DNA of 64,000 nucleotides, taken from IMG/VR virus record IMGVR_UViG_3300046697_000072, one strand, 5' to 3'. Numbering within the stretch: position 1 is the stretch's first letter; each line of letters starts with the position of its first letter. Under the pieces are notes generated by a model, which was not told the origin of the DNA, made no database searches, and saw only the letters and a program-made list of their open reading frames with translations. Of the stretch, positions 1 to 64,000 are shown piece by piece. The DNA comes from a virus. The position numbers were made by a program, and so were the translations under genes.

Positions 1-320
1 CAACGCTCGGGAAGTTCGTCCCGTCGTCGTACCACTCCTCCAAACCGTTCAGGTACTTCTGCCGGTTCGTCGCTTGCCCGTTCAGGTACATGTTCGTCGC
101 AAGAATCTTCGCCATCTTCAGCGAAGCATTCAGGAATTTAAGCTCTACCTGCGAGAAGACCGCCTCCGGGCCGTCGTTGTTCATGGCATCCCAGGCGTAC
201 AGCGTGATGTTCACCCACGCCATCCGCATGTCCACAACGATGCCCGCTTCCGTGGTCACGTACTTGATGTCCACGGACTCGCCCTTCCCCATGAAGCCGC
301 CGTTGAGTTCTCCAACAAGA
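1..320 (-). CDS. major capsid protein candidate, exon 2 (partial, runs off left edge)
   Basis: Minus frame is open from 320 to the window edge (..ILVGELNGGFMGKGESVDIKYVTTEAGIVVDMRMAW..). G/C-rich third positions. Lies downstream of the scaffold gene. Joined in frame to exon 1 by the predicted splice. Confidence 0.6.
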
Positions 321-576
321 CGTTGTTGTTACGACCGGGATCGCTGGTCCCGACCTTCTCACGCTTTCGCGTGAGACCAGGCTATCTCATCACCCGTTCT
401 GGGTGTCTCGCGCTTCGGATCGCTTGATCCTACTCCCCGTAGGGATAGTCGTTGAACCTTCCGGATTTCTCCGGCTTGGCTGCGGATTGCCATGGCCGAC
501 ATCGGCTGTAGGGTTTCCCGCAATTCACGAGATTTTTCCGTAGTGGCTCCCGCCACCAGGCGACTATTGTTAGTTA
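321..576 (-). ncRNA. group I self-splicing intron, ORF-less (256 nt)
   Basis: Minus-strand RNA has P AAUUGCGGGAAA (525-514), Q AAUCCGCAGC (488-479), R GUUCAACGACUA (457-446) and S GAGAUAGCC (388-380). GNRA hairpins at 556-543 and 375-358. P1 has a U.G pair; P10 pairs with exon 2; omega-G is at 321. Confidence 0.8.
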
Positions 577-731
577 ATCGTTTCGGACACTCTGGCGTTT
601 CCGGTGAAAGGCTCTCTGTTCTGCGATTCGAGCCGCACGAAAAGCGGATCGCTCGCATAGATGACATCCGCGCAATACGGAGAAATTTTCCGTGAGACGT
701 ATGCATCAAGATCCGAGAGCTGCAAAGACAT
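577..731 (-). CDS. major capsid protein candidate, exon 1
   Basis: ATG at 731 follows SD GAGGGGG. Product MSLQLSDLDAYVSRKISPYCADVIYASDPLFVRLESQNREPFTGNARVSET. The DPLFxRL segment recalls the N-terminus of lambda gpE-type capsids (from memory). An in-frame stop falls 2 codons past the predicted 5' splice site. Confidence 0.6.
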
Positions 732-799
732 GTCAGCCTACCCCCTCGTTCGCGGGGCAGGTGACCCCTAAAATTTTCATTGCCTTCTCCTTTTGCCCC

Positions 800-828
800 T
801 TGACAGGGGGATTGTTTCGGTACATAAT
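800..828 (+). promoter_or_regulatory. sigma70-type promoter TTGACA-17-CATAAT
   Basis: -35 at 800-805 and -10 at 823-828 with a 17-nt spacer. The ATG at 840 lies only about 5 nt past the expected start site. Confidence 0.6.
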
Positions 829-839
829 GGGAACATACT

Positions 840-986
840 ATGCAACCCAAAGAATTGCAGTTGCACTTACTTCTTTCCAGGGACGACCGAAAGACTCTGG
901 AATCTTTGGCTGAACGCTGGCAGGTGAAACTTGCCGAAGCGATCCGCCGCGCCGTCCGAGAAACCTGGAGGCGCGAAAACCGATGA
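840..986 (+). CDS. ribbon-helix-helix (CopG/Arc-like) DNA-binding protein, 48 aa
   Basis: MQPKELQLHLLLSRDDRKTLESLAERWQVKLAEAIRRAVRETWRRENR fits a beta-strand plus two helices. ATGA overlap with the next gene. Confidence 0.55.
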   Translation: MQPKELQLHLLLSRDDRKTLESLAERWQVKLAEAIRRAVRETWRRENR

Positions 987-1648
987 ACCTGATTACCGGG
1001 AGAGGCCACAAAGTCTACCGCCCATGCCGATGGTGCGGCGAGGTCCTCTCTTATGCCGAAATGAGAGCGCACATAGCGCTTTGCCTGAAGAACCCCCTCC
1101 GCGCTGTTTGTTCCTATTGCGGCTCGCCTTTCAATCGAAGGCGCGGATTCTTGGATCACATCGCCAATGCTTGCTCGAAGTCTCCCGAAGTTCCGCTTGG
1201 CACGAAGATGTGCATCATCTGCCAAAAGCCTCATCTCCTGGAGTCGTTCAGCCGTGACGCTCACTCCACCGATGGGCGGCAGACTACATGCAAACCCTGT
1301 GAGAACTTGTGGAAGGCGAACTTTTACAAGACCCCACGGGGCCGGGCTAGTCATCACGCCACCCACATCAAGGGCCTTTACGGAATCGCTGCCGAAGTAT
1401 ACGGGGTGCTTCTCAAATCGCAGCATGGACGCTGCGCGATCTGCGGGAATCCTCCGAGCGGAGGCCCGAAAGAAAGGCAGCTTGTCGTTGACCACAACCA
1501 CGCCGGCACAAGCGGAAGCGGAGAGGTTCGTGGCTTGCTGTGTTCCCGCTGCAATATCGGGCTCGGAGGATTTCGTGACAACCCGGCCTTCCTGCTGTCG
1601 GCGATCAGTTATCTCGCCGTGCACACGAAGATCGGGATTGTCACGTAG
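983..1648 (+). CDS. recombination endonuclease VII family (HNH-like) free-standing endonuclease
   Basis: GRCAICG...LVVDHNH...GEVRGLLCSRCNIGLGGF signature, plus N-terminal CxxC pairs. Antisense to the surrounding head operon. Confidence 0.85.
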   Translation: MNLITGRGHKVYRPCRWCGEVLSYAEMRAHIALCLKNPLRAVCSYCGSPFNRRRGFLDHIANACSKSPEVPLGTKMCIICQKPHLLESFSRDAHSTDGRQTTCKPCENLWKANFYKTPRGRASHHATHIKGLYGIAAEVYGVLLKSQHGRCAICGNPPSGGPKERQLVVDHNHAGTSGSGEVRGLLCSRCNIGLGGFRDNPAFLLSAISYLAVHTKIGIVT

Positions 1649-1653
1649 GCTCA

Positions 1654-2574
1654 TTACATGCCGCCAGCAGCGGCTTCCTTTTCTCGGAACTCGCGGGCCG
1701 CCTCAGCGGCGATGCGGCGGTCCCCGAGCTTAGGGTCTCCGCCTTCGCTCTTGAGTTTTTCCTGCTTGGCCTGCCAGCGGCTCTGGAGCGCGCCGGTTGG
1801 GGCAGACGACCCTTTGCCGTCCACGGGGTTAGCCCGGCCCGAGGTTGCGGCGGCGGTCTTGCGGCCTTCGGCCACGCCCTTGTCGAACTCGGCCTTCTTA
1901 TCGGCAGTGAGCTGCTCGGCGTTCTTGGCCGTAATCTGTTCGTGGTAGACCTGATTGTAGGCGTCCAACGGTTTCAGGTACTGGCCGGTGGTCTTCTGGT
2001 GATCCCGCATGGTGTTGTAGATCTTGTCCATGTCGATGGGCTCCCCGAACTTGCGCTCATGCGCGGACATTTTGGGGAGCAGCGTTTTAGACACGTCTTC
2101 CCAGACCGCGCCTACTCCGTTGACCCGGCTTTCAACCAGCGGCTGAACCTTGTCCGTGATCATCTTGGAGAACTGTGCTTCCAGGTCGGGGTTGGTCACG
2201 ACCCCGGCTTCCTTGAGGACTTCCTTCACCACTACTTTGATTTCGTCGGCGGTCATGTCGGCTCCTTCAGTTGCTTCGAGTTCGGCTACGCGAGTCATGG
2301 ACTCGGCCAGGGCGTTTTGCAGCCGGGCTTTGTCGGCCTCGTGCCACTTCCAGCCCTTCTTGTCGTCCTCCAACCAGCCGCGCCAGCGCTCCAGTTCCGA
2401 GACAACGCCTTCCGGCTTGCCGTCGTAACCCAGGGTTTTCAGGCGGGGGTTGAGTTGGTGGACTTGTTCCCCGAGATCGAAGAATGACTTCAGCTCGGGG
2501 TGCTTGGCTGCGAATTCTGTGATCGGTTTGTTTTCGGATTCGGCTGCGAGTTGTAATAGATTGTCGAACGGCAT
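1654..2574 (-). CDS. scaffolding protein candidate
   Basis: 306 aa, acidic and helical with a K/E-rich tail. Lies between the portal side and the capsid gene. Confidence 0.5.
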   Translation of the reverse strand: MPFDNLLQLAAESENKPITEFAAKHPELKSFFDLGEQVHQLNPRLKTLGYDGKPEGVVSELERWRGWLEDDKKGWKWHEADKARLQNALAESMTRVAELEATEGADMTADEIKVVVKEVLKEAGVVTNPDLEAQFSKMITDKVQPLVESRVNGVGAVWEDVSKTLLPKMSAHERKFGEPIDMDKIYNTMRDHQKTTGQYLKPLDAYNQVYHEQITAKNAEQLTADKKAEFDKGVAEGRKTAAATSGRANPVDGKGSSAPTGALQSRWQAKQEKLKSEGGDPKLGDRRIAAEAAREFREKEAAAGGM

Positions 2575-2583
2575 GGGAATCTT

Positions 2584-2982
2584 CTAGCTCCCTTGAGGTG
2601 GTGCCCCAGGAGGTGCTGCGGGGCCTGTCGATGGATTTTGAGGCGGCGCGGGTGGCACTTCGGGAGATCCCTTGGCCACACCAGACCGCTTCGCTTTCTG
2701 CTGCACTGCTGACGCCAACCCCATCGCGGCTTTGCCGATCTGTTCCAAGAACGGCAATAGCGACGGGTCGTACTGGCCGACGAGGTTCTTCATCTCACCG
2801 GCCCACTTGTCCAACTCCTGAACCTTGGCCCCGATTTGCTGGACAACTTCCATTCCGGGCTGGGGCTGGCCGACGCCCTGCATGGCGAAGACCGACTGCG
2901 ATTCCTGGGGGTTCTGCTGCTGCTGAACCACATCCGGCGGAAGCGGAGGTCCCTGCGCCATCGGTGAGGCCGGGCTGCCCAT
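2584..2982 (-). CDS. hypothetical head-module protein, Pro/Gln-rich
   Basis: 132-aa ORF, tightly packed with its neighbours. Confidence 0.5.
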   Translation of the reverse strand: MGSPASPMAQGPPLPPDVVQQQQNPQESQSVFAMQGVGQPQPGMEVVQQIGAKVQELDKWAGEMKNLVGQYDPSLLPFLEQIGKAAMGLASAVQQKAKRSGVAKGSPEVPPAPPQNPSTGPAAPPGAPPQGS

Positions 2983-2985
2983 CGG

Positions 2986-3285
2986 CTACCTGCGGCCCCG
3001 CTTGTTCTGGAACGGGGTCCTCGGCGTGGTTTCCGAAATCCCCTCTTTATCGTAGGGGCTGGTGGCCGACCGGGACAACTTCACGCTGGCACTGTCGCTC
3101 TGGGGCATCTGCCCGCCGCCAGTCTGCCGTGCGCCGAAGGCCGCAACCGGGATCTCTTTCCGGTTCATCTTCATGGATGTCGATTCGCCGAGAACGATGG
3201 GCTTGCCTGAGCCGCCCCGATCCGGCATGTCGGCTGGACCCTTCCCGAGTTTCGTTTCCGTTGAGGTCGTTTCTACTTTGGGCAT
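2986..3285 (-). CDS. hypothetical head-module protein
   Basis: 99-aa ORF with SD AGGTGA upstream. Confidence 0.5.
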   Translation of the reverse strand: MPKVETTSTETKLGKGPADMPDRGGSGKPIVLGESTSMKMNRKEIPVAAFGARQTGGGQMPQSDSASVKLSRSATSPYDKEGISETTPRTPFQNKRGRR

Positions 3286-3307
3286 AGATCACCTGCGATA
3301 CGCACGC

Positions 3308-3370
3308 TTATTCTTTGCGCGAGCTTTTCGCCTTCCCTTTCTTCCTGCCATGACACATCCTGGACAACAT
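3308..3370 (-). CDS. polycationic micropeptide (20 aa) MLSRMCHGRKKGKAKSSRKE
   Basis: Short ORF with G/C-rich third positions. Third member of a tandem set of basic peptides. Confidence 0.35.
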   Translation of the reverse strand: MLSRMCHGRKKGKAKSSRKE

Positions 3371-3372
3371 GC

Positions 3373-3459
3373 CTACTTCCGGCGCGGCTTGCGCCCCATC
3401 CCCGCTGCATGACCGGTTACGCCGCCCCGGCCTTTCTTGCTTCTCCTGCCTCTGAACAT
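3373..3459 (-). CDS. polycationic micropeptide (28 aa) MFRGRRSKKGRGGVTGHAAGMGRKPRRK
   Basis: SD AAGGAG lies 7 nt upstream of the ATG at 3459. Confidence 0.45.
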   Translation of the reverse strand: MFRGRRSKKGRGGVTGHAAGMGRKPRRK

Positions 3460-3484
3460 GTCGGATCTCCTTGCGTTGAAGTAA

Positions 3485-3528
3485 GGGGTGGCCTATTTTC
3501 AAATTTAGGCACGCTACCGGGCCACCCC
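3485..3528 (-). other. 9-bp stem hairpin GGGGTGGCC/GGCCACCCC with a 26-nt loop
   Basis: Perfect inverted repeat between two micropeptide ORFs. Confidence 0.5.
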
Positions 3529-3546
3529 GAACGGCTGCGTGTTGGG

Positions 3547-3600
3547 TTACTTGCGGTGACCCTTGCGTCCGGCCTTGCGGCCTTTCTTGCCACGATACAT
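3547..3600 (-). CDS. polycationic micropeptide (17 aa) MYRGKKGRKAGRKGHRK
   Basis: Strong SD AAGGAGG lies 7 nt upstream of the ATG at 3600. Confidence 0.45.
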   Translation of the reverse strand: MYRGKKGRKAGRKGHRK

Positions 3601-3702
3601 GAGGTTTACCTCCTTCTGGAGTACATGATTTACACCATGCCTAACCACACGTTATGGGAGTATGCCTTTGGAAATCAAGAAGAACTACAAAAACAGACTT
3701 GA

Positions 3703-3939
3703 CTAGGCGGGGATCAGGCTGGGGTGATGTGCAACGTTGGACTCGTACGCTGAAGCGTGCGGCTCGTGAATGGCTACGTTTTCACGGGAGAACTCGCAGC
3801 CGGGGGACTTTTCGTTGTGGTGGCGGCGGATGCCACGGATCAAGTTCTCCATGTCCTTGGCCCCGGTTATACCTGCACAACCGCAGGTCCGGCAGCGCCA
3901 TCCAACGAATTGACGGGGGTACTTACGGCGATAGCTCAT
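3703..3939 (-). CDS. small Cys-rich (zinc-binding?) protein, 78 aa
   Basis: Internal ATG at 3939 follows SD GAGGGAGG. The longer 3703-4179 ORF would overlap the divergent gene at 4042. Confidence 0.55.
   Translation of the reverse strand: MSYRRKYPRQFVGWRCRTCGCAGITGAKDMENLIRGIRRHHNEKSPGCEFSRENVAIHEPHASAYESNVAHHPSLIPA
3729..3742. repeat. palindrome copy GTGCAACGTTGGAC
   Basis: Inside CDS 3703-3939. Confidence 0.95.
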
Positions 3940-3985
3940 AGCCTCGAACGGCACCTCCCTCAAATCAACACTATACACCAATTCC

Positions 3986-3999
3986 GTGCAACGTTGTAT
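3986..3999. repeat. palindrome copy GTGCAACGTTGTAT
   Basis: Intergenic between divergent genes 3939 and 4042, just upstream of a minus-strand TATAGT box (3975-3970). Confidence 0.95.
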
Positions 4000-4041
4000 T
4001 TTGTTCTTGCAACAGCAAGCGCGTGGTGATAGGATGGAGAA

Positions 4042-5316
4042 GTGAAACCGTACTTCGAAGAAGATGACGTTGAGGAGGCCGAAGAGAAAATGACCGACGA
4101 CATGAAAGAACGCGAAACAGACGAACCCCCGGATACCTGCGAGCAACTCGCGAATGCGCTCCGGGAGAAGGATGCCCAAGCCCAGAAGGATCGGGCAGAG
4201 GCGTTCGCGAGCCTGTCACGCGAGATGCTGCTGGCATACGTGGAGCTTTTTCCAAACTTCACATGGCTGGACCCGCAGCAAGCACTGCAAGTGTTCCGCC
4301 GCGCTGTACTCTCTTTGCGTTGGCAGATCAAGCTGATGAACAAGGCCATCGAGATCGGCGCTCAGGATGCGGTCGAGGAGATGTTTCCGATGTCTCCGGC
4401 GAAGCCCTCCGACAGCATGACACTTATCGAGCGGGATTCCGTTGCTGAGTATCGCAAGCGGTTTCTTGCCGAGAAAGCTGAGATCATCGCGCGGCACTTC
4501 ACGCCAGAGCCGATTGTGCCTGTACCAATTCAGCCAAGACGCATCGAAGCACGAACGGACATCATCAATCTACTGGCGCAATACGATGCTGTGATTGAAG
4601 GGCGCGAAAGCGAAGGTGAGTATGAACCCGACGCCGATGATGCGGCTATCGTGGATGACATTCGCCAGCGATGGGGGATGAAGGGCGATCCGGGGGACCC
4701 GCCGATTACTGCTGACGAGAAACTCGACCAATGCGCCCCATACGTCTGTGACCACGACTACTGCGATCTGGAAGAGTGCCGGTGCAAGTGCCATCAGGAT
4801 ACAGCCGTAGCAGCCGTCCGGGAGCTTGCGCCCTTCACGGATCAACCGCTCTCGAAGATCGCCACAATTCGTCGGCAGCACATACTGATCTGCGAACTGC
4901 GTGAACGGGTAAATGAATACCTCACGACCCTTCGTGCCGTATCCGTTGAAGGGCTTGGGTTGACGGACCCGTGGGCGGAAACCGCAACGGACGAGGCTCC
5001 CGATGAATGGACCGGATTACTGAGCGAGAAGGTGGCGGAACTGCGTAGAGAGCGCGACGAAGCGCGCACCGATGCGGCAGCACGGTTGAAGCAGATGCTG
5101 AACCAGTCGGACCTCGACAAACGTGCGATCAAGGAGTGGGAGCAGGCTCTAACCAAAGCGACCGATCTATTGCGCCCATTCGTGCGCATGGAGTTTAACT
5201 CTATGTCGGGCGAGGATACTATTATCAACGGAGCAAAGCAATCCGACTTCGATGCCGCCAAAGTTTTCCTGGATGGCTTTGATTCGCGCCGCAAGGCGAA
5301 GAAAGGGAGAGTATGA
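4042..5316 (+). CDS. acidic hypothetical protein, 424 aa
   Basis: GTG start after GGAGAA. Long ORF on the strand opposite the head operon. Confidence 0.6.
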   Translation: MKPYFEEDDVEEAEEKMTDDMKERETDEPPDTCEQLANALREKDAQAQKDRAEAFASLSREMLLAYVELFPNFTWLDPQQALQVFRRAVLSLRWQIKLMNKAIEIGAQDAVEEMFPMSPAKPSDSMTLIERDSVAEYRKRFLAEKAEIIARHFTPEPIVPVPIQPRRIEARTDIINLLAQYDAVIEGRESEGEYEPDADDAAIVDDIRQRWGMKGDPGDPPITADEKLDQCAPYVCDHDYCDLEECRCKCHQDTAVAAVRELAPFTDQPLSKIATIRRQHILICELRERVNEYLTTLRAVSVEGLGLTDPWAETATDEAPDEWTGLLSEKVAELRRERDEARTDAAARLKQMLNQSDLDKRAIKEWEQALTKATDLLRPFVRMEFNSMSGEDTIINGAKQSDFDAAKVFLDGFDSRRKAKKGRV

Positions 5317-5585
5317 CCGATCAGGTTCCCGGCCCGTCCAGCCTTGTGTACGTGGTGGCCGAAGTCATGGAGAGACGCGAGAAGCAGGATGCCCGTCACG
5401 GCGGTCCCGAGCACGACGACACGCACACGCCATCAGACTGGAGAGTCTTTATTGGTCTGTACAATCGGGTCTCAGCGGAATACGAGAGCGAGCCAGAGAT
5501 CCGAGAAGACAAACTCCTTGACGTTGCGGCGCTCGCGGTGGCTGCCATCCAGAGCAGCCGGAGGAAACGAAATGCGAGCAATTGA
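5313..5585 (+). CDS. hypothetical protein, 90 aa
   Basis: ATGA-type overlap with the upstream gene. Confidence 0.5.
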   Translation: MTDQVPGPSSLVYVVAEVMERREKQDARHGGPEHDDTHTPSDWRVFIGLYNRVSAEYESEPEIREDKLLDVAALAVAAIQSSRRKRNASN

Positions 5586-5760
5586 ATCGCCGCGAGAAAT
5601 TGCACTGGCAAGACTGAAGGAACGGTATTCGTCCCACGAACTGCGGGATCTTCAGAAAGGGGCCGTTGCGATCTATAGAAACTGCGGGCACCCATCCGTG
5701 TTGGCCGTTAGTCGGCTTCTTCTTCAAGCCGCACACCAAATCGAGAAAGAGAATGCCTAA
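5572..5760 (+). CDS. hypothetical protein, 62 aa
   Basis: ATG at 5572 follows GGAGGAAACGAA. Confidence 0.45.
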   Translation: MRAIESPREIALARLKERYSSHELRDLQKGAVAIYRNCGHPSVLAVSRLLLQAAHQIEKENA

Positions 5761-6226
5761 ACCAATATCGCTTTACGATATCCCGCCTGGCTGTATCTGC
5801 TACGGTGACGGCCTGATGGGGATGAAATGCACGGCTGCCGAGCACGTGCGGCTTCGGATGCCTGAAAGGGTCCAGCGCAAGCGCACCCTCGGGTGGAGAA
5901 AGCCTCCGAACACCATCTGTGTCACGCGCCCGTCAAAGTGGGGAAATCCTTACTGGGACATCAAGCGGTACGGACTCGACCTCTGCTTGAAGTTGTTCCG
6001 CGAGACCGCGATGGGCTGCTGGAATCCATTACTGATTCCAGATGGGCCGATGAGTGAGCAATGGCATAAGTGGCTCTACGCGGATCATTGCGCATGGTTG
6101 AACCGCATCGGTCGCCTGCCGGTTGAAACGATCCGCTATGAGTTGCGCGGAAAGAACCTCGCCTGCTATTGCCCGCTGGACCAACCTTGCCATGCAGATA
6201 TTCTGCTGGAGATCGCAAATGGCTGA
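5753..6226 (+). CDS. DUF4326-like protein
   Basis: RPSKWGNPY ... LACYCPLDQPCHADILLEI motif pattern (from memory). Confidence 0.6.
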   Translation: MPKPISLYDIPPGCICYGDGLMGMKCTAAEHVRLRMPERVQRKRTLGWRKPPNTICVTRPSKWGNPYWDIKRYGLDLCLKLFRETAMGCWNPLLIPDGPMSEQWHKWLYADHCAWLNRIGRLPVETIRYELRGKNLACYCPLDQPCHADILLEIANG

Positions 6227-6377
6227 GAAGAATCAAGCCGCTGTCGAGCTAGGCAAGCGCGGTGGCGCGGCCATGGCCAAGCGCGGGCCGGAGTACTTCA
6301 AGCGCATCTCCGCTATGCGGAAGAATAAACGCGGCGGGAGACCGAAGAAGAATGCAGTTCAAGTCGGTCAGGTATAA
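6219..6377 (+). CDS. small basic protein, 52 aa
   Basis: The ATG overlaps the upstream stop. Product MAEKNQAAVELGKRGGAAMAKRG.. Confidence 0.45.
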   Translation: MAEKNQAAVELGKRGGAAMAKRGPEYFKRISAMRKNKRGGRPKKNAVQVGQV

Positions 6378-7455
6378 GAGCGTCGTAGACCGAAATCATC
6401 CTTTGGCGAATTCTCAAGGGTCAGTGAAGGTCCATCGCAAGCTCCTGTACGATAGGATCGGGCCGGGTGAGCACAACTGCCATTGGTGTGGCCGAGTGGT
6501 CCGGTGGAGCAAGCAGGGTACGGCGGGCAACAAAGACCCACACTACTTGGCCGTCGATCACGTTGACGGGGATTCCTTCCACAACGTCGATGACAACTTG
6601 GTCCCGAGTTGCCAGTCCTGCAACACCCGAAGGGCTCACCAACGCATACACGTTAATCCGTCCAGCCTATTGCCAAGCATGAAGCCTGGACGGTCGAGAT
6701 ACAAACAGATCTGCGTCCCTGAAGGGCACCCGCTGGTCAATCCCGGAAGCCCGGCGAAAGTACTTGTACATCGTCTCGTGCTGTACAACCGAATCGGGCC
6801 AGGCCCACATCCGTGCCACTGGTGCGGGAAGCTGGTGGATTGGACGGTCGGTAGGTTCCAGACCAAGGGTGCGTTCGAAGGTGCCCTCATCGTGGATCAC
6901 CTGGACGATTACGGAAAGAACAACGATCCGGAAAACTTGGTCCCTTCCTGCCAAGACTGCAATATCCATCGAACCACAAAGGAACGTTTCGAGAGAATAC
7001 CTCATGTCATCGTTGATGGCCGTCGCTATGCAGCCATCAAAAGGACCTGTAATTCTTGCGGCAAGGATTTTCTGGTGCGCCCATGTAGCGCTCGAAGGCA
7101 TTCCAACAGTGGCAAATACTGCTCAAGAGAGTGCGCCGCTAACGGACGCTATGTAGCCTGCCGAGAGGTCCGGACCTGCGAGACCTGCGGGAATGAATTC
7201 CTGTTTGTTACAAAGATGTCAAAATGGGTCTCGGGGCGGTACTGTTCTAAGAGATGTAATCTGGTTGCAACTCATCTGGCGAGATTGAAGTTGACAGAAG
7301 CGCAGCGCATGGATGTGCGTGAGAAAAGGATTGCGGGTAAAACCATACCAGAGCTAGCTAAAGAATTTAGCGTGTGCCATGGAACTATCGAGAATATCAT
7401 CTACGACAAGTTAACGGTTGTTCCTAGGTTGGGTTCCCTTGCCGTTGCCCCCTAG
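6352..7455 (+). CDS. HNH endonuclease with tandem HNH modules and C-terminal zinc ribbons
   Basis: Two copies of CHWCG..(V/I)DH(V/L)D....N(L)VPSCQxCN, then repeated CxxCG..F...(G)(K/R)YCS..C units. Its 3' end overlaps the portal 3' end. Confidence 0.8.
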   Translation: MQFKSVRYKSVVDRNHPLANSQGSVKVHRKLLYDRIGPGEHNCHWCGRVVRWSKQGTAGNKDPHYLAVDHVDGDSFHNVDDNLVPSCQSCNTRRAHQRIHVNPSSLLPSMKPGRSRYKQICVPEGHPLVNPGSPAKVLVHRLVLYNRIGPGPHPCHWCGKLVDWTVGRFQTKGAFEGALIVDHLDDYGKNNDPENLVPSCQDCNIHRTTKERFERIPHVIVDGRRYAAIKRTCNSCGKDFLVRPCSARRHSNSGKYCSRECAANGRYVACREVRTCETCGNEFLFVTKMSKWVSGRYCSKRCNLVATHLARLKLTEAQRMDVREKRIAGKTIPELAKEFSVCHGTIENIIYDKLTVVPRLGSLAVAP

Positions 7456-9295
7456 TTTGACGTGGGGTACGTCCTGCTGCCGGGCCGACACCGGCCTCGT
7501 GCTCCTCTTTCATTCGCTGCATTTCCACCTTGTAATCGGCGGGGAACTCCGCTTGCTCATAGAGGCCCTGAAGACTTAACGCCCCAAGTTTGTAGAGCGT
7601 CAGGCATTCCACCTTGCGCTGATATCTGGAACTGCTATGGCTGGACCCCGGCGCAATCCGTACCGAAAAGCGAGCCCAGTGGTCCTCCCTCGGTGCCGAA
7701 AACGGCTTCATGATATTCGGGTCGTAGTCACAATCCGCCCACGTCATCCCGTCCGAACCCAGCACGCGAAGCCTTCCGTCCAACGTTGCATACTGGAAGA
7801 TGTTGGAGCAAAGCTGTTTCCCGGATCGGCAGATGGCAGCTTCAAGATACCGGCCTTCGAGTTGGTAGGGCTGCGACATGGCCTCGCGCATCTGCTCGAT
7901 GGCCTCACCACCGGGCTGCTGCTTCTTACGCATCATCCCCTGGGTGTCCAACGCGCCAGAGCGCTTCTTCACGGTCTGCACCCAGTAGTTCAACGCTGCG
8001 TCGGTCCCGCTGGGGATGCTGGGGGAGTCCATCCAGAAGAGGTCGCCCCGCTGCATGATGGGATTACCTAGGATTTTCTGACCCGGTTTTCCGGGGATGA
8101 TCTGATCCCAGACGGCATCCGGGATGGCTCCGCGCTTGCCTACCAGAGTCCGGTTGAAGGCGTTGGTTATGGACTCTTCAACCCCGGCCCCGGCCCGGTT
8201 GATTGCCCCGTTGAGCGGCACGATGTCCCGGTACTTGCTGATCCCGCCCGGCATGAAGACGCACGGGTTCAATTGCAGCATCGTGTAGGGGTATTGCCCG
8301 TGCCAGAACGGGCTGGGGCCATCGTACATTACCCGGTCTCCGCCGAAGATAGTCAGGCGCTTCCGGGGGTACAACCTGCAGCCCGGTGGCACCAAGTAGT
8401 GGTAGTTGTGCTCCTCACGGGTCAGGTCCGGGTGGTGAACCCAGACTTCTTCGTTGCTCTCGTTCACGCTCCAGTCGTCGGAGTAGACCTCCTGGAGTTC
8501 AATGACCGGGTGTGGCGTGCCTTCGGTGCCACCCATCCTGGATGGGCCTTGGCCCCATAGTCCACGGCGCATCAGAGCCTTGCGCTTGAAGAACGGTGAG
8601 AGTGCGTCCCACTTGTACTCCGGGACATCATCCGGTCTGCCAAACTGGTCTTGCCCCAGACCGGCTGTTACGTGAACGGCCTCCCGTTCAAGACCACGGC
8701 ATTTGTCGATGCCGAATTTCTCAATGAAGTAGCCGATGGGCTTGTAGGCCCGGTCGATCACCGCTGCCGATTCCTGAATGTCTCCATTACACAGAACCGG
8801 GATCACTTCCCCCGGACCTTTACAGACAAAGAAGAACGCATCCGGGGCCGCAACTTGCTTCAGGAATCCGGTCCCGAACAGCGCGTGGTCTAGCCATTCC
8901 ACCACCCGCAGATCCAGGTCGTTCTCCGTCCACAGGTAGCGCATATAGTTGTGAACGACTTTGGCTTGCTCTTTGTAGGCCGGGACTTTGGAGTAGACCT
9001 CCAATGCCGGTCGGATCTGCGATAGCGAAGACAGGGCCTCCCGGCGCATGTCCTCCATGTAGTTGTCCACGAACGAGCTGCGGAACTTCGGGCGGCGATC
9101 TGGCCAGAACTTGCCTTGCAAGAGCGAGATGTACTGCTGGATGTTCTGGACTTCCTCCCAGTGGACCATCTCCTCTTTGCCCTGGCGTAGAAGGCTGTCA
9201 CGCCAGTTGGTCATTTTCCTGGAGTATCCGTCTTCAATGTCGATGGCTCCGCTCTTGCCGTGCGCCATCCCCGCCCTTGGAGAACTTGCAAACAT
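7424..9295 (-). CDS. portal (head-tail connector) protein
   Basis: 623 aa. Size, position relative to TerL and podovirus-type portal-like sequence (from memory). The start could instead be 9268. Confidence 0.7.
   Translation of the reverse strand: MFASSPRAGMAHGKSGAIDIEDGYSRKMTNWRDSLLRQGKEEMVHWEEVQNIQQYISLLQGKFWPDRRPKFRSSFVDNYMEDMRREALSSLSQIRPALEVYSKVPAYKEQAKVVHNYMRYLWTENDLDLRVVEWLDHALFGTGFLKQVAAPDAFFFVCKGPGEVIPVLCNGDIQESAAVIDRAYKPIGYFIEKFGIDKCRGLEREAVHVTAGLGQDQFGRPDDVPEYKWDALSPFFKRKALMRRGLWGQGPSRMGGTEGTPHPVIELQEVYSDDWSVNESNEEVWVHHPDLTREEHNYHYLVPPGCRLYPRKRLTIFGGDRVMYDGPSPFWHGQYPYTMLQLNPCVFMPGGISKYRDIVPLNGAINRAGAGVEESITNAFNRTLVGKRGAIPDAVWDQIIPGKPGQKILGNPIMQRGDLFWMDSPSIPSGTDAALNYWVQTVKKRSGALDTQGMMRKKQQPGGEAIEQMREAMSQPYQLEGRYLEAAICRSGKQLCSNIFQYATLDGRLRVLGSDGMTWADCDYDPNIMKPFSAPREDHWARFSVRIAPGSSHSSSRYQRKVECLTLYKLGALSLQGLYEQAEFPADYKVEMQRMKEEHEAGVGPAAGRTPRQTRGQRQGNPT
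7778..7791. repeat. palindrome copy GTCCAACGTTGCAT
   Basis: Inside the portal CDS. Confidence 0.95.
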
Positions 9296-9298
9296 AAT

Positions 9299-10105
9299 CT
9301 ACCCCGCCTTTTGAAAATAGCGCTTGCCTTCCCGGAACCTGAGAATGCCCGCACACTTCTTGGAACATGTGCGGAACGGATGGAACTTCAGTTCATACTC
9401 TGGGAACTTGAACTCCGCTCCGCAAACCTCACATTCTCGTTGAACCCATGGAGTATTAGCCCTTAGCCTGTTGTACGCTGCTCGGCAACTGTGGGAGCAC
9501 ACTTTGCCTTTGTTCTCGGGAGTAGACGCGGGGACCAAAAACCTCTTCCCGCAGGCAAGACATGTTTTCTCCTTGGCGGTGCAGCGCTGCCCTCCCCAGA
9601 AAACAACTAGCCCCTCAATCTGTCTCGGCTTAGAGATCCCTTGGGTAAGGCGAGATCTACGCACGTTGGCGCACGACTTAGAGCACGTCGCTTTATACGG
9701 ACGACCGGACAGATTGAATAAGGACAGGTAAGATTTTCTGCACTCAGAGCAATTAAACCACGCTGCCCGACGAGCCCTTCCATTGGAGACGACTAGGAAA
9801 AGTTCTCCTGCCTTGATCCTCCCCTGGCCGTTGGATCTGCCCGAATTACAGGCACTACATGAAGGGACAATGTTGTCTGGCCCGTTATTCAAAGTGTCCT
9901 CGTCAACATGGTCTGCAATCAGGAACCTTGGCGTGTTCACTGGCACGCCGACCATCCACTGTAGGGGGCACCCGCACCAATGGCAGCGCTGCTCCCCTGG
10001 ACCGATTTTTTGATAGAGCACAAGACGGTGTACGCGGACATACCCATTTATGCCCGCCAATGGGTGCCCTGGAAGCCGTGTAGTCTTATACTGGACAGGT
10101 TCCAT
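9299..10105 (-). CDS. HNH endonuclease with C-terminal zinc ribbons (paralog of 6352-7455)
   Basis: CHWCGCPL...IADHVDEDTLNNGPDNIVPSCSACN, plus three CxxCGK.F...CS..C repeats. Confidence 0.8.
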   Translation of the reverse strand: MEPVQYKTTRLPGHPLAGINGYVRVHRLVLYQKIGPGEQRCHWCGCPLQWMVGVPVNTPRFLIADHVDEDTLNNGPDNIVPSCSACNSGRSNGQGRIKAGELFLVVSNGRARRAAWFNCSECRKSYLSLFNLSGRPYKATCSKSCANVRRSRLTQGISKPRQIEGLVVFWGGQRCTAKEKTCLACGKRFLVPASTPENKGKVCSHSCRAAYNRLRANTPWVQRECEVCGAEFKFPEYELKFHPFRTCSKKCAGILRFREGKRYFQKAG

Positions 10106-10380
10106 CAGACCTCAACGCCCCGACCGGAACTGTACGGGGTCTTCACAGTTTTCCCGTCCTCTCCTACGTCGTAGGAATGGCCGTACTCCTTCGGGTTTGC
10201 ACAATGATTCCTACGGCAGAACTCCCTCTGATCGTCCCACGTTTTTATTTCACAAGCTCGGGGTTTCCCGGTTGCGTCCCGTTCCCAGGCCACGTGCCCA
10301 TCCTGGTGAGAGTTCTCCAGGCGCTTATCGTTGTAGCGGGCGGTCAATGCTCCCGTGAACACCACCGCGAAGGTGCTCAT
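10105..10380 (-). CDS. hypothetical protein (start uncertain)
   Basis: ATG at 10380. The longer form from 10572 would overlap the upstream gene by 80 nt. Confidence 0.35.
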   Translation of the reverse strand: MSTFAVVFTGALTARYNDKRLENSHQDGHVAWERDATGKPRACEIKTWDDQREFCRRNHCANPKEYGHSYDVGEDGKTVKTPYSSGRGVEV

Positions 10381-10492
10381 CTCTCGCTTGGTGGGACCAC
10401 CGCAGGACGCACAGGCCGGATTTGGGGAGTCCGAGTGCCAGAGGAAATGCTCAATCGGGTGTCCGTGGGCAAGGCAACTCGGAGATGTGCAG

Positions 10493-11104
10493 CTACTCTC
10501 TATGAGTGGCGTCGGACACCTCCTGTGCAACGTTGGATGGCTGCAACTCCGCGAACAACTCCGCGCCTCCACCCAGAGCCTTACGGATCAGGGCCAGCAG
10601 TTCTCCACCGGAATTGAACTGTCCGTCCAGCAACTCTTCCAGATCCCGTTTCTCCGGGGGTGCCATCAGTATTCGCACGGGCCGGTGGCCGGGGTCGATC
10701 TCATAGACCCACTCCCGTTCCAGGATCGTATCCACGGTCTCCTGGACAAGTGCTTCCGGGGTTTGGCCGGAGACCCGTGCAATCTCTTCGTAAGCTGGCC
10801 AGTAGGACGGGTCGATCAGGATCGTGACTTTGTGCTTGCCTTCGGTGATCCCGGTGCCTTCGGAGATCAGCGCTACGATCTCTTCCTCGGTTTCCGGGTC
10901 CACGCCGCAGGCTTCCCGGATTCGGGTGATCCCGTGCGGGCTGATCAGCATTCCTCCGTCTGCGATCTGGGTGAGAAAGACTTCTGCGACTCGCGCCACT
11001 CGGCGGGCATCGGTCATAGTCGGGGCGTCTATCCGCTCGATGATGTCCTGCGCCTGAGTTGGTGTGAGTCGAACGTCAATCGTATAGATAACTGTGTCGG
11101 CCAT
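10493..11104 (-). CDS. hypothetical protein, 203 aa
   Basis: Clean ORF with protein-like composition. Confidence 0.6.
   Translation of the reverse strand: MADTVIYTIDVRLTPTQAQDIIERIDAPTMTDARRVARVAEVFLTQIADGGMLISPHGITRIREACGVDPETEEEIVALISEGTGITEGKHKVTILIDPSYWPAYEEIARVSGQTPEALVQETVDTILEREWVYEIDPGHRPVRILMAPPEKRDLEELLDGQFNSGGELLALIRKALGGGAELFAELQPSNVAQEVSDATHRE
10525..10538. repeat. palindrome copy GTGCAACGTTGGAT
   Basis: 3' end of CDS 10493-11104. Confidence 0.95.
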
Positions 11105-11156
11105 TTCGGCTCCTTCAGTTCGGATCTTACACCTTTAACAACCTGAAATGCAAGGG

Positions 11157-11492
11157 TTAAATCATTGCTATCTTCCAGATGGCCAGCCACAGAACCTTGC
11201 ATAGAACGTGCAGGGCCTGATCGACATTAAGCCCGTACCTGCCGTCGCATTTCCCATAGTCGATCAAAGCGTGGGTGCAGAACTCTGCCACGCCAAGCAC
11301 TACGCTCCCGGTCACCAGTGAGACCGCACCCGCCTGAATCAGAGCATGAGCCGCGAGACATTGATACCAGGGGATCGTCGGGATGGGGTTTTTGTGGTTC
11401 TTGCCCCGCGCAAGGAAATCTCCCTGGAGTGGGTAGTCGCAAACTGCGTGGCCCACCAGCAGCCACCAGAATGAAGTCAGTATCAGCGTCAT
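11157..11492 (-). CDS. DUF3307-like integral membrane protein
   Basis: MTLILTSFWWLLVGHAVCDYPLQGDF.. The ATG overlaps the terL stop (ATGA). Confidence 0.55.
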   Translation of the reverse strand: MTLILTSFWWLLVGHAVCDYPLQGDFLARGKNHKNPIPTIPWYQCLAAHALIQAGAVSLVTGSVVLGVAEFCTHALIDYGKCDGRYGLNVDQALHVLCKVLWLAIWKIAMI

Positions 11493-14400
11493 AGTACCCC
11501 CAGTTCTACCTCGGGCGGCTTCTCGTTGTCCCGCTGCGCGCTCATCCATTCGAACGCTTCGTCCAGATTCGTCTTCCGGGGATCGGCGGTAGTCACCGGC
11601 TCCCCGGTAATCCGAATCGACTGGCAGGCTTCGTTCGGGCATCGGTACTCTTTCTCCGGGTTCGCTGCCCCCCACACGGTCTTACACTTTAGGCACGTCA
11701 TCCTGTACCGGGCCGGGGCCGACTCTTCGATCCCCACGGGAACCTGGATGCGCCCAGTTTCATCGCAGTCCAATTCGTGTGCCGTGTATAAACTGATCAT
11801 GCCTGCCATGAGTTCGTCATCATTGCAGTTTGACGCAGCCCCGAAAGACCGGCTGGCGTATTCTTCCTTCCGGTACGTGGTCGTTTCCTCAAAGAAGTTC
11901 TTCGACCGGATGATCCAGCAATGGGAGAGCAGCCAGTCCACGGCGGTCTGGTGCAGGTAAGCCTTTGTGTTCGGCTTCGTCCACCAGTGCCACGTCTGAG
12001 ACATTGGGTTGATCTTGTCCTTGTGCTTCCAGCGGTAGACGTTCGGGTAGTGGTAGACGTACAGCAAGTCATCCCCAGTGGTCTGGTAGGTGTTGTACTC
12101 GACGGCCATTTCCCCGTAGTTGTACCACTTGCCGATCACGTTCGCGTAGAACGCCAAATCCTTGGGGTAAGTGTGGTTGTCCCGGAAGACGGCTACCTGT
12201 TCATCGGGCCGGTGCGGGCCACCGATCTTGTTGACGAAGATCACGGAATAGTCTTCCCCGATCCCTTCGCTGACATCGACAGCAATGGAGTACGTCGCGC
12301 CTTTGATCGGCTCCTCCCATACCCAGAACGGAGTGTCGTCATGCCGGTGGTCAACGTTGCACGTCGGCACGAAGCACCGGCCTTTCCGCAGAGGATCGGC
12401 TCCGTGGATCTCCCCGTTGTCCCGATAGATTTTGCCTTTCTTCAGCGGGAACTCTTCGATGGTCTCCGTCATCCAGTCCCGGCAGGCATCACTGAATAGA
12501 ACGTAGCCGCTCACTTGCCAGGATTCCTCGGACGTAACGCAATTGTGGACAGTGAATCCGTTTGCTGAAAACAGATGTGAAGGGGTGATCTCCATGTCGA
12601 ACACGGAGCAATCCTCCCCCGCTTGGACCTTCAGAACCCTGTCGGCCATTGGATGCTGATAGGACCACTGGTTAATCTGGAAAGTTGGCCTTATGCAAGC
12701 GCTACGCTTACGGTCACTGATGAATCCGACGCGCTCGTGGAATCGGTTGGACTGCGTGACCCCTAAGCCCAAGCACCTCCCTGTAAACGTTCTTCCCTCG
12801 GAATTAGTTTTGTCCTCTTTGTGGATCGTTCCGTTAATCCCGAAAGCCAACAGCAGTAGCTGGACATCCCTGATGAACGGTTCGAACTTCGAGAAAAACC
12901 GAGTGCGCGGAACATTCTTGTCAGCGTTACCGTCACATTCGAACAGGGCCGACAAGAACTCCTTGACAACTGAAGCCGGTGATCTCCAAATACAGTCTGG
13001 GACGCGCACCTTCCGATGCCAGCCGTACTTGTTGTTCGGCCACAATTCGATAGCACCGATCTGCTTTAAGATGGGTCTCCACCGAATGTCGTGGGACCTC
13101 AGGCTGTTCATGCCTCCAATGCGAGATCGGCAACAAGCGTGCCCGGTAAATTTGATAACAAGCCGGTCGATATCATCGGCTACGTCTGGGTCTTTGGCGT
13201 CACAGGCGAAACCGATCCCACCTTCAGTAAGACCGCCATCCCCCATGAAGTACCCCAGGAACCGTCCGAGGTCTTCATCGACATGAATGGAATGGTGCTC
13301 TATCGGAGGGTCAGACCATTCGATTTCGCAATAGCGGCCTGATAAGCGCGGGGGGCAAAGCCGAACAGAATCTCCGTAGTGTAGGTCTCCCGCCGCTTTC
13401 CAGTCTCCGGATTCCAGGAGGATCAAGTGGTCTGCCGTGCATTGGAGAATTCTACCGCTCAATGTTTCAACGATGACCGTGTGCTGAAATCCTTTGTCGA
13501 ACCATCCGGAGACTTCTCCCGACTCGGAGGATTGCCCGACGTTCTCCCTCGCCCCTATGGGAAGAATCCCAAGCTCTGTAGAGACCCGCATATTCCCGGC
13601 GATGCAATGTTCCTGACGAAGTAACTTTACAGCATTGACACCCTGTTCTTCGGCCTGTTCACGCCGGTCCTGGTGCCAGTAAAGCTGCTCATCAGTGAGC
13701 ACCAGCCGCATCAACGTTCCAGCCTTGCACTCCGGGCAAACAGTCCCGATCATGGATTCTTCCATGACGATGGCCTTCTGGTAGCGCCCGCAGATAGAGT
13801 TATTGCACCGAGCCCATTCTTTTTTAACGCGCTCACGGAGCGTGAACTCTTTGTGGGGCATAGTCCAGCCGTTTGGAGGAGCCAACACGCGGGTAGTCTC
13901 GAAGAACGTCGGAAGGAATAGCGGATACCATTTCGGCCATTTCCCGGCATCCAGACGGCGTTCACAGGCCCTCCAGAGTAAGTGGGATGCCGTTCCGGCC
14001 CCGCGCCCAGTGGACTCCATGAATCCGAAAACTTCCGGGTCATCGGCCATGGAGTTTGCCAAGTCTTCGTTTACGATGGCCTCCAGGTCTTCTTCCAAGA
14101 AATCCGAGAATTCAGAACAGTGAACCGCGTCGATAGGGATGCCCTGTCCTACACCGGAGTACTGATTGGACCACTGCACGAAAACTTTAGAGTTCAGTCC
14201 GGGGTGGCGAGAGCGCTGGTTATCGTCCGGGTTCTCGAACCACAGTCCGTACTGCTCCTCACGCCGAGCTATCATGGGCTTCAACCACCACGGCAGCTTG
14301 TCGTAAATGTGGAGCATGAGCCCGAACAAGTAGGACGAGTGTTTCTGATCCACAGAGATCACGATGGCGTTCGTGTTGGGGAAAAACATCGACCGCCACG

Positions 14401-14776
14401 CGATCATGGCTTCGATCAAAGTGCTGCATCCCAACTGCCGGCCCTTCACGATAATCAGTTTCTGGGGCTTCCCCATTGCCTTCAGCCGGTAGAACTCCTG
14501 AAGGATCAAATACTGCGATTCCCAGAGAGTGAAAAGCTGGTCCTGCTTTTTCTTCGTGGTGATCCAGAAGTAGTTCCTGGCCGCGTAGGAGAAGTCATCC
14601 GAGCAGTCTCGGGCCTGCTCCATGATGGCCTGCCGGTCGGAAGGGGAGCATGACTCGAACTTATCTGACGATGGGAGCCGGTCCCAGTCTTCGAGTGAGA
14701 TTTTTAGCTTGGCCGGGAGGCCCTGGTCTAGCCAGTCGATCATGCTTTGGATCGAAGGGTCTCGCTTCCAGGCCAT
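11489..14776 (-). CDS. terL: terminase large subunit (intein-containing precursor)
   Basis: Walker A KGRQLGCST and Walker B IDAVHCSEF. C-terminal nuclease-like region. Interrupted by a 355-aa intein. Two Cys4 ribbon-like inserts. Confidence 0.85.
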   Translation of the reverse strand: MAWKRDPSIQSMIDWLDQGLPAKLKISLEDWDRLPSSDKFESCSPSDRQAIMEQARDCSDDFSYAARNYFWITTKKKQDQLFTLWESQYLILQEFYRLKAMGKPQKLIIVKGRQLGCSTLIEAMIAWRSMFFPNTNAIVISVDQKHSSYLFGLMLHIYDKLPWWLKPMIARREEQYGLWFENPDDNQRSRHPGLNSKVFVQWSNQYSGVGQGIPIDAVHCSEFSDFLEEDLEAIVNEDLANSMADDPEVFGFMESTGRGAGTASHLLWRACERRLDAGKWPKWYPLFLPTFFETTRVLAPPNGWTMPHKEFTLRERVKKEWARCNNSICGRYQKAIVMEESMIGTVCPECKAGTLMRLVLTDEQLYWHQDRREQAEEQGVNAVKLLRQEHCIAGNMRVSTELGILPIGARENVGQSSESGEVSGWFDKGFQHTVIVETLSGRILQCTADHLILLESGDWKAAGDLHYGDSVRLCPPRLSGRYCEIEWSDPPIEHHSIHVDEDLGRFLGYFMGDGGLTEGGIGFACDAKDPDVADDIDRLVIKFTGHACCRSRIGGMNSLRSHDIRWRPILKQIGAIELWPNNKYGWHRKVRVPDCIWRSPASVVKEFLSALFECDGNADKNVPRTRFFSKFEPFIRDVQLLLLAFGINGTIHKEDKTNSEGRTFTGRCLGLGVTQSNRFHERVGFISDRKRSACIRPTFQINQWSYQHPMADRVLKVQAGEDCSVFDMEITPSHLFSANGFTVHNCVTSEESWQVSGYVLFSDACRDWMTETIEEFPLKKGKIYRDNGEIHGADPLRKGRCFVPTCNVDHRHDDTPFWVWEEPIKGATYSIAVDVSEGIGEDYSVIFVNKIGGPHRPDEQVAVFRDNHTYPKDLAFYANVIGKWYNYGEMAVEYNTYQTTGDDLLYVYHYPNVYRWKHKDKINPMSQTWHWWTKPNTKAYLHQTAVDWLLSHCWIIRSKNFFEETTTYRKEEYASRSFGAASNCNDDELMAGMISLYTAHELDCDETGRIQVPVGIEESAPARYRMTCLKCKTVWGAANPEKEYRCPNEACQSIRITGEPVTTADPRKTNLDEAFEWMSAQRDNEKPPEVELGVL
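12349..12362. repeat. palindrome copy GGTCAACGTTGCAC
   Basis: terL C-extein. Confidence 0.9.
12542..13606 (-). mobile_element. class 1 intein with LAGLIDADG homing endonuclease domain (355 aa)
   Basis: Starts CIAGNMRV, block B is TADH, ends FTVHN followed by Cys+1. Dodecapeptide motifs LGYFMGDGG and LSALFECDGN. Confidence 0.85.
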
Positions 14777-14779
14777 CGC

Positions 14780-15250
14780 TTATTCCTCAGCCGCGATCTT
14801 CTCGTCAGTGAAGTCTTCAACCGGGGTAGCGATGAACTCAACGTCGGCTGCGGGCAGGAGCTTGCGCTGCTGGCGTTCTTCGGCCAACTGCCGGTAGATT
14901 TCATCTGGGGTGGTTGCGCCTTTGACCCGGCTTACAGAACCAACCGAGGCGTTCTGGTTGTTCTGGTTCATGACGATGTTCAGGTCCCCGCGCTTGCCGG
15001 ACAGTATTCCGTAGACCTCCATGGCCTGCTGCACGGATCTGGAGTCGTCGTTGTCCAGGTTCCGGATCATGGCGTTGAAGGCTCTGACCAACACCGGCTT
15101 GGCAAAGTGGGCTTGGATTTTTTGCTGGAACTTTCCCCCGGCAAGGTGGGCTGGGGTGATCTTCATGGCCTCCAGTTTCTCGGGGAGACGAATACTGGGG
15201 GCTCGCTTGCGCTTCAGGAGTACCGAAGTAGTGGGCTTCTTTTTGGCCAT
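14780..15250 (-). CDS. terminase small subunit candidate (called from position only)
   Basis: 156-aa basic N-terminus ORF immediately upstream of terL. Confidence 0.4.
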   Translation of the reverse strand: MAKKKPTTSVLLKRKRAPSIRLPEKLEAMKITPAHLAGGKFQQKIQAHFAKPVLVRAFNAMIRNLDNDDSRSVQQAMEVYGILSGKRGDLNIVMNQNNQNASVGSVSRVKGATTPDEIYRQLAEERQQRKLLPAADVEFIATPVEDFTDEKIAAEE

Positions 15251-15360
15251 GGCTACGCTATCTCACCCGAGCATAGCACACTGCCCGTTATTCAGTCCCT
15301 CGGGAACCGAGTAACCAGCAGCCACACCAGCACGATCACCAGCAGGAGCGGTAATGCTCC

Positions 15361-15537
15361 TCAGACCCCCAGGGCCTTCAGCGTGGGCCATACCACGTAG
15401 AGGGCCAGAAAGAAGACGCCCCAACAGAACGCGGCATTCCCGTACCACGGCTGGCCGGGTGCCCCGCGCCACCACCACGATTGTCCAAGTGCCGCGATGA
15501 ACAGCAGCAGCACACATAAAACTGCGATGAACGGCAT
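15361..15537 (-). CDS. small membrane protein, 58 aa
   Basis: SD GGAAGGAG. MPFIAVLCVLLLFIAALG... has two hydrophobic segments. Confidence 0.5.
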   Translation of the reverse strand: MPFIAVLCVLLLFIAALGQSWWWRGAPGQPWYGNAAFCWGVFFLALYVVWPTLKALGV

Positions 15538-15570
15538 AATGCTCCTTCCGCCCGTTAACCGGGCACGCGG

Positions 15571-15861
15571 CTAGAACGTGTCCAGGAACCGCTGCCACAT
15601 CGTCCGCTTGGGCGACGGCAACGGAATGTCCATGTCCAGATCGGGACGGGATTCCGAGTCCGCAATAATGATCGGAGTCTCGGGGGGTTCGAACTCTGGT
15701 TCCGCTCCCTCATCGCTCTCAGCTTCCGCTGCTAGGTCCGCGACATCCTGCGCGTGCTGCAAGGCGTCGAGCCGCATCTGTTCGTGGACCGCCGCCGCCT
15801 TCGCCAGCTTCGCCTTGAGCGCCGCTGCGCGTTTCTTCAATGACTCTTTTGTCGCTCTCAT
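15571..15861 (-). CDS. hypothetical protein, 96 aa
   Basis: ORF with a coiled-coil-like N-terminus. Confidence 0.5.
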   Translation of the reverse strand: MRATKESLKKRAAALKAKLAKAAAVHEQMRLDALQHAQDVADLAAEAESDEGAEPEFEPPETPIIIADSESRPDLDMDIPLPSPKRTMWQRFLDTF

Positions 15862-15912
15862 ATATTCACCCTATTATGGGGAGAGGACATCCCCTCCCCG
15901 CCCGTTTCGCTA

Positions 15913-16035
15913 CTACTGCTTCTGTTTCGCCACAAGCGCCGCCAGTTCCTGGACTTCTGCGGGAGTTTGCTGCGGTACCGGTTTCTGCTGCAAAGCCGCG
16001 AGGCGGTTTTGCTCGGTGGGGTTGAGTTGTGCCAT
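15913..16035 (-). CDS. small protein, 40 aa
   Basis: SD AAGGAG 5 nt upstream. Product MAQLNPTEQNRLAALQQKPVPQQ.. Confidence 0.4.
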   Translation of the reverse strand: MAQLNPTEQNRLAALQQKPVPQQTPAEVQELAALVAKQKQ

Positions 16036-16100
16036 TTTTCTCCTTTCCAGCTAGGACAGCTTAATGGTCCTGCGAAACCACTCCATACTCATCATATCGT

Positions 16101-16119
16101 GTTCCGCTGGGCGCGCGGC
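16101..16119 (-). repeat. GC-rich element GCCGCGCGCCCAGCGGAAC (copy C)
   Basis: Shares its core with the copies at 22269-22292 and 22748-22771, in the same orientation. Confidence 0.7.
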
Positions 16120-16670
16120 TAACCTTTCACTACCTTCATTCCGTCCGGCGGAGTATCTTGGCGTGCCCACCTGCCCGCCGCCATAATATCAGCCAACGAC
16201 TGCACCCGTGAGGATATTTCCTCGACGTGCCGACGCACACTGTCCATTTCGTCGAGGTGTTTCGTAATCACGGAACTGGCAGCTAAAGCGGTGGCCTGCG
16301 CTGCAATTGCTTTGCGGGAATTCCGGTAAACGAACGTGACGATCAGAACCAACAGCGCGTTAGCCGATCCAAGGAGCCACAGCATCACTCGGTTTTCATC
16401 CTCCAGACGAGTCGCCCTCACACGTAGATTTGCAGCGTGAAGTTCAGCCATCTCCTCCTCCAGAACGGAGACCCTGGGAGGCAAGTTGGCGCGCTCAAGC
16501 GCGGTAAGGGATTCGGCGCGTACGGCGTCTTCCCGTTCGTGCTCGATCAACCGATCAAGCGGAACCATCTGACCTGCCTGTGCGGATTTTGATGGGTTGA
16601 GGAGAACTGCCCCAATTGCTCCACCGACCACAAACACGATTAGGGCTAGAGCCACGATAAGCGATCTCAT
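16119..16670 (-). CDS. membrane protein with two TM segments and a coiled coil
   Basis: Internal ATG at 16670 follows GGAGAG. Product MRSLIVALALIVFVVGG.. Confidence 0.55.
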   Translation of the reverse strand: MRSLIVALALIVFVVGGAIGAVLLNPSKSAQAGQMVPLDRLIEHEREDAVRAESLTALERANLPPRVSVLEEEMAELHAANLRVRATRLEDENRVMLWLLGSANALLVLIVTFVYRNSRKAIAAQATALAASSVITKHLDEMDSVRRHVEEISSRVQSLADIMAAGRWARQDTPPDGMKVVKG

Positions 16671-16837
16671 CTTCTCTCCATGAAACATTTGCAAGACCCA
16701 GTAATACTTCCCTTGCGCGGCCCGCCAACCCTCCTCTTCACGATGCAAAGCTAGTAAGCGAAACCCAGGATCTTGGTAACCCTCACTTGAACAGTACCGT
16801 ACTATCAGGTCTAGGTCAAGGCCCTAAGTGTCTGTTT

Positions 16838-17767
16838 TTAACGTCTTGTGGGTCTTTCCGATGCCGGGGTGAGCGCTTCGTTCGACCGGGCGACATCGGC
16901 CCTTACGGCCCCATGCGGGTCATTGATCACCACCCCAGTCTGGTAGTTGTTCCCGTCGATGGCTGCTTGATCCCCGAGCGGCCCTTTCAGATCCACTCGT
17001 AGCGGCACTTCCGGGGGCATGGTCGGCTGGAGAGTCCCCTTGTCCCGGTAGCGGTACTTCCCATGAAGCTGGGCCATGATCCGGTCCATGGAGGAGTTTA
17101 GGTCGATCTCCCGCTTGAACAGGGAGAAGTCTTCCTTGGCGATCAGGAAGCCGTCCGACTGTGCCACTTGATCGTGCTTGTAGGTCAACTGCGCCCCGAT
17201 GCCCGGCAGGTTGATGACGTTCTGCATCACCCGGAACTTCAGCGCCCTGCCTTCCGGGCCGTCTGTTTCGAAGTCGATAAACCGGGGGGTGTTCTTCAGG
17301 ATCGTGTCGATGAGATCGCCTTCGGTCCATTCCTGTACAGGTGCCTGGATTTTACCGGGAGCGTTACCGGTTCTGCGCCGGACATCCACAGCGGAGATCA
17401 CCCCGCCTTGTGCAACGTTGGATTCGGTCTCCTTAAACTCCGGACTGCCGGGTAGCACGATGGGGCTCGTTTCTCGGGGTGTCGCTGGCACCACAGCGTT
17501 GCGGGCCGGTGGCGGAGCAACAATCTTGACCGGGGGCGCGGTGGCGGGTCTGTTCTCTTGGATGTCCCACGGCGCTTCCCGCTCCGGTTCCGGCTGACGC
17601 AATTCCTGTGGCAGCACGGCAACGCCGCTGTCTTCCACGTGCATGTCCCAGAAGATCTCTACCGCGTCGGCCACCCGCTCGGTGATGTCGATGGAGTCCC
17701 GGCCAGCACACGCTTTGACCGTCCGGTGAATCAATTTACAGAGTTGAAGTTTTTGTTTTTGGTCCAT
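16838..17767 (-). CDS. hypothetical protein, 309 aa
   Basis: ATG at 17767 overlaps the upstream stop (TAATG). Confidence 0.55.
   Translation of the reverse strand: MDQKQKLQLCKLIHRTVKACAGRDSIDITERVADAVEIFWDMHVEDSGVAVLPQELRQPEPEREAPWDIQENRPATAPPVKIVAPPPARNAVVPATPRETSPIVLPGSPEFKETESNVAQGGVISAVDVRRRTGNAPGKIQAPVQEWTEGDLIDTILKNTPRFIDFETDGPEGRALKFRVMQNVINLPGIGAQLTYKHDQVAQSDGFLIAKEDFSLFKREIDLNSSMDRIMAQLHGKYRYRDKGTLQPTMPPEVPLRVDLKGPLGDQAAIDGNNYQTGVVINDPHGAVRADVARSNEALTPASERPTRR
17410..17423. repeat. palindrome copy GTGCAACGTTGGAT
   Basis: Inside CDS 16838-17767. Confidence 0.95.
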
Positions 17768-18378
17768 TACACACCATCCCGCATCCCTGGTCCCGATTGA
17801 ACTGCCGCCGCATTGCGGGCACGCTCCATGGCATCTTCCCACGAGACCCCATACACCTTCCTGAACCGTTCGGCTGTTTCACGAATCTGCTGTTCGCCCT
17901 CGTCCATGGCCGAATACCCGGACCCATCCTGCCCGTAGATGGTAGCCAGGAATGCCTTCTGGACTTTGATGGACTGCTCCAGCTTAGAGGCTATCGAGGC
18001 AAGCCCAGAGATCTCGGAGTCATGCTGCTTCGCCAGTTGCACCCGCAGTTCATCGATATTGGTGTGGATCTCCCTCTCAGTGGGATTCTCAATCCGGCTC
18101 ATCCTGTCTAATTCGGCTACGGAATCCCGGATCTCTTGAAGGACTCCCAGAGTGATCTCTACGTTCTCATCAACCGGGGGCGAAGCCTTCATCCAGAGCG
18201 TCTGCTCTTTTACGGCCCCGATCAGTTCGGACAGGCGTGCCAGAATCAACCCCTGCGTGTCCGGGTGGTGAACAAACAGATGGTGCTGAATCCAAGGCCA
18301 CGACCGGCCCAGCAAAAACAGGAGCCCGATTGCGGCTAGACTTACAAAAACGAGGCTTGTCGGTATAGACTGTGGCAT
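17767..18378 (-). CDS. N-terminally membrane-anchored protein, 203 aa
   Basis: MPQSIPTSLVFVSLAAIGLLFLLG hydrophobic anchor. Confidence 0.6.
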   Translation of the reverse strand: MPQSIPTSLVFVSLAAIGLLFLLGRSWPWIQHHLFVHHPDTQGLILARLSELIGAVKEQTLWMKASPPVDENVEITLGVLQEIRDSVAELDRMSRIENPTEREIHTNIDELRVQLAKQHDSEISGLASIASKLEQSIKVQKAFLATIYGQDGSGYSAMDEGEQQIRETAERFRKVYGVSWEDAMERARNAAAVQSGPGMRDGV

Positions 18379-18394
18379 AGGTTACCTTGTAGAC

Positions 18395-18775
18395 TTAGGT
18401 TGTCGGTGGTTGTCGGTGTTTCTGTTTCGGCTTCCGAGGCGCGAGATTGGCTTCCCGCGCCTCGTTTTTTGGTACGAACACTCCCCGGTCCAACAGGAAC
18501 TCGCAGCCCTTTGAGATGTACTGTGAAATCCTTTGGCGCGATAGATCCTCCCCCACGAACCCTGGCCTGTCCCCGTTGGCCTGATTCACCCGGTCCTGGA
18601 TTTCCTTCCAGGTGTATCCGAAGAAGATGAACAGCCGGGCGCACTGGATCGCCACCGCCATCCGTTTCTGCCGCCACTCGCTCCACTCCGGGGGTGGGTC
18701 GGGCAAGGTCTTGGCGGTCTCGGTGGCGATCCACCGGCCTTCGATGATGGCTTTGCGGAGTTGGCGGGGGCTCAT
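18395..18775 (-). CDS. possible HTH DNA-binding protein
   Basis: Internal ATG at 18775 lies 2 nt after the upstream stop. DLSRQRISQYISKG looks like a helix-turn-helix. Confidence 0.4.
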   Translation of the reverse strand: MSPRQLRKAIIEGRWIATETAKTLPDPPPEWSEWRQKRMAVAIQCARLFIFFGYTWKEIQDRVNQANGDRPGFVGEDLSRQRISQYISKGCEFLLDRGVFVPKNEAREANLAPRKPKQKHRQPPTT

Positions 18776-18777
18776 GA

Positions 18778-19068
18778 TCACAATCCGCGCGTGATTCCAG
18801 GCTGCTTCATGCACTCGGGGTAGTCTTCGGAAAACCCGACGAAGGCGCTGAGGCGGTTCTCAATGCCTGCCAAGTGGAAGTCCGTGCAGCCGTCGGCCTC
18901 ACAAAGTTCCTTGTAGCGTCGGAGCATCGGAATCGCGTTCCGGTCCCGCGCCCTGAATAGAATCACCGGCTCGTCGGAGGGTATCGGCTCCCCAGTGGCA
19001 GCCTTCACAATCATCGGCTCGCCATCCGGCCCGACGATCATCCCGTACTTCGGATCAATCAGTTTCAT
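18778..19068 (-). CDS. hypothetical protein, 96 aa
   Basis: Compact ORF. Confidence 0.55.
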   Translation of the reverse strand: MKLIDPKYGMIVGPDGEPMIVKAATGEPIPSDEPVILFRARDRNAIPMLRRYKELCEADGCTDFHLAGIENRLSAFVGFSEDYPECMKQPGITRGL

Positions 19069-19070
19069 GG

Positions 19071-19979
19071 TTACTCCTCTTCGACCTTCACCTTGCCGGT
19101 CTCGAACTTGAGCACGATCCCGTCGAACGCGATGGACTTGATGATCGTCTCGATCTGGGCCTGTTGCCGTCCAGATTTACCAACGACCTTGAGGGTGATC
19201 TTGCTCCCCTCCTTCGGTACGAATTTGTAAGCCCCTAGTTTGTTCTCGAACAGGGCAATCACTTCGTCCTCGGACACCTGATCCAAGTCCACCTGACTCT
19301 GGATTTGTTTGAGGATCTTGGCCTTGGTCGGCGGGACATCCCCCGCTTTCCGACTCTCGCCAGCCGCCGACTTCGGGGCCGGTGATTCAGTCGCCTGTTT
19401 GACGGTGGTGCGCGACGTTCGCTTCTTGGAAGTCTCCTGCTTGGACTCCCCGCGCCGGACCTGCCCTACCAGTGTGGGTGAGCAGCCAATCATGCCGGAG
19501 ATCTGCTTGTCAGTGAGCGCGGAGACTTCGGCGTCCAGTACGGCTTTCTCGCAGGCCGACCGCTTCTCAGCGCTGGTCAGTTGCGCTCCGTGGTGGCCAT
19601 TCGCTTTGAGGGCGAACTTCAGTGCGTCCGAGTGAGTCCCTACGTGGAGTCGGCAAGGAATCTTCTCGGTGCCCACCCCCTCATAGGCCATAGTACGATT
19701 AAACCCATCAGCGATCAGGAATTTGGTCTTGTCGGAAATGGGCTCCTCGTAGAAGATATCCAGAGCGTCCATAAATTCTTGCTCACGGATAATCTGCTGG
19801 TACTGCTGGACTTTCTTGGGGTTGATTCCTCCCCGGATCTGGAGGCTTAGGTCCGCAGTCAAAGACTTGATCGGGACCATCTGAACAACTGTCTTGGGTT
19901 TCTTCGGTGTTGGTGCTGTTGGTGCTTCTGCTTCGGGTGTCATTGTCGGTGCTCCTGTGTCCTGTACAACGTTGGACAT
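19071..19979 (-). CDS. ParB-like N-terminal (nuclease/CTPase fold) domain protein with HTH
   Basis: VPIKSL...LIADGFNRTMAY ParB-box-like motif and ISGMIGCSPTLVGQVRR HTH. Its start codon sits inside a palindrome copy. Confidence 0.7.
   Translation of the reverse strand: MSNVVQDTGAPTMTPEAEAPTAPTPKKPKTVVQMVPIKSLTADLSLQIRGGINPKKVQQYQQIIREQEFMDALDIFYEEPISDKTKFLIADGFNRTMAYEGVGTEKIPCRLHVGTHSDALKFALKANGHHGAQLTSAEKRSACEKAVLDAEVSALTDKQISGMIGCSPTLVGQVRRGESKQETSKKRTSRTTVKQATESPAPKSAAGESRKAGDVPPTKAKILKQIQSQVDLDQVSEDEVIALFENKLGAYKFVPKEGSKITLKVVGKSGRQQAQIETIIKSIAFDGIVLKFETGKVKVEEE
19964..19977. repeat. palindrome copy GTACAACGTTGGAC
   Basis: Overlaps the ParB-like start codon (MSNV..). Confidence 0.95.
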
Positions 19980-19987
19980 CTGAAACG

Positions 19988-20016
19988 ATTGTATGTCAAG
20001 ACTTTTCCGGTGTCAA
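19988..20016 (-). promoter_or_regulatory. promoter AAAAAACTCTTGACA-17-TACAAT; near-leaderless parB-like mRNA
   Basis: Minus strand: -35 at 20016-20011 and -10 at 19993-19988. The ATG at 19979 lies 9 nt past the -10. Confidence 0.55.
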
Positions 20017-20172
20017 GAGTTTTTTGCGGAGGTCGGGAGGGTGGGCAGCCAATTGGTTGAGGAGTGGACTGGTGCCCACCCATCCCGGACACAGGAGACG
20101 CGCAAACGCGGAGGACGCTTGCTCGTGACTACAGCATAGACGTAGATAGCAGAAATGTCAAGATCTTCTTTT

Positions 20173-20598
20173 CTATGCGTTGATCGAGGATGGTGGCTCT
20201 GATGGCGGGTAGTACGCCACTTGATGGCCGAGAGAGTTGTAGCACCACTGCGCCGGGTCCTTGCGAACGTCCATGTGGAGGTACCCTTGGTAGTCTGCGC
20301 GTCCAATCCCATGGATGGCTGGGACTTGGCGGGAAGCAGATTCGAGCTGGGCTGCCGTCATGCCGGCAACTCGTATGTCCGCAGCCTGCCCGAGAAGGTG
20401 CTGGGAGAACTGGGCTCCCCCGACAGCGCGGTTGTGTGCCGAGCAGCGGTAGGCATCGTCTACGGTCACCGGCTGTCCCACGGCGGCGCGGAACGCTTCG
20501 AGCGCATCGACAAGCGCTTGAGTGCAATCGTTCACACCACACCCGCAATGACACTGGAGTTCTGCGTCGGAGAAGTGTCCGGAGGTATCTCCCATCAC
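20173..20598 (-). CDS. peptidase M15A-type cell-wall hydrolase (endolysin candidate)
   Basis: HFSDAELQCHCGCG...AYRCSAHNRAVGG...SQHLLGQAADI motif pattern. Confidence 0.75.
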   Translation of the reverse strand: MMGDTSGHFSDAELQCHCGCGVNDCTQALVDALEAFRAAVGQPVTVDDAYRCSAHNRAVGGAQFSQHLLGQAADIRVAGMTAAQLESASRQVPAIHGIGRADYQGYLHMDVRKDPAQWCYNSLGHQVAYYPPSEPPSSINA

Positions 20599-20939
20599 TT
20601 CTGTCCCTCCTGTGGATTCGCGCTCATCTGCGTCTGCTCGATTGTGGTTGTGACAGTAGCAGCAGGTCGTGTGGTCTGCTGGACTGTCTCGGTCGTTGTC
20701 ACCGTCTTAATAGGCGGCAGCGGTTTCTGGGCAAGGTAGAGGCTGGCATCCTTCATAAAGGTGAGAAGGAAGATAACGCCCATCAACTTGAAGGATGAAG
20801 TCGAACCGAAGGCAAAATGTTTAGGATCCACGATCACCGCTCCCAGAGCGCCGGAGACGGAGTTAGCCCCGCCGCCGATGCTACCGTAGAATAGACCGTA
20901 GAGCCAATTTCCCCAATCGAGGTCTCGAAAGAACTGCAT
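20595..20939 (-). CDS. membrane protein (holin candidate)
   Basis: Three hydrophobic segments. Overlaps the endolysin start. Confidence 0.45.
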   Translation of the reverse strand: MQFFRDLDWGNWLYGLFYGSIGGGANSVSGALGAVIVDPKHFAFGSTSSFKLMGVIFLLTFMKDASLYLAQKPLPPIKTVTTTETVQQTTRPAATVTTTIEQTQMSANPQEGQK

Positions 20940-20952
20940 GGCGAATTCTCCT

Positions 20953-21717
20953 TTACGACACCCCGTTCACTACCCAAAGGTCGCTGGCCAAGTTCGAATT
21001 GGTGACGTAGGCATAGGGCAGCGCGAAGTAGCCCGCCCTGCCCCACGTGGTGCCCCATGAATTGCACCCGATGAAGTGGCCGGCTGGGATGTCGGGGTAG
21101 CCGTGGTCGGTGAACCCGACCAACCGGACACAGTGCCCGCCCAGCATCTGCTCACTCTTCGCCGGCATCGGCACGATCCCTGTTTTCGCCACGGAGTCGC
21201 TTTCGAAGCTCTCGTAAACTGAGATCCCAAACACGATGCCGCGGGCCGTGGCCAGTGCAGACTTGATTGTGTTGAGCACCTGGGGCACGCTCTGGTAGAT
21301 GAGCGCCCGGAACTTCAGCGCGTCGGTGTAGCACTGCTTCGGCGGCTTGACGGCGAACTTGCTGATCTTGTACGGCCACTCGCTTTCGGGGCAGACGCCG
21401 AGCGAGGCAACTGCCTTGATCCCATCGCGGATTGATGCACCCGCATCTTCGTTGATGGTTCCTTCGATGGCCCGCGCCGCGTAGTACGTGAACAGGCGGG
21501 AGCGCACTTGAAGCGCCTCCCCTTGCATAAGGCTCTGTGCCTCCAGTTCTCCGTTCACGCCATTGGCAACGCAGCTTCCCAACTGCCCCTGATCGAAGAC
21601 CGGCGGTTGCTCGGGTCGCAGGTCCAGATCTGCTGGTACTGGCACGGACGCCACGACCCGATACATCAAATCTCGCTGGTCCGGTGTGTCCGGACGCCAA
21701 CCGTAGAAGTGTTTCAT
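20953..21717 (-). CDS. papain-like (C1 family) cysteine peptidase
   Basis: QGQLGSCVANG catalytic-Cys motif and GGHCVRLVGF His motif. Confidence 0.75.
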   Translation of the reverse strand: MKHFYGWRPDTPDQRDLMYRVVASVPVPADLDLRPEQPPVFDQGQLGSCVANGVNGELEAQSLMQGEALQVRSRLFTYYAARAIEGTINEDAGASIRDGIKAVASLGVCPESEWPYKISKFAVKPPKQCYTDALKFRALIYQSVPQVLNTIKSALATARGIVFGISVYESFESDSVAKTGIVPMPAKSEQMLGGHCVRLVGFTDHGYPDIPAGHFIGCNSWGTTWGRAGYFALPYAYVTNSNLASDLWVVNGVS

Positions 21718-22253
21718 TTCGCCTCCAGCATTTGCAGTCGCACTTGAGAATCGGCCAGCAACCCAAGGGCCTTGGCCCGTAGTGCGATAATCCGCTGCCG
21801 GTCATGCGCTCCGAACCGAACGTCGTTCCCAGGGCCAGAGTGGAGCGACCCGCCCACCTTAGCGGTGCTGCCGTAGGTGCCCAGGATATCCCGCACGTCG
21901 CTGGCAAGCGCCTGAACCACCGAGGCGATAGCAACCGGCATTCCGGTGAGATCCGGCTCAGATGCCACCACGCCCGACAGGTCCGCAGTGATCTTGGCGG
22001 CAACGGTAGCCGCAGGTCCTCCGGTAAGCAGATCGTCCGATACAGCAGACAAGCCTTTGAGCGCCGTCTGAATCCATGACACTATTTCGGCCACGGTAGC
22101 AGGGGGCAAGCCCACGGCAGAGGCCACGATGGGCAAGGCGATGGATGCGGCGGTCAGCGCCACATCGATGGAGTTGATGATCTGGCTCTGAGTGCAGGCC
22201 ACTAGGACCAGGCACAGTAGAACCGCTACAACGGAAATCAAAGCTCGCTTCAT
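21714..22253 (-). CDS. lipoprotein
   Basis: MKRALISVVAVLLCLVLVAC lipobox after SD AAGGAG. Confidence 0.65.
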   Translation of the reverse strand: MKRALISVVAVLLCLVLVACTQSQIINSIDVALTAASIALPIVASAVGLPPATVAEIVSWIQTALKGLSAVSDDLLTGGPAATVAAKITADLSGVVASEPDLTGMPVAIASVVQALASDVRDILGTYGSTAKVGGSLHSGPGNDVRFGAHDRQRIIALRAKALGLLADSQVRLQMLEAK

Positions 22254-22268
22254 TTTTAGATTCTCCTT

Positions 22269-22292
22269 GCCCATTCCCGCTGGGCGCGCGGC
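22269..22292 (-). repeat. GC-rich leader element GCCGCGCGCCCAGCGGGAATGGGC (copy A)
   Basis: Directly 5' of the SD of the lipoprotein gene. Confidence 0.8.
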
Positions 22293-22298
22293 CACCAA

Positions 22299-22736
22299 TC
22301 ATCGCAAAAAGTAGTGGAATCCTACTCCGAACTCTCCGGTAGCAGTTCCGAACGTATACTTCACCCTGGCGAACGGCTCAACCGCGAACCTACTCCGCAA
22401 ATCTGGAATAAAGAATTGAGGAGACACGCCGAATCCAATCGCAAAACTCGTCGCCCTGTTCTGAAAGGCCACGCCCGGTTCAACAAACAGCCGGACGTAG
22501 CAGTTACTCGTTTCGGCGACAGCTATCTGAAGGCCCGTGCGTATTCCCTTCTGGCCGTTCTTGTCCGCATCAGCGAGCAGGTACGCCCCGACTGCCGGAT
22601 CACCCAGATAATAGGTGAATTTGGTAAAACCACCATACCCGACTCCGTTCCCGGCGATGCCTTGGAATCCTCCACCGACTGTCCATTGAGCAGCGGCTAT
22701 GCCAGAATAAAGCAGAAACAGTGAAATAAGCCTCAT
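22299..22736 (-). CDS. small outer-membrane beta-barrel-like protein with signal peptide
   Basis: MRLISLFLLYSGIAAAQ leader. Alternating aromatic/Gly strands and a C-terminal ..FHYFLR. Confidence 0.55.
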   Translation of the reverse strand: MRLISLFLLYSGIAAAQWTVGGGFQGIAGNGVGYGGFTKFTYYLGDPAVGAYLLADADKNGQKGIRTGLQIAVAETSNCYVRLFVEPGVAFQNRATSFAIGFGVSPQFFIPDLRSRFAVEPFARVKYTFGTATGEFGVGFHYFLR

Positions 22737-22747
22737 TTTTCTCCTTC

Positions 22748-22771
22748 GCCCATTCCCGCCGGGCGCGCGGC
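22748..22771 (-). repeat. GC-rich leader element GCCGCGCGCCCGGCGGGAATGGGC (copy B)
   Basis: Directly 5' of the SD of the beta-barrel gene. Confidence 0.8.
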
Positions 22772-23007
22772 TATACCAAGTGTTCCTGAATGCCGTTCTG
22801 GATCGCGCTCACAGGTATGTAGAACGGTTTCGACAGAATGGCCACGGTCAGGGTCGGATCGGCGTATGTGGCCTCTGCCTTGATCCCATGCCCCTCAATC
22901 CCAAAGTCGGTTGCAGTGTGCTGCGTGATCTGCGTGCCGCTTGCTTTGAGTTGTCCGAGTAAGTTCTCGATCTGCTGCGGAGTTGCCGTAAAGGTGAGAT
23001 TCGTCAT
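22771..23007 (-). CDS. hypothetical protein, 78 aa
   Basis: Compact ORF. Confidence 0.5.
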   Translation of the reverse strand: MTNLTFTATPQQIENLLGQLKASGTQITQHTATDFGIEGHGIKAEATYADPTLTVAILSKPFYIPVSAIQNGIQEHLV

Positions 23008-23219
23008 AGACCAGCTTTCTCCATTCGTCGATTGAACAGGAACCGAGCTTCTTCAAGCGGCAAGCCCACGCGATCCGCATACCGCTGCAACGCGGGTAGA
23101 GCATCGGCGGCACACTTGCCGGTGGCGTCTCGGATCAGTTCGGCTTCTGGGCCAACGGTGACGTAGAATCGAGCCTCTTGCGAATTGCACGGCATCAGCG
23201 GGTTGATTTCCAGCTTCAC
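23004..23219 (-). CDS. hypothetical protein, 71 aa
   Basis: 4-nt overlap coupling. Confidence 0.5.
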   Translation of the reverse strand: MKLEINPLMPCNSQEARFYVTVGPEAELIRDATGKCAADALPALQRYADRVGLPLEEARFLFNRRMEKAGL

Positions 23220-23401
23220 GGGCGACCCCGTTCCTGCTGCGATGCCAGAAGCTCACGGGCATCCTCCAACGTGTCTAGGCCGATTTCGCCTTTGTCGGTT
23301 ATGAGCCGCCACCGCTTACCGTCCGCATCCGGAACGATACCTTGGATGACGGCCCCGACGTAAACTTGCCGGAATTCGGCCAGCAGTTCGTTAGCGTCCA
23401 T
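23216..23401 (-). CDS. hypothetical protein, 61 aa
   Basis: Internal ATG; the upstream part of the ORF is Arg/Trp junk. Confidence 0.4.
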   Translation of the reverse strand: MDANELLAEFRQVYVGAVIQGIVPDADGKRWRLITDKGEIGLDTLEDARELLASQQERGRP

Positions 23402-23615
23402 GCCATTCCTGCCTTTCGGTTGCGGCCAGCGCCTTCGGGTCCATTCCCGCCAGTTCCGCCAGCGCATCGGAGTTCTTGATTTCGATCTCCATTTGAACCC
23501 GCTCCGACACTTGTCCCGTTGGCTCATCGGGAACGACCGGAGACGGATCGCCTATCTCGCTCATCGTCAAAGGCCGGTGCAGGTTTGGAAGCGGCGTTGG
23601 TCCATGTACATCCAT
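23391..23615 (-). CDS. hypothetical protein (start uncertain)
   Basis: ORF with no clear SD. Confidence 0.35.
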   Translation of the reverse strand: MDVHGPTPLPNLHRPLTMSEIGDPSPVVPDEPTGQVSERVQMEIEIKNSDALAELAGMDPKALAATERQEWHGR

Positions 23616-23748
23616 CAGCTAAACGCTATCACGGATCGCTTGTGTTTGTAAAGATCCACCGTAGATAACCGCCGGGCGGAACAGCCTCGGGCTACCGTGC
23701 CAATCGTCGCGCGTCAGCATCGAAGTTTCCATCCGATCCACCCGCACA

Positions 23749-23934
23749 TCAGGCATCGCGTTCGATATCGTCCTTCAGAGCCGCAATCTTGCTCTCAATA
23801 TCGGCCTGCAAGTCCTCCAGGGCGTCGAGCGTCTCGGAAGCGTGAACGCTGGTATCCGAGAACAGTGCATCAAGCGCGTCAGTCGCTGCCTTCAGTTTTC
23901 GTTTCATCTCAGTTTCCATCCAAGATACCCGCAC
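23749..23934 (-). CDS. hypothetical coiled-coil protein
   Basis: Its 5' region duplicates a 29-nt leader also present at 23724-23752. Confidence 0.4.
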   Translation of the reverse strand: MRVSWMETEMKRKLKAATDALDALFSDTSVHASETLDALEDLQADIESKIAALKDDIERDA

Positions 23935-24042
23935 ATCAGGCCCCGGGCGAAGACTAGAACCATCGTCCCCTCCCTCTGAGCATGACGCAATATATAGCTA
24001 TACCAATTCCCCCGGCGAAGACCACCAGCATGGCATCCACTA

Positions 24043-24282
24043 TCATGCCTTTTTCGTCCTGTCCCATTCCATGTAGCACCTCCGGAAACCTTCCCGCTCT
24101 TCCTCTGTGAATCGGGCTTGCTGGCTGAAGTTGAAGCATATATTCGACATCCCGCAACCGCTCGCCAGAATCAGATTCAGACGCCTGCGAAACTCGTTAT
24201 TCGCGTCCTCCAGTTGCCGGATTCGCATGTTTGAGGTTGCCTTCAATAGCCTTAACTTCGTCGCGTCAGATTGCTTTCTCAT
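24043..24282 (-). CDS. hypothetical protein, 79 aa
   Basis: ATG follows SD GAGGAG. Confidence 0.5.
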   Translation of the reverse strand: MRKQSDATKLRLLKATSNMRIRQLEDANNEFRRRLNLILASGCGMSNICFNFSQQARFTEEEREGFRRCYMEWDRTKKA

Positions 24283-24316
24283 GTCATTCTCCTCTTTGAC
24301 CACCAGCATGGCAGCG

Positions 24317-24505
24317 TTATTCGTTCTCTTTTACGCTCAGAATGCGTTGGTCAATAATCTCGTCCATCTGATCGGTTTCTTCGAGGATATTGGTTGGAAT
24401 GCCGTCCTCGATTTGCTTCCGCGCGGCGACGGAGTTCTTAGCTCGCACGATGTAGTCCACTCGGTAGAGCCGTTCTTCTTTCGTAGTCACGATAAACTCT
24501 TTCAC
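24317..24505 (-). CDS. hypothetical protein, 62 aa
   Basis: Clean ORF. Confidence 0.5.
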   Translation of the reverse strand: MKEFIVTTKEERLYRVDYIVRAKNSVAARKQIEDGIPTNILEETDQMDEIIDQRILSVKENE

Positions 24506-24562
24506 TTGTTACCTCCCTTGCCCTTACCTAGCTGGAAAAGACCACCAGAATGGCAGCGGGGA

Positions 24563-24850
24563 TCATCGCAGCGCAGCCTCCAGGAATCGCCAACTCTTCC
24601 GCCGGCAAAGTAGCGCTTTTGATCTCCCTGGGGATGCGAGGATGATTCCTTCTTTCGTCCCCACGAAGTAGCTCCGACAATCCGCGCTCCACGCCTCCGA
24701 CGCTAATGGATTGCATGGTTCGACCTCTACCGGAACAACGTCGCCATCCACCAGGGGATCATCGGACCATCCGGTATCATTGAACACCACGAAACTGCCG
24801 TGCGGTCCGAGTTCATAGCAAATCCAGCACTGTTCTGGATCGCGCGGCAT
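24563..24850 (-). CDS. hypothetical protein
   Basis: ORF; start chosen at MPRDPEQ. Confidence 0.4.
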   Translation of the reverse strand: MPRDPEQCWICYELGPHGSFVVFNDTGWSDDPLVDGDVVPVEVEPCNPLASEAWSADCRSYFVGTKEGIILASPGRSKALLCRRKSWRFLEAALR

Positions 24851-24864
24851 GGCAGCGGCGGCCA

Positions 24865-25101
24865 TCACTTCACCCCTGAACGGTTCTGGCGAATCGCGTC
24901 TAAGTCATTCCGTAGATGCCTCATGGAAGTGTCCGACATCACCGCTAGCTCAACGGAGGACTCCTCGCGGCCTGCAATGCAGTATTGCCGGTACGCTACG
25001 CGATTACTCCATGCCGTGTGCGCGGCCTCGTACCCGGCCAGGTACGCTCGGTCGAACTCCGCATCCTTCAGGGCCGCACATTCAAGATCGTCGCGCTTCA
25101 T
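24865..25101 (-). CDS. hypothetical protein, 78 aa
   Basis: 4-nt overlap with the downstream gene. Confidence 0.5.
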   Translation of the reverse strand: MKRDDLECAALKDAEFDRAYLAGYEAAHTAWSNRVAYRQYCIAGREESSVELAVMSDTSMRHLRNDLDAIRQNRSGVK

Positions 25102-25287
25102 GTCCTCTTCCTCACTCCCTAACGCCCTGAGACTCGGGCATCTCCCTCACGCGCAATCCTCTTCGCCTCCGTTTCGCCGCCCGCCAGATGGCGCAACACC
25201 TCAACCTGCATCGCTTCGGAGGCATCGCGTATCCGCCTTGCAAAACGGCCCGGCACCGTTGCATCCATGTCCTGCGAAAGTGGCCGT

Positions 25288-25470
25288 TCACTTCCCCCGT
25301 CCTTTCCCTGGCGCTCCGTAGACAACCGACACGACCTCCGTGCTTTCGATGGGCCTGCACAGCGCAATCTCTGCACGTAGCTGCAAGACCTCGGCGTACA
25401 GATCATCAACCTCTGAGCCACTCATCGGGATCTCTGCGCTGCCATCGGGAGGCTGGACAAACACAATCAT
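25288..25470 (-). CDS. hypothetical protein, 60 aa
   Basis: ATGA coupling to the upstream gene. Confidence 0.45.
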   Translation of the reverse strand: MIVFVQPPDGSAEIPMSGSEVDDLYAEVLQLRAEIALCRPIESTEVVSVVYGAPGKGRGK

Positions 25471-25895
25471 CGCTTCCTCCCCTCCGCGCGCCGAGGCTTC
25501 GGGCGCTCTTCAAGCAGCCCTTTTAATGTCTTTCCAAACACCGCATTGATGGCCGCGTCAAGCTCCTTCGGGGGCTTCGGGCGCTCGCGGATCTCCTCAG
25601 TCTCCCGCCGGGCCGCGTGGTCGATGCGGATAAACTCTTCTGTCACGTCCTCAAAACAGAGGCCCATCCGTGCGGGTCTACACAACCTACTTGCTTTCTC
25701 CCGCGCCTGCTCCAACGTCATCGCGCCGGAGGGCGGCTGCTCTGCCGGTGACTCGGCAAGGGCGATGGCGGCACGCAGGCTGTACAGTGCTTCGTCAAGG
25801 CCGTGGTCTTGTGGAGTGGCCTCCCATTCGGTTATCACGTCAATTGCCGCCCTGTACAGCGGCACCAGCGCCGCAGGGTTCAGCTCTTTGGGCAT
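25467..25895 (-). CDS. hypothetical protein, 142 aa
   Basis: Clean ORF. Confidence 0.55.
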   Translation of the reverse strand: MPKELNPAALVPLYRAAIDVITEWEATPQDHGLDEALYSLRAAIALAESPAEQPPSGAMTLEQAREKASRLCRPARMGLCFEDVTEEFIRIDHAARRETEEIRERPKPPKELDAAINAVFGKTLKGLLEERPKPRRAEGRKR

Positions 25896-26461
25896 TGCGG
25901 CTCCTCTCTCTTGCGGGCTTCAAGGAATGCTTTCACGGCGGGTAAGTTTCGCTCGTACATCTTACGCTCCAGTAGTTCTAGGGAATCTCGCTTGAAATCC
26001 ATACCGGCGAACTGCATCTCGCCGTCATCCCCGTAGCCCATACCGTTGCTCCACGCCATCCACAGGAGTTCTCTCAATCTCTGATTCTCGGCGTTCTGCG
26101 AAGCGGACTCGGCAAGCTCCAATAAGCGATCTAGGCTACGATTTTCTTCATCGCTTGGCGGCTTCTCCTCACTCTCTTGGATAACCGGCCCCTTCCGCCC
26201 GATGATGGACTCTATTAGCGCTTCGTTCTGAGCCTTCAACCGCGCCGTATCCAGCCGCGCCGATGCGAGTTCGGCTTTCAACTTTGTAACCCGTTCCGTT
26301 AGCGACTCGTTTTGCGCCTTCAGCGACTCGACGCACGCCGCAAGTTCAAATCCTACCGGGTGCTCGCCAATGGAGTCCCAGGCTTCCGCGAGTTCGGCTT
26401 GCGCGGCGGCAAGTTGCCGTCTCAGATCGGTTACGTTGTGGTTCGGGTCCATCTCAGGCAT
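25880..26461 (-). CDS. coiled-coil protein, 193 aa
   Basis: Heptad-like LKAQNE repeats. Confidence 0.55.
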   Translation of the reverse strand: MPEMDPNHNVTDLRRQLAAAQAELAEAWDSIGEHPVGFELAACVESLKAQNESLTERVTKLKAELASARLDTARLKAQNEALIESIIGRKGPVIQESEEKPPSDEENRSLDRLLELAESASQNAENQRLRELLWMAWSNGMGYGDDGEMQFAGMDFKRDSLELLERKMYERNLPAVKAFLEARKREEPQCPKS

Positions 26462-26464
26462 TCT

Positions 26465-26569
26465 TCACCCCGCAATCAGCACTCCAGCGAAACGCATCAC
26501 CACCCCAAACCCGATCAGGATGGAAAAACACAGCAGGTTCGTGCCGAGGCACTTCAGGACCGGGATCAT
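26465..26569 (-). CDS. membrane micropeptide, 34 aa
   Basis: SD GGAGGA and ATGA coupling. Product MIPVLKCLGTNLLCFSILIGFGVVM.. Confidence 0.4.
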   Translation of the reverse strand: MIPVLKCLGTNLLCFSILIGFGVVMRFAGVLIAG

Positions 26570-27024
26570 GGGTGTTCCTCCGGCGCGGCGATCATCTTGA
26601 ATCCCTGCCCACGGAACAACTCGTAAACTGTGCTTCCCGTCGAAGTCTGAAGGTAGGGGAAGAAAACTTCACTGGCTTCCGCCATCCCGCAGTCGATCAT
26701 GGCAAGCTGAGCCTGCACCCAGCGCAACAACTGCCTCCACGCCACGCGTTCGGCCTGCTCCCTGTCTTTCACCGCATTCGACATCCGGTTGTACTGCCGC
26801 CGCCCATTGATCTTCTTGAACACCGGGTCTACCCGAGCGGGCATGGCAAACACCTGATCTCCACCTCCAGGAACGGACAGCACCCATCTCAGTCCTACAA
26901 CCCGACCTGAGTTGTAGTCTGTAGCGATCTGCTTCGCACCAGAGCGGACCAACAGATCGGTGATCTCCCCCGCTGTTTTTCCAGCGGGAATCCCGGTGGT
27001 CTCCATGTACAACGTTGACTTCAT
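26566..27024 (-). CDS. hypothetical protein, 152 aa
   Basis: Start MKSTLYME lies inside a palindrome copy. Confidence 0.5.
   Translation of the reverse strand: MKSTLYMETTGIPAGKTAGEITDLLVRSGAKQIATDYNSGRVVGLRWVLSVPGGGDQVFAMPARVDPVFKKINGRRQYNRMSNAVKDREQAERVAWRQLLRWVQAQLAMIDCGMAEASEVFFPYLQTSTGSTVYELFRGQGFKMIAAPEEHP
27007..27020. repeat. palindrome copy GTACAACGTTGACT
   Basis: Codons 2-6 of CDS 26566-27024. Confidence 0.9.
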
Positions 27025-27194
27025 TTCGGGCTCCACGCGATAGCGACAAGAGCATAGATTCCCGAGAACGCCATCAACGGCCAGTTGCACGGGGGGATCG
27101 CCGCTAGAGTCGCCCCGATAAGTGATCCGGCTCCAAGCGTCCACATCCAGAACAGGCGAAAGTCTCTGTGCGTCGTATTACGCTGGCTCAGCAT
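27021..27194 (-). CDS. small membrane protein
   Basis: SD AAGGAG before the ATG at 27194. Confidence 0.45.
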   Translation of the reverse strand: MLSQRNTTHRDFRLFWMWTLGAGSLIGATLAAIPPCNWPLMAFSGIYALVAIAWSPK

Positions 27195-27391
27195 TTCGGC
27201 TCCTTTCGCTTGGCGGTGGCTTCGACCCCAATAAACAGTTCGTCGCACCCGGCCTCATAGCAGCCGTGTGTCAGGAAGTGCTCGATCTGCTCGTCGGTTC
27301 CCTCAATGATGATGGTCGGGGGCCAGCGCTCGGCGATAGATCCGTACCGCTCAACATCCGCCTTCAACGTAATACGCCGCGTGCCGTTCAT
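27188..27391 (-). CDS. hypothetical protein, 67 aa
   Basis: SD GGGAGGCGGAGGGG before the ATG at 27391. Confidence 0.45.
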   Translation of the reverse strand: MNGTRRITLKADVERYGSIAERWPPTIIIEGTDEQIEHFLTHGCYEAGCDELFIGVEATAKRKEPKC

Positions 27392-27404
27392 CCCCTCCGC
27401 CTCC

Positions 27405-27923
27405 CTAATTATCAAAACCGAACACAACCCGAATTTGAGACGGATCACCTAGACAACGCATGATCGCTAGATCCCGGAAGAAGGCTAGACCCAGAAATTC
27501 CAGAAACGTGACCGTGACCCCGTTTCCCGATCCGGCGTCAGCCGCCCCGTTCCCGTCCTTCATGCAGCGGCGATCCTCGAAAGTCTGGCCGTAGTCGAAC
27601 GCCAGCAACTCATCCAAGCCGAGCCAAGAAAAAGAATGCTCCCCAAAAGGGAGATCGTCCGGATCGCATCCTTTCATGTCTTCGGGAAAGCCCCGTGCCT
27701 TGGAGAGCGGTGGAACGAAGCTGTAATTCCGGACATCCGCCAAGAAGGCGAACATGCCGTAACACCTCCAGGTAAATGGTTCCGGAGAAGACCGGCTCCA
27801 CCTGGATTCCGCATTGAATAAATCCGGGGAAACATCCGGGAACAGCCGCGCCTCGACCGTCTTCCATTCACCGTCCTTAAACACCTGAACTCTGCTATGT
27901 ATGTCGCAACCCATTATGTCCAC
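27405..27923 (-). CDS. hypothetical protein, 172 aa (MGCDIH.. family)
   Basis: Clean ORF. Confidence 0.55.
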   Translation of the reverse strand: MDIMGCDIHSRVQVFKDGEWKTVEARLFPDVSPDLFNAESRWSRSSPEPFTWRCYGMFAFLADVRNYSFVPPLSKARGFPEDMKGCDPDDLPFGEHSFSWLGLDELLAFDYGQTFEDRRCMKDGNGAADAGSGNGVTVTFLEFLGLAFFRDLAIMRCLGDPSQIRVVFGFDN

Positions 27924-28144
27924 TCCGGATTTTCCTTTGCAGCCTTCATCATCTCTGCGAACTCCGGACCAACCGTGTACCGTCCCGAAGCATCGTCAAA
28001 CTTCAGCTTAGATCCACGCTTGTTCATCCGGGCTCGCTGCAACGACCCTTTGTAATCCGCGCCCATCTCCTGGCACAACCGGTCCAGAAAAATCGCACCC
28101 TCGGGATCAGCGTCCCCTTCATCCACCGCCCGGCGTCCGGTCAC
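27914..28144 (-). CDS. hypothetical protein, 76 aa (GTG start overlapping the upstream stop)
   Basis: GTGA overlap at 28144-28141. G/C-rich third positions resume in this frame. Confidence 0.45.
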   Translation of the reverse strand: MTGRRAVDEGDADPEGAIFLDRLCQEMGADYKGSLQRARMNKRGSKLKFDDASGRYTVGPEFAEMMKAAKENPEWT

Positions 28145-28341
28145 GACCGGAACAACTCCGGGTGATCTACCTCGAACTGCCACACCCTCTTCAGGGCCAG
28201 CGTGGATTCGACCTCCAACCGGATGTATTCCAGGTTCAGATCCCTGTACTGGGTCTGCACCTCCGGAGTCGGTTCCAGAAACTTTTCTAGATTGCTCAGG
28301 TCTATTTTCCTGTAGTGCCTCTTTTCCCTCTTCGCCCCCAT
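28141..28341 (-). CDS. 66-aa ORF, or the C-terminal part of the zinc-ribbon protein after a frame change
   Basis: By my hand count, third positions are about 79% G/C here versus about 33% in the long-ORF frame. SD GGAGGAAACGAGCG lies upstream. Confidence 0.5.
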   Translation of the reverse strand: MGAKREKRHYRKIDLSNLEKFLEPTPEVQTQYRDLNLEYIRLEVESTLALKRVWQFEVDHPELFRS

Positions 28342-28657
28342 CGCTCGTTTCCTCCAACCAGTCGATCTTCTCTGGGACTACTCCCCCCAGCGTCGTCATC
28401 CCCAACGCGCTCTTGAACGCCTCGATCACCGCCGCCTTCGGATGCGTGGGCTTCTCTGGGGTATCCTTCTTTATAACCGGTGCCGCTTCCCTCTTCACGG
28501 CCCCCTTCTGCTTCCCTACCACCGGTGCCCTCCTCACTTCACCAATCCCCTCCCGCCATCTCAGGCTCTTGCACCTCGGGCATTGCACCGGTTCCCCGTC
28601 AATTCGACTCTCCCATATCGCCCCGCATTTCCCGCATTCGTTTCGGTCGCCCTTCAT
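28336..28657 (-). CDS. zinc-ribbon protein, N-terminal coding segment
   Basis: ATG at 28657 follows a promoter and AGAGGGA. CGKCG..17..CPRC ribbon. The frame has no stop before the coding signal shifts at the G5 run (28339-28335). Confidence 0.5.
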
Positions 28658-28673
28658 GCTTTCCCTCTTCATA

Positions 28674-28702
28674 ATAATAATAGTAATATGTTCCAGTGTC
28701 AA
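28674..28702 (-). promoter_or_regulatory. consensus promoter TTGACA-17-TATTAT for the leftward small-gene block
   Basis: Minus strand: -35 at 28702-28697 and -10 at 28679-28674. Confidence 0.6.
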
Positions 28703-29790
28703 GCCCTTTTTTGCCCTTATTTTCAATTTCACCCTTTATTTGTAGCCGAAATTTCAAAACTAACCTGTGCCCCCGGAGGGGTTCAATCGCCTCTCGACGC
28801 CGCCATGCCATAGACCGGGGTAGCCTTGGGCCTAGGGTCTTGACTTGCCCCGCGTTCCGTGGGGTGCCTTGCCCCGTAACGGGGTCTTGACTTGCGGGTT
28901 CTCGCGGAGCTAACCCCCTGAAACCAAAGGGGCGGCGGCGGAAAAAATCGCGGCGGCGGCGGCTGCCGATGAGTGCATTTCACGGCGCGGCGGGCGGTTG
29001 AACGCAAGGCGCAAGACGGGGTAGGAACACCGACGGGCAAGTGGGTATAGCCTGGAAGAGACCTCAAGCCTGGTAAGCAGCGCTGTGAATGACAGAGTAG
29101 GGCAACGCAAACGAGTCGATAGCCTGTCGGAATGTTACGGGAGTCGGCAGATAGCGAGCTTAGAACCTGAACGTCGGGTCTTCGGAATGCTAAGGCTTGA
29201 TGGGATGGCAGAGCGCAAGCGGGGGTAAGGCCCCGGTTTTGACAACTGAATAGACACCCGTCCGAGGAAACCCGTGAGCATAGAGCCACGGGGAACCTGG
29301 GAAGGGGGATGCGATCCAGGTTAGGCAAGGACGCGCGTGGCAGTCCCCGGCTCACAGAGGCGCGGGGATGGAGAGGACCAGGGCAATACACTGTTCGACT
29401 GGTCCGGGAATCGGGAATTGGCCCGGTTTGAGGTACAAAGCCTGTCCGCGAGTAGCCACTGGTAATCGGCCCCGTCACACCCCAGGACTTGTACACCGGA
29501 CGGAAGGGGGTATACCACGACCAGACGACAAAGGACTGTCCACGCATGACGGCCTGCTGGTGGTGGATTGGTTTTCGGGGGACAGGAGAGACGCCCGGAT
29601 TCGGCTGGCAACAACCATCCGGCGTTAGACCACAGGATTCGGCTGGCAACAACCTACCTGCGGTTCTCCCCTGTCCCCCACATCTTGTCCGTAGGCTCCG
29701 CTGATAGTCCAAGGCCCCGGTTTTGGGGTATCAGCAGGCCCTACGTGCAACGTTGGACCCCACGGGCTGCTATCCCCGTGGACATCAAAT
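28703..29790. other. 1.1-kb non-coding, hairpin- and repeat-rich region (candidate large structured RNA or control region)
   Basis: No credible ORF. Twin GGGTCTTGACTTGC boxes, a (GGC)n-A6-(GGC)n tract, two AAGGCCCCGGTTTT copies and a nested stem with twin hairpins at 29577-29679. Confidence 0.6.
29745..29758. repeat. palindrome copy GTGCAACGTTGGAC
   Basis: Intergenic, 50 nt upstream of 29808. Confidence 0.95.
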
Positions 29791-29807
29791 CACAGGAGAG
29801 TAACACC

Positions 29808-30215
29808 ATGACGAATCTCGCAGAGCAGTTGAAAGCAGTCGATACCCAGGTTGCGGTCATTGCCGCAGCCAACCCCCAGAAGATCAACGGCGCGGTTAAC
29901 CCGATGGCCGAAATGCAAGCCGAATTGGCCCGTCTCAAGGCCGAGAATGACGGCCTCCGCGCGGAGAAGGCCATGAAACAGTCGGGCACCCTGACAATCC
30001 GCCTGTCCCAGAAAGGCGCGGTCAGTGTCTATGGTCTGGGTCGCTTCCCCGTCACCCTACACCGCGAGCAGTGGGAGAAGCTGGCCAGGATCATGGACAA
30101 GATTCTGGCGTACATCTTGTCCGACCCGACCGAGGTTCTGGACGAGAAGGACGAGACGGGCAAGGCCACTGGCCGCAAGATCACCGTCAAGCTGTCCACC
30201 AAGCCAGTGAAGTAG
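29808..30215 (+). CDS. hypothetical protein, 135 aa
   Basis: ATG follows CACAGGAGAG. Confidence 0.6.
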   Translation: MTNLAEQLKAVDTQVAVIAAANPQKINGAVNPMAEMQAELARLKAENDGLRAEKAMKQSGTLTIRLSQKGAVSVYGLGRFPVTLHREQWEKLARIMDKILAYILSDPTEVLDEKDETGKATGRKITVKLSTKPVK

Positions 30216-30232
30216 ACACGCGGGTACTGTAT

Positions 30233-30256
30233 GCCAGTCTGGACAATCAGACTGGC
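30233..30256 (+). other. intergenic hairpin GCCAGTCTG/CAGACTGGC
   Basis: 9-bp perfect stem with no T-tract. Confidence 0.5.
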
Positions 30257-30260
30257 CCGC

Positions 30261-30275
30261 AGGTCCCACGGACCT
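30261..30275 (+). promoter_or_regulatory. conserved leader hairpin AGGTCC-CAC-GGACCT, 5' of the SD
   Basis: Same element as at 31341-31355. Confidence 0.5.
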
Positions 30276-30292
30276 AACCACAGGAGAAAGCA

Positions 30293-30472
30293 ATGCCGAA
30301 ATACCACGTGTTCCAGAACGGGCTACTGGTCTTCCCGAATGACCTGGCAGACTTTCAAGCGGCCATTACGCGCTACAGGAAAGCCGTAGCCGAAACAGCC
30401 GGGCGTCCCCGGTGTGTTGTTGCACTGCGGAAGCGCCACGGCAGCCGCAGGCTCCGCAGATTCGAGACGTAG
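30293..30472 (+). CDS. hypothetical protein, 59 aa
   Basis: CACAGGAGAAAGCA then ATG. Confidence 0.5.
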   Translation: MPKYHVFQNGLLVFPNDLADFQAAITRYRKAVAETAGRPRCVVALRKRHGSRRLRRFET

Positions 30473-30685
30473 GCTGAGTCTGAGGGGACTCACCACCAGG
30501 GATGCTCGGTGCCAAAAAAGGAGGTACTATGCGCGGGCATTAGGCTAAAGCCCGCTGTAAACCATCGCTCACAATTCGCGCCCCACGTCTTGGGAATCGT
30601 GGGGCAAGCCCGCATTCTCTCAGCCGCCAAGTGGCGCGGGTGGAAGCTGTACGCCAATGAGAGAGAATCAACACAGGAGAGAACC

Positions 30686-30907
30686 ATGAAAGCTCATCCG
30701 AAGCCGAAGTGCCTGACGTGTCGCCTAGTCCGGGCGACCCGCGAGGCTGAGAAGCACCCGAGTCAGACCAGTTGCCTTGCCGTCGTGTCGCTGGCCGAAC
30801 GCCACCGGAATTACGTGGGCGTGGCAGACGCCTGCCCCGTCCATTCCAACCACCGCGACGTGATCCGCATCGTCCAGTCGGCGGAGTACGTCGCCTACTC
30901 GCTGTAG
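30686..30907 (+). CDS. hypothetical Cys-rich protein, 73 aa
   Basis: ACACAGGAGAGAACC then ATG. Confidence 0.5.
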   Translation: MKAHPKPKCLTCRLVRATREAEKHPSQTSCLAVVSLAERHRNYVGVADACPVHSNHRDVIRIVQSAEYVAYSL

Positions 30908-31066
30908 GGCCTTGACTCGCTAGATTTCCGCCCGATTTCCGCTCTTTCCGCACCACGGTTTCAGGCTTGACCGGTATGCATTAGCATACCGCCAGAGAAT
31001 AACTCTTGTCAAGCCGTAACCCTGTCCGCAGACGTTAACCAGCACAATTCACAGGAGAAATACCCT

Positions 31067-31291
31067 ATGTCACAGACCAACAAGTTCTCACGATGGTACG
31101 CTTACAACGCGAGACCCGATTTACTCAAGCCGAAAGTGACCGTCCATGACGCTACAGTCAAGAGCTTCAACGCGCTATTCACCGCGCCTCCGGTTCCAGT
31201 GCCCATACCCCACAAACCGGCGTGCAACGTTGCACCCCGCTCACTGTCGAGATACTGGATCATGCGGACCTACGGCCCCGCATTCCTCTAA
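31067..31291 (+). CDS. hypothetical protein, 74 aa
   Basis: CACAGGAGAAATACCCT then ATG. Confidence 0.5.
   Translation: MSQTNKFSRWYAYNARPDLLKPKVTVHDATVKSFNALFTAPPVPVPIPHKPACNVAPRSLSRYWIMRTYGPAFL
31222..31235. repeat. palindrome copy GTGCAACGTTGCAC (perfect 14-mer)
   Basis: Inside CDS 31067-31291. Confidence 0.95.
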
Positions 31292-31340
31292 GCATCGGAC
31301 GTAGGTACTGTCGGTGGCTCTGGCGAACGGAGCCATCCGC

Positions 31341-31355
31341 AGGTCCTATGGACCT
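31341..31355 (+). promoter_or_regulatory. conserved leader hairpin AGGTCC-TAT-GGACCT, 5' of the SD
   Basis: Second copy, preceded by CCGC and followed by CACAGGAG. Confidence 0.5.
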
Positions 31356-31367
31356 CACAGGAGAACT

Positions 31368-31670
31368 ATGAAACACCCCGACTACGAACTCGGCACGATT
31401 ACGCACATGGGCTGCTGGACCGATATGCGATGTGCCCTCGGAAATCTTCTCGGAGCTACCCTTACCCCCAGCATTACTCCGCTAGAGCACGGATGGCGAG
31501 TGTCTGTCCGCTCTCGGACTCGTTTATCGGCATCCCACGCCCTGTGGCTTGCTGGCTGGTTTAATGGCGCGGCTTTCGCGTGGGGCGCGTCTCCGCTGGC
31601 CGTTTTCCCGATTGTTACGGCGCGTGTTTCGGAAGTGGCATACTTCGAACATCCGGAGGATTTGGTGTAA
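31368..31670 (+). CDS. hypothetical protein, 100 aa
   Basis: CACAGGAGAACT then ATG. Confidence 0.5.
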   Translation: MKHPDYELGTITHMGCWTDMRCALGNLLGATLTPSITPLEHGWRVSVRSRTRLSASHALWLAGWFNGAAFAWGASPLAVFPIVTARVSEVAYFEHPEDLV

Positions 31671-31672
31671 CC

Positions 31673-31846
31673 ATGTCTGAAGGAGTGCTCGATCTGCTGG
31701 TGTCCATCCACCACCAGCTTGCGACCGATTCCGACCTGGATACGGTCACAGCCCCGGAGAAGTACCGGGCGCTGAGAATGAGAATTGAAGGCGTCTTGGC
31801 TCACACGCCATACGCCTATCTCTGCACAGGAGGTCCGCAAGAATGA
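31673..31846 (+). CDS. hypothetical protein, 57 aa
   Basis: ATG lies 3 nt after the upstream stop. Confidence 0.4.
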   Translation: MSEGVLDLLVSIHHQLATDSDLDTVTAPEKYRALRMRIEGVLAHTPYAYLCTGGPQE

Positions 31847-32280
31847 AACACCTTTACGATCCGTACTACCAGAAGACCATCGAGGAGCGTATCGCCGACG
31901 CTGGATGGTTCGACGGTGGCGAAAAGGAATGGCAGTCTCTGCCGCTCCAGGAGCGGGAAGACTTGGCGTTCACTGCCACCGGCTGTCAGGTGGCGTATCC
32001 AACGTGGCACAAGCCGGTGTATTGCGTTCACGTCCGGTGCCAAATTCGGCGTGGGGAGCTACCCCAGATTGCCCTGCTGAACCATGAACTCCAGTCGCAG
32101 GCTGAGAACTGGTGGAGGTTCATTGGCCGGGAGTCTGGACGCGGCCAGCGTTCCAAGCAAGGCCGGATCACGCTTGCCAAACTCTACCGGCATTACCGCA
32201 AGATGGCAATGGAGCGGAAGGAGTATGACCTCTGGAAGCTTGGCGGCGTCGGCATTGCGATGGTAGGAGTGATGGCATGA
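31843..32280 (+). CDS. hypothetical protein, 145 aa
   Basis: ATGA coupling. Confidence 0.55.
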   Translation: MKHLYDPYYQKTIEERIADAGWFDGGEKEWQSLPLQEREDLAFTATGCQVAYPTWHKPVYCVHVRCQIRRGELPQIALLNHELQSQAENWWRFIGRESGRGQRSKQGRITLAKLYRHYRKMAMERKEYDLWKLGGVGIAMVGVMA

Positions 32281-32480
32281 GAGCACCCCGAACCATGACT
32301 CGTTGCCGTAAGCTGGTGGCTACCAGCCACGACGGGCGCTACGCCTACTACCTGGATTCCCGCGATCTGTACATCTACCAACTCAGCCTGCTGAGTCAGG
32401 TCTGGGTTGGATGGCTCTGTACCGTGGCCGTCTGGGACGCCGTGTTCAGTAAATCGGATTCGTTTCAACTCGCGGACTAG
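32277..32480 (+). CDS. hypothetical protein, 67 aa
   Basis: ATGA coupling. Confidence 0.45.
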   Translation: MRAPRTMTRCRKLVATSHDGRYAYYLDSRDLYIYQLSLLSQVWVGWLCTVAVWDAVFSKSDSFQLAD

Positions 32481-32561
32481 GGGTTTTCAGCAGGATGGCC
32501 TGTTGAGAGCAGGCCACCTTGCCGGGTATCCTTACACCCGGATTTCACAGGAGAATAATCT

Positions 32562-32771
32562 ATGGACCCTGACGCGAATTTGAAAGAACAACTCGAAATC
32601 GCCCGCGCAATCCGGGCATCCTACGACGATTGCAACGCCGATGGTACGCTCACTGAAGGCCAGCAGCAATATGTGGCTGAGATAGCCGAGCGGTTTTCCG
32701 AATTGGCGCTGGCCCTCGACGTATGGATAAGCAAGGGCGGATTCCTACCCGCCCGCTGGAGGAACGCATGA
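32562..32771 (+). CDS. hypothetical protein, 69 aa
   Basis: CACAGGAGAATAATCT then ATG. Confidence 0.55.
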   Translation: MDPDANLKEQLEIARAIRASYDDCNADGTLTEGQQQYVAEIAERFSELALALDVWISKGGFLPARWRNA

Positions 32772-33130
32772 ACACCATACGACTCGACGAGAAAGCAGTC
32801 AAGGCGATATTCGAGACGGCGGAAAACCAGTCCGACGCCCTTATCGCGCTTTACCGCATGGTATTCCCAGAGTGGGACCGCATCACGAAGATCGACGGCT
32901 GGCCCACATGCAACAAGTCCACATGGAAGTCCATCTGTGAACGGTTCATGGACCTTGACCGGCGCAAGCACGCCGATGTTATGCCCGGCGGAATGTGGAT
33001 GAACAACGGGTTCTCCAGCCGCGAGGGGGAGCACCTGAAAGACTGGCAAGTGGAGCGCTGCCCGGTCGTCATGGAACCGGAAACGCCTGGACCGTCCAAC
33101 GTTGTACAGCCGCAAGCGATTGCGGCATAG
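32768..33130 (+). CDS. hypothetical protein, 120 aa
   Basis: ATGA coupling at 32768. Confidence 0.55.
   Translation: MNTIRLDEKAVKAIFETAENQSDALIALYRMVFPEWDRITKIDGWPTCNKSTWKSICERFMDLDRRKHADVMPGGMWMNNGFSSREGEHLKDWQVERCPVVMEPETPGPSNVVQPQAIAA
33094..33107. repeat. palindrome copy GTCCAACGTTGTAC
   Basis: 3' end of CDS 32768-33130. Confidence 0.95.
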
Positions 33131-33137
33131 GAGAGCG

Positions 33138-33254
33138 ATGAGATACCTTGAACTGGGCGGGGCGGCCATAGTTGGGCTGGCGATTCTGTCTCTGCTTATG
33201 GACTTGCTCAACGATTTCATCTGCCGGAGTATCGGCGGGAAGGTGGGACGGTAA
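33138..33254 (+). CDS. membrane micropeptide, 38 aa
   Basis: SD TAGGAGAGCG. Hydrophobic core. Confidence 0.4.
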   Translation: MRYLELGGAAIVGLAILSLLMDLLNDFICRSIGGKVGR

Positions 33255-33511
33255 TGGCTCTCACGAAGAAACAACTTCGTAGGCTGGAGGAAATCCGCTA
33301 TGCCTTGTCGAGCGGCGTAGCGTACCTGAGAAAGCCGACTATCGCCGTCTGCATTAAAGGCTCCCCAGCCACCACAACCTATCACGCGGTACGCCCGCTC
33401 GATGGCGTCACGCTCTATGAAGTCGAGAAAGAGATGGGCTCGGAGTTGTGCATGGCTTTCACTGCCCTGCACTCCCTTGAGAAGATGATTGAAGAGGAGC
33501 GGCCCGCATGA
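33254..33511 (+). CDS. hypothetical protein, 85 aa
   Basis: TAATG coupling. Confidence 0.5.
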   Translation: MALTKKQLRRLEEIRYALSSGVAYLRKPTIAVCIKGSPATTTYHAVRPLDGVTLYEVEKEMGSELCMAFTALHSLEKMIEEERPA

Positions 33512-33600
33512 CCCGCACTGTGGCTGGATGGCTGGCCGTGGCTGCTATCTTCATTGGGGCCTATGGCCTCTACTGCATCGCCACGGGGTTCTGGAGGTAG
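33508..33600 (+). CDS. membrane micropeptide, 30 aa
   Basis: ATGA coupling. Product MTRTVAGWLAVAAIFIGAYGLYCIATGFWR. Confidence 0.35.
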   Translation: MTRTVAGWLAVAAIFIGAYGLYCIATGFWR

Positions 33601-33604
33601 ACAA

Positions 33605-33910
33605 ATGGACAAAGAAATTCCTGACTTATCTCGCACAAAAGCCGCTCTCGAAGTGTACGACGCCTTTGACTCCGAGTTCGACGCGGAGGGGAGCCAAGAC
33701 GACGTTCTAGCTGAGTTTGCAGAGCTTGAGCGTTTTGGCAAGGCTGTAGGCAGGGCCTTTGGACTCGACACTGCCGACCGCAACAACGTGGACGACTGCG
33801 AAAGGTGCATCCGGCCAGGGAATAAGGTCCCTCCGGCAGGGATGCAACTGTCTTTTGTGCGCCGCATGGTGGAGCGATGGGAGGAACAGGAAGAACGCCA
33901 CAGCCGGTAA
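33605..33910 (+). CDS. hypothetical acidic protein, 101 aa
   Basis: SD GGAGG before the ATG. Confidence 0.5.
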   Translation: MDKEIPDLSRTKAALEVYDAFDSEFDAEGSQDDVLAEFAELERFGKAVGRAFGLDTADRNNVDDCERCIRPGNKVPPAGMQLSFVRRMVERWEEQEERHSR

Positions 33911-33967
33911 GGAAGCCTCTAGCCGCCACCCGGTGACAGCGGGCGGCGGATGGAGGAGGTCTTAACG

Positions 33968-34186
33968 ATGACGCCGTATATCGGATTTGGAAACGACACT
34001 TTGGCAAAACTGCCGAAGGTTAAATCTGGGGATTCTATCCGCTGCAAGTGTGGCCACGTCCACGCCCTGGAAGACAGCGAGCCACCGATGCTGCTGTGGT
34101 ATCACTGCGACGGAAAGACTTTCCTCGCTGGAATCAATGGATGCTTGACGGATGGCGTCAAAGCGGACGTTTCAGGAGAGATCTGA
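33968..34186 (+). CDS. hypothetical Cys/His protein, 72 aa
   Basis: SD GGAGGAGG before the ATG at 33968. Confidence 0.5.
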   Translation: MTPYIGFGNDTLAKLPKVKSGDSIRCKCGHVHALEDSEPPMLLWYHCDGKTFLAGINGCLTDGVKADVSGEI

Positions 34187-34192
34187 AAACTC

Positions 34193-34226
34193 TTGACATG
34201 GAACCGTTTTCGTGTCACTATATTCA
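34193..34226 (+). promoter_or_regulatory. promoter AAAACTCTTGACA ... ACTATATTCACAG
   Basis: -35 at 34193-34198. The -10 register is ambiguous (18-20 nt spacer). Confidence 0.4.
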
Positions 34227-34243
34227 CAGACCACAGGAGAAAT

Positions 34244-34507
34244 ATGACAATCTCAGCCGAACAAATCAGCAAGCTGGAGGAAGGACTTTCCAAGCCGAAC
34301 GTGGAATCTATGAAACACGATGTCCACGAGTGGCAGAATAGTCCTCCCTATAACTCTCTGGCTAATGTAGTCATTCTGTCATTCGTGACGGGAGATCTCC
34401 CCGTCATCCTTGCCGCTATCGGAGCGGCCCTGCACCACGGGTACACTCTGGGCTATGCCGCTGCCCAGTCCGAGAGCTTGGACCGCATGCTGGAGGATGG
34501 CCAATGA
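34244..34507 (+). CDS. hypothetical protein with a C-terminal TM segment
   Basis: CCACAGGAGAAAT then ATG. Confidence 0.5.
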   Translation: MTISAEQISKLEEGLSKPNVESMKHDVHEWQNSPPYNSLANVVILSFVTGDLPVILAAIGAALHHGYTLGYAAAQSESLDRMLEDGQ

Positions 34508-35979
34508 ACCTACTGGCGAGCTTCCGTGCCGCAAGGCGCGTCTCAACTCCCTTAATTTGCATCCGGACGGCTGACCCGGCTGCAACCATGCGGACAATCA
34601 GCACGTCCTTCAACGGAGACCCGCCTCCGATCCTACACTGGGACACCGTGGCGGGAATCCGGGGTGTCAATAAACCCGGCGTGGCCGCAGCCGGGGACCT
34701 GGGCAGCGATCCTGGTAGCATCATCGGCCCAGTGGATGCGCTCATTGCGGCGGCGAAGCTACCGCCGCGCTCCATGCTGTTCTTCGCCAATGCCCATCGG
34801 GTGATCGGTGAGAATGGCGTTTCCCAAGCCGTATGGAATCTCCGGGACTCATTCAAGCGGGACACCCGGACTCTGGTCATGCTCTGTCCAACGTTGAACC
34901 TTCCGGCTGAAATCAGCCAAGATGTCCTGATGCTGGATGAGCCACTCCCGACCAGTGAAGAACTGGAGGCCATTGTCCGCGACACGTTCAAGAGCGCGGA
35001 CCTCACGATGGCCGAAGATGGCTCAATCACGAAAGCCGTGGACGCCATCTGCGGGCTAGCCGCGTTCCCGGCTGAACAGTCCTGCGCCATGAGCATCACC
35101 AAAGACGGTATGGACTTGGATGCGCTATGGGACCGGAAGAGAAGCTCAATCGAGGAACAACGCGGCCTATCAGTCTGGAGAGGAGGAGAGAAGTTCTGTG
35201 ACATCGGGGGCTACTCCAATCTCAAGAAATTCCTGATGGCTGTCCTGAAAGGCAGAGTCCCCCCGCGTGGAATAGTTTTCCTGGATGAACTTGAGAAGGG
35301 CATCGGCACCGGGCAAGACACGTCCGGTGTCAGCCAGGGGCTACTCCAGCAGCTTCTCACCTACATGCAGGATAAGGAGTCGATTGGCCTGCTTCTAATC
35401 GGCGCGGCGGGGACTTCCAAGTCCATGTTCGCCAAGGCTACCGGCAATGAGGGCGGTGTCCCGACTATCGCTCTGGACCTCGGTGGGATGAAGGGTTCTC
35501 TGGTAGGTGAATCCGAAGCCTCTCTCCGTAATGCCCTGAAAGTCTGCGATGCTGTCACTCAGAAACGAGCCCTATTTTTGGGAACGTGTAATTCTATCGG
35601 AGCTTTACCCCCGGAGCTACGGCGTCGGTTCAATCTAGGCATTTTCTTTTTGGATCTCCCGAACTCTGCCGAGCGTAAGGCCATCTGGGACCTGTATCTC
35701 AAGAAGTATGATTTACCGAAACAGACACTCCCGACAGATGACGGCTGGACAGGTGCAGAGATCCGGCAGGCTTGCTGGATTTCTTGGAACCTCAACATTC
35801 CCCTAGTGGAAGCGGCGGAGTACATTGTCCCGGTATCCCGGTCTGCATCGGAGCAGATCTCCAAGCTCCGGGATAGCGCCGATGGACGGTACATCAGTGC
35901 ATCGTACCCCGGAGTGTTCCTTAAAGCTGGCCCCTCTTCGGCTCAGACCGGACGCAAGATGAATCTGGAGGTCAACTGA
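34504..35979 (+). CDS. AAA+ family ATPase (atypical motif order)
   Basis: P-loop-like GAAGTSKS, VGESEASLR, sensor-like GTCNS and PPELRRRF. The acidic FLDELEK box lies N-terminal to the P-loop. Confidence 0.7.
   Translation: MNLLASFRAARRVSTPLICIRTADPAATMRTISTSFNGDPPPILHWDTVAGIRGVNKPGVAAAGDLGSDPGSIIGPVDALIAAAKLPPRSMLFFANAHRVIGENGVSQAVWNLRDSFKRDTRTLVMLCPTLNLPAEISQDVLMLDEPLPTSEELEAIVRDTFKSADLTMAEDGSITKAVDAICGLAAFPAEQSCAMSITKDGMDLDALWDRKRSSIEEQRGLSVWRGGEKFCDIGGYSNLKKFLMAVLKGRVPPRGIVFLDELEKGIGTGQDTSGVSQGLLQQLLTYMQDKESIGLLLIGAAGTSKSMFAKATGNEGGVPTIALDLGGMKGSLVGESEASLRNALKVCDAVTQKRALFLGTCNSIGALPPELRRRFNLGIFFLDLPNSAERKAIWDLYLKKYDLPKQTLPTDDGWTGAEIRQACWISWNLNIPLVEAAEYIVPVSRSASEQISKLRDSADGRYISASYPGVFLKAGPSSAQTGRKMNLEVN
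34886..34899. repeat. palindrome copy GTCCAACGTTGAAC
   Basis: Inside the AAA+ CDS. Confidence 0.95.
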
Positions 35980-36221
35980 TGGAACAACAGCCGATAGACA
36001 ACAAAGCTGTTCTAAAAGACGGCTTCAACTTCACCCCGATCTATAAAAACGTGAGGGTACGTATGAAAATCAGCCGCGCCGATCACGCCAAACTGGGGAG
36101 GGGTCCGGGAATGTACGGGATTGTTACAGATCAACAGGACGGGAAGCGGTACAAAGTGTACGGACGGTCCTGCGGCCTTCCACGTTGCATGTGTGACGCC
36201 GAAATCAAAGATGTCGCCTAG
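35979..36221 (+). CDS. hypothetical protein, 80 aa
   Basis: TGATG coupling. Confidence 0.5.
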   Translation: MEQQPIDNKAVLKDGFNFTPIYKNVRVRMKISRADHAKLGRGPGMYGIVTDQQDGKRYKVYGRSCGLPRCMCDAEIKDVA

Positions 36222-36305
36222 AACCCCTACACCCTTCCGCACTTGAGAGAGTGCGGCGGGGCGGAGGCTCTAGCAACTGAGCTATCCCACAGGAGAATTT
36301 AGCCT

Positions 36306-36710
36306 ATGTCAATGTATCACGAGCAGAAAACGAACTTGAAGGACGAGAAGCACCTTGTTTCCGCCCTTCACGATCTGGGGTTCCTAGTGGAATGCCACGA
36401 GCAGCCCCAGACGCTAATGGACTGGCACGGCCACGCCCAGCCTCAGAAGGCCAACATCATCATCCGGCGACAGAACACCGGATGCGGCGCGTCCAACGAT
36501 GTCGGGTTCCTCAAGACCGAGGATGGCACGTACCAAGCGATAATCTCCGAGTACGATCAATCGGTGAAGTTCAACCAGACGTGGCTCGGCCAACTCCGGG
36601 CCGGATACGTCGAGCACTGGCAGATCGCCAGCCAACGCGCCAGGGGCCGGGTGTTCCTGGGGAAAGAGAAGGTCGGGGATCACGTCCGGCTTTCGTTTGG
36701 GGTGCGCTAG
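36306..36710 (+). CDS. DUF1257 (Ycf35-like) protein
   Basis: The pattern K(T)xLKDxxxLxxALxDLGF.VE...DVGF...DGTY... matches my recollection of DUF1257. Confidence 0.65.
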   Translation: MSMYHEQKTNLKDEKHLVSALHDLGFLVECHEQPQTLMDWHGHAQPQKANIIIRRQNTGCGASNDVGFLKTEDGTYQAIISEYDQSVKFNQTWLGQLRAGYVEHWQIASQRARGRVFLGKEKVGDHVRLSFGVR

Positions 36711-36896
36711 ATGCGTAAAATCATCATCGACATCGACCCGGCCGGGGACTTCACTTTCGACCTTCAGGGCTTTCATGGGAAAGCCTGCGCGAAGATTGCC
36801 AATGAGTTCCTGGAGTCCTCCACCACCAAGACCGAACGGCTGAAGCGCGAGTACCATGAGGCTACAGCCCAGCAGACGGAGGTTCAGAAAAGCTGA
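36711..36896 (+). CDS. DUF2997-like protein
   Basis: MRKIIIDIDPAGDFTFDLQGFHGKACAKI... matches my recollection of DUF2997. Confidence 0.6.
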   Translation: MRKIIIDIDPAGDFTFDLQGFHGKACAKIANEFLESSTTKTERLKREYHEATAQQTEVQKS

Positions 36897-37210
36897 TGGC
36901 ACCCCTCTGCGATCTGTGTTCCGAGCCGGACCCGGTATGGGTTCACCCGGCTCTCAGTTTCCCGGTGGAGATCGACGGGCTTGTCCTGTCCAACTCCATC
37001 GACGAATGGTATGCCTGCGAAACCTGCCACCGGCTGATTGAAGCCGGAGACCGGGATGCGCTCGCCATCCGTTCAGCAGACCGCTTCATGATGGATCACC
37101 CGGAGTTCATCTTGGATTACAAGTCCGTCGTGTCTCAACTCCGGCAGGTTCATGACCAGTTTTTCCAGTATCGCTACGGCGAATCGCACCGCGTGGAGGT
37201 GAACGTATGA
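36896..37210 (+). CDS. hypothetical CxxC protein, 104 aa
   Basis: TGATG coupling. Confidence 0.5.
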   Translation: MAPLCDLCSEPDPVWVHPALSFPVEIDGLVLSNSIDEWYACETCHRLIEAGDRDALAIRSADRFMMDHPEFILDYKSVVSQLRQVHDQFFQYRYGESHRVEVNV

Positions 37211-37404
37211 CTCTCTACAAGACAACCATCGTGATTTGGTCCGGCACGCCGCCTGAAGATATCGAGATTGACGAGCTTGCGCGAGAAGCGATGGTCGGCG
37301 GGGCATACTGCTCTAAGCAGAACTTTGTCAAGGTTGATGACCCGCAATCCGACCCAGATTGGGATGGGACGGAGTTCTTCGATATGCCTGGGGATGAGGA
37401 GTAG
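37207..37404 (+). CDS. hypothetical acidic protein, 65 aa
   Basis: ATGA coupling. Confidence 0.5.
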   Translation: MTLYKTTIVIWSGTPPEDIEIDELAREAMVGGAYCSKQNFVKVDDPQSDPDWDGTEFFDMPGDEE

Positions 37405-37406
37405 CT

Positions 37407-37952
37407 ATGCGCCTTCATGCAACGTTGCACGGAAGCCAGGCGAACGGTCCCGGCCTCCGGAGTGTGGTGTGGGTCCAGGGCTGCTCACTCGGCTGCAAGG
37501 GGTGTGTCAACCCGGAAACTTGGGACGCGGACGGCGGCTATGAAGTCCACCCGAACGTTATCGCCTGTCGCATAATTCGGAATGCCGCTCCGAACACTGA
37601 GGGACTTACCATATCAGGCGGTGAGCCACTCCAGCAGGGGATCGAACTGCTGTATATGATCCAAGAGATTAAGCGGCTTCGCCCGGCGTGGTCGGTTGGG
37701 CTTTTCTCGGGATACACCGAGTCGGAGTTGCGCAGAATCCCCCGATGGACCGCCATCCGTGCAACGTTGGACTTCGCGGTTTTGGGCCGGTATGACCGGA
37801 CCCAGGCGTGTAGCAAGCCACTGGTTTCAAGCGCAAACCAGGAGCTTGTGCTCTTGAGTTCCAGATATACGCTCAATGATTTTCCGGCTCAGTCCGAAGA
37901 GGTCTTCGTCGGGCCGGATGGATTATGTCAGATCACCGGGTTTGCCCGGTAA
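37407..37952 (+). CDS. NrdG-like radical SAM activating enzyme (anaerobic RNR activase family)
   Basis: NGPGLRSVVWVQGCSLGCKGCVNPETW (CX3CX2C), ISGGEPL and VLGRYD...SSANQ. The architecture resembles E. coli NrdG. Confidence 0.7.
   Translation: MRLHATLHGSQANGPGLRSVVWVQGCSLGCKGCVNPETWDADGGYEVHPNVIACRIIRNAAPNTEGLTISGGEPLQQGIELLYMIQEIKRLRPAWSVGLFSGYTESELRRIPRWTAIRATLDFAVLGRYDRTQACSKPLVSSANQELVLLSSRYTLNDFPAQSEEVFVGPDGLCQITGFAR
37417..37430. repeat. palindrome copy ATGCAACGTTGCAC
   Basis: Codons 4-8 of the NrdG-like CDS. Confidence 0.9.
37759..37772. repeat. palindrome copy GTGCAACGTTGGAC
   Basis: Inside the NrdG-like CDS. Confidence 0.95.
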
Positions 37953-37976
37953 ACAACAACACAGGAGAAACGAAGC

Positions 37977-38912
37977 ATGACGCCGACAGCAGCAACAAAC
38001 AACACCAACCAGTCGATGCTCGACAAAACAATTTGTATCAGCGTCTTCCTGGGAGGCTTAGGCAACAACCGCAAGGTCCGCAACTCCGAAGTGGGGATTG
38101 ACAGCGACGACATACACGTCTCTAAGACGTTACTTGAGTCGCCCGAGTACGAGGCCATCAAGCGGTTCGACCGGGCCACAATCAAGTGGCTCAACAACAA
38201 GTGCATCCCCAGCTTCTTCCGGGCCGGGATCTACTGCGTTCCTATCCCTTCGGTGCAAGAGGCCGAGGGCTTCATGAAGGAACGCTTCACGGGCCGGGCT
38301 GAACTGGTGGATAAGCTCCTGGAAGTCTACGACATTCAGAAAGCTCAGGCCGAAACCCGACTCGGGACCGTTCAAGTCGGCAGCGTTCAGGTGAATGTCT
38401 ACAACCCGCTTGAGTACCCGCCCAAGTCCGCAGTCCAGGCGGCGTATAAGTTCGAGTGGAACTGGATTAACCTCGGCACGCCCGGTAAGCTCAAAAGCAT
38501 ATCGATGTCGTTCTTCGAGCAAGAGCAGCAAAAGGCTGCTGCGAAGTGGGCAGAGGCCACAGATCAGGTCAAGGCCCTGATGCGGTCCCAGTTCAAAGAG
38601 TTGGTCGATCACCTCGTGGACAAGTTGACCCCGGATGAGAAGGGGGCTCGTAAGAAGTTCCACGCCACCACGGTCAACAAGGTCAAGGAGTTTCTGGATG
38701 CGTTCTCGGTCAAGAACGTCACCGACGACACCGAACTGGAGCAACTTGTCGGGGCTACGCGGAAGCTCATGGATGGGGTGGATGTCGATCAGATCAAGGA
38801 CTCGGACCACCTCCGTTCGAACATCCAGAAGGGCTTCGGGATCGTCAAGGACTGCCTGGATCAACTGGTGGTCGAGGGCGGCACCAGAAAGATTTCGTTT
38901 TTGGAAGAATGA
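37977..38912 (+). CDS. hypothetical protein, 311 aa
   Basis: CACAGGAGAAACGAAGC then ATG. Confidence 0.6.
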   Translation: MTPTAATNNTNQSMLDKTICISVFLGGLGNNRKVRNSEVGIDSDDIHVSKTLLESPEYEAIKRFDRATIKWLNNKCIPSFFRAGIYCVPIPSVQEAEGFMKERFTGRAELVDKLLEVYDIQKAQAETRLGTVQVGSVQVNVYNPLEYPPKSAVQAAYKFEWNWINLGTPGKLKSISMSFFEQEQQKAAAKWAEATDQVKALMRSQFKELVDHLVDKLTPDEKGARKKFHATTVNKVKEFLDAFSVKNVTDDTELEQLVGATRKLMDGVDVDQIKDSDHLRSNIQKGFGIVKDCLDQLVVEGGTRKISFLEE

Positions 38913-38924
38913 GGAGTGAACCCA

Positions 38925-39866
38925 ATGAAGCTACAGATCAAATCATTAGCTGGCTCGCTGCTATTTGAGTCCGAGTCGGAATCACTGAAAGAGCTTCTGG
39001 TGGGAGCAGTTGAATCCCGTGCGAACCTCTCCGGTGCGAACCTCTACGGTGCGAACCTCTCCGGTGCGGACCTCTACCGTGCGAACCTCTCCGGTGCGAA
39101 CCTCTACGGTGCGAACCTCTCCGGTGCGAACCTCTCCGGTGCGAACCTCTACGGTGCGGACCTCTCCGGTGCGAACCTCTCCGGTGCGAACCTCTCCGGT
39201 GCGAACCTCTCCGGTGCGGACCTCTCCGGTGCGAACCTCTACGGTGCGGACCTCTCCGGTGCGAACCTCTCCGGTGCGAACCTCTCCGGTGCGAACCTCT
39301 ACAGTGCGAACCTCTCCGGTGCGAACCTCTACGGTGCGGACCTCTCCGGTGCGAACCTCTCCGGTGCGAACCTCTCCGGTGCGAACCTCTACCGTGCGAA
39401 CCTCTCCGGTGCGAACCTCTACGGTGCGGACCTCTCCCGTGCGAACCTCTCCGGTGCGAACCTCTACGGTGCGGACCTCTCCCGTGCGAACCTCTCCGGT
39501 GCGGAGGGTATAAAGGATCTCGCTTCTCTGGAGTGGTTCATGAGAAACTTCAAGAAAACCAAACATGGAGTGATCGTGTATAAGTGTTTTCACGGCACTT
39601 TCGCTCCAAATCCATGCTGGAAAATCGAACCGGGGACCGTCCTCACCGAGATCTGTGGACCAATGCCGACCGATGACTGCGCCTGCGGCTTAAACTTCGC
39701 CACGTTGGAATGGGTCAGAGCGAATCACCCCGGGAAAATCATCTGGCGTTGCCTGATCCGCTGGGCGTGGCTCCCCGGAGTTGTGATCCCGTGGAATACG
39801 AACGGGAAGGCCCGGTGTTCGAAACTGATGCTCTTACGGCCACTGAAGGAGGGTGAAACAAAATAG
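38925..39866 (+). CDS. pentapeptide-repeat protein with a Cys-rich C-terminal domain
   Basis: About 32 consecutive units of A(N/D)L(S/Y)(G/R), then a 120-aa non-repeat domain. SD GAGGAG before the ATG at 38925. Confidence 0.85.
39019..39503 (+). repeat. near-perfect 15-nt tandem array (about 32 units) GCGAACCTCTCCGGT and variants
   Basis: Units differ only at A/G (Asn/Asp), C/A (Ser/Tyr) and G/C (Gly/Arg) positions. All six frames are open. Confidence 0.95.
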
Positions 39867-39870
39867 TACG

Positions 39871-39889
39871 GGGCAGGCTCAGCCTGCCT
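39871..39889 (+). terminator. hairpin GGCAGGC-TCA-GCCTGCC after the pentapeptide gene
   Basis: 7-bp GC stem 5 nt past the stop, no U-tract. Confidence 0.35.
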
Positions 39890-39913
39890 CCCGCTCCAAT
39901 GGGTGCCTGCACA

Positions 39914-39927
39914 GTGCAACTTTGGAC
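39914..39927. repeat. degenerate palindrome copy GTGCAACTTTGGAC
   Basis: One core mismatch. Intergenic, 42 nt upstream of 39969. Confidence 0.6.
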
Positions 39928-39968
39928 TCGGAGGCTGTCTGAACAACAGCCCACAGGAGGAAGCGCCT

Positions 39969-40508
39969 ATGTTAAAACCAGACCTAAATCCGCACTGTCT
40001 GTTCCCGGAGATATGCGGGCCGAAGAACGGGTACCAATGCGAGAACTGGCTTCGCAACTTGGAGGGGTGTGCGGCTGTTCACACCCGAAAAGCAGCGCGG
40101 TCCATGGCCACCGACAAACGCAAGAGCGCCCTAAGAGCCGATGTGGACGCAAAGATGAAGGCGCACGGCTACGACGGCACCTTTAGGCTCGAATTGCTCT
40201 GGGAGATCATCGACTCCCTGGTGGATGAGTGCGCCACCTGGGAGTGGGCGGTCGGCAAGAAGGACAAGCAGATCTTGGACCTGGCGGATGAGTGCGCGGG
40301 TTCTACCACGATGGAATACCGCTGCCTCTGGGAAGAGAGACTTGCAGGGGAGTGGTATCCATTCAGCGGAAAGGTGCAAACTTCGGAACTGTGCCTAGCC
40401 GAAGCCGAAAGACGAGGGCAATCCCCTGAATACCGTATGGTACACATCGAGGCCCGGCGGAAATCTAACCGGGAGTGGATACCCCCGTGTGACGTGCAGG
40501 GGTCCTGA
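39969..40508 (+). CDS. hypothetical protein, 179 aa
   Basis: CACAGGAGGAAGCGCCT then ATG. Confidence 0.55.
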   Translation: MLKPDLNPHCLFPEICGPKNGYQCENWLRNLEGCAAVHTRKAARSMATDKRKSALRADVDAKMKAHGYDGTFRLELLWEIIDSLVDECATWEWAVGKKDKQILDLADECAGSTTMEYRCLWEERLAGEWYPFSGKVQTSELCLAEAERRGQSPEYRMVHIEARRKSNREWIPPCDVQGS

Positions 40509-40867
40509 TGTCTTTCCGCTTCACGCCCGAGCAGGTAAAGGAGATCTTCCAGAACAGCCGCGCGAAGAAGCCTCGTGCGCTGGTGATCCCGCCCGGAACC
40601 GAGCTTATGGTCCCGGACCTGGACTACATGCCGTGCCTGCCCAAGCGCCAGCCGTGGCAGCTATTCCCGACCCGACCACGGGAGTACAAGAAAGCCGTCG
40701 CCGTTCTGTCCAAGATGCAGCGATGCTCCCGCACAGGGAAGGCTTTCTCGGCTCTGTACGCCGAGCTTCCGACGTGGGCTCAGTGGCGGGAACGGTACAA
40801 CGTGATGGCTTGTGTTAGACCGGGGATGCGATTTCAGAAACGCGCTCCCCGCAGAAAAAAGTCTTGA
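40508..40867 (+). CDS. hypothetical basic protein, 119 aa
   Basis: TGATG coupling. Confidence 0.5.
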   Translation: MSFRFTPEQVKEIFQNSRAKKPRALVIPPGTELMVPDLDYMPCLPKRQPWQLFPTRPREYKKAVAVLSKMQRCSRTGKAFSALYAELPTWAQWRERYNVMACVRPGMRFQKRAPRRKKS

Positions 40868-40893
40868 CAACGACGCATTAAAAGAAGTATGAT
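40864..40893 (+). promoter_or_regulatory. promoter AAAAAAGTCTTGACA-18-TATGAT-ATCACAG
   Basis: -35 at 40864-40869 and -10 at 40888-40893. Confidence 0.55.
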
Positions 40894-40919
40894 ATCACAG
40901 AAAACACAGGAGATACCGA

Positions 40920-41102
40920 ATGCAGAACATCGACACCAATACCGCCCGCCTGTACTTCGATGACGGTACGGTGCGGACTTTTTCCGACCAATCCATAGCG
41001 TATTCCGTATGGCTTGGTCTTCGGCGCGGAATTCGTTGCGCCTTCCGGGGGGCCGGGGATATCCGCCCTGTCTATTCCTGGGATTACGTGGATAACTTAT
41101 GA
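40920..41102 (+). CDS. hypothetical protein, 60 aa
   Basis: ACACAGGAGATACCGA then ATG. Confidence 0.5.
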   Translation: MQNIDTNTARLYFDDGTVRTFSDQSIAYSVWLGLRRGIRCAFRGAGDIRPVYSWDYVDNL

Positions 41103-41407
41103 CCCACGAATACACGCCCGAGGAAGTGCGTGAGCGCTTCATTGAATCCGTGCGTAGCATCGTGGACTACTGGGAGCACGTCCCGAATCCGTATGGGACG
41201 AGAGAAAGCGGGGTAGCCTTCTCTATCTTGTCCATGTTGGATGGCTGCAATGGCGGACTCCCCGGCTTTGTAGTGGCACCGGCTCCGCACCCGGACGACA
41301 AGCAGTACTACATTGACCATGGAGAAAACTACTACCCCGAAGCCCCTGAAGTGAAATGTGATATCGCCGGGGGGCTGCATGAACATTTTGCCAAGGAGAA
41401 ACCATGA
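41099..41407 (+). CDS. hypothetical protein, 102 aa
   Basis: ATGA coupling. Confidence 0.5.
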   Translation: MTHEYTPEEVRERFIESVRSIVDYWEHVPNPYGTRESGVAFSILSMLDGCNGGLPGFVVAPAPHPDDKQYYIDHGENYYPEAPEVKCDIAGGLHEHFAKEKP

Positions 41408-41622
41408 CCCGCTTGCTGCTGGACTTCCTGAAATACCTGGGATGGTGCCAACACACGAAGTATTCTTTCCCCCGCACTGACCCGGCCACCGGCGTTATGA
41501 GCACGGTCTGTTTGGACTGCACGCATCGCTTCGAGTACGACTGGGAGCACATGCGCCGGGGTAAACCGGTGCCGGACCCCGCAACCCCGCGTCCAACGTT
41601 GCACAAGGAGGTGACACAGTGA
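41404..41622 (+). CDS. hypothetical Cys-rich protein, 72 aa
   Basis: ATGA coupling. Confidence 0.5.
   Translation: MTRLLLDFLKYLGWCQHTKYSFPRTDPATGVMSTVCLDCTHRFEYDWEHMRRGKPVPDPATPRPTLHKEVTQ
41591..41604. repeat. palindrome copy GTCCAACGTTGCAC
   Basis: 15 nt upstream of the start at 41619. Confidence 0.95.
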
Positions 41623-42209
41623 AGCTCATCAACCGAGCAAGATTGGTCTACCCCGATCAGCGGGTTCAACTACTCGGGCTTTTCCAGGTCGAAACCGCCG
41701 TGTTCCGTTGGGTCTGCCAAGACACCGACCGGCGCTTTGACGGCGTAGACTACGTGGACAAGCCCTCGGCGGTTGTCGGCCTGCGGGTGACCGTAGAGGG
41801 TGACCCGGCTTTCAAAGGGTGCGATCTAACGGTCAAAGAGATCGAGCCATCCCCGGAAGAACGGGCGGCACTATTGATGGCTCAAATGGCTGTGAGGGAA
41901 GTGGGACGGGCTGAAAACCTTGAGGATTTGTGCGATAGGATTGAAGCACTTCAACCCACGATTGCACTGATTATTCAGGAAGAGACCGGCCTGTCTGAAC
42001 TGTTGGAGCACGCCAACACGATTCTCGCCTACCTAATCACTCGTGGCGGCCATCGGGACTTATCCTTAGGTGGCCTGATGCTCAACCTTTTGGGGGCACT
42101 CGAAAAGACCTCTGGTGTCAAGTACGACGCCTTGCGGAAGGCTCTGACCGAGCCGCCCCCACAAATCATCCCCGCGCGCAACATGCCGGGGAACAAGTTG
42201 GTGCAGTAG
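41619..42209 (+). CDS. hypothetical protein, 196 aa
   Basis: GTGA coupling. Confidence 0.5.
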   Translation: MKLINRARLVYPDQRVQLLGLFQVETAVFRWVCQDTDRRFDGVDYVDKPSAVVGLRVTVEGDPAFKGCDLTVKEIEPSPEERAALLMAQMAVREVGRAENLEDLCDRIEALQPTIALIIQEETGLSELLEHANTILAYLITRGGHRDLSLGGLMLNLLGALEKTSGVKYDALRKALTEPPPQIIPARNMPGNKLVQ

Positions 42210-42288
42210 TTCATCTCCTGTGGCTCTGCACCCTCCGGGGGGAGTGGTGGCGTTGCCCGTCCGCTCTCCCCGGTATGAAAGGATTCTC

Positions 42289-42528
42289 ATGAAAGACGAT
42301 ACACGAAGGAAAATCTTTTGTAAGGCTCGCCAATTGGGGTTCTCTGTCAAGATGTCTGCCGCCGCCTTTGACCTTGCCGCCCGCGCCTTATGCCGAATGG
42401 CACAGAACGGGGATAGCGACATCCGGAAAGCGCTGGAACAGGAAGCCCCAGATATCGACGCGGCCACGGACTACGCGGCAGAAGTTTTGTGCCGTGCAAC
42501 GTTGGATTGCTCTGAGGAGGTGAAATAG
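42289..42528 (+). CDS. hypothetical protein, 79 aa
   Basis: Internal ATG follows AAAGGA. Confidence 0.45.
   Translation: MKDDTRRKIFCKARQLGFSVKMSAAAFDLAARALCRMAQNGDSDIRKALEQEAPDIDAATDYAAEVLCRATLDCSEEVK
42494..42507. repeat. palindrome copy GTGCAACGTTGGAT
   Basis: 3' end of CDS 42289-42528. Confidence 0.95.
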
Positions 42529-42530
42529 TC

Positions 42531-42773
42531 ATGAAGCACACAGTAGATCTAGTAGTGCAGTGCGATACCGTGGGCGACCTTTTGGACGCGCTTGCACAAA
42601 TCGCCAAAGACTCGCATACCAGCGACTTGCTTGACGCCTCGATTGACGGGCCGAACGGCGAGATATTCAACAGGTTCAAGATCGTTCGACGCACTTTGAG
42701 TGACAATTCCGAGGTGCTCGACTTTGAACTCATAGAAGAAGATCCCGGAGGTGATCCCGAAATCGTAACGTAG
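42531..42773 (+). CDS. hypothetical acidic protein, 80 aa
   Basis: ATG lies 3 nt after the upstream stop. Confidence 0.5.
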   Translation: MKHTVDLVVQCDTVGDLLDALAQIAKDSHTSDLLDASIDGPNGEIFNRFKIVRRTLSDNSEVLDFELIEEDPGGDPEIVT

Positions 42774-42889
42774 GCACAATACGGGGGCCGGACAGGGATT
42801 CCGGCCCATGGCGGCTTGCCCCACTTCCGGGTACGTTTCAAGATGCTCAAGTGCCGCTGGTAACTCAAACGGAGCACCGAAAAAACCTC

Positions 42890-42918
42890 TTGACATCGCA
42901 GCGCAAAACGGCTACGAT
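42890..42918 (+). promoter_or_regulatory. promoter AAAAAACCTCTTGACA-17-TACGAT-ATCACAG
   Basis: -35 at 42890-42895 and -10 at 42913-42918. Confidence 0.55.
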
Positions 42919-42953
42919 ATCACAGAGCAACAAAACACAGGAGCAAAACACCG

Positions 42954-44018
42954 ATGCAGGTAAACACAAAAGAGTTCGCCGCCGAGGTCGATTTCGCGGC
43001 GAGATTTATCGACAAGAAAAGCACCGTCCCGATTCTGGGCAATGTCGCCCTGATTGCCGAACCCGGCAAGATCGGACTGGCTGCAACCGACCTGGAGACC
43101 GCAGGGATCACCAGCGTCAAAACCAAAGGCAAAGGCGAGTGGTCCGTCTGTACCCCGGCTGGACTGCTGCTCAAGTATTTGCGGAAAGTCGAAGAGGAGT
43201 CCGTCGAACTGAACGCCAACGGCCCAATCCTGGAGATCACCCACGGACACGGCGGGAAAGTGACGATCAACGGGATGTCCACGGAGTCATACCCGGAGTT
43301 GCCAGCACCCAAAGCAACCGTCCAGTTGAAGAACCTGGCTTTCGCCTTACCCCGCGTGATGTTCGCCATCTCTGCGGAGGAGTCCCGGTTTACGCTGAAC
43401 GGGGCACTCATGGAGATCGGCGAAGCCGGTTCCCGGATGGTTGCCACGGACGGCCACCGGTTATCGCTGGTCGATCTGGACTGCGAACCGAAGGACAAGC
43501 TCAGGACGCTGATCCCGAAGAAAGCACTGTTCGAGGTCAACCGGCTCGTCAAAGAGAACACCACGGTCTGGTTTGGGATGGATGACAACCACCAGATTTT
43601 CATAACCGGGAAACGGGCGATTGTCTCGAAAAAACTGACCGGGAATTTCCCTGACTGGCAGAGAGTGATCCCGAACAACCCGCCTCACAAGATCGACATC
43701 CCGGTGCAGGCTCTTTCCAAGATCTTGGACCGGGTGGTCATATTCGCAGATGTCCGGGCCAAAGCAGTTAGGTTCTCGCTTCAGAAGGGCTGCTTGACGG
43801 TTTCGGCCATGGCCGTCGAGGTTGGTAACGCCTCCGGCCAAATCCCGGTCGCATGGGGCGGTGAATCCATGGAGTTTGAATTCCATCAGCCCTATATACA
43901 GGACATCCTGAAGCTGTGCGCCACCCCGAACACCGAGTGGCAGTTCACCGAGCCAAAGAATGCCTCGCTGTTCAGCATGGATGGCTGGGTGGGGGTAGTT
44001 ATGCCGATGCGTTTGTAG
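42954..44018 (+). CDS. dnaN: DNA polymerase III beta subunit (sliding clamp)
   Basis: 354 aa. VATDGHRLS, GNFPDWQRVIP and a C-terminal VVMPMRL. Confidence 0.9.
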   Translation: MQVNTKEFAAEVDFAARFIDKKSTVPILGNVALIAEPGKIGLAATDLETAGITSVKTKGKGEWSVCTPAGLLLKYLRKVEEESVELNANGPILEITHGHGGKVTINGMSTESYPELPAPKATVQLKNLAFALPRVMFAISAEESRFTLNGALMEIGEAGSRMVATDGHRLSLVDLDCEPKDKLRTLIPKKALFEVNRLVKENTTVWFGMDDNHQIFITGKRAIVSKKLTGNFPDWQRVIPNNPPHKIDIPVQALSKILDRVVIFADVRAKAVRFSLQKGCLTVSAMAVEVGNASGQIPVAWGGESMEFEFHQPYIQDILKLCATPNTEWQFTEPKNASLFSMDGWVGVVMPMRL

Positions 44019-44020
44019 TA

Positions 44021-44034
44021 GTGCAACGTTGGAC
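44021..44034. repeat. palindrome copy GTGCAACGTTGGAC
   Basis: Intergenic between dnaN and recT. Confidence 0.95.
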
Positions 44035-44049
44035 AAAGGAGAGCAATAC

Positions 44050-45939
44050 GTGAACGAACAAACGACCGCGCTGGTCCCTCAACAGGACATGAGCGCATTC
44101 ACGGAATATAACCGTGATCAAATCGAACTCGTCAAAGCCACAGTTTGTCGTGGCGCAACCGACGATCAGTTGAAGCTGTTTCTAACGGTGTGCAAACGGA
44201 CTCAGTTGGACCCGTTTGTGCATCAAATCTATGCCATCCAGCGAAAGAGCCGGGACGCATCCGGAAACTGGGTGCAGAATATGACAATCCAGACCGGCAT
44301 CGACGGGCTTCGCCTAGTAGCCCAACGTTCCGGCGAGTACCAAGGGCAGGAAGGCCCTTTCTGGTGCGGAGACGACGGCGTATGGAAGGATGTATGGCTA
44401 TCTCCAGATCCTCCCGCTGCCGCAAAGGTGGCCGTCTACCGCAAGGGATTCGTCAAACCAGTCTGGGGCGTGGCCCGATTCTGGGAATACGCTCAAACGA
44501 CCTCCAAGGACGGTAAGAAGTTCCTGACCGGACTTTGGAAAACGATGTACAGCAACCAATTGGCCAAGTGCTCCGAGGCCCTAGCACTCCGCAAAGCATT
44601 CCCCAATGAAAGCTCTGGCCTCTATATCCGGGAAGAAATGGATCAAGCTGGGCCTTCCACGATGGATGAACCTACCGCCGATGACCAGCGCCGGGTGGAT
44701 AAGGTTGCCGACGATATGGGGGGCTACAAGGTCGGGCTGAAGGCCGTCCCGAAGACCGGACCGGCCCCGGAGCCGCAACCCGATCCGGTGAAGACGGTCG
44801 AGGTGAGGGCCGAAGCGCCAGATCCTGCCCCGGAGCCCGTCAAGGATGAACCGAAGCCCGATCCGGTGATCGAGTTCTGGGTGTGCTCTATCTCCAAGAA
44901 GTCCGGTAAAGACGTGCCTACGCCGGTTGAAGGGGAAGTACCCCAGAATCGACAGGACACGGCCACACTACGCGCCCGGTCTTTGTGCAACGAGAAGGGC
45001 GTGACGTTCGTAGTAATCAAAACCCAGGACGGGAAGTTCGTCGATACGGTGTCGATCTGCAATCCCCTGTCTAAGCCCGCTCCGGCCCCTGCTGCTGCCC
45101 CGGCACCGGCTCCGGCCCCAACACCCAAGCCGGTGGCTACCGGCGATCCCAAGGCCGCTGCGGAGACGATCAAGGCCCGGTTTAACGAGTTCGCGGCCCT
45201 GCTGGACCTGCCGGGTAAGACGGCCATTACGCGGTTCAAGGCGTTCGTGGCCGGTTACATGGGGATTAACCTGAAGGATCTCCCCAACAGCCCCCTGGAA
45301 TGGCTGGAAGCTGTCGAGGAACTGGGGTATAGCCTGGGATACGACCCGAACGAGTTCCGTTCCGGCCCGGAGTCTGCCGGCAAGCTGGCTCACCAGCGCC
45401 GGTTAGAGATTATGGGGTACATCCAGAAAGAATGGAAGGACAGCCAGACTCAGACCTTGGCTCTGGAGGTGGCCCGTAAGTACGGATATAGGGTCAGTGA
45501 CTTCCAGAAGTGGGCTGAGTTCATTGGGCTGGAGCCCAAACTAGCAGAGGATGGTGCCTATCACTCTCTGTCTACCAAAGATGCCAACGCTTTCCTCCGG
45601 GCCTTCAAAGTCACCCGCGAGGCCGGTATCCTGCCAAAACTGGCGAAGGATCACAACCTGGAGGTCTCCGCGATCATCGATCAGATCGAACAGCGCGGCC
45701 TGAAATGCAAGCTGGAGGAGTCCACGCCGGGCGACGTGGAGAACGCCATCAAGGGGTTCACGCTGGCCGTCAGGGAGGAAGCGAAAGCCGCCGCCGCCCC
45801 TACTCCGGTCTCGCCCTCAGCCCCAGTGAACGAGCCTTCTGGGACCGAGCCGCCAGCAGCCGAGGGTGGACCCGAAGCAGACGGATCTGGCGAGGAATCG
45901 GACGAAGGGCAAGATAACATCTTTGCGAGTCTGTTCTGA
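44050..45939 (+). CDS. recT: RecT/Bet-family single-strand annealing protein with a roughly 400-aa C-terminal extension
   Basis: N-terminal ..QIELVKATVCRGATDDQLKLFLTVCKRTQLDP..TGIDGLRLVAQRSGEY..ALRKAFPNE. GTG at 44050 follows AAAGGAGAG. Pro/Ala-rich linker. Confidence 0.75.
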   Translation: MNEQTTALVPQQDMSAFTEYNRDQIELVKATVCRGATDDQLKLFLTVCKRTQLDPFVHQIYAIQRKSRDASGNWVQNMTIQTGIDGLRLVAQRSGEYQGQEGPFWCGDDGVWKDVWLSPDPPAAAKVAVYRKGFVKPVWGVARFWEYAQTTSKDGKKFLTGLWKTMYSNQLAKCSEALALRKAFPNESSGLYIREEMDQAGPSTMDEPTADDQRRVDKVADDMGGYKVGLKAVPKTGPAPEPQPDPVKTVEVRAEAPDPAPEPVKDEPKPDPVIEFWVCSISKKSGKDVPTPVEGEVPQNRQDTATLRARSLCNEKGVTFVVIKTQDGKFVDTVSICNPLSKPAPAPAAAPAPAPAPTPKPVATGDPKAAAETIKARFNEFAALLDLPGKTAITRFKAFVAGYMGINLKDLPNSPLEWLEAVEELGYSLGYDPNEFRSGPESAGKLAHQRRLEIMGYIQKEWKDSQTQTLALEVARKYGYRVSDFQKWAEFIGLEPKLAEDGAYHSLSTKDANAFLRAFKVTREAGILPKLAKDHNLEVSAIIDQIEQRGLKCKLEESTPGDVENAIKGFTLAVREEAKAAAAPTPVSPSAPVNEPSGTEPPAAEGGPEADGSGEESDEGQDNIFASLF

Positions 45940-45950
45940 GGAGATACATC

Positions 45951-46283
45951 ATGGGAAACAACGCAGCGTTTACAAGTTTTGAAGCGTCGGTAATCGCCGT
46001 CTACAACAGGGGCGTTCTCGACAAGGAACTGCTCGATGCTCTGGCCGCTCCCTACGAGGGCATGGACATCGACCGGGGCGGCATGGAAGGCACGCTTACC
46101 AAGGACGGCCTGGACATCGACGGGGTGATCTGCAAGGTGTACGGCATCGTGCTGGCACCGTATCCTGACATCCCGAAGGACTGGCGCGAACAGACACCCG
46201 AGCAGCAGGACCTCAACGATGAATGGGTGGAAGCCAAGTACGAGGCCATCCACAAGATCCAAGAGAAGTGGGGCTGGGGGTAG
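45951..46283 (+). CDS. hypothetical protein, 110 aa
   Basis: SD GAGGAG. Confidence 0.5.
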   Translation: MGNNAAFTSFEASVIAVYNRGVLDKELLDALAAPYEGMDIDRGGMEGTLTKDGLDIDGVICKVYGIVLAPYPDIPKDWREQTPEQQDLNDEWVEAKYEAIHKIQEKWGWG

Positions 46284-46286
46284 GCC

Positions 46287-46961
46287 GTGTCCAACGTTGA
46301 ACTAACGTACAACGCCGAGAAGCACGAATACCGAATCGGGGGCCGAAAGGCCCCCGGCATAACGACCGTGCTTTCGGCCATGTCGTACTATCCCTCTCAG
46401 GGGCACTACACGGATGAGAGCCGCAGGCGTGGAACGGCAGTACACCACGCCTGCTACCTCCTGGACGAGCACTGCCCCCAGGCAACCACGGTCGATGAGG
46501 CCCTGGAAGTCCTGGACCTGGACGACCGCCTGATCCCCTACATGCAGGGGTACTTGGCTTGGAAACGGGAGAGCGGGTTCATCCCTCAGAGGCATGAGTT
46601 TCAGGTTTGCTCTGCCAAGCTGAACATCGCGGCCACACCGGACCTGTACGGGATATTCCCCGGACCATGCGGAGGTGTGGTTGAACTGAAGACTTGGAAA
46701 GCCGCCCCGCCGAAGTGCCAGCGATCCGCTGAACTCCAGACCGCCGCGCAAGCCTTGATGATCGAAGAATACCTGGGGCTCCCGGTCGAGCGCCGGGTGG
46801 TGGTGGCGTTGACCGGGAACCCGGATCACCCACACCGGGCTTACGTCTGTGACCGGCCCGGAGACAAGAACATCGTAGCGTTCCTGGCACACGTGTTCTG
46901 GGACCGCGTTAACTCCCGGTTGCTGGAATGGACCGGGGAGGAAGAGGAGGATGAAGAATGA
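46287..46961 (+). CDS. PD-(D/E)XK family exonuclease (RecT partner candidate)
   Basis: ATPDLYG...GGVVELKTWK fits a D..ExK motif. Adjacent to recT. Confidence 0.6.
   Translation: MSNVELTYNAEKHEYRIGGRKAPGITTVLSAMSYYPSQGHYTDESRRRGTAVHHACYLLDEHCPQATTVDEALEVLDLDDRLIPYMQGYLAWKRESGFIPQRHEFQVCSAKLNIAATPDLYGIFPGPCGGVVELKTWKAAPPKCQRSAELQTAAQALMIEEYLGLPVERRVVVALTGNPDHPHRAYVCDRPGDKNIVAFLAHVFWDRVNSRLLEWTGEEEEDEE
46289..46302. repeat. palindrome copy GTCCAACGTTGAAC
   Basis: Overlaps the start codon at 46287 (VSNV..). Confidence 0.95.
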
Positions 46962-47278
46962 TATCTGATAGAAGAAACTTAAATGTCGTTCCATCAGAGT
47001 TGCCCTGCGGGGCGCACCTACTGGCCGTGGCCTACGGGACAGGTAAGGACGACTACCTAGCGGTAGTTCTTGGGTTCATCCCCGCCGAAGAAGGGATGCG
47101 GGAGAAGTGGGTGACCTGGATTTGGAACTCCGACCCCGGTTGTTTCGGGTTTGGGGATGGCCACTATATGAACCTGGGAGAAACTGGCTGGGCAAACTTT
47201 TGCGAGCGATCCAAGGAGTTCGTGCTGAAGGCAATTCTCTGGGACGAAGTTGGGCTGTTAAGGGGGACGGGTGTATGA
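46958..47278 (+). CDS. hypothetical protein, 106 aa
   Basis: ATGA coupling. Confidence 0.5.
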   Translation: MISDRRNLNVVPSELPCGAHLLAVAYGTGKDDYLAVVLGFIPAEEGMREKWVTWIWNSDPGCFGFGDGHYMNLGETGWANFCERSKEFVLKAILWDEVGLLRGTGV

Positions 47279-47424
47279 ACGAAGAACGAGACTTCACGCT
47301 TGAGGAATTGCGTGATTTGAAGATCGCAGTAACACGGGCTATGGACACAACGCGCCCAAGCGAAACTGAGTTGTACGACCGATTTGAGGCGCTATACCAG
47401 AAGCTAAGAAATCTGGGGGCCTGA
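47275..47424 (+). CDS. hypothetical protein, 49 aa
   Basis: ATGA coupling. Confidence 0.4.
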   Translation: MNEERDFTLEELRDLKIAVTRAMDTTRPSETELYDRFEALYQKLRNLGA

Positions 47425-47427
47425 ATT

Positions 47428-47781
47428 ATGAGGACCGAGAAGCAGGTTTTGACCCCCATGACCGTAACCGAATGGCGGGCGGAGGCCGTAAGGCGTTTCG
47501 GCCCTGATCCGATGAATTGGCGCTTCATCTGTCCAGTCTGTCACCACGTAGCTTCGGTGTCCGACTGGAAGAACGCCGGTGCCACAGAGGGTGAGGCTGC
47601 CTTCTCTTGCGTCGGGCGGCGCACTGGAGGCCGTCAGGCATTTGAAGAGAAAGGTGTCGGCCCATGCAACTACGCTGGAGGAGGGCTCTTTCGGCTCAAC
47701 CCCCAACCCGTCATTAACGAAGATGGAAAGACACATCACGTGTTTGCCTTCGAACCGGAAGAAGAGGAGGCCGAAGAATGA
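47428..47781 (+). CDS. conserved phage CxxC protein, 117 aa
   Basis: FICPVCHH...FSCVGR.. pattern. Confidence 0.5.
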   Translation: MRTEKQVLTPMTVTEWRAEAVRRFGPDPMNWRFICPVCHHVASVSDWKNAGATEGEAAFSCVGRRTGGRQAFEEKGVGPCNYAGGGLFRLNPQPVINEDGKTHHVFAFEPEEEEAEE

Positions 47782-47877
47782 TCACCGAGAATCACACGTG
47801 CGAAGAGAGGGTCTTCCGTAATTGGAGAGAGCATACCTGCGGGATAACCGCCCGGTTTGAGCACGGAGGAAGGGATT

Positions 47878-48126
47878 GTGCTTCGCCCGCGCGGATTCGG
47901 CCAAGTCAGTATTCGTACCGGCTCTGGCCTGACAATAACAACCGACACGAAAGACTTGGAGGTTATCCCTGAGGACCTAAGCCAACAGCACTTGGTCCTC
48001 AGGAAATCACCGAACGAAGTAATTCCATTCAACCTTGCGGCACACGAGTTTCAATCCACGCCCGGACATCCGGGCGAACTACAGACTGATTGTACCACAA
48101 CAAAGGAGCGTAAAAACACGTTATGA
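47878..48126 (+). CDS. hypothetical protein, 82 aa
   Basis: GTG follows GGAGGA. Overlaps the alternative ORF 47778-47972. Confidence 0.4.
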   Translation: MLRPRGFGQVSIRTGSGLTITTDTKDLEVIPEDLSQQHLVLRKSPNEVIPFNLAAHEFQSTPGHPGELQTDCTTTKERKNTL

Positions 48127-48872
48127 CACCGACTGAGGTAATCCCCTTCGATCTTGTCGCTCATGAGAAGGCCGCAGTCCGGCTGACGGAAGGCACCAAC
48201 ATGTCAGCCTTACAGGCTACTGCCAAGAGCTTGCAGGTCACCGACGAAGAATCCAACGTGGAGTGCCTGGGACTCAGGAACGCCTGCGCCACAATCGAGA
48301 AGCGAATCACCGACTACTGGGCTCCGCTGGCCGACATGGCAAACAAGCTCCACAAAGCCATCACCGGCAAACGCGGGCAGATGACCAAACCGTGGACCGA
48401 TCTCAAGGACGCCTTCACCAGCAAGAGCGAGAAGTTCATCATGGATCAACGCGCCGCCAAGCGCCGGGAAGAGGAAGCTCTCGCCCGGATCGAAGCTCAG
48501 CGCAAACGGGAACTGGAACAGGAAGCCGACGCACTGCTGTCACGCGGCTACGTGGAAGCGGCCCAAGCCAAGATCCAGCAGGCCGAGATCACGGACATGC
48601 CAACCCTGCCGGATGCCGTAGGAAAGATCGAGGGCTCCCGGATCGGCACGACCTGGAAGGCGGAAGGCGCGGACCTGATCGGCACCATGCGGGCGATTGT
48701 GGCCGGGCAGATCCCGATCCTGTGGGACAACGGCAAGGGTGAGCAGGAGCCGATCCTGGTCTACAACCAGCAGGTGCTCAACGCCATTGCCAAGCGGTCT
48801 CAGGGCAGTCTCAAGATCCCCGGCGTGAAGTTCATCGAGGGAGTTCGGATCGGCGCAGCGCGTCTAGGATAA
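48123..48872 (+). CDS. hypothetical protein, 249 aa
   Basis: ATGA coupling. Its N-terminal EVIPFDLVAHE duplicates the C-terminal region of the upstream ORF. Confidence 0.55.
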   Translation: MTPTEVIPFDLVAHEKAAVRLTEGTNMSALQATAKSLQVTDEESNVECLGLRNACATIEKRITDYWAPLADMANKLHKAITGKRGQMTKPWTDLKDAFTSKSEKFIMDQRAAKRREEEALARIEAQRKRELEQEADALLSRGYVEAAQAKIQQAEITDMPTLPDAVGKIEGSRIGTTWKAEGADLIGTMRAIVAGQIPILWDNGKGEQEPILVYNQQVLNAIAKRSQGSLKIPGVKFIEGVRIGAARLG

Positions 48873-48885
48873 CAGGAGAATAACC

Positions 48886-49107
48886 ATGGAAAACAGAACA
48901 GCACTCGAATCAAGCAATCTGCATAGCGCCGGATGGGAATCCGGCATTCTCGAAGTCGCGTTCCGAGACAAAACCGGGGCTGTCCGGGCCGTGTGGCAGT
49001 ACTCGGCACCCAAGGAAGCCTACGACGGCCTGATTGCCGCCGAAAGTTCCGGGAAATACTTCAACTCTTCCATCAAGGGCGTCTTCGACGGACACCGGGT
49101 TGACTAG
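48886..49107 (+). CDS. KTSC-domain protein
   Basis: S.L.SAGWESGILEVAF..G..Y.Y..P...Y..L..A.S.GKYFN..IKG pattern. Confidence 0.55.
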   Translation: MENRTALESSNLHSAGWESGILEVAFRDKTGAVRAVWQYSAPKEAYDGLIAAESSGKYFNSSIKGVFDGHRVD

Positions 49108-49109
49108 CC

Positions 49110-49355
49110 ATGTCCAACGTTGCACTGACCATACAGGAGCGGATCAATCTGGTCCGCTCCGCGATTGAGAAAATCCGGGATGCTGAAGCCCAGTTGAAGG
49201 AGTTCGGTTGTACGAGTTCCGAGAAGCCTTTCTTCGATCTGGTTAAGCGAGCTGAGGCTAGGGGCCGTCTCGAAGCCGCCCGATACAATTGGCGCGGACA
49301 ATGGTCCAACGTCGAAGTCATCTTGCAGGAAGGTCTGAGAGAGGAGCTGCGGTAA
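49110..49355 (+). CDS. hypothetical protein, 81 aa
   Basis: Start MSNV lies inside a palindrome copy. Confidence 0.5.
   Translation: MSNVALTIQERINLVRSAIEKIRDAEAQLKEFGCTSSEKPFFDLVKRAEARGRLEAARYNWRGQWSNVEVILQEGLREELR
49112..49125. repeat. palindrome copy GTCCAACGTTGCAC
   Basis: Overlaps the start codon at 49110 (MSNV..). Confidence 0.95.
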
Positions 49356-51125
49356 GTGGGGCTGCGACCGTATCAGCAGGAGGCAATCCAGAGCATACAG
49401 GACGAGTTCTCCCATGGGATCTCCCGGCAACTGGTCGTGATGGCCACGGGATTGGGAAAGACGGTCGTAGCTGCCCACGTTCCGCACTTCATGCCGAAAC
49501 GTAAGCGGGGAATGTTCATCGTACACCGGAACGAACTTTGCCTACAGGCCCAACGTCAGTTTGAGAAACACAATCCCGAACTGAAGGTCGGAGTGGAACG
49601 AGCGGAATACCGAGCCGGTGATGCCGACATTGTGATCGCCTCTGTCCAGACCATCGGCAAGATGAACGGAGACGGCAAACCCGGTGACCGGCTCAAGCAG
49701 TTCCGGCCCGATGATTTCTCGTGGGTCATCTGTGATGAAGTTCACCACGGGACCTCGGACACGTACCGGGCGATCTTCCGGCACATGCGGGTTCTGAAGG
49801 GGGAGCCGGACTGTAACGAATTCAAGCTGTTCTGCGGCATAACCGCGACTCCAAACCGTTCAGATTCGATAGGGTTGGAGTGCCTGTTCGACAAGATAAC
49901 CGTAGTCAACGACATCCGATTCGGAGTCCGGGAAGGCTGGTTGTCTCGTATTCATTGCAACGTAGTGGAGACGGAAATAGATCTCAGCCGCGTTCACATT
50001 ACTGCCGGGGACTTCAACGCGGCGGAACTCAGCGCAACCGTGGATACTCCCACCAGGAATGAACTGATCGCGCAAGAGTACTTGAAGAACCGGCCAGACG
50101 GGCCATCGTTCTTCTTTGTTGTCGATATAAACCACGCCCATAATCTCTCGGAAGTCTTACGCGGGCACGGGATACGCACCTATGCCATCTCTGGGAAGAC
50201 TCCGGAAGATGAGTGCCGCCGCTTCATGAAGATGATCAATGAGGGATCGATAGACGGGCTGGCCTCCGCAGGTAAGTTGAACGAGGGCGTTGACGCTCCC
50301 AGGGTTTGCGCAGCTTGGATGTGCAGGCCGACAAAGAGCCAACTCCTCTATCAGCAGATGGTGGGCCGAGTTTTGAGGCCATTCCCCAGTCCGGAAGACC
50401 TACAGGCGTTGTCCAACGTTGGACAGGCCCCGGCATGGGTCAAGCCCTTTGCGTCCATCACGGACTTCGTAGACATCTGCGGGAGGCACAGCTTATGCAC
50501 AACCCCGACTCTGTTCAGCCTTCGGCACAAGTTTGACGCGAAGCGCAAGGATATCATCGAAGCCGTTGAAGAGATCGAGGCGTTGGAGGCCGAGCACCCC
50601 GGTCTGGACTTGCGGAGCGCCCCGAACCTGGACGCGATCAAGACCTCGCTGCACCGGCTGGATCTTCTTGCTACCCCAACCACTCCGCCCGAGCTTCGCA
50701 AGATCAGCAAGTTCGTATGGCTGAAAGAGCAGGAAGATTCTTTCCACCTGGGGCTTATGGATGGGGCGCTTTTATCAGTGCGCGTGAACACCCTTGGCCA
50801 GTGGGATGTCTACCGCCACATGAAGGGTATCCGGACCAAACTCTGGGTGGCACACGATCTCAAGGAGGCCGTGCAGAAGGCCGAAGAGGAGATCCCCTCA
50901 AGGGAGGCTCGAATCCTCTCTGCCGAAGCTGGCTGGCGTCGAGAGGGGCCTACCGAAAAACAAGCGGCACGATTGATTATGCGGGACCACAAGCTCCGTC
51001 AGGAGTTCGGTAACTCCGAAAATCTGTACGCTTTCCTGTGTGACCGGTTTGAGCATGGAGATCTATCCGCGTCACGCGGAAATATATCCGCCCGCATCTC
51101 GTCACTTGAGGAAGCAAGACGTTAG
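49356..51125 (+). CDS. SF2 DEAD/DEAH-box (ResIII-type) helicase
   Basis: LRPYQQEAI, MATGLGKT, DEVHH, TATP and QMVGRVLR motifs. Confidence 0.85.
   Translation: MGLRPYQQEAIQSIQDEFSHGISRQLVVMATGLGKTVVAAHVPHFMPKRKRGMFIVHRNELCLQAQRQFEKHNPELKVGVERAEYRAGDADIVIASVQTIGKMNGDGKPGDRLKQFRPDDFSWVICDEVHHGTSDTYRAIFRHMRVLKGEPDCNEFKLFCGITATPNRSDSIGLECLFDKITVVNDIRFGVREGWLSRIHCNVVETEIDLSRVHITAGDFNAAELSATVDTPTRNELIAQEYLKNRPDGPSFFFVVDINHAHNLSEVLRGHGIRTYAISGKTPEDECRRFMKMINEGSIDGLASAGKLNEGVDAPRVCAAWMCRPTKSQLLYQQMVGRVLRPFPSPEDLQALSNVGQAPAWVKPFASITDFVDICGRHSLCTTPTLFSLRHKFDAKRKDIIEAVEEIEALEAEHPGLDLRSAPNLDAIKTSLHRLDLLATPTTPPELRKISKFVWLKEQEDSFHLGLMDGALLSVRVNTLGQWDVYRHMKGIRTKLWVAHDLKEAVQKAEEEIPSREARILSAEAGWRREGPTEKQAARLIMRDHKLRQEFGNSENLYAFLCDRFEHGDLSASRGNISARISSLEEARR
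50411..50424. repeat. palindrome copy GTCCAACGTTGGAC (perfect 14-mer)
   Basis: Inside the helicase CDS. Confidence 0.95.
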
Positions 51126-51175
51126 AACCCTGAACACGGCCGGTGGCGTTACGCCCGGCCACTGAAAGGAGAATC

Positions 51176-51403
51176 ATGGAACGTGTAGAGGTAACAAACG
51201 GATTTTTGGGGATCTGCCACATGCAGGTTTGTGCGGTGGCCGATGCTACCGACGATGAAATCCTGGAGGTGTGCGACTCGCGTAACCCCTCAGGAACATC
51301 GAACGGATGGTGCCACGTAATCAGAGAATCGGAACATCCGAACATGCAGCCGGTAGCCTGCAAGGAACACCCGGAGCGAAAGCATTTCCTGGTGGCCTGC
51401 TAA
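51176..51403 (+). CDS. hypothetical Cys-rich protein, 75 aa
   Basis: SD AAAGGAGAATC then ATG. Confidence 0.5.
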   Translation: MERVEVTNGFLGICHMQVCAVADATDDEILEVCDSRNPSGTSNGWCHVIRESEHPNMQPVACKEHPERKHFLVAC

Positions 51404-51540
51404 TGACCGAGGCCTTGCAATCCCTCACCGCCCGGGCCATCGACCACTGGCCCGGCATACTGGTGCCCATCGTTCTGTTGGGCTTCATTGGGATGGTATG
51501 GACGGCTACGGTGTGGGCATTCAGGAGAAAACAACGATGA
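51403..51540 (+). CDS. small membrane protein, 45 aa
   Basis: TAATG coupling and a hydrophobic core. Confidence 0.4.
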   Translation: MTEALQSLTARAIDHWPGILVPIVLLGFIGMVWTATVWAFRRKQR

Positions 51541-51612
51541 CATACGAATTTCGCAGTAACGGACGGCCCGAGATCGAGCACTTCGACACCAAGGTCAGGA
51601 GTTTGACGATTG

Positions 51613-51936
51613 ATGGATAAAATAACCCCGCTGTGGCGGTCTTACGAATATGGCTTGCGGAATGGTTGGGGACAGCACCCGACTAAGGGCGCTGCGCTGC
51701 TGGACTCCGCCGCGCGCTCCCTGGTGGACGGCGAACCGGTCCTGGCGACTCCTAAGGAGATTTCCGAGGCCCTGGGAACCAATCCGTCGATTATGGGTAT
51801 GTGCCCATTCTGTGGCGCACATCCGCTGACTCCCTTTTGTGGCCCGAGATGCCGTGCGGAGCATTCTCCCGATTGCGAGGCACTGGAGGGAAGCCATCAG
51901 TGGGTGAAGGACAGGGAGGCCGCTTGTGGCCTGTAG
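51613..51936 (+). CDS. hypothetical protein, 107 aa
   Basis: Last ORF of the rightward block. Confidence 0.45.
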   Translation: MDKITPLWRSYEYGLRNGWGQHPTKGAALLDSAARSLVDGEPVLATPKEISEALGTNPSIMGMCPFCGAHPLTPFCGPRCRAEHSPDCEALEGSHQWVKDREAACGL

Positions 51937-52106
51937 AATATGCGGTCGAGGAGCGTGTACCGAATCCTTCCATTCGATCCAAGATCAGGAAGAGTGGCAA
52001 ACGAAGACGGGCCGGTATGCCCCCGAAGATACAGAGGATACCCAGCACCGCGAGCAGGACGCCGCTGCGATTCTGGTAGAGCGGGCGGAGGAAATCGGAG
52101 AGAATC

Positions 52107-52123
52107 GGTGAGGCTACCTCACC
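52107..52123. terminator. hairpin GGTGAGG-CTA-CCTCACC at the convergence point
   Basis: Perfect 7-bp stem 9 nt past the stop of the 1226-aa gene. Confidence 0.4.
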
Positions 52124-52131
52124 ACTCCCCG

Positions 52132-55100
52132 TTACCGTGTTACCGTGCCGCTCCCGAACACGGGCCGGTAGGTCACGACGCCAGAGACCCCCATCAGGAT
52201 CGCGGCCTCTCCTGCCCGGAGCGAGACGCTCGTCACCGGAGCGCCCAGAGTTCCGTCCGCGCTCAGAAGCTGGTACGTGCCCCCCAAGGCGATGGCCTGC
52301 GATGGCGTATCCAGTTCGGCCTCCAGGTGCAGGCTGCCCCGAAACGGCCTCATTAACACGATGCCATTCGTGAAATCCCGCCGCCATACGTTCGGGCATC
52401 CGCCGGTTGAGCAATCTCCAAGAGGAGAGTGCCCAGAGATCGCGCTGCCGTACAACCAGGGCGTCCCCCCGGTTTCATCAGCCGCACGAACGCCGGCCCT
52501 GTACCCTGCAGTGTTTGGAACACCCAGATCCACGCCCATAGCTGGAAACCAGGTGGTCCAACCCCATACGTTCGCCACGGACGGACTTGTAATGGCAGCC
52601 AAGTGCTGAGACTGAATGCAGCTTGCCGCCGCGCCAGCGAGGTACGAATTGTAGATCGGGCTTGTGGTGCTGAAAATCTTCCAGTCAGAACTGCGGATCG
52701 TGCTCACTGTTGGCTGATGTCCCGTCGTGTCCAGGGTGCCCGTGATCCAATACGCGGTCACTCCCCCTATCGAGGTAGTGGCCCAGTCGCCGGGTGGGGT
52801 GAATGTGATTGTCCCCGAGTTGTGGAGGACGTTCGTGCCGTCTGCCACTGTCAGTGCCACCTGAGCCGAACCATTCCAATAAGTCCAAGTGAGATACGCG
52901 CCACCTGACGGATCAACCACGCCGAAAGACAGGTGGCTGAACGGTGTAGAATACCCGGCCTGAATCGTGGCAGTCGGGTACGAACCCAAGAGCATGGTGG
53001 GTGATCCACCCCACGCCTGCAAAGAAACATCCCCTCCGAGGACCCGAACATAGCCAGGAGCCGATGCTTTTACCACATCCCCCGACGGTCCCAACTGCAT
53101 CACTATCCCATTTGCCTCAAACACGCTCCCCACACAAGTATCGACACTCATCAAGCTGATCGCCTTGGCGCCGGATGACGTATCTGCTGGAATAGGGGAC
53201 GCCAAAGTGGTAGGCGTGTCGTATGTGTCCACTTGATCCGTGACTAAATAGTACCCGACAATCTCTTGCCCACCGTGATACATGTACCCCGTGTTGCTGT
53301 TGGTCCCCATATAGTGCATGGCCAGGGTGAGCATAGGTGTGCGGTTCGCTCGGTCCACAAAATGCCAAGTCGCCATCGAACCATTTCCCGGACTCCAACT
53401 TGATGCCGCGTTGAGGGAACTGGTGTCATAGAATGCCGTGTATACCTTGACGTTGTTCGGGTTGTTCGCCGTCAAAAAGTCGTCGTAGTTAACACAGCAG
53501 GCCCCCCCAAACGTGTAATCCGGGAAAGGATTCCGGGTGGCTGCCGCCGAGTAATAGTTGCCCGGCATGATCGCGGTTTCGAGCAGGTTCGCATCTCCGA
53601 TCGGGTAGCCTCCCAAGAGCAAGGTCTGTCCATTGTTCGTGACCCAGAAGTTAGAGCCATGCTCAGACTTGAGGCGGGCAATCAATTCGGTGTGGAGCGC
53701 CCCCCACGCAGGCAACCAACCCTCGGTGTGATTGTAGTCCAGCGAGGCATCGGCATTCGAGGGCAGATTCGTCGCATCGTCATAAAACACGGCGTCGTAA
53801 TTGTCGGTTGGGTTGAGGGCTGAATCTACTATGTCTGCAAGCGCCCGTCCCCAAGTCCGAATGCCGCTTTGAACATCGGACGGATTGCCGTACATGTTAT
53901 TGCCGCCAGCTGTGGCGCGAGCCTGATATTGGAACTTGGCGGAAGCGGTTCCCGGTGGCGTCGGGTTGTACTCTAGGCGCGTTCCCACGTTAATCCGATT
54001 CGCGTCTGTTGCGTTCCATCCCCTGAAGGTATTGCCTGCCGACGAGACTGCCCAATCGTCACCCTTCACGGTGGAGTATATCGGAGAAACCGATGCACCG
54101 CTCACTACGATCTGCACCCAGTATTTCAGGTGAGTGGTCGTAATTGGGAATGGAGTCGTCACGTTCACCGTGAGAGTTTTCTGCGCCCAGTCCGACGGCG
54201 GATACCAGTATACCTTGCCAGAGGTCGTCAACCCCGAAGTTCCATCCGAGAGGTGACTCGATAGCGCGGTCCATGCTGAACCGTTCCAGTAATTGTAGGC
54301 CACCGTCCCACCCGTCCGGGCGGTTGTAATGGCAAAGTTCATCTGGTCGAACGGCTCCTGATAGCCAACGTATAAGGTGCTGGCTACGGTCGTGGTCGGA
54401 GAACCGAACCAGCTTCCATTCGTCACGTCGGCGTAAGCGCCGCTCGAATACGTGAACACGCCGCCGTCGTAATTTCCCCCACCCAGGTAGGGCTCGAAAG
54501 CGTCGAACCGAGTCATGTCTGATGTATACGCGGTAAGGGCTGAATCCACGTTGGCGTGGAGGTACATGTTCTCCAGTACGAATCCGTTAGTTATCGCTGT
54601 GTCTTGCGCCAAGTATCCAACCTCGGCGGTGAAGTCTGGCATGTCCTTATAAGTCGAGTAGTACGTCTTCGTGAGATTCCCGCCATGCGCATCTCCAGTA
54701 CCGCCGCCACCGAGAACCCAGTCGAAACGGCTGCCCAACCAGGTGTTGATTGTGCTCCAGAGCCCTGGCGGAGTGGTGTACTGGCCGTAGTCTACTATGG
54801 CCGTTGAGAGGTGTGGGAAATGGGGCGTGTGGGCTGCCACCGTCATCGGCGCAACCGTGAAAGGAGACGAGTAGCCGGAAGTCCCTCCGGCGGCGGTAAC
54901 GTCCATCTTCCACGATCCAGCCGTAAGGGATTGACTGTTGACGGTCAAGAGCGTCGAACTGTTGACGGTCACGCTGGAAGCTGCCGTGCAAGCTCCGCCT
55001 CCAGTCGGACAAAAGTTGACGCCCACGGGGGCAATAAAGGTGGTCCCTATGATGGAAGCGTTGAACGGAACCGACGGCCATGGAGATCCAGCCGATAGCG

Positions 55101-55815
55101 TATAGCCGCTCAGTGTAGGCGCGGCCGGCGCGACGTAGGGCTTGAACGCCGCGATCAAAGCTGCCGATGCGTTCGTGGTCGGAGAGAGCGCCCACGTCGG
55201 ATTGCGTGCGGTGGCCGTCGCTTGGATCTCATAAGCGAGACCCACTGAGTTGTTCGTGCCATTCGAGGAGGCCACATGCTGCGCGTAGTTGGAACTGAAA
55301 GGAGAATCTACACCGCTGATGTCGATGCTCTGGTACGTGCCTCCTACCGTTATCAGCAGTTCCCCGTTTCCGGCTGGCGTGAGCGTTCCAGGCTGGAGTG
55401 TTGCTCCTGTATCCTGGCCGCCGCCCGTAATCGCGTCCAACACCAGACTTGATGCCGTACCCGAAAATGCGGTCACAGCAAAACTCATGTAGGCACCATA
55501 GGTTGTGAACGTGTGGCCCGTTCCCACGCTCGTCGGAATGCTGTACCAGAGCGTCGCGTTCGCTGCCATCCCTGGTGCATGATAAGTTCCCGCGCAGGTC
55601 CATCCGTTACTCTTCGAATCGGCTACACCGTAGCTGCAATTTCCACCCGTGGTGTAGTTGGATAGACCAATGACCAGCAGGGTGGCTCCAGTGGTGTCAA
55701 TTGCAGACGTGGTAGTCGTCGCAAGGTTGCTCGGGTTCGCCACACTCGTGCTGGCCACGGGAGCGATCTGCCCCCACGCCGGAGCGCAGAGCAAGAGGAT
55801 GAGCAGGGGCCTCAT
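52132..55815 (-). CDS. very large Ser/Thr/Gly-rich protein with a signal-peptide-like N-terminus (receptor-binding or glycan-active candidate)
   Basis: MRPLLILLLCAPAWGQ. 1227 aa. ATGA coupling to the upstream gene. Confidence 0.6.
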   Translation of the reverse strand: MRPLLILLLCAPAWGQIAPVASTSVANPSNLATTTTSAIDTTGATLLVIGLSNYTTGGNCSYGVADSKSNGWTCAGTYHAPGMAANATLWYSIPTSVGTGHTFTTYGAYMSFAVTAFSGTASSLVLDAITGGGQDTGATLQPGTLTPAGNGELLITVGGTYQSIDISGVDSPFSSNYAQHVASSNGTNNSVGLAYEIQATATARNPTWALSPTTNASAALIAAFKPYVAPAAPTLSGYTLSAGSPWPSVPFNASIIGTTFIAPVGVNFCPTGGGACTAASSVTVNSSTLLTVNSQSLTAGSWKMDVTAAGGTSGYSSPFTVAPMTVAAHTPHFPHLSTAIVDYGQYTTPPGLWSTINTWLGSRFDWVLGGGGTGDAHGGNLTKTYYSTYKDMPDFTAEVGYLAQDTAITNGFVLENMYLHANVDSALTAYTSDMTRFDAFEPYLGGGNYDGGVFTYSSGAYADVTNGSWFGSPTTTVASTLYVGYQEPFDQMNFAITTARTGGTVAYNYWNGSAWTALSSHLSDGTSGLTTSGKVYWYPPSDWAQKTLTVNVTTPFPITTTHLKYWVQIVVSGASVSPIYSTVKGDDWAVSSAGNTFRGWNATDANRINVGTRLEYNPTPPGTASAKFQYQARATAGGNNMYGNPSDVQSGIRTWGRALADIVDSALNPTDNYDAVFYDDATNLPSNADASLDYNHTEGWLPAWGALHTELIARLKSEHGSNFWVTNNGQTLLLGGYPIGDANLLETAIMPGNYYSAAATRNPFPDYTFGGACCVNYDDFLTANNPNNVKVYTAFYDTSSLNAASSWSPGNGSMATWHFVDRANRTPMLTLAMHYMGTNSNTGYMYHGGQEIVGYYLVTDQVDTYDTPTTLASPIPADTSSGAKAISLMSVDTCVGSVFEANGIVMQLGPSGDVVKASAPGYVRVLGGDVSLQAWGGSPTMLLGSYPTATIQAGYSTPFSHLSFGVVDPSGGAYLTWTYWNGSAQVALTVADGTNVLHNSGTITFTPPGDWATTSIGGVTAYWITGTLDTTGHQPTVSTIRSSDWKIFSTTSPIYNSYLAGAAASCIQSQHLAAITSPSVANVWGWTTWFPAMGVDLGVPNTAGYRAGVRAADETGGTPWLYGSAISGHSPLGDCSTGGCPNVWRRDFTNGIVLMRPFRGSLHLEAELDTPSQAIALGGTYQLLSADGTLGAPVTSVSLRAGEAAILMGVSGVVTYRPVFGSGTVTR

Positions 55816-58367
55816 TGCACCTTCACTCCCTTGCAGAGGATGCACTGCTTTATAGGCGACGCGCCGGCCCCTTCCGTGATCTGGTAGACGTGCGCTCCGT
55901 ATGCGCCGAATGAATCCGTGAACGTGGAACCACTTGGCGTGATCGTGCGGCTCTCGTTGTAGACTGTCACGGTCGAAATCGGAGCGTGCCAGGTGAATGT
56001 CGGGGCCACTGTCCCGCTGGTGGTGTTGCTGGCGATCAAGGTCGGAGTCGCCCCGGACTTTACGCGCGTGTGGACGGTGGCCGTATCGTTGCTAGTCAGT
56101 TTGGTATTGTCATCCAACGCGGCGAGAGGAGTGGCTAAACCATCGATCTCTCCTATGACGTTCTTCAAATTGGTCCAGTTTGCAATCCATGTTGCATTTT
56201 GTAGACTTCGAACGGTTCCATCGAACGATCCAGAGAAGGCCGATGAGTTCACGGGTATAGTGAATGTATTGGCATCTATGACCGTAGGCCGGTAGCTCTG
56301 ATCGTTCATGGCAGACCAGCTACCAGTCGCGCCGTAAGTATAGACGTAGCTAAAATCAGCAGTCAATCCGTGCCCAGGGATAGTAAACGTCGTTACCGCT
56401 CCCTTGGTCACAGTGTCTAGTGCTGCATTCGTATCATCGACAGGCGTCCCCGTCCCAAACACTAAGTGCCCGTTGAATGTACCAGCGAAACCGGTAGAGT
56501 TTACTGGAACGGTGATATTGGATGAACTAGACGTAGCGGTAATCGTCTGCGCTCCATTCAGCGCAGTCCAATCTCCCGTAGCCCCGGTGATTGTGGCGCT
56601 GCACGTCCCCCCGCACTGCGGATGCCAAGGCGAAATAATAGTCGTTGGAGACCCAGGAGTCACAGACGTAATACCGCCTAGTTCCGTAAAGATAGAACTC
56701 AACTGCCCCGCAGACCAGTACATCAATCCATTGGCTCCGTCTGCTACTGCCATGTAGCTCATATCTCGCAGTTCGGCCTGTGTGGGCCATCTAATAGTTC
56801 CAGTAAACTGGAAGTACTGAATAACAGTCATTACTGGGCGTGATGATTGAACCGCTGACATTGCAGCAGTTGTCCATGTGCTCACTTCGTTGAGTGGGTA
56901 GCCAGATCCTTCGGCTCCAAACAGGGGGTACGGATCGGTAGCCAAAATATCCACGGTATCTCTCCACAGGGGTAGAGAGGAGTCCCCCAACTGAGCTCCG
57001 AGTATGGCCGCTCCTGGTGCCAACCTATCAGTGCGGGCCTTCGTCGCAAACGTGGTGGCTGCCACCGATGCGGCGCATTCGTCTGTACGATAGATTCCCC
57101 AAAACCCAGGCATTGCCGCCCGCGCTTCTATCTCCGCGTCTGACCCGATGTACCAAAAAAAGCTCGAACCTGGGATGCTGGTGGTTACGCAGTTATCTGT
57201 TTCTATCCACCCCACACCACTACCGTAAGTCTGGAGAGCTGCAATGAATGGGGAGGCTGCCAAGTTTGCCAAGTCTCCCATCCAGTAATTCAAATAGAGA
57301 TTCACTCCCGTGAGCCCAGACAACTCTATCGTGCTATTCAATTGGTTCAGGAAAAAGGATTCTGAGGTGCTGTACCCGCCCCCTGAGTCATACAACCCCA
57401 ACATGAACGTCGGCACACCGTTTTTCAAAATTCTCTGATTCTGGTCTGCGCTTGTCTGGAATCCGGTGCGCGTGCTCCCTGGGTATTTGTAGATCGAGTA
57501 GTATGGATACTGATTGTTGGAACTTGCGTTTCCTCCACTGGAAGTCTGAGTCAACTGAAACGACACACGGTACTCAGTGGACTCCGAGAGTGCGGCCATG
57601 TCAAAGGTTGCCGTGGTGCTGGCTAACGCGGGCCACGATCCCGCCAGAACTGTGGTTCCATCCGCTGTCTTGATTGTGCCATCAACCGTGTAGTCAGAAA
57701 GCGTCAAGTCTGTTGGATACATCCCCTGTGATGGATTTGGGACCACACTGAAAGTTGTGATCTGTGATTGATCGTCAAACAGCATCCCCTTCCAATTCGG
57801 GTACTGCATGAAGACAGAGATCGGCCTCTGCTCTTGGGTAAGTACTACATCATCGAACCAAGCCGTTCCGCTGGTGCCATTGTAGGCTGCCTCAAGACTC
57901 ACTTGGATCTGAGCCGCGCTGCCCAAGGATAACCCCGGAAGAAGTATCTCGGTCCAATCATTTGTCCCCGTTAACGCTGGCGAGGAAGTCCAGATCAATG
58001 CGTAAGGAAATGACGGAGGAGCAAATACGCTCACTCGCACTCCATTTCCCGTTATTGAGCTAGTCTTTACCCACACGCTCAAGTCATACACTCCTGCTGG
58101 CTGTGTGGAGATAGTCTGCTGAAGATTCACAACAGACCCGGAGAGGACCATCTTGGCGCTGTATGTACCAGTGTGTGCGTAATCACTAGCCACAGTAATG
58201 GCCCCCCCTCCGCCAGTCCAACCCGTGAAGTCCCCAGACTCTAATCCAGGATTGGATAGAAGGTTGGAGCTAGGAACTGCTGCGGGATAGGAAGACAGTC
58301 CGCCGGGAGTCTGTGCCAAAGCAGTGCTAGCAAGCGCCAGAAAACACAGTAATTGTTTCATAGTCAT
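55812..58367 (-). CDS. large protein with a signal-peptide-like N-terminus and a carbohydrate-binding-module-like domain
   Basis: MKQLLCFLALASTALAQ, then NPGLESGDFTGWTG (CBM4/9-style motif). Confidence 0.6.
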   Translation of the reverse strand: MTMKQLLCFLALASTALAQTPGGLSSYPAAVPSSNLLSNPGLESGDFTGWTGGGGAITVASDYAHTGTYSAKMVLSGSVVNLQQTISTQPAGVYDLSVWVKTSSITGNGVRVSVFAPPSFPYALIWTSSPALTGTNDWTEILLPGLSLGSAAQIQVSLEAAYNGTSGTAWFDDVVLTQEQRPISVFMQYPNWKGMLFDDQSQITTFSVVPNPSQGMYPTDLTLSDYTVDGTIKTADGTTVLAGSWPALASTTATFDMAALSESTEYRVSFQLTQTSSGGNASSNNQYPYYSIYKYPGSTRTGFQTSADQNQRILKNGVPTFMLGLYDSGGGYSTSESFFLNQLNSTIELSGLTGVNLYLNYWMGDLANLAASPFIAALQTYGSGVGWIETDNCVTTSIPGSSFFWYIGSDAEIEARAAMPGFWGIYRTDECAASVAATTFATKARTDRLAPGAAILGAQLGDSSLPLWRDTVDILATDPYPLFGAEGSGYPLNEVSTWTTAAMSAVQSSRPVMTVIQYFQFTGTIRWPTQAELRDMSYMAVADGANGLMYWSAGQLSSIFTELGGITSVTPGSPTTIISPWHPQCGGTCSATITGATGDWTALNGAQTITATSSSSNITVPVNSTGFAGTFNGHLVFGTGTPVDDTNAALDTVTKGAVTTFTIPGHGLTADFSYVYTYGATGSWSAMNDQSYRPTVIDANTFTIPVNSSAFSGSFDGTVRSLQNATWIANWTNLKNVIGEIDGLATPLAALDDNTKLTSNDTATVHTRVKSGATPTLIASNTTSGTVAPTFTWHAPISTVTVYNESRTITPSGSTFTDSFGAYGAHVYQITEGAGASPIKQCILCKGVKVQ

Positions 58368-58377
58368 TGTCTCATGG

Positions 58378-59124
58378 TCAGGGGTGTATGGTTATGATAA
58401 TCCCGCCACCAGTTACACTGCGATCTCCGGTCGCCGTTGCGGTATAAGCTGCCTTAGCTGATACCGCTGCGGTCTCCAACAGCACGTTTCCGGGATTAGT
58501 GGGGCTCCGTTGCTGAAAACTAATGGGCGAAGATTCTGGAGTAAAGTTTATGCACCACGGGTAATCTGGCTGGACCGCAGACAAAACCGCCACTAATGCT
58601 TCATTTGTGTAGCTGGTGGTTGCTGTGGTTCCAGTCGTGTACGTGGAAGTTGCCACAAAGGTGCTGGTGGCATACAAATCAACCGGCGATGCGGACGCCC
58701 CGCTATACTCTATGACGTTTGTTATGTAGTTTGAGTTTGTGCCGCTACAGAAAATAGACACCGTAGTAGCCCCAGTAGTTGCTACGCTTGCCCACCACGC
58801 GGCGGTCTCAGTGACGCCGGAAGTGTCCAGGTAGTCAACAATCAAATGCCAAGTCACAGCATTCGGCGTATTTGAAACCGTAAAACTAGAGCAGGTCGAG
58901 CTTGTGACGGCTCCGAAGACAAATAGTTTATAGCCGGCAGTGGGCGAGTAGCTAACGCTATCGCTGTAAGCCGACACGGAATGTGATGCGCTTCCCACGT
59001 AGGCTGGAGCTGCTGAATCGGCCGCCGTCTGATACATCCCCGGCCCCGGAAACGGGAACATCTGAAACATCGGCCCCAGGAGGGCGCGAAGCATTAGAGT
59101 TGCGATTGCGATTGTGCTGGTCAT
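58378..59124 (-). CDS. hypothetical protein with a hydrophobic N-terminus, 248 aa
   Basis: ATGA coupling at 59124. Confidence 0.5.
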   Translation of the reverse strand: MTSTIAIATLMLRALLGPMFQMFPFPGPGMYQTAADSAAPAYVGSASHSVSAYSDSVSYSPTAGYKLFVFGAVTSSTCSSFTVSNTPNAVTWHLIVDYLDTSGVTETAAWWASVATTGATTVSIFCSGTNSNYITNVIEYSGASASPVDLYATSTFVATSTYTTGTTATTSYTNEALVAVLSAVQPDYPWCINFTPESSPISFQQRSPTNPGNVLLETAAVSAKAAYTATATGDRSVTGGGIIITIHP

Positions 59125-60932
59125 CGGGTTACACTCCAATTTAAGGTTACTGCTCCTGGAACGATGGCCGTTCCTGTTTTGTTTGCCAGGCGGAAATGCA
59201 CGTAACCAGCGGTGGGCCACCAATACACAGCCAAGCCGTCTGTGGTCAGTGCTCCGTAGCCGGTGACCCCGCTAATGTCAGCATTTGGAGTGATGTAAAT
59301 TGTGTCGGTTGAAACTACTCCGGTTGCAACCACATTCGTGGCCGTGTCTTGTGCGTTCAGCGCAATTGAGGTTGTGCGAAGCGCCTGCGCTCCAGCAGCG
59401 ATCCTGATAGGGCTGTTCGGCATGATCCAATCTGTTCCGTTGTAGTAGAGCAGCACGGGCACGCTAGTTTGAAGTTCGCTTCCCAACAGAGCCGCTCCGT
59501 TGTGAAAGATCGGAACCGCGCCCCCTGAGTTGATCGCCAGCGTCATGGTTGAGGCGTTCACCGCGCCAGGAACGAACCAGATAAAATCCCCGGTGGCGAG
59601 CGTGAACGTGGGAGCTAGAGTACAGGTCTGGGCCGACGTGCTGGAAGACCCCGTGCAGGTCATCGGCACCGTGATGTTATGCGCTGTAGCTGCCACAGGA
59701 GCGCCATAGGCCCCAGTCCCAACAAGATTAGCCGAAGCGGGCACCGCAACCGCAGTAGGGGCAGCCGCGCCGCTGGTGTTGTTCAGCAGTTCGGTGGCGC
59801 TGGCCTGTGTTGCTAAATTCGTGAGCGGCACTGTCGGCGTGCAGGATGTACCGCTCGTGCAGGTTGTTCCGTAAACGCTCACGGTCGGATTCGACTTGTG
59901 AACCACGCCCGCGGGGGTGATGTAATCCACCCACTGGTTACTCGTGGCACTGGATTCGGGTGCCACCATCGTGCCGGTTAGAACGCTTGAGGCATTTAGG
60001 TACTGCGGCATGTGGGCCGTTGAATCCAGATAGACTGTCGGAACCGTAACCGTAGGAGCGGCCTCTTCCAGTCCCTGCAATAGCAGAGCCGTGCTCGATC
60101 CAGTGCTGAACCCTCCATCGGCCTCAATGATTCCGCTGACGTTGATGTTCCCTGTCTGCTGTGTGCCAGGAGCAGAGGATTGCAGGTTCACGCCAGCGAC
60201 AGACCCTGTTGGCACTACGAACGCCGAACCGTTCCACGAACACATGGAATAGGTGGGTATCGTGCCGCCACCCGTTGGAGGACATGCCCCGGCTACGGTG
60301 GCATCCGTAAACAACATCGTGTCACCGGCAGACGGAGATCCGGGCTTGCTCCCGAAAACGCCACGATAAGTGAAGCCTGTGCCGTTCGTGCCCGCTGCAC
60401 CGTTCGTTCCGTTCGTGCCATTGGTCCCGTTGCTGCCTGCCGCTCCAGTTGTGCCCATCGCGCCCGTCGTTCCGGTAGCGCCCTGTATGCCTTGGATTCC
60501 CTGAATACCTTGCGAACCTGTTGCGCCAGCCGCACCCTGTGGCCCAACCAACGACGTGCAGGTCCCTGGCCACGCCCCCGCCGCCTTGGGGCCGTACATG
60601 CAAGTGGTGTCGGTCTTCAGGTAGAAGTCCCCGTTGTTTCCCCCGGATGGCGCACCGGTCCCATTGAGGATCGAGTTTCCGTTGGTTCCGTTCGTTCCAT
60701 TCCCGGCGATGACTTCCCAGGAATAACTTCCTGACCCAACTTGGGAGCACCCGTAGAGGCTGGCATTCGCCGCTTGGGTGTTTTTCCGGTAGTAGACCTT
60801 CCCTACGTCACTGATGGTTCCACAGCCGCCCGATGGGGCCCCCGTGCCACTTGTGATCCTCTGTGCCGTCGAAGTGAACTGCGCCAACACCGGGGTGGAC
60901 AGGAACAGGATTGTTGCCAGTAAGCGTTTCAT
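59121..60932 (-). CDS. collagen-like-repeat fibre protein with a signal-peptide-like N-terminus
   Basis: MKRLLATILFLSTPVLAQ. About 19 G-X-Y triplets. SD GAGGTG. Confidence 0.65.
   Translation of the reverse strand: MKRLLATILFLSTPVLAQFTSTAQRITSGTGAPSGGCGTISDVGKVYYRKNTQAANASLYGCSQVGSGSYSWEVIAGNGTNGTNGNSILNGTGAPSGGNNGDFYLKTDTTCMYGPKAAGAWPGTCTSLVGPQGAAGATGSQGIQGIQGIQGATGTTGAMGTTGAAGSNGTNGTNGTNGAAGTNGTGFTYRGVFGSKPGSPSAGDTMLFTDATVAGACPPTGGGTIPTYSMCSWNGSAFVVPTGSVAGVNLQSSAPGTQQTGNINVSGIIEADGGFSTGSSTALLLQGLEEAAPTVTVPTVYLDSTAHMPQYLNASSVLTGTMVAPESSATSNQWVDYITPAGVVHKSNPTVSVYGTTCTSGTSCTPTVPLTNLATQASATELLNNTSGAAAPTAVAVPASANLVGTGAYGAPVAATAHNITVPMTCTGSSSTSAQTCTLAPTFTLATGDFIWFVPGAVNASTMTLAINSGGAVPIFHNGAALLGSELQTSVPVLLYYNGTDWIMPNSPIRIAAGAQALRTTSIALNAQDTATNVVATGVVSTDTIYITPNADISGVTGYGALTTDGLAVYWWPTAGYVHFRLANKTGTAIVPGAVTLNWSVTR
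60375..60545 (-). repeat. collagen-like Gly-X-Y tract coding region
   Basis: GPQGAAGATGSQGIQGIQGIQGATGTTGAMGTTGAAGSNGTNGTNGTNGAAGTNG. Confidence 0.85.
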
Positions 60933-60939
60933 GGTCACC

Positions 60940-61263
60940 TCACAGGAGCCCGTACAAGTACTGAACGCCGTCCCCGGAATTGTCCAAATCAACGTAGACG
61001 GTCCTCAGGTCGTAATCATGAACCGGCCATGCGACACTCGCATCTCCGGGGTGGATCGGGCATCCGGAGCCGGAAGGGATCGCCCCGGAATCAGCAGCAT
61101 TGGGGACCCCGCCGATCCGGACTTCTCCGACGTTCGCTACCCCGCCTACAACACGGGGAAAGAACGTGATCCATGTTGCCGGGACGGGATTCAGACCCGA
61201 GGCTAAAGGAACGGCGGTTCCAGGGGTGGTGGAAGTTTTGAAGCCGTGATACAGTGCGGCCAT
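60940..61263 (-). CDS. hypothetical protein, 107 aa (first gene of the leftward operon)
   Basis: SD GGTGAGG. Confidence 0.5.
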   Translation of the reverse strand: MAALYHGFKTSTTPGTAVPLASGLNPVPATWITFFPRVVGGVANVGEVRIGGVPNAADSGAIPSGSGCPIHPGDASVAWPVHDYDLRTVYVDLDNSGDGVQYLYGLL

Positions 61264-61330
61264 AGGTATACCTCACCCCGATGCTACACCTTATTTAGCT
61301 TGATTTCAAGTGCTTGAGCGGGTAATTCTG

Positions 61331-61486
61331 TCAGGCTGCGGCTGCGGAGTCCAACGTTGCACAAGCCAACGCCGACTCGGTGTCTTCCCGCTTCTGCTCA
61401 GGATCGAACGGGACGGACAGGGCTTCGGCCAGGAGAGTGATCTCGTCCTCGTCGTAGTCGAGTTTTCGTAGCCAGTGCCGATCCAT
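61331..61486 (-). CDS. small acidic protein, 51 aa
   Basis: G/C-rich third positions. Product MDRHWLRKLDYDEDEITLLAEALSVPFDPEQ.. Contains a palindrome copy. Confidence 0.45.
   Translation of the reverse strand: MDRHWLRKLDYDEDEITLLAEALSVPFDPEQKREDTESALACATLDSAAAA
61349..61362. repeat. palindrome copy GTCCAACGTTGCAC
   Basis: Inside small ORF 61331-61486. Confidence 0.95.
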
Positions 61487-61782
61487 ACAAACTACCATCT
61501 TGACTACTAGGATATACCCACGATCATGTGGTTGTCAAGGGGTTTGTGGCGGGAGGGTATTCCGGGAGCGGGTGGCATAAGTCTGGGATCGGCCCATTAT
61601 GCTCACCCGCCCTATTACACCTACTTGCGTTACGTCGCGTGAGGTTATCGAACCGGGGTACGGATCATCGCTCGTGTCGAGGGCCACTACCGTTTCGCAA
61701 GGGCGCAGAGCCGTGAGGACGCGCTTGCCCGCTAACAGGGGGACTCCAAAACCGTAGCTCCCCAGATACCCCAGCAAGTACG

Positions 61783-61811
61783 ATTCTACGGCAACCCCGG
61801 TTTTATGTCAA
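61783..61811 (-). promoter_or_regulatory. promoter AAAAAACTCTTGACA-17-TAGAAT (leftward)
   Basis: Minus strand: -35 at 61811-61806 and -10 at 61788-61783. Confidence 0.55.
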
Positions 61812-61823
61812 GAGTTTTTTCGC

Positions 61824-61853
61824 TTGACAGCGGAAACCGGGCGGGTGTAGTAT
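61824..61853 (+). promoter_or_regulatory. promoter TTGACA-18-TAGTAT (rightward), back-to-back with the leftward one
   Basis: -35 at 61824-61829 and -10 at 61848-61853. Confidence 0.5.
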
Positions 61854-61978
61854 CGAAGTGTCTGCCGGTCGCGCAAACCGGCAGACACTCTGGGTCCGGG
61901 ACGGGTCAAGAGTTTCAGTGGGTCCAGCGGGGCGGCTCCATACGCCCCGCCCCCACAACCACATGGAGGTGGTTGACG

Positions 61979-62542
61979 ATGCATTCTGACGCTTTGAAAT
62001 CCTTCAGGGTTGACCTTTCTGAAGATCGACTCGAATCCCTCTTTGAAGAATTTCTCGTAATGTTCCTGGGGGAATGTAACGAGGAGCCCTCCTTCATTCT
62101 GTTCACTGATAAACACCGGCAGAAACTGATCGATCTTGTTGGTGAGGCATACACGACTTCCCGGCACTACAACCAAATAGCGGAGTGGTCAATTGCTTGG
62201 GAAAACGGTAAGGCCGATGCCGACCAGATACTCTCTGTTTATGTTTTCGACCACTGTAGAACCCTTGAACAGGCAGAGGAACACCTTCGGGAAATGAAGT
62301 CTCTCCCGTATGTGGAATTCCTTAAGACGGATTACTGGTCAATCGTGCGGCGGGCCGTCATACGGATGCACAACGGGAAATGCGGGGTTTGTCTGTCTTC
62401 CGACCATCTCCACGTTCATCATAAATCCTACGATCACCACGGGGAGGAGCATGAACATCTTGAGGATTTGATCCCATTATGCCGTTCGTGTCACGAAAAG
62501 TTTCACAATAAAGTCCCAACTCCCGGAGTATCTGCTCAATGA
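61979..62542 (+). CDS. HNH-motif protein
   Basis: CGVC..LHVHHKSY..EEHEHLEDLIPLCRSCHEKFH. SD GGAGGTGG. Confidence 0.65.
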   Translation: MHSDALKSFRVDLSEDRLESLFEEFLVMFLGECNEEPSFILFTDKHRQKLIDLVGEAYTTSRHYNQIAEWSIAWENGKADADQILSVYVFDHCRTLEQAEEHLREMKSLPYVEFLKTDYWSIVRRAVIRMHNGKCGVCLSSDHLHVHHKSYDHHGEEHEHLEDLIPLCRSCHEKFHNKVPTPGVSAQ

Positions 62543-63762
62543 AAACCGATGACCCGGTGTTCAAGCTCCTCACGGAGTTTTGCGGGCAGAGTGCCCAGGT
62601 CACCATACCAAGGGCGCTCATCTCCCTTACGGGTGACTTGAAAACCGCGATGGTTCTTTCTCAGGTCGTCTATTGGTCTGGCAAGAAAGACCAGTCTGAC
62701 GGTTGGTTCTATAAAACTTACGACCAATGGAATGAGGAATTAGCGCTTTCCAAGCATGAGGTTTCTAGGGCTGTTGATTGGCTTTCTAGTGAGGGATTAG
62801 TTGAGTTCGAAACCCGCAAGGAAGGTGGTGTCCCGAAGCTCCATTACCACTTTTCGATCTCCGGTTTCCGGAAGTGGATAGTTAAAAAAGGGGAAGTCGA
62901 TAGTGAAAAAATCGGAGATCTGAACAGCGAAAAACCGGAAGTCCCTAATAAGGAACAGAAGAATACTCCAGAAGAGTACAAACAGAAGAATACAGAAGAA
63001 CCTCCGCCGGAGGAAAACGGAACTATAACCGGAATTGAAAACCAAGAACCTTTTGACCGGGAGGCCCTTCCAAAACTTTTGTGTTCGCGGTTCAAGAGGC
63101 TGAGGGGGGTTCGGTCGTTTCCGAAAAGTTGCAGGGATCTCGTCCAACGTTGCACGGGCATTCTTAATTCGAACTGGTCCGAAGACCAAGTTCTATCTGT
63201 GTTCGAGGATTGGGAATCTGAGGAGTTCTGGAGATCCTTTACCATTGAGCATAAAGTGCATTCATTCTTCAAGTATACCGAGTCTCACTCCCCTCGCCAG
63301 AAGACCGAACTACTGGAGCCCCCCGGAGCATCCCCCCAGCCTGAGATCCCGGTGCTGGTTACGGCAACTCCAGTGGCCCCTGCGATTGATTTCCCGGCCC
63401 GGTGGAACGAGCTTGTACCAGCGCGGCCTACGGTTTGGAACCAAGCTCGGGATTCATGGCGCGGGGTGGGGGTGTTTTCAGACCCAGAATTTGCAGCCAA
63501 ATTTGACGACTTGTGCCGCACATGCCAGAAGTTCATCACAGCCAAGCCGGATGCAGATTGGGTTCACTTCCGCTGGATGATCGGAGCCAAGGACGGACAC
63601 CCGAACTGGCACCGGGTAGACAGTGACGAGTTCCATATCAGCGAGAAGCGCCACGGGTCCGGCATGACCGCTGAAGAGAAAGGCCAGATGACCCGTAATC
63701 TAGCCAAACAGATGGAGGAAGAGAATGAAACTCGAAAGAAAGCAGCCGCTCAGAAGTCTTGA
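62539..63762 (+). CDS. possible replication initiator or winged-helix DNA-binding protein
   Basis: N-terminal ..IPRALISLTGDLKTAMVLSQVVYWSGK.. resembles replisome-organizer N-termini. This call is weak. Confidence 0.35.
   Translation: MKTDDPVFKLLTEFCGQSAQVTIPRALISLTGDLKTAMVLSQVVYWSGKKDQSDGWFYKTYDQWNEELALSKHEVSRAVDWLSSEGLVEFETRKEGGVPKLHYHFSISGFRKWIVKKGEVDSEKIGDLNSEKPEVPNKEQKNTPEEYKQKNTEEPPPEENGTITGIENQEPFDREALPKLLCSRFKRLRGVRSFPKSCRDLVQRCTGILNSNWSEDQVLSVFEDWESEEFWRSFTIEHKVHSFFKYTESHSPRQKTELLEPPGASPQPEIPVLVTATPVAPAIDFPARWNELVPARPTVWNQARDSWRGVGVFSDPEFAAKFDDLCRTCQKFITAKPDADWVHFRWMIGAKDGHPNWHRVDSDEFHISEKRHGSGMTAEEKGQMTRNLAKQMEEENETRKKAAAQKS
63142..63155. repeat. palindrome copy GTCCAACGTTGCAC
   Basis: Inside CDS 62539-63762. 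Confidence 0.95.
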
Positions 63763-64000
63763 GGACCGCACCACTGATGTCATGAAATCCATCGACAGTC
63801 TCTCTTGGATGCCGAAGTACCCGGAAAAACCTGAACACCTGAAACTCATCGCATCCTGTATCGCGTCATTCTGTGACACCGGGGAGATCAACTACACGGA
63901 CTTCGACCCGGACGATCCGACGCAAACCAAACCCGGCCCGATGGCCTGGGGCTGGCAGAAGCCTCTCGATTGGACGGTTAAGCGGGTGGCCGAAACCTGC
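63725..64000 (+). CDS. hypothetical protein (partial, runs off right edge)
   Basis: ATG follows GGAGGAAGAGA. The frame is open to the window end. Confidence 0.45.
   Translation, partial: MKLERKQPLRSLEDRTTDVMKSIDSLSWMPKYPEKPEHLKLIASCIASFCDTGEINYTDFDPDDPTQTKPGPMAWGWQKPLDWTVKRVAETC

Follow-up and report, generated by a model that had tools for sequence, protein, structure and literature searches.

Group I introns are a classic feature of phage genes. Introns within capsid genes have been documented in lactococcal phage Tuc2009 and in mycobacteriophage LittleE (Pope et al. 2013, PMC3706429); that of LittleE measures 819 bp and encodes an HNH endonuclease (PMC3706429). In cyanophage S-PM2, the free-standing endonuclease F-CphI adjoins an ORF-less psbA intron, an arrangement described as "collaborative homing" (PMC6083498; PMC3984707). 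For Staphylococcus phage Twort, Landthaler and Shub (1999) are cited for orf142, one gene with three group I introns, and very intron-rich phages have recently been described (PMC12880540).

We analysed a 64,000-nt stretch of viral DNA (IMG/VR record IMGVR_UViG_3300046697_000072), hereafter the window, whose minus strand at 576..321 is a 256-nt group I intron, as recognized both by a match to Rfam model RF00028 and by direct reading of the minus strand over 1..1200. Taken together with its predicted splicing and its spread, this element is very probably an ORF-less intron of subgroup IA lying in codon 52 of a probable major capsid gene. In an Rfam covariance-model scan of the window, RF00028 scored 82.3 bits (E 2.2e-19), where the gathering score is 50, with an alignment that covered 586..358 on the minus strand and model positions 1-253 of 253, and was not truncated. 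The intron at 576..321 was the sole Rfam match of the window at gathering level, and no further introns were found in the window, where the same scan at E <= 1 gave just this copy. Folded alone, the intron has a minimum free energy of -96.2 kcal/mol (z = -3.77), a stability that none of 200 shuffled versions matches. A profile of the intron family described below matched it with an E of 5e-73 (nhmmer). The intron starts with UAAC and its last base is G321. No homing endonuclease ORF was found inside it: the longest ORF on the sense strand is a GTG ORF of 32 codons (528..430), and the 256 nt therefore leave no space for a homing endonuclease gene. The initial annotation had called a group I intron with no ORF at this position, and the call is borne out by the full-length covariance-model match above the gathering score, by the compensatory changes reported below and by the length of the longest sense ORF.

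The intron separates two exons of a putative major capsid gene on the minus strand. Exon 1 (577..731) runs from an ATG at 731 through 51 codons plus 2 nt to its last base, U577. Exon 2 (1..320) begins with U320, continues the exon-1 frame and leaves the window at its edge, so that the gene is incomplete in the window.

Reading of the minus strand gave the four core elements of a group I intron, each of which had been correctly located by the initial annotation: P (AAUUGCGGGAAA) at 525-514, Q (AAUCCGCAGC) at 488-479, R (GUUCAACGACUAUC) at 457-444 and S (GAGAUAGCC) at 388-380. From the 5' side, the predicted fold comprises the P1 hairpin (561..580), found by direct reading and by exon-guide matching across the family, and the P2 hairpin (542..557), whose stem and GNRA-type loop, GUGGC-GGGA-GCCAC at 556-543, are present as had been proposed; 5 of the 6 P2 pairs are compensatory. 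The segment 456..532 holds the 5' strand of P3 (532-526), P4 (522-517/486-481), P5/P5a (512-490) and P6/P6a (480-456). It is followed, within 417..450, by the 5' strand of P7 (450-445), P7.1 (444-435) and P7.2 (430-417), and within 380..412 by the 3' strand of P3 (412-406), P8 (405-391), J8/7 and the 3' strand of P7 (385-380). The last part, 333..375, contains the P9 hairpin with its GAAA loop (375-358), equivalent to the second GNRA hairpin of the initial annotation, CUCACGC-GAAA-GCGUGAG, and a further 3' hairpin, P9.x (355-333). A P7 helix between the R and S strands, also part of that annotation, does exist, but by covariation its register is different: 450-445 pairs with 385-380, C444 belongs to P7.1, and there is no C444-G386 pair. 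In the window copy, P7 consists of G450-C380 and of C448-G382 through U445-A385, with an A449.C381 mismatch between them. In most relatives this position is A-U or G.U, but one relative, L007, has an identical A.C mismatch in its site-C intron.

Comparison of related introns provided evidence for this fold. Eight introns were aligned with MAFFT (alignment A2), and the pairs of the P7 pseudoknot were added by hand. The fold so aligned has 14 helices with 72 pairs; 95.9% of the cells are paired, and 35 of the pairs are compensatory. When the 3' partners were slid by 1-3 columns as a control, 31-43% of cells paired and 3-7 pairs were compensatory, and none of 500 shuffles attained the observed pairing and compensatory counts. 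Unaided, RNAalifold found P1, P2, P3, P4, P5/P5a, P6/P6a, P7.1, P7.2, P8, P9 and the further 3' hairpin. Within the eight-intron alignment, compensatory pairs are present in each of P3, P4, P5a, P6 and P6a, in 5 of the 7 pairs of P9 and in 4 of the 5 pairs of P7.2; the three pairs of P7.1 are invariant. For P7, with the P3/P7 pseudoknot counted, 95.8% of cells are paired and 2 pairs are compensatory. Alignment A2 is unreliable for the window row at P1, where MAFFT misplaced it; P1 was re-derived directly, and the P1 figures from the alignment are an underestimate. Thus, the fold, including the P3/P7 pseudoknot, is backed by compensatory changes in related introns. The predicted P7.1 and P7.2 helices, which come after the 5' strand of P7 and before the 3' strand of P3, place the intron in subgroup IA, the usual group I type in phages. 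By the subgroup definitions, it may more finely be IA2, as against IA1 or IA3. Judged by its sequence, the window intron has every group I feature that can be tested in silico, guanosine pocket aside.

The 5' splice site is predicted by the pairing of the exon end CGAU (580-577) with the guide. The pairs are C580-G561, G579-C562, A578-U563 and, at the splice site itself, the wobble U577.G564; U576-A565 and A575-U566 lengthen the helix. In each of the 12 family introns, exon and guide form exactly four pairs, the last of which is a U.G wobble, and all 12 end in G. Over six insertion sites the guide varies with the exon, reading GUCG, GUCC, GGGC, GUGC, GUCA or GCGC. This guide-exon covariation is direct comparative support for the predicted choice of 5' splice site, and the P1 helix of the initial annotation, wobble included, was recovered both by reading the window copy and in the 12 family introns. 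The P10 helix that it had also put forward fared less uniformly. The guide segment at 565..571 can form 6 of 7 pairs with exon-2 nucleotides 320-314 (UCUUGUU), but only 0-3 of 7 pairs can be formed in that register in relatives, where no covariation is seen, and P10 pairing is plausible in the window copy.

To place the intron among its relatives, the predicted spliced product of 158 aa was used as a query; this returned 16 homologues, and contigs that encode them were compared. The survey of insertion sites covered these loci and another 29 capsid-family loci from IMG/VR. ORF-less introns of this intron family occupy at least six positions within the first 52 codons of the capsid gene in related phages, in a stretch of about 130 nt. 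Site A0 falls between D and A codons (L144), site A within a Tyr codon (L001, L006), site A2 between D and H (L007, L008), site B0 between K and T (L157), site B between D and I (L001, L007, L135, L145) and site C within an Ile codon (the window, L007, L008). Site C is the rarest, being occupied in three genomes only, and L007 carries three introns inside 41 codons. Intron-less relatives are represented by L005, L134, L140-L143 and L147-L156. The family introns are 235-258 nt long and, with the window copy included, 68-81% identical in pairwise comparisons; their similarity does not group by site. The site-C intron is flanked by CGAU (Ile) in the alleles that have it; alleles lacking an intron read CCGU or CAGU (Val), a sequence difference that fits co-conversion or selection for P1 pairing equally. 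Two ORF-bearing insertions were also seen farther downstream in relatives: one with a LAGLIDADG ORF follows VAWVNITL on the P0012/P0016 contig, and L006 has a downstream insertion of about 790 nt with a 237-aa ORF.

Similar introns are found well outside this gene. A blastn search with the intron core matched 344 phage records, including introns in beta22 thyA, T4-like phages and terminase, DNA polymerase and RNR genes. A search of IMG/VR with a P7/P7.1 motif matched at least 120 contigs, and 116 of the matches listed also match the family profile. Among the motif matches listed, only one contig has the capsid gene, and the intron family is therefore widespread in other phage genes.

A free-standing gene at 983..1648 on the plus strand codes for a putative endonuclease of 221 aa whose C-terminal part carries an Endo VII motif. 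The start of this gene lies 250 bp upstream of that of the capsid gene, and the two are transcribed divergently. The endonuclease matches PF02945 over residues 128-211 of 221 (Pfam, E 5.9e-21) and the PHROG family "endonuclease VII" (E 1e-35). Four orthologues of the endonuclease, otherwise 36-42% identical, share invariant CxxC, D-H-x-H, R and CxxCN motifs, the invariant residues including D170, H171, H173, R183, C187, C190 and N191. At the same place in relatives the gene is variably present or absent. Lineages with the endonuclease gene have an intron in 7 cases and lack one in 3, and lineages without it have an intron in 1 case and lack one in 8. This co-occurrence gives a Fisher p of 0.02, which is uncorrected for phylogeny, and a non-significant p of 0.22 within the close clade.

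How the intron reached its sites can be read in several ways. We give roughly even odds to a real intron that spread vertically or by reverse splicing, next to an Endo VII-type gene that is an unrelated selfish endonuclease or a resolvase. Such independence would account for the endonuclease without intron in L005, L140 and L147 and for the intron without endonuclease in L006; furthermore, a single family that occupies six sites, with its 4-nt guide retargeted at each, is the outcome expected of RNA-guided reverse splicing, and the uniform similarity of the introns irrespective of site points the same way. The location of the sites is harder to reconcile with it, all six lying within about 130 nt at the gene end closest to the endonuclease gene, the usual place of cleavage by free-standing homing endonucleases. 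The Ile/Val difference at site C, insofar as it fits co-conversion, also speaks for homing, but P1-pairing selection would produce it equally well.

By criteria taken from PMC6083498, the endonuclease gene has the architecture of F-CphI: it stands by itself next to the interrupted gene, its Endo VII motif is C-terminal and its catalytic residues are invariant in the four orthologues. The endonuclease may mobilise the intron in trans by cutting intron-less alleles near the six sites. By analogy, a homing partnership between endonuclease and intron is a reasonable hypothesis, which we regard as tentative and would put somewhat below even. Against it stand the lineages with only one of the two elements (L005, L140 and L147; L006), the non-significant association in the close clade and the low identity (36-42%) of the endonuclease orthologues. 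Retargeting of the 4-nt guide through reverse splicing is an equally open route. In a more elaborate version, which we consider unlikely, the 5' end of the capsid gene would be a battleground between a diversifying Endo VII-type endonuclease and ORF-less introns that retarget their 4-nt guides by reverse splicing or ectopic homing, with each insertion disrupting a different cleavage site. If true, collaborative homing with repeated retargeting would explain the three introns within 41 codons of L007.

If splicing takes the course established for group I introns, transcription of the capsid gene would give a precursor RNA in which the CGAU at the 3' end of exon 1 pairs with the guide GUCG to form P1, including the wobble U577.G564. 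An external guanosine, docked in the pocket of P7, would attack 3' of U577, after which the terminal G321 would occupy the same pocket. The freed 3' OH of exon 1 would then attack after G321, aided in the window copy by the 6 of 7 P10 pairs, and ligation of 577 to 320 would restore a single frame. Translation of unspliced RNA would stop at the UAA of 572-570, two codons past the start of the intron, and production of the capsid protein would therefore need splicing.

It is most improbable that the element is instead a degenerate, splicing-dead group I relic, with the capsid gene giving rise to two polypeptides or the phage copy being defective. The idea draws on the A449.C381 mismatch in P7, on splicing being predicted here from DNA sequence, and on known cases in which an insertion that does not splice divides a phage gene into two peptides that both function, Aeh1 nrdA being the example cited in PMC7344957. 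However, the mismatch is kept in two lineages, the window and the L007 site-C intron, and the full-model match of 82.3 bits is on par with the 82.2 of the best relatives, with core helices, U.G wobble and terminal G all intact. Moreover, exon 2 has neither a start codon nor a ribosome-binding site at its 5' end, its first in-frame Met lying 10 codons in, and unspliced exon 1 would specify a peptide of only 53 aa.

A spliced, functional intron is the reading that we prefer, and the junction it predicts was compared with intron-less alleles. The junction was set at 577/320 because of the U.G wobble and the terminal G; it has a one-base ambiguity, U576 and U320 being identical. The predicted spliced sequence is ...GAAACGAU/UCUUGUUGG..., and the intron interrupts codon 52, an Ile codon, as AU/U. 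Joining 577 to 320 gives a single translated frame, ...NARVSETILVGELNGGFMGKGE..., and the protein segment across the predicted junction is SETILVGELNGGF, which includes SETILVGEL. The exon-1 ORF begins at 731, downstream of a Shine-Dalgarno-like GGGGGU motif that ends 8 nt before the ATG, and reaches the UAA stop at 572-570 two codons beyond the splice-site codon. Both the ORF list and our reading agree here with the initial annotation, which had described a 51-codon ORF with a Shine-Dalgarno motif and a stop two codons past P1. From its first Met, the exon-1 N-terminus aligns with the intron-less homologue P0002. Four homologues (P0001, P0002, P0004 and P0012) are gap-free over the junction and have conserved residues on both sides, FTGNSRIQRPIIVGELNGDF as compared with FTGNARVSETILVGELNGGF in the window, and three loci (L001, L005 and L006) are likewise continuous, with no gap, at the position of the window junction. 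The single frame proposed by the initial annotation thus holds on translation and in an alignment with seven colinear homologues or loci, and the arrangement that would have spoken against it, two separate genes, was seen in none of the homologues examined.

In L007 and L008, a group I intron is present at the identical nucleotide position and codon phase as in the window, with exon end ...CGAU, intron start UAAC and last base G. When spliced 5' coding regions were rebuilt for all loci, the N-termini were colinear, and the exon 2 product is 65-74% identical to the putative capsid proteins of relatives. Together, these alignments show the exact predicted junction and its colinearity with intron-less alleles. 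That the 53-codon ORF (731..570) and the downstream ORF are independent genes with a structured non-coding RNA between them by chance, as an ORF scan that meets the stop at 572-570 and then a separate downstream frame would suggest, and as gene callers imply by beginning P0003 and P0005 to P0010 just past the junction, is effectively refuted by the seven sequences that run continuously over it and by the shortened database proteins, which prove to be located 3' of introns.

The interrupted gene is quite probably the major capsid gene. The only PHROG match of the spliced fragment was family 9953, "major head protein" (E 4.7e-5), with an unbroken match that crosses the junction and covers residues 10-154 of the spliced product; full-length relatives match the same family with E values of 3.5e-16 and 3.7e-23, the latter for P0013. 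Gene order on the minus strand is terminase, HNH, portal, scaffold-like and capsid candidate, with a large terminase ORF at 11489-14776, an HNH gene at 9299-10105, a portal gene at 7424-9295 and a gene for a scaffold-like protein of 306 aa, conserved in relatives, at 1654-2574. No Pfam domain was found in the capsid candidate protein, and a profile search of PDB sequences with capsid alignment A4 gave nothing at E <= 1. AlphaFold2, run on P0006 with a 10-sequence alignment, returned a model with pLDDT 31 and pTM 0.19, which is unusable. The initial assignment of a major capsid gene therefore keeps the PHROG match and the portal/scaffold order on its side, but draws no support from Pfam, PDB or structure.

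A tblastn search of 50,697 isolate phage genomes with the spliced protein gave no match. The portal protein, compared with isolate genomes, reached only about 25% identity, with Tunturiibacter phages. We regard the window as DNA of an uncultured tailed phage without a close cultured relative. A capsid-family scan of genome contigs yielded no confirmed relative and therefore no host clue. The rest of the window codes for RecT, a helicase, a sliding clamp, a DnaD-like protein and tail-fibre proteins. A sub-threshold match to CRISPR-DR9 at 48048-48082 was taken as chance, since no repeat array surrounds it.

Gene callers overlook the capsid gene in this group of phages or cut it short: 10 of the 16 database homologues begin at or after an intron, and are shortened because of introns in the capsid gene. 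Marker-gene surveys and capsid predictions will be wrong for related phages unless introns are modelled. If the host gene is correctly assigned, the phage's most abundantly made protein would rely on efficient RNA self-splicing. The window intron itself is ordinary, an element of a type already known; the point of interest is the six-site hot spot by a variable endonuclease gene. An intron family at six positions beside a variably present endonuclease amounts to a natural experiment on the spread of ORF-less introns, and the related phages taken together, more so than the window, could show the routes to new sites and the role of the endonuclease.

Among described systems, psbA of S-PM2 with F-CphI offers a similar combination of an ORF-less intron near a free-standing endonuclease with an Endo VII motif ("DHHRN" family). 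Unlike F-CphI, the candidate endonuclease gene of the window is upstream and divergent, not downstream, and it is also found in relatives without a capsid intron. Twort orf142 resembles L007, with its three introns in 41 codons, in having several related small group I introns in a short stretch of gene; by contrast, the window shows one intron in the visible part of the gene, and the multi-site pattern spans different genomes. As in LittleE and Tuc2009, an intron interrupts a major capsid gene, here a probable one, in a tailed phage; the last base is U in the exon and G in the intron, and intron-less alleles are found in relatives. Unlike that of LittleE, the window intron is 256 nt long and ORF-less, the endonuclease candidate lies outside the gene, and the host genes have no sequence relationship. 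Further close counterparts are the phage IA2 introns (T4 td, nrdB and nrdD, Bacillus phage beta22 thyA and SPO1 DNA polymerase). From these, the window intron differs in its host gene, which is predicted to be virion structural rather than one of nucleotide metabolism or replication, in having no intron ORF and in belonging to an uncultured phage; with them, it shares the P3-P8 and P4-P6 domains with the P/Q/R/S core, P7.1/P7.2, GNRA-capped P2 and P9, a compact size and a location in a gene for an essential phage protein.

Two HNH-type endonuclease genes lie in the head module, in addition to the free-standing Endo VII gene. One, at 9299-10105 on the minus strand, ends 4 nt upstream of the portal start; the other, at 6262-7455 on the plus strand, is opposite in strand to the portal gene and adjoins its 3' end. 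The gene for the large terminase, terL, is a single ORF of 1095 aa (11489-14776, minus strand), in which the terminase match is limited to residues 49-234. Residues 422-745 of the same ORF match an intein splicing domain, and a LAGLIDADG_3 endonuclease domain was detected at residues 603-660 (E 3e-13). On the basis of these domain matches, terL probably contains an intein. Altogether, five selfish elements are found in 15 kb: the two HNH genes, the Endo VII gene, the probable terL intein and the group I intron of the putative major capsid gene.

In three relatives, the capsid gene is interrupted within its first 52 codons by two or three introns of the same family in tandem. The exons between these introns are as short as 24 nt in L007 (3117-3996), and the intervening exon is 35 nt in L001 (5390-5913); the third tandem arrangement is in L008 (1-544). 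We also observed two further insertions within the capsid gene of relatives. The insertion in locus L006 (4611-5403, approximately 790 nt) follows ...YIEW and contains a 237-aa ORF that had no match in a Pfam search, and an Rfam search around it did not find an intron core. The other, on the contig that encodes the database homologues P0012 and P0016, follows ...VAWVNITL and contains a 288-aa LAGLIDADG_2 ORF.

Upstream of the capsid gene, a 15-codon mini-ORF, MKILGVTCPANEGVG (780-733, minus strand), has its own AAGGAG ribosome-binding site, and its stop codon is 1 nt from the capsid ATG. Among the relatives, only L006 has a conserved counterpart, MKHSGDLCPEKGVG; the others lack the mini-ORF. 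The mini-ORF may serve as a leader peptide or as a translational coupling device. Further upstream, a conserved G+C hairpin, CCCCTTGACAGGGGG (796-828), overlaps a predicted plus-strand promoter of the sigma-70 type, near consensus (TTGACA-17-CATAAT, 11/12) and directed at the Endo VII gene. The hairpin is also kept in L006, a locus that lacks the Endo VII gene.

Elsewhere, a 316-aa protein (38916-39866, plus strand) consists of pentapeptide repeats over nearly its whole length (PF00805, E 8e-72). An Rfam match to CRISPR-DR9 at 48048-48082 on the minus strand scored below threshold (29.7 bits, E 0.013; the gathering score is 45) and was rejected as a chance match, because a search for a surrounding repeat array found none.

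The P7/P7.1 motif of the intron, TCAACGRYYATCCCNNNNGGGAGTA, was found in at least 120 IMG/VR viral contigs (L009-L128). Among the matches listed, 116 of these 120 contigs also match the intron-family profile, while the capsid family is encoded on only one. Taken together, these matches indicate that close relatives of the intron reside in many other phage genes.

Follow-up and report, generated by a model that had tools for sequence, protein, structure and literature searches.

Dispersed copies of a short dyad element in a metagenomic phage are, on balance, probably parS/OB-like sites for the phage's own orphan ParB-like protein. The window analysed here is a stretch of 64,000 nucleotides from a phage of ~104 kb, a member of a large peat/soil family; ~80% of the phage's genes fall into no family that could be recognised. 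With 18 kb of flanking phage DNA, 82 kb of the 104 kb were examined. The best explanation of the element, judged from sequence, is a cis-acting binding site in double-stranded DNA that is characteristic of the phage lineage, and its most likely reader appears to be the protein encoded at 19071..19943 on the minus strand. The earlier note had likened the copies to KorB operators or dispersed parS sites; this is the best-supported reading, and it rests on the protein's fold, a site at its promoter, and co-occurring arrays in other phages.

The core of the element, CAACGTTG, occurs 22 times in the window, at exactly the positions first reported, whereas 100 shuffles average 1.29 and never exceed 4. 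Seven further copies in the flanking DNA give 29 in 82 kb. A search with GTNCAACGTTGNAC that allows up to 2 mismatches recovers 25 matches in the window where 1.9 are expected, including the one-mismatch copy already listed at 39914..39927 (GTGCAACTTTGGAC). The flanks were recounted with the same result, GT on the left of 20/22 copies and AC on the right of 16/22; position +9 is A in 21/22, and the consensus of the 14-bp element is (T)GT[G/C]CAACGTTG[G/C]AC(A). The initial description of a 14-bp palindrome holds for the excess but not for perfect symmetry in most copies: 14/22 are GTGCAACGTTGGAC or its reverse complement, in which the half-sites are unequal at position 3. Across the 21 informative sites, flanking copies included, 17 pair a GTG.. 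half with a GTC.. half (binomial P=0.007).

Copies within genes fall in all three reading frames (9/8/1), which places the signal at the level of DNA, as had been proposed. The density is about one site every 2.4-2.8 kb. Two stretches that had been singled out as empty are statistically ordinary; the largest gap between copies has P=0.39, and the coefficient of variation of the spacing is 0.76 (P=0.08).

The motif appears to be a trait of the phage lineage and not of host composition. Relatives that range from 52 to 62% GC retain the arms (T)GTCC...GGAC(A) but differ in core sequence or in length, which may be 14, 15, or 16 bp. Relatives found through the portal protein carry GTCCAACGTTGGAC, GTCCAATGTTGGAC, GTCYCACGTTGGAC, GTCCAnnnnTGGAC, and TGTCCGGATTCGGACA, as well as the longer GTCCCAGGGTTGGAC (15 bp) and GTCCAACATGTTGGAC (16 bp). 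Each of these variants is present at 3-7 copies per ~20 kb, versus 0.33 expected for the GTCC-N6-GGAC frame. In some relatives with a ParB-like gene (L019, L108, L127), no enriched dyad was found.

The copies favour gene junctions: 10/22 have a start codon no more than 40 nt away, whereas 1000 random placements averaged 3.1 such copies and never gave more than 9, and relatives show the same bias. At junctions, the distance from the element to the start codon downstream of it is 15-25 nt, and a Shine-Dalgarno sequence directly follows 7 or 8 copies. Examples are the copies at 10525..10538 (38 nt from a stop codon, with AGGAGG directly after), 41591..41604 (followed at once by AAGGAGG and the start at 41619), 42494..42507 (GAGGAGG, start 42531), and 44021..44034, which is intergenic between the DnaN and RecT-like genes and again precedes a Shine-Dalgarno sequence. 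Two copies occupy divergent intergenic regions: GTGCAACGTTGTAT at 3986..3999 within 3955-4041, and 29745..29758 within 29548-29807 (260 bp), the latter kept in L174. The copy at 27007..27020 is at the junction of genes 26566-27024 and 27021-27194. The earlier note had placed five copies on or near start codons. The overlaps of 46289..46302 with the GTG start at 46287, and of 49112..49125 with the ATG start at 49110 of the gene one upstream of the helicase, stand; the starts at 19979 and 37407 are artefacts of taking the longest open reading frame. Metagenome gene calls and Shine-Dalgarno positions correct these to 19943 and 37464, so the copies at 19964..19977 and 37417..37430 sit upstream of genes, the second 34 nt from the called start of a radical-SAM-like gene.

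The remaining copies are intragenic or close to gene ends. They lie near the 3' ends of a small minus-strand ORF (3729..3742, GTGCAACGTTGGAC), of another gene (31222..31235, a symmetric GTG..CAC copy), and of a small minus-strand gene (61349..61362); 30 nt before a stop codon (33094..33107); and within the minus-strand portal gene 7424-9268 (7778..7791), a large intein-bearing ORF at 11489-14776 (12349..12362, with a GGT flank), gene 16838-17767 (17410..17423), an AAA ATPase gene (34886..34899), the radical-SAM-like gene (37759..37772), the helicase gene (50411..50424, the fully symmetric GTCCAACGTTGGAC), and gene 62539-63762 (63142..63155). The suggestion that copies mark control regions was overstated, as a sigma-70-type promoter is recognisable at just 1/22 sites; a sigma-70 promoter role for the motif is not supported.

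That one promoter is the promoter of the ParB-like gene. TTGACA-17 bp-TACAAT, with an A-tract upstream, lies at 19988..20016 on the minus strand and is predicted to drive the ParB-like gene together with the structural operon. The element lies 10 nt past the -10 box, at ~+2..+16, and this promoter-plus-site layout is kept in three lineages (seen in L012, L017, L174, and L175); the site is absent from the ParB promoter of L010. The 290-aa product has a ParB/Noc/KorB fold, with an N-domain that carries DGF(N/H)RxxA, followed by a helix-turn-helix at ~residues 145-165. It matches the PHROG "ParB-like partition protein" at 1e-12, and residues D79, G80, R83, and A86 (GxxRxxA) are invariant. An AF2 model gives a pLDDT of mostly 80-90 for residues 17-167 and is poor for the C-terminal, perhaps dimerisation, region. 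Its top Foldseek matches are ParB, Noc, and KorB, over ~150 columns that span the N-domain and helix-turn-helix.

Palindrome arrays also accompany ParB-like genes in other phages. Among 67 viral loci outside the family, picked solely by homology to the ParB-like protein, 35/118 AACGTT sequences lie in perfect 12-bp palindromes, where chance predicts 1.8. The arrays include ones of TGGTAACGTTACCA, GGTAACGTTTCC, GAAACGGCCGTTTC, and CCCATAACGTTATGGG (12 copies in 16.7 kb), and in an unrelated ParB-like lineage 12/12 palindrome copies are intergenic. Obvious arrays occur in ~5/36 other ParB-like lineages within 10 kb on each side of the gene. The sole homologue in the phage database has its one AACGTT within a perfect 16-bp palindrome. 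Control loci of the portal family (1.32 Mb) gave 0/157 such palindromes, and cellular control loci (0.88 Mb) gave 2/275, neither repeated in its locus; no multi-copy AAC..GTT palindrome was found in the 2.2 Mb of controls. The only proteins common to the array-bearing ParB-like lineages and the phage are the ParB-like protein and a RadD/ResIII-type SF2 helicase (49356..51125, plus strand), whose gene adjoins the ParB-like gene in the unrelated array-bearing lineages.

If the ParB-like protein behaves as in the ParB-parS, Noc-NBS, and KorB-OB systems, it would bind the sites as a dimer that reads the palindrome through its helix-turn-helix. A nucleotide switch may then operate, in which the ParB-type nucleotide-binding N-domain closes the dimer into a clamp that departs the site and slides. 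Sites spaced every few kilobases, mostly at gene junctions, could load the entire phage chromosome, and the outcome might be silencing, anti-silencing, compaction, or partition. The copy at the promoter of the ParB-like and structural operon could provide autoregulation or set late-gene timing. Several observations speak against this reader: heterotypic half-sites would not be expected of a symmetric homodimer, obvious arrays accompany few of the other ParB-like lineages, some relatives with the gene have no enriched dyad, L010 has no site at its ParB promoter, and the examined part of the phage shows no ParA.

It is possible but unlikely that the sites are bound by some other dimeric DNA-binding protein, be it from the host or a phage regulator that escaped recognition. 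The sites would then be stoperator-like roadblocks or boundary elements, with the ParB-like gene merely one regulated gene. Junction bias and dyad form suit any dimeric regulator, a heterodimer could fit the unequal half-sites, several relatives have the ParB-like gene without arrays, and with most phage genes unannotated another such protein could be the reader. Against this, homology to the ParB-like protein by itself retrieved unrelated phages with AAC..GTT arrays, the helicase is the sole other protein shared with them, and both the site architecture and the site at the ParB-like promoter are typical of the ParB/KorB family. We regard it as improbable that DNA modification, restriction, or nicking targets the motif or gave rise to it, for instance through methylation or hypermodification at AACGTT/ACGT or through an HNH nickase of the phage, with the ParB-like protein as cofactor. 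Some phage ParB-like proteins are indeed cofactors of DNA-modifying enzymes and can activate thymine dioxygenases of TET/JBP type (bioRxiv 10.1101/2025.08.14.668559). The phage has several HNH or endonuclease VII genes, which near-identical genomes may have or lack, and the relatives' CAATGTTG variant differs by a change from CpG to TpG. However, no DNA methyltransferase or TET/JBP family member was recorded in the 82 kb, the dioxygenase-linked ParBs have no DNA-binding domain whereas this protein has a helix-turn-helix, and HNH insertion polymorphisms do not adjoin motif copies. Specificity over 14-16 bp, and for a site that varies in length, is not typical of modification sites, and restriction targets are usually depleted, whereas the motif is enriched.

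It is highly improbable that the motif works at the RNA level, or as a cruciform, by forming a small hairpin beside ribosome-binding sites with a role in processing, translational control, or termination. The Shine-Dalgarno sequences and the distances to start codons would suit such a role, but the dominant form is mismatched (G-G or C-C) at stem position 3/12, lineage variants (GTCCCAC/GTTGGAC, CAATGTTG) are non-compensatory, no U-tract follows the sites, and asymmetric variants point either way with respect to transcription. An RNA hairpin is also not supported by folding, as 30-nt windows fold like shuffles (z ~0), the one fully symmetric copy excepted. Least probable of all is a host-lineage iterated palindrome of HIP1 type, inherited through shared mutation and repair pressure, which the earlier note had offered as an option. 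Alternate HIPs are on record (PMC4390886), and a pentapeptide-repeat gene and a RecT whose best matches are cyanophages gave a first impression of a cyanophage. The family, however, is found in peat and soil, and the isolates closest to it infect Acidobacteriota; the motif matches no listed alternate HIP, core and length vary among related phages while the arms stay, and copies prefer gene junctions. In 120 sampled cellular stretches with the exact 14-mer, further copies number 16 in 880 kb, as expected by chance, and none of these stretches is locally enriched.

Among known systems, KorB-OB of the IncP plasmid RK2 (McLean et al. 2025, PMC11790492) shares with the parS/OB-like reading a ParB-family protein, many palindromic sites in a mobile genome, partly at promoters and many far from any, and possible autoregulation of the ParB-like gene. 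The Foldseek match of KorB to the phage protein has an rmsd of 4.2 A over 154 columns. RK2 has 12 OB sites, each 13 bp long, in ~60 kb, fewer than the at least 29 in 82 kb here; the phage is not a plasmid, and no KorA-like or IncC/ParA partner was identified in it. ParB-parS and Noc-NBS likewise join 14-16 bp palindromic sites to a ParB_N and helix-turn-helix reader. Noc has ~70 dispersed binding sites, and the density of sites in the phage is one to two orders of magnitude above that of either system. The phage protein counts as an orphan, since the 82 of 104 kb examined show no ParA, and its box III is NGHHG rather than ENLQR. The 16-bp parS palindrome, TGTTNCACGTGAAACA (PMC7022226), agrees with the extended motif TGTCCAACGTTGGACA at 10-12 of 16 positions.

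Stoperators resemble the array in that dozens of short sites lie at intergenic junctions genome-wide, most of them off promoters. They are asymmetric, oriented with transcription, and recognised by a temperate phage's immunity repressor, whereas the sites described here have dyad symmetry and run in either direction, and no integrase or repressor was recognised in the phage. Stoperators are described for Cluster A mycobacteriophages (L5 gp71; PMC4351075). The closest published analogue is the 17-bp repeat of Cluster O mycobacteriophages, TGTTCGGNNNCCGAACA in Corndog (Cresawn et al. 2015, PMC4351075). It has dyad symmetry and is scattered over each genome in >30 copies, most of which occupy short intergenic regions or lie close to gene 5' ends, as in the phage, with some intragenic; it has no tie to predicted promoters, its orientation is independent of transcription, and it is not found in host genomes (PMC4351075). 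Corndog also encodes a ParB-like protein, a beta clamp, an AAA ATPase, and glycosyl/methyl-transferases. The two phages are nevertheless unrelated, with no detectable similarity in portal or ParB-like protein; Corndog gp90 is a ParB of canonical type (GQRRTLAA), and its repeat has 7-bp arms and a 3-bp spacer where the 14-mer of the phage is unbroken and always has CAACGTTG at its core. Cresawn et al. 2015 assign no binding protein to the Corndog repeats (PMC4351075); if the parS/OB-like reading is true, the array offers a way to account for comparable repeats of other phages that still lack an explanation, and one that can be tested. We counted 22 repeat copies in Corndog 48-69.8 kb.

The window contains 22 copies of the 8-mer palindrome CAACGTTG, each where the earlier note placed it, against a mean of 1.29 and a maximum of 4 in dinucleotide-preserving shuffles. 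Among all 8-mers of the window it is the sole strongly over-represented palindrome; the remaining enriched 8-mers come from a pentapeptide-repeat gene and from a ribosome-binding context, CACAGGAG, which itself has 17 occurrences. The 14-mer GTNCAACGTTGNAC, with up to 2 mismatches allowed, yields 25 matches where 1.9 are expected, including a one-mismatch copy at 39914, and 18 kb of neighbouring contig pieces add seven further copies, for 29 in 82 kb, the median distance between copies being 2.4 kb. Counted position by position in the 22 copies, the flanks are as follows: a pyrimidine at -4 (20/22), G at -3 (21/22), T at -2 (21/22), G or C at -1 (19/22) and at +8 (17/22), A at +9 (21/22), and C (16/22) or T (6/22) at +10. 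Genic copies use all three reading frames (9/8/1), and with counts, flanks, and frames all as claimed, the earlier description of the element is confirmed. Its palindromic character holds for the 8-mer, but most 14-bp copies are imperfect: 14 of the 22 are GTGCAACGTTGGAC or its reverse complement, so that the half-sites are unlike, GTG-CAAC on one side and GTC-CAAC opposite. Such heterotypic half-sites are found at 17 of 21 informative sites, flanking copies counted in (binomial P = 0.007), an unexpected preference. The two copy-free stretches are not unusual (largest gap P = 0.39), and regular spacing or meaningful gaps were rejected as not significant. A literature search for CAACGTTG returned only primers and CpG oligonucleotides.

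The copies favor gene junctions. Gene boundaries were set with a codon-usage gene finder checked against metagenome gene calls, the calls being partly our own. By these boundaries, a start codon lies within 40 nt of 10 of the 22 copies; in 1000 trials with random positions the mean was 3.1 copies and no trial exceeded 9. Another five copies have a stop codon within 65 nt, and seven lie deep within genes. Both divergent intergenic regions of the window hold a copy (3986 and 29745), a Shine-Dalgarno sequence directly follows seven or eight copies, and in relatives the center of the element typically sits 16-25 nt upstream of the next start. Two of the copies that had been placed on start codons, those at 19979 and 37407, owe that placement to a longest-ORF artefact; metagenome gene calls and Shine-Dalgarno positions set the starts at 19943 and 37464, so that both copies lie upstream of genes.

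Neither a sigma-70-type promoter nor a stoperator-like site of fixed orientation fits this distribution. The phage has about ten strong sigma-70-type promoters (an A-tract, TCTTGACA, 17 bp, TAnnAT), and of this TTGACA-N17-TAnnAT type about ten are without the motif. Near-consensus promoters of the type were located at 20016, 20161, 28702, 31012, and 61811 on the minus strand and at 34191, 40864, 42890, and 61824 on the plus strand; those at 61811 and 61824 are divergent and stand back to back. A sigma-70 promoter or classical operator role for all sites was rejected, since the motif keeps no fixed position relative to -35/-10 elements: a -35/-10 pair precedes the motif by no more than 25 nt in 1 of the 22 cases, where 0.3 would be expected at random. 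The stoperators of Cluster A mycobacteriophages are asymmetric, with an orientation fixed to transcription; in contrast, asymmetric variants of the phage motif occur in both orientations inside co-directional gene blocks, and a site of the stoperator type was rejected on that ground.

The candidate reader of the motif is encoded at 19071-19943 (minus strand, 290 aa). The sequence-specific DNA-binding candidates by Pfam in 82 kb are limited to a faint ParB_N match and a sigma-70 region-2 match outside the window. The earlier claim that a ParB-like gene is present is borne out by a match to the PHROG "ParB-like partition protein" (1e-12, residues 16-185). The product has a ParB/Srx-fold N-domain with the GxxRxxA nucleotide-binding motif, in which D79-G80-x-x-R83-x-x-A86 is invariant; box III is divergent, and the profile also matches sulfiredoxin and ParB chains. 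An HTH DNA-binding domain is predicted directly after the N-domain: helices are placed at 124-164, a weak HTH-repressor PHROG match covers 133-168, and the conserved segment TDKQISGMIGCSPTLVGQVRRG coincides with the HTH helices of the model. Recognition-helix covariation with motif variants shows no clear pattern. In the AlphaFold2 model, residues 17-167 are confident (pLDDT mostly 80-90) and the C-terminal third is poor, residues 168-290 having pLDDT below 50 though they are conserved within the family. The top Foldseek matches in the PDB are ParB (7bnk, 6sdk, 7bm8), Noc (7ol9, 7nfu), and KorB (8qa9, rmsd 4.2 Å over 154 columns); they span the nucleotide-binding and DNA-binding domains over about 150 columns, the matched structures being C-terminally truncated. 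The ParB-like profile collects 8137 clusters at 50% identity (E ≤ 1e-10), so the family is large.

Sites of ParB-family proteins are palindromes of 13-16 bp. The parS consensus TGTTNCACGTGAAACA (PMC7022226) and the extended motif TGTCCAACGTTGGACA have 10-12 of 16 positions in common. Orphan ParB-fold proteins are common in phages, with roles largely unknown, and nucleotide specificity varies among ParB folds (PMC12704722); a term search of that survey gave no mention of palindromes or site arrays.

The ParB-like gene carries a motif copy at its own promoter. The copy at 19964-19977 starts 10 nt past the -10 box of a TTGACA-17-TACAAT promoter (20016-19988, minus strand) upstream of the gene, and thus covers roughly +2 to +16. 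The ParB-like gene is the first gene downstream of this promoter, and the structural operon comes next. Promoter, element, and ParB-like gene are arranged alike in the relatives L012 and L017, which have other motif variants, and in L174 and L175; L010 lacks this arrangement. In L174 and L175, relatives of about 83% identity, entire intergenic regions are 89-96% conserved, so conservation of the site there is uninformative.

Two intergenic regions of the window have further features. Upstream of the ParB-like gene, about 130 nt between tandem promoters (20020-20160, minus strand) show hardly any change in relatives with coding DNA of only about 83% identity; this stretch holds an inverted repeat, GGGTGGGCA...TGCCCACCC, and may be a small RNA or a structured leader. 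The divergent region 29548-29807 has a pair of 20-bp direct repeats, GGTTGTTGCCAGCCGAATCC, separated by about 40 bp, together with a hairpin, CCACGGG...CCCGTGG, that abuts the motif copy; all of these are conserved in L174.

Homologues of the ParB-like protein outside the phage's own family provide a second line of evidence. IMG/VR was searched with an alignment of ParB-like orthologues, and 10 kb on either side of each match was taken, giving 67 loci outside the family of the window phage; these loci, for whose choice protein similarity was the sole criterion, group at 60% identity into 36 lineages that are not fully independent. In the 67 loci, 35 of 118 AACGTT lie in perfect 12-bp palindromes (chance 1.8), as against 0 of 157 in 1.32 Mb of portal-family loci with no ParB-like gene in view and 2 of 275 in 0.88 Mb of cellular loci. 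Such a 12-mer recurs within none of the control loci. The arrays differ in sequence among lineages: TGGTAACGTTACCA in the L331/L349 group; CCCATAACGTTATGGG in L341/L342, with 12 copies in 16.7 kb, 12/12 of them intergenic at gene junctions; GGTAACGTTTCC in L323 (67% GC), where there are 8 AACGTT against 1.1 expected; CTTATAACGTTATAAG in L354 (33% GC); and GAAACGGCCGTTTC in L324/L340, with 11 copies in 20 kb. The sole GenBank phage with a detectable homologue has one AACGTT, inside a perfect 16-bp palindrome. The window phage has only two proteins in common with the array lineages, the ParB-like protein and a helicase of RadD/ResIII type; in those lineages the helicase gene adjoins the ParB-like gene. 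The association between protein and palindrome is real but not universal. Obvious arrays were seen in about 5 of the 36 lineages, in sequence 10 kb either side of the gene, and none was found in some portal-family relatives with a ParB-like gene, a comparison in which the gene lies at the edge of the 10-kb flanks. Intergenic hairpins of a different kind recur in two ParB-like-bearing viral contigs (L363 536-5679 and L352 3833-9656): CCTGCCGGACGCAGG followed by ACAGGAGA and CGGCGGGAACGCCG. They have the appearance of RNA-level elements, not of AAC..GTT palindromes.

The evidence best supports, at a confidence somewhat above even, a reading of the 14-mers as parS/OB-like sites to which the orphan ParB/KorB-like protein of the phage would bind. 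We infer that this protein binds the motif, on the indirect support of the site at its own gene's promoter and of the co-occurrence of homologues with AAC..GTT palindromes, and likewise that it uses a nucleotide and has a downstream role. On the model of ParB, Noc, and KorB, nucleation of a dimer at the palindrome would come first; the dimer might then close via the nucleotide-binding domain and slide. Sites spaced at one per 2-3 kb would let the protein occupy the whole genome, and the promoter-proximal site would provide autoregulation as well as control over the structural operon. Possible downstream roles are silencing, anti-silencing, compaction, or partition.

Other readings were weighed against the same data. 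The motif may be read by a different dimeric regulator, which we consider unlikely. Less probable again is a modification or nicking target; some phage ParB-like proteins are cofactors of thymine dioxygenases, but these are without a DNA-binding domain (bioRxiv 10.1101/2025.08.14.668559). An element acting at the RNA level would suit the seven or eight copies followed by a Shine-Dalgarno sequence, and is very improbable. As an RNA hairpin or intrinsic terminator it was rejected for want of a stable stem, compensatory variation, or a U-tract: stem position 3/12 is mismatched (G-G or C-C) in the dominant motif form, lineage variants are non-compensatory, 30-nt windows at the sites fold no more stably than shuffles (z about 0) except at the fully symmetric copy at 50411, and no U-tract follows the motif sites.

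The last rival, a signature of the host genome, is in our view the least probable of all. The window is phage DNA with recognizable genes for a P22-like portal, DnaN, a RecT fusion, an SF2 helicase, HNH endonucleases, and collagen-like and CBM-bearing tail fibers. By exact-protein look-ups it belongs to the JGI metagenome contig Ga0495367_000140 (103,751 bp), at 99.9% identity; megablast found no close match among GenBank phages. A single-protein portal scan of IMG/VR gave no relatives, and alignment-based scans retrieved them. The portal homologues, on contigs from JGI metagenomes and IMG/VR, form a large family of ~100-kb phages; many of their sample identifiers belong to what we take to be peat, bog, and soil projects, and among isolates, Tunturiibacter (Acidobacteriota) phages come nearest, with 25% identity in the portal. 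Portal loci of relatives (37-64% portal identity, 52-62% GC), reaching 10 kb to each side of the portal gene, bear related dyads: CCAACGTTGG in L010, GTCCAACGTTGGAC in L015, GTCCAATGTTGGAC in L012 and L095, GTC[C/T]CACGTTGGAC in L017, GTCCCAGGGTTGGAC (15 bp) in L011, GTCCAACATGTTGGAC (16 bp) in L107, GTCCAnnnnTGGAC in L128, TGTCCGGATTCGGACA in L062, and TGTCCGAGTTCGGA in L130. Many of the relatives' loci show 3-7 occurrences of the frame GTCC-N6-GGAC, with 0.33 expected per 21.8 kb. The arms are kept while the core and even the length drift, which fits a cis element co-evolving with its reader and not a compositional signature. A HIP-like palindrome, as the earlier note had entertained, calls for a fixed sequence spread independently of gene boundaries; the variable core and length and the junction bias of the copies speak against it. 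The commonest exact 14-mer, in a scan of 185,579 species' genomes, gave scattered single matches across phyla, with at least 120 stretches listed, and 880 kb around the listed matches hold 16 further CAACGTTG, about chance level. As far as the matches listed go, this speaks against a widespread cellular signature, as distinct from one confined to the host. The cyanophage/HIP idea, which arose from the pentapeptide-repeat gene and cyanophage RecT matches, was dropped because the family appears to be one of peat and soil, the nearest isolates infect Tunturiibacter, and the motif is not among Elhai's published alternate HIPs; GCGATCGC is absent from the window.

For the preferred reading, sites of a ParB/KorB-like protein, the mechanistically nearest characterized system is KorB-OB of RK2, a comparison by analogy in which site number, density, partner proteins, and host replicon differ (PMC11790492). 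ParABS systems have a cognate ParA ATPase beside parB; in contrast, no ParA/CbiA-type family is among the Pfam matches recorded for 82 of the 104 kb of the window phage. Of published elements, the one nearest in kind is a 17-bp dyad repeat of Cluster O mycobacteriophages, TGTTCGGNNNCCGAACA; this repeat is absent from host genomes and of unknown function (PMC4351075). Of the 34 copies in Corndog, 14 are intergenic, 10 are near 5' gene ends, and 10 are internal; most stand away from promoters, and their orientations are unrelated to transcription (PMC4351075). [quoted passage not shown] They are unrelated to the window phage, and Corndog gp90 is a ParB of canonical type; the profile of the present subfamily gives no match to it, and gp90 was rejected as a member.

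More tentatively, and with less conviction than we give the preferred reading of the sites, these observations may reflect a widespread, unrecognized class: phage orphan ParB-like nucleotide-switch proteins that would load at dozens of lineage-specific, parS-like AAC..GTT junction palindromes, coating or regulating the entire viral chromosome as a virus-encoded, genome-wide silencing, anti-silencing, or organizing system, and that would also explain the Cluster O repeats. If the ParB-like protein reads a genome-wide array of parS-like sites, clamp biology of the ParB/KorB type would reach beyond plasmids and chromosomes to the control of a whole viral genome. The dispersed dyad repeats of Cluster O would thereby gain a candidate mechanism, concrete and open to test, and metagenomes could be searched for such systems by a sequence rule (AAC..GTT-centered palindromes with lineage-specific arms).

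Several features of the phage and its relatives stand apart from the motif. An ORF of 1095 aa with a LAGLIDADG intein lies upstream of the portal (11489-14776, minus strand); it is presumably the large terminase, given orthologues of 739-816 aa in relatives. A LAGLIDADG insertion also lies within a portal homologue, P0030. HNH and endonuclease VII genes vary in presence and length among near-identical genomes (6352-7455, 983-1648, and 61979-62542; L005/L006 and L008/L009), which suggests active homing-endonuclease turnover in the population; a tie between the motif and these insertion polymorphisms was rejected, since the variable genes are not adjacent to motif copies. Repeat number varies in the GANLS-type pentapeptide-repeat gene (38916-39866; L001 6062-6913), at 313-316 aa versus 283 aa between 99.9%-identical population variants. 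Eight tandem 51-bp units, each holding the dyad ACTCCGCACAGGGAGT, occur in a relative (L062 3753-4160; L307 14279-14640) and are probably a 17-aa protein repeat. Genes of the Acb2/Tad1-hairpin family (anti-CBASS sponge) are found in this phage outside the window (L005 14444-14851) and in a relative (L011 618-836). Just outside the window, a sigma-70 region-2-like gene encodes 247 aa in one variant (L008 17422-18165) and 539 aa in another (L009 17422-19041), the longer ORF having a motif copy in its 5' part. Finally, CGATCG occurs once in the window and GCGATCGC never, where about 20 CGATCG are estimated from the 57% GC base composition; the relatives L011 and L012 have 16-18 copies in 16-22 kb, and the scarcity looks like lineage-specific avoidance of a PvuI-type restriction site.

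Follow-up and report, generated by a model that had tools for sequence, protein, structure and literature searches.

Structured RNAs longer than 500 nt are rare in bacteria and phages, and to our knowledge each large class so far (RNase P, group I and group II introns, OLE, GOLLD, ROOL and the IscB guide RNA) has turned out to have an unusual activity. Two of these, GOLLD and ROOL, are large ornate RNAs of phages and prophages that have Rfam families and whose function is unknown. Other RNA elements of phages serve for comparison here: HK022 put RNA and the lambda nut sites are antitermination elements located just downstream of early promoters, the P4 CI and P1 C4 immunity RNAs are processed from an early leader and act on repeated targets in their own transcript, and phi29 pRNA is a 174-nt RNA from phi29-like phages. 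GOLLD combines a conserved 3' region with a variable 5' region, and the multimers formed by ROOL and GOLLD are held together by kissing loops and A-minor contacts (PMC12286853).

We analysed a 64-kb window of viral DNA (the whole stretch examined, 64,000 nt) from a tailed-phage genome in which a portal protein, RecT, a helicase and a group I intron are encoded and in which one large ORF carries a LAGLIDADG-type intein signature. The window is part of a 103,751-bp JGI metagenome contig, and its positions 23808–36215 are 100% identical to another record, L010. Judged by the portal protein, the nearest isolates are phages of Tunturiibacter (Acidobacteriota), at 25% identity; among isolate phages and plasmids, there is no nucleotide match to the region described here or to the window. 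A non-coding, strand-specifically constrained segment lies in the window between a control module and the first early ORF and, as comparison with a related phage indicates, contains conserved hairpins and duplicated, fixed loops. It is likely that the segment gives rise to a functional structured RNA from the + strand, and on balance we read positions 29013–29790 (+ strand) as encoding a large structured non-coding RNA of an undescribed class, with the module to its left as a separate control region.

The divergence point and its control module

Genes lie on the minus strand to the left of 28732 and on the plus strand to the right of 29808, and the switch coincides with the minimum of the cumulative GC skew. 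The RecT and helicase genes sit in the rightward block that this region heads. Each rightward gene from 29808 onward is preceded by the strong ribosome-binding motif CACAGGAGA, of which there are 10 + strand copies between 29791 and 40913 and none upstream of 29791. The proteins that flank the region are a 250-aa zinc-ribbon protein and a 135-aa protein. On the left, the likely start codon of the first gene is an ATG at 28657 or 28672, and AT-rich CTTGACA promoters occur at the place equivalent to its promoter in four related contigs (L094, L099, L100 and L101). The first-pass annotation of this stretch, made by eye, had placed a leftward promoter at 28702–28674, which our promoter scan recovered, and had failed to find a convincing rightward −10 other than within or upstream of this region; the scan also finds no rightward sigma-70 promoter, and no −10 follows either of two −35-like boxes (Table 1). 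A terminator scan revealed none between the RNA and the first rightward ORF.

The module was delimited by comparison. L094, found through a chance match of a 309-aa minus-strand ORF, shares with the window positions 28766–29012 as a 91% block whose flanks differ on both sides. Three further contigs, L099, L100 and L101, were reached through homologues of the left-hand neighbour, and in them the module occupies the equivalent place by the AT-rich promoter of the first leftward gene. L099 and L101/L103 carry it and L100 has only its first 38 nt; the module borders the first leftward gene in four metagenomic contigs besides the window. An HNH endonuclease gene separates the module from the left-neighbour homologue in L099, and in L094 an HNH gene adjoins the module, the contig ending inside it. 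The boxes of the module are promoter-like and operator-like. Box 1 resembles an extended −35 element and also shows GG-N10-GC spacing, with no −10 downstream. Variation in the box 2 hexamer is confined to −35-like forms (TTGACT, TTGACA and TTTACA), and in L101/L103 the spacer and the sequence downstream of box 2 have diverged. Because the folding energy of the module is unremarkable (z −1.5 and −0.8) and the block A hairpin is missing from L101/L103, we read the module as acting at the DNA level; it looks like a separate divergent control region that is not part of the RNA-specific unit.

Two other readings of block A were discarded. The sequence GGUUCAAUCGCC resembles a T-loop with a stem that has no counterpart in L101/L103; a tRNA-like 3' end or attP was rejected on this absence and on a negative ARAGORN search. 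A leftward peptide starting at ATGGCATGG (28811) is ruled out by an in-frame stop in L099.

Table 1 Features at the divergence point and in the candidate RNA, in window coordinates.
Feature	Position	Strand	Basis or remark
Leftward sigma-70-like promoter, TTGACA-17-TATTAT	28674–28702	−	Serves first leftward gene; promoter scan
Conserved intergenic control module	28766–29012	.	91% identical to L094 over 254 nt
Block A, TTCAATCGCCTCTCnACGCCGCCATGCCAT	28782–28811		Invariant block, starts TTCAATCGCCTCTC
309-aa ORF, TTG start, spurious	28783–29712	−	Negative codon score, no family match
Block B, box 1 plus hairpin CCCCGCG-UUC-CGUGGGG	28835–28864		Invariant block
Box 1, GGGTCTTGACTTGC	28835–28848	+	Invariant in all four relatives covering it
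Block C, variable	within 28766–29012		Holds box 2
Box 2, GGGTCTTGACTTGC	28882–28895	+	Relatives carry TTGACA or TTTACA there
Block D	28962–29007		Conserved right-hand block
RNA-specific unit, ~0.67 kb, G-rich, U-poor	29013–29686	+	L103 alignment, composition, no coding signal
5' domain	29013–29205	+	Sequence-divergent
Hairpin H1, two-tier stem	29115–29148	+	Invariant 9-nt loop CGGAAUGUU
Hairpin H2	29172–29202	+	Loop YGGAAUGNU, the H1 loop motif
3' domain	29206–29686	+	Highly conserved
Small GCAA-tetraloop hairpin	29213–29220	+	
Weak terminator-like hairpin, CGGGG-N6-CCCCG + GUUUUG	29219–29241	+	Identical in L103
AAGGCCCCGGUUUUG, copy one	29227–29241	+	15-mer identical in L103
3'-domain core, predicted multi-branched	29242–29576	+	Includes helix 29375–29381/29399–29405
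Predicted three-way junction	29577–29679	+	Closing stem GGGGGACAGGAGAGA / UCUCCCCUGUCCCCC, enclosing twin hairpins
Long imperfect hairpin	29681–29755	+	Holds AAGGCCCCGGUUUUG copy two (29711–29725); leader of first rightward gene
Hairpin CCACGGG-N8-CCCGUGG	29760–29781	+	
Ribosome-binding site, CACAGGAGA	29791–29799	+	First rightward gene, ATG at 29808

A constrained, non-coding segment of the + strand

Homologues of the right-hand neighbour led to L103, a contig of 1432 bp from ENA whose 1058 nt ahead of the neighbour homologue contain no called gene. L103 starts inside the module, its head being nearly identical to the tail of L101, and aligns to window positions 28783–29810. Nucleotide identity is 30–50% over 28873–29175 and 90–98% over 29206–29805 outside the site of a 20-nt insertion; the adjacent protein gene has 50–88% nucleotide identity, and its product 69% amino-acid identity. 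The indels measure 20, 7, 2 and 1 nt, and the largest, inserted in L103 after 29323, is a perfect 6-bp hairpin placed at the tip of a predicted helix. The 3'-domain core taken separately is 88–95% identical outside this site, with 57–67% identity in the two 60-column windows that span it.

The other relatives set the boundaries of the RNA. The end of L094 aligns to window 29025–29118, and a 71-aa ORF and a hairpin resembling window 29702–29737 separate this stretch from the module there, which places the beginning of the RNA unit at about 29013–29025. L104 shares only the sequence from 29687 onward and has a small ORF directly before the shared 3' hairpin, indicating that 29687–29807 is a leader found also where the RNA does not directly precede it. 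The two boundaries together give an RNA-specific unit of about 29013–29686, so that the region, as aligned with its relatives, is a composite of the module at 28766–29012, the RNA unit at ~29013–29686 and a hairpin-rich leader at 29687–29807. The RNA is kept in at least one related phage and probably in two, the second being L094, which would be a third lineage with the RNA unit. When the neighbouring 135-aa protein was used as an anchor in IMG/VR and JGI metagenomes, all 89 loci recovered were distant and had no nucleotide similarity to the region; scans of IMG/VR and GTDB genomes with DNA patterns returned no matches, or only chance or coding ones. A 22-nt exact match to a pattern in L121 lies inside a protein gene.

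These boundaries bear on the first-pass annotation, which had proposed a "large RNA or control hub" at the divergence point: both halves of the proposal hold, for different parts of the region. A candidate large RNA stands, with the suggested size of about 0.9 kb reduced to ~0.67 kb, or ~0.78 kb with the 3' leader. The two GGGTCTTGACTTGC boxes at 28835 and 28882 and the GGC-type repeat GGCGGCGGCGG-AAAAAATC-GCGGCGGCGGCGGC at 28931–28963 are indeed there, but belong to the separate 250-nt module and not to one region with the RNA. Other elements listed by eye were likewise located, namely AAGGCCCCGGTTTTG at both 29227 and 29711, the CCACGGG/CCCGTGG hairpin at 29760–29781 and a copy of the AACGTT palindrome at about 29745–29758; the AACCTGG/CCAGGTT hairpin is present at 29294–29323 but is not kept in L103. 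The repeats exceed chance expectation: the 14-mer has 4 matches with at most 2 mismatches against 0.62 expected (4 reached in 1 of 100 shuffles), and the 15-mer has 3 against 0.14 (3 reached in none of 100). We additionally found a 36-nt direct repeat (29589–29624 and 29627–29662) and a 15-bp inverted repeat (29577–29591/29665–29679). The 15-nt direct repeat does not qualify as a target-site duplication, as terminal inverted repeats are lacking and both copies are conserved in L103. No segment complementary to AAGGCCCCGGUUUUG occurs in the RNA; the sole near-complement in the window, at 48969, was dismissed as a partner since it lies inside coding sequence.

The region carries no signature of a protein gene. 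Log-odds scores for codon usage, trained on 24 long window ORFs, are negative over 28720–29680 whichever of the six frames is read, and both flanking genes score positive in their correct frame; no coding signal is present in any frame of 28733–29807. None of 11 ORFs of at least 40 aa, the 309-aa ORF included, has a Pfam or PHROGs match apart from one weak hit below threshold (iRhom1-2_N, E 0.022, 14.8 bits against a cutoff of 25, to minus-strand ORF 28910–29110). Searched against 5.8 billion proteins, the 309-aa ORF matches itself and one chance ORF over the L094 module, and in L103 it is split into four frames. Plus-strand ORFs from 29309 and 29368 were rejected as genes, since the indels of 20 nt and 1 nt put them out of frame in L103. 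Codon bias, a frame kept in relatives and homologues or domains are thus all missing. The initial impressions that the divergence point has no credible ORF and that the long minus-strand ORF at 28783–29712 is doubtful are borne out by the six-frame score, the lack of convincing family matches and the unconserved frame in L103.

Several lines of evidence suggest that base pairing in the segment is under selection on the + strand. Among 24 pairs in five curated hairpins, 10 show compensatory double changes between the window and L103, 11 are unchanged, 2 carry single compatible changes and 1 is broken, and the loops of the curated covarying hairpins in the diverged 5' part are invariant. H1, which is also predicted when the window and L103 are each folded alone, accounts for 5 of the double and both single changes with none of its 10 pairs broken; H2 has 2 double changes in 4 curated core pairs, or 4 doubles and 1 single in an extended stem (RNAalifold); the GCAA-tetraloop stem has 2; and the helix 29375/29405 has 1, a C-G to U-A change that is the one compensatory change in the 3'-domain core. 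On an anchor-guided pairwise alignment, RNAalifold finds 10 double-compensated pairs against 2.5 ± 1.4 (maximum 6) in 120 column shuffles, a control that does not preserve dinucleotides, and the consensus energy of −253.9 kcal/mol is 8.6 standard deviations lower than the −187.0 ± 7.8 kcal/mol of the shuffles. Substitutions in L103 break 8 pairs of the minimum free energy structure computed from the window only, where 18.5 ± 2.5 are expected (0 of 2000 permutations); the reciprocal test on a structure from L103 only is not significant (11 broken, 13.8 expected). Local folding z-scores over 150 nt are no better than those of flanking coding sequence. Across 29100–29745, dinucleotide shuffling gives z −2.69 for the + strand against −1.12 for the − strand. 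In the RNAalifold comparison, the + strand has 10 double-compensated pairs and the − strand 4. G-U pairs are present in the covarying stems, and together with folding energy, covariation counts and base composition (G 35%, U 15% on the + strand of the RNA) they favour the + strand. Compensatory pairs and strand asymmetry, the marks of a structured RNA, are both found, from two full sequences; the comparison as a whole comprises these two (window and L103) and the L094 fragment, and one full homologue plus one fragment does not allow a family-level covariation statistic. The comparison with a related phage that had been proposed as a check thus yields frame-breaking indels, the insertion of a whole hairpin and compensatory changes on the + strand.

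Near-invariance of the 3' domain makes its fold a prediction, and the high identity of this domain could reflect recent recombination instead of constraint. The junction folds alike in the window (−53.4 kcal/mol) and in L103 (−52.2 kcal/mol), where the closing stem retains its fold despite a CG insertion and 3 changes. The twin hairpins within it have an identical inner part, GGCUG-GNRA-CAACC, and their only loop change, GCAA to GAAA in L103, retains GNRA. The long hairpin at 29681–29755 is retained in L103 and L104, the latter keeping its base and having the apex swapped for a different paired sequence. Hairpins with a YGGAAUGNU loop and without multiple wobble pairs are confined to this RNA across 1.36 Mb scanned; a GGAAUG hairpin at window 51658 was set aside as chance because its 4-bp stem contains three G-U pairs. 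A candidate dimerisation hexamer, UGUACA at 29491 (UUGCAA in L103), was dropped, as 17% of simulations retain or generate such a hexamer by chance.

The segment matches no known RNA family. The initial view that it could not be assigned to a known class agrees with the lack of a match to any Rfam 15 family, a collection that covers ROOL, GOLLD, OLE, HEARO, raiA, RNase P, 6S, tmRNA, pRNA and type III antitoxin RNAs. At gathering thresholds, the sole Rfam match in the whole window is a group I intron at 358–586 (82 bits). The suggested Infernal scan with all Rfam models found nothing relevant in the region even at E up to 10, the permissive search of 28500–30000 giving only a 14.9-bit chance match to a snoRNA; L103, L094, L101 and L104 gave nothing relevant either. 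A group I intron in the region was rejected for want of an RF00028 match and of flanking exon ORFs, and a group II intron for want of an RF00029 match at E up to 10 and of GUGYG at 29013 or 29242. ARAGORN found no tRNA or tmRNA gene in the 64-kb window or in L094–L098. There is no tandem iteron array and no direct repeat with three exact copies, the nearest case being one 17-nt repeat family of three copies at 76–82% identity; no DnaA box matches within 28600–29900, and the promoter scan detected no antisense promoter over the RNA. As for the features of a stand-alone sRNA, the scans show no −10 element behind the conserved −35-like boxes and no terminator ahead of the first ORF, and the internal hairpin with U4 at 29219–29241 is weak, having only 4 U, which is why the terminator scan does not call it.

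Proposed mechanism and rival explanations

We propose that the rightward transcript originates within the module or immediately to its left and that it would fold into two domains. In the 5' domain, covariation points to fast sequence change with hairpins kept and with the loop YGGAAUGNU presented at least twice. The 3' domain, almost invariant, is predicted to end in the three-way junction with twin GNRA hairpins, a junction found in both phages. Since no terminator precedes the first ORF, the RNA would be made as the head of the transcript of the early DNA-metabolism operon, from which the long hairpin at 29681–29755 might release it as a processing or stabilising site. The repeated identical loops may be working surfaces that bind a multivalent partner, which could be a protein, of phage or host origin, or other molecules of the same RNA; such a multivalent assembly is modelled on the ornate phage RNAs ROOL and GOLLD. 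Action in trans after processing, as opposed to action purely in cis, seems to us to have slightly less than an even chance.

The main rival, which we consider unlikely, makes the segment a giant 5' leader that acts in cis on the early rightward operon, controlling read-through or translation downstream. The twin hairpins could do so by processive antitermination, as in HK022 put, or attenuation could occur at 29219–29241. It would explain the missing terminator between RNA and first ORF, the conservation that continues unbroken up to the ribosome-binding site, the internal hairpin with U4, and a ~75-nt twin-hairpin unit placed downstream of an early control module; the 5' strand of the junction stem even has 9 nt, ACAGGAGAG, in common with the real ribosome-binding site. 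Against it, ~0.7 kb is several times the size of known bacterial and phage cis-regulatory leaders, and the changes in the 3' strand of the L103 junction are compensated by its own 5' strand and not by the ribosome-binding site. This compensation within the stem means that the switch is not conserved in L103, and sequestration of the ribosome-binding site by the junction stem was accordingly rejected. Moreover, the ORF-plus-hairpin cassette before the RNA in L094 and the ORF directly before the shared 3' hairpin in L104 indicate that the distance of the RNA to promoter and gene is not fixed.

A replication origin with a primer RNA, as in ColE1 RNA II or the T4 R-loop origins, is improbable. Here, a G-rich transcript from the module would form a persistent hybrid with its template and prime DNA synthesis, which suits the position at the strand switch and the cumulative GC-skew minimum, at the head of the block with the RecT and helicase genes and next to an AT-rich stretch, as well as a strongly G-rich non-template strand (GC skew up to +0.27 in the region, about 0 in the following genes). 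The region nonetheless lacks an iteron array, a DnaA-box match and an antisense promoter, and conservation concerns hairpin loops and paired stems instead of a tract that would form a hybrid. We think it quite improbable that there is no functional RNA at all and that DNA-level control is combined with decayed filler, the identity to L103 stemming from recent exchange by recombination. The left 250 nt do behave as a DNA-level module, the local folding z-scores are ordinary and identity changes along the alignment in sharp steps of the kind seen in mosaic phage genomes; recent exchange, however, cannot explain a diverged 5' part in which stems pair through 10 double changes and loops are fixed, and the complete hairpin inserted in L103 and the strand asymmetry also argue against it. 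A protein gene, whether the 309-aa minus-strand ORF or a small + strand ORF, has next to no probability, and for the long ORFs that reading is already refuted: a gene caller annotated 254 aa of the minus-strand one in the source contig, and a 10-codon ORF at 28969–29001 has a stop codon shared by the window, L094 and L101/L103, but the codon score is negative, families do not match, the minus frame and the + strand ORFs at 29309 and 29368 are broken in L103, and no ORF has the ribosome-binding motif of the operon.

Returning to a large structured RNA, we offer more tentatively that it founds a new class of ~0.7-kb ornate phage RNAs, conserved in a clade of uncultivated soil or peat phages that probably infect Acidobacteriota. 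Such an RNA would be the first early product and form an RNA-only or RNA-protein assembly through its repeated identical loops. If true, such a class could have a role in host take-over, anti-defence or replication control and would rank with ROOL and GOLLD, yet be unrelated to them. The candidate stands out for its poorly sampled phage lineage, for a well-defined position, first in an early operon, that is open to experiment, and for duplicated hairpins with fixed loops that suggest binding experiments; if confirmed, it would provide both a new RNA family and a handle on the start of infection in such phages.

Comparison with described phage RNAs

The P4 CI and P1 C4 RNAs would resemble the candidate in coming from the leader of an early operon, and AAGGCCCCGGUUUUG occurs twice in the transcript with both copies kept in L103; in contrast to these immunity RNAs, no repeat-complementary segment was found in the RNA here. 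As with phi29 pRNA, the candidate is a phage-encoded structured RNA that would be transcribed from an early promoter and whose sequence diverges while structure is kept, but it has no Rfam match and nothing ties it to packaging. It would share with ColE1 RNA II a structured, G-rich transcript of ~0.5–0.7 kb from a promoter by a replication or control region, and differs in that antisense promoter, iterons and DnaA boxes are missing and protein genes directly follow.

Like HK022 put and the lambda nut sites, the element lies directly downstream of a divergent early control region, and like put it has two adjacent stem-loops, within ~75 nt (29590–29664). It is ten times larger than put and nut, a comparison made by description, and unlike those of put its twin hairpins share GNRA-capped tips and are enclosed by a closing stem.

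The candidate is not a member of GOLLD or ROOL: it has no Rfam match, lies without nearby tRNA genes (none in 64 kb) and heads an early operon without a terminator of its own. The repeated loops could mediate multimer contacts by analogy with ROOL and GOLLD, although a multimer contact is not inferable from only two to three representatives. What this RNA has in common with GOLLD and ROOL is that it is phage-borne, non-coding and 0.6–0.8 kb long with many hairpins, GNRA loops among them, and with GOLLD it also shares the pattern of a conserved 3' and a variable 5' part.

Repeated boxes, promoters and ribosome-binding motifs

The 14-mer GGGYCTTGACTYGC is present in three copies, two within the conserved control module and the third farther to the right. 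Its GG-N10-GC spacing is that of sigma-54 (-24/-12) promoters, TTGC falling at the -12 position, and a sigma-70 -10 element is absent after all three copies, unlike the leftward CTTGACA promoter and the plus-strand promoters at 40864 and 42890, which have good -10 elements. The 14-mer with its sigma-54-like spacing is, as a lead from sequence, a candidate for the missing rightward promoter. Immediately 3' of the third box lies a short direct repeat, GATTTCCGCCC / GATTTCCGCTC, and a convergent sigma-70-like promoter shares the intergenic gap with both.

The window has 12 copies of the extended ribosome-binding motif CACAGGAGA where 0.6 would be expected, 10 of them on the plus strand between 29791 and 40913; a start codon follows in all four of those inspected (29791, 30279, 30672 and 31050). 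Within the predicted structured RNA, the 5' strand of the stem that closes the three-way junction is made by a sequence close to this motif, GACAGGAGAGA at 29581.

Positions of features in the window and in related or matching contigs
Feature	Record	Position	Strand
Group I catalytic intron	window	358-586	-
Long ORF	window	359-1654	-
1095-aa ORF	window	11489-14776	-
14-mer, first copy	window	28835-28848	+
14-mer, second copy	window	28882-28895	+
10-codon ORF	window	28969-29001	+
GAAUG-loop hairpin	window	29084-29096	+
15-mer, first copy	window	29227-29241	
22-nt match	window	29256-29277	
15-mer, second copy	window	29711-29725	
14-mer, third copy	window	30907-30920	+
Direct repeat	window	30923-30945	+
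Convergent promoter	window	31012-30983	-
15-mer, first copy	L103	450-464	
15-mer, second copy	L103	963-977	
HNH gene	L099	339-851	
HNH gene	L094	746-1261	
22-nt match	L121	5515-5536	

Repeats, hairpins and a short reading frame around the RNA

The two copies of the 15-mer AAGGCCCCGGTTTTG in the window are both retained exactly in L103, the full homologue of the RNA region, and differ in structural context: the first supplies the 3' half and U-tract of a terminator-like hairpin and the second forms the apex of a long hairpin. Upstream of H1, a 5'-domain hairpin, is a third small hairpin, CUGU-GAAUG-ACAG, with a GAAUG loop and no clear counterpart in L103. The 5' domain of L103 has another layout, with a shorter stretch ahead of H1 and an extra 45 nt separating H1 from H2.

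Block D of the module contains a 10-codon ORF (MSAFHGAAGG*) whose start and TGA stop are unchanged in L094 (MSAFHSAASG*) and in L101 and L103 (MSVFHGAAGE*). It lacks a ribosome-binding motif and could either encode a leader peptide or be kept by coincidence, through conservation of the nucleotides. An exact 22-nt match lies within a protein-coding gene of L121, a 170-kb IMG/VR contig that is unrelated and does not resemble the window outside those 22 nt; we treat the match as chance, though it is long for that.

Mobile genes at the module and elsewhere in the lineage

Two metagenomic contigs that share the module carry HNH endonuclease genes beside it. The gene in L099 is an insertion that separates the module from the first leftward gene's homologue, and that in L094 adjoins the module, the contig stopping within it; together they point to mobile-gene traffic at this junction. 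The sole gathering-level Rfam match across the 64 kb is a group I catalytic intron (RF00028, 82.3 bits, E 2e-19) at the 3' end of a long minus-strand ORF. Besides a LAGLIDADG domain, the 1095-aa ORF has an intein-splicing match that is weak and below threshold (22.9 bits vs a cutoff of 35.8); together these suggest a large phage protein with a putative intein inside. With this intein signature, the group I intron and the HNH endonucleases encoded by relatives, the phage lineage is rich in selfish elements.
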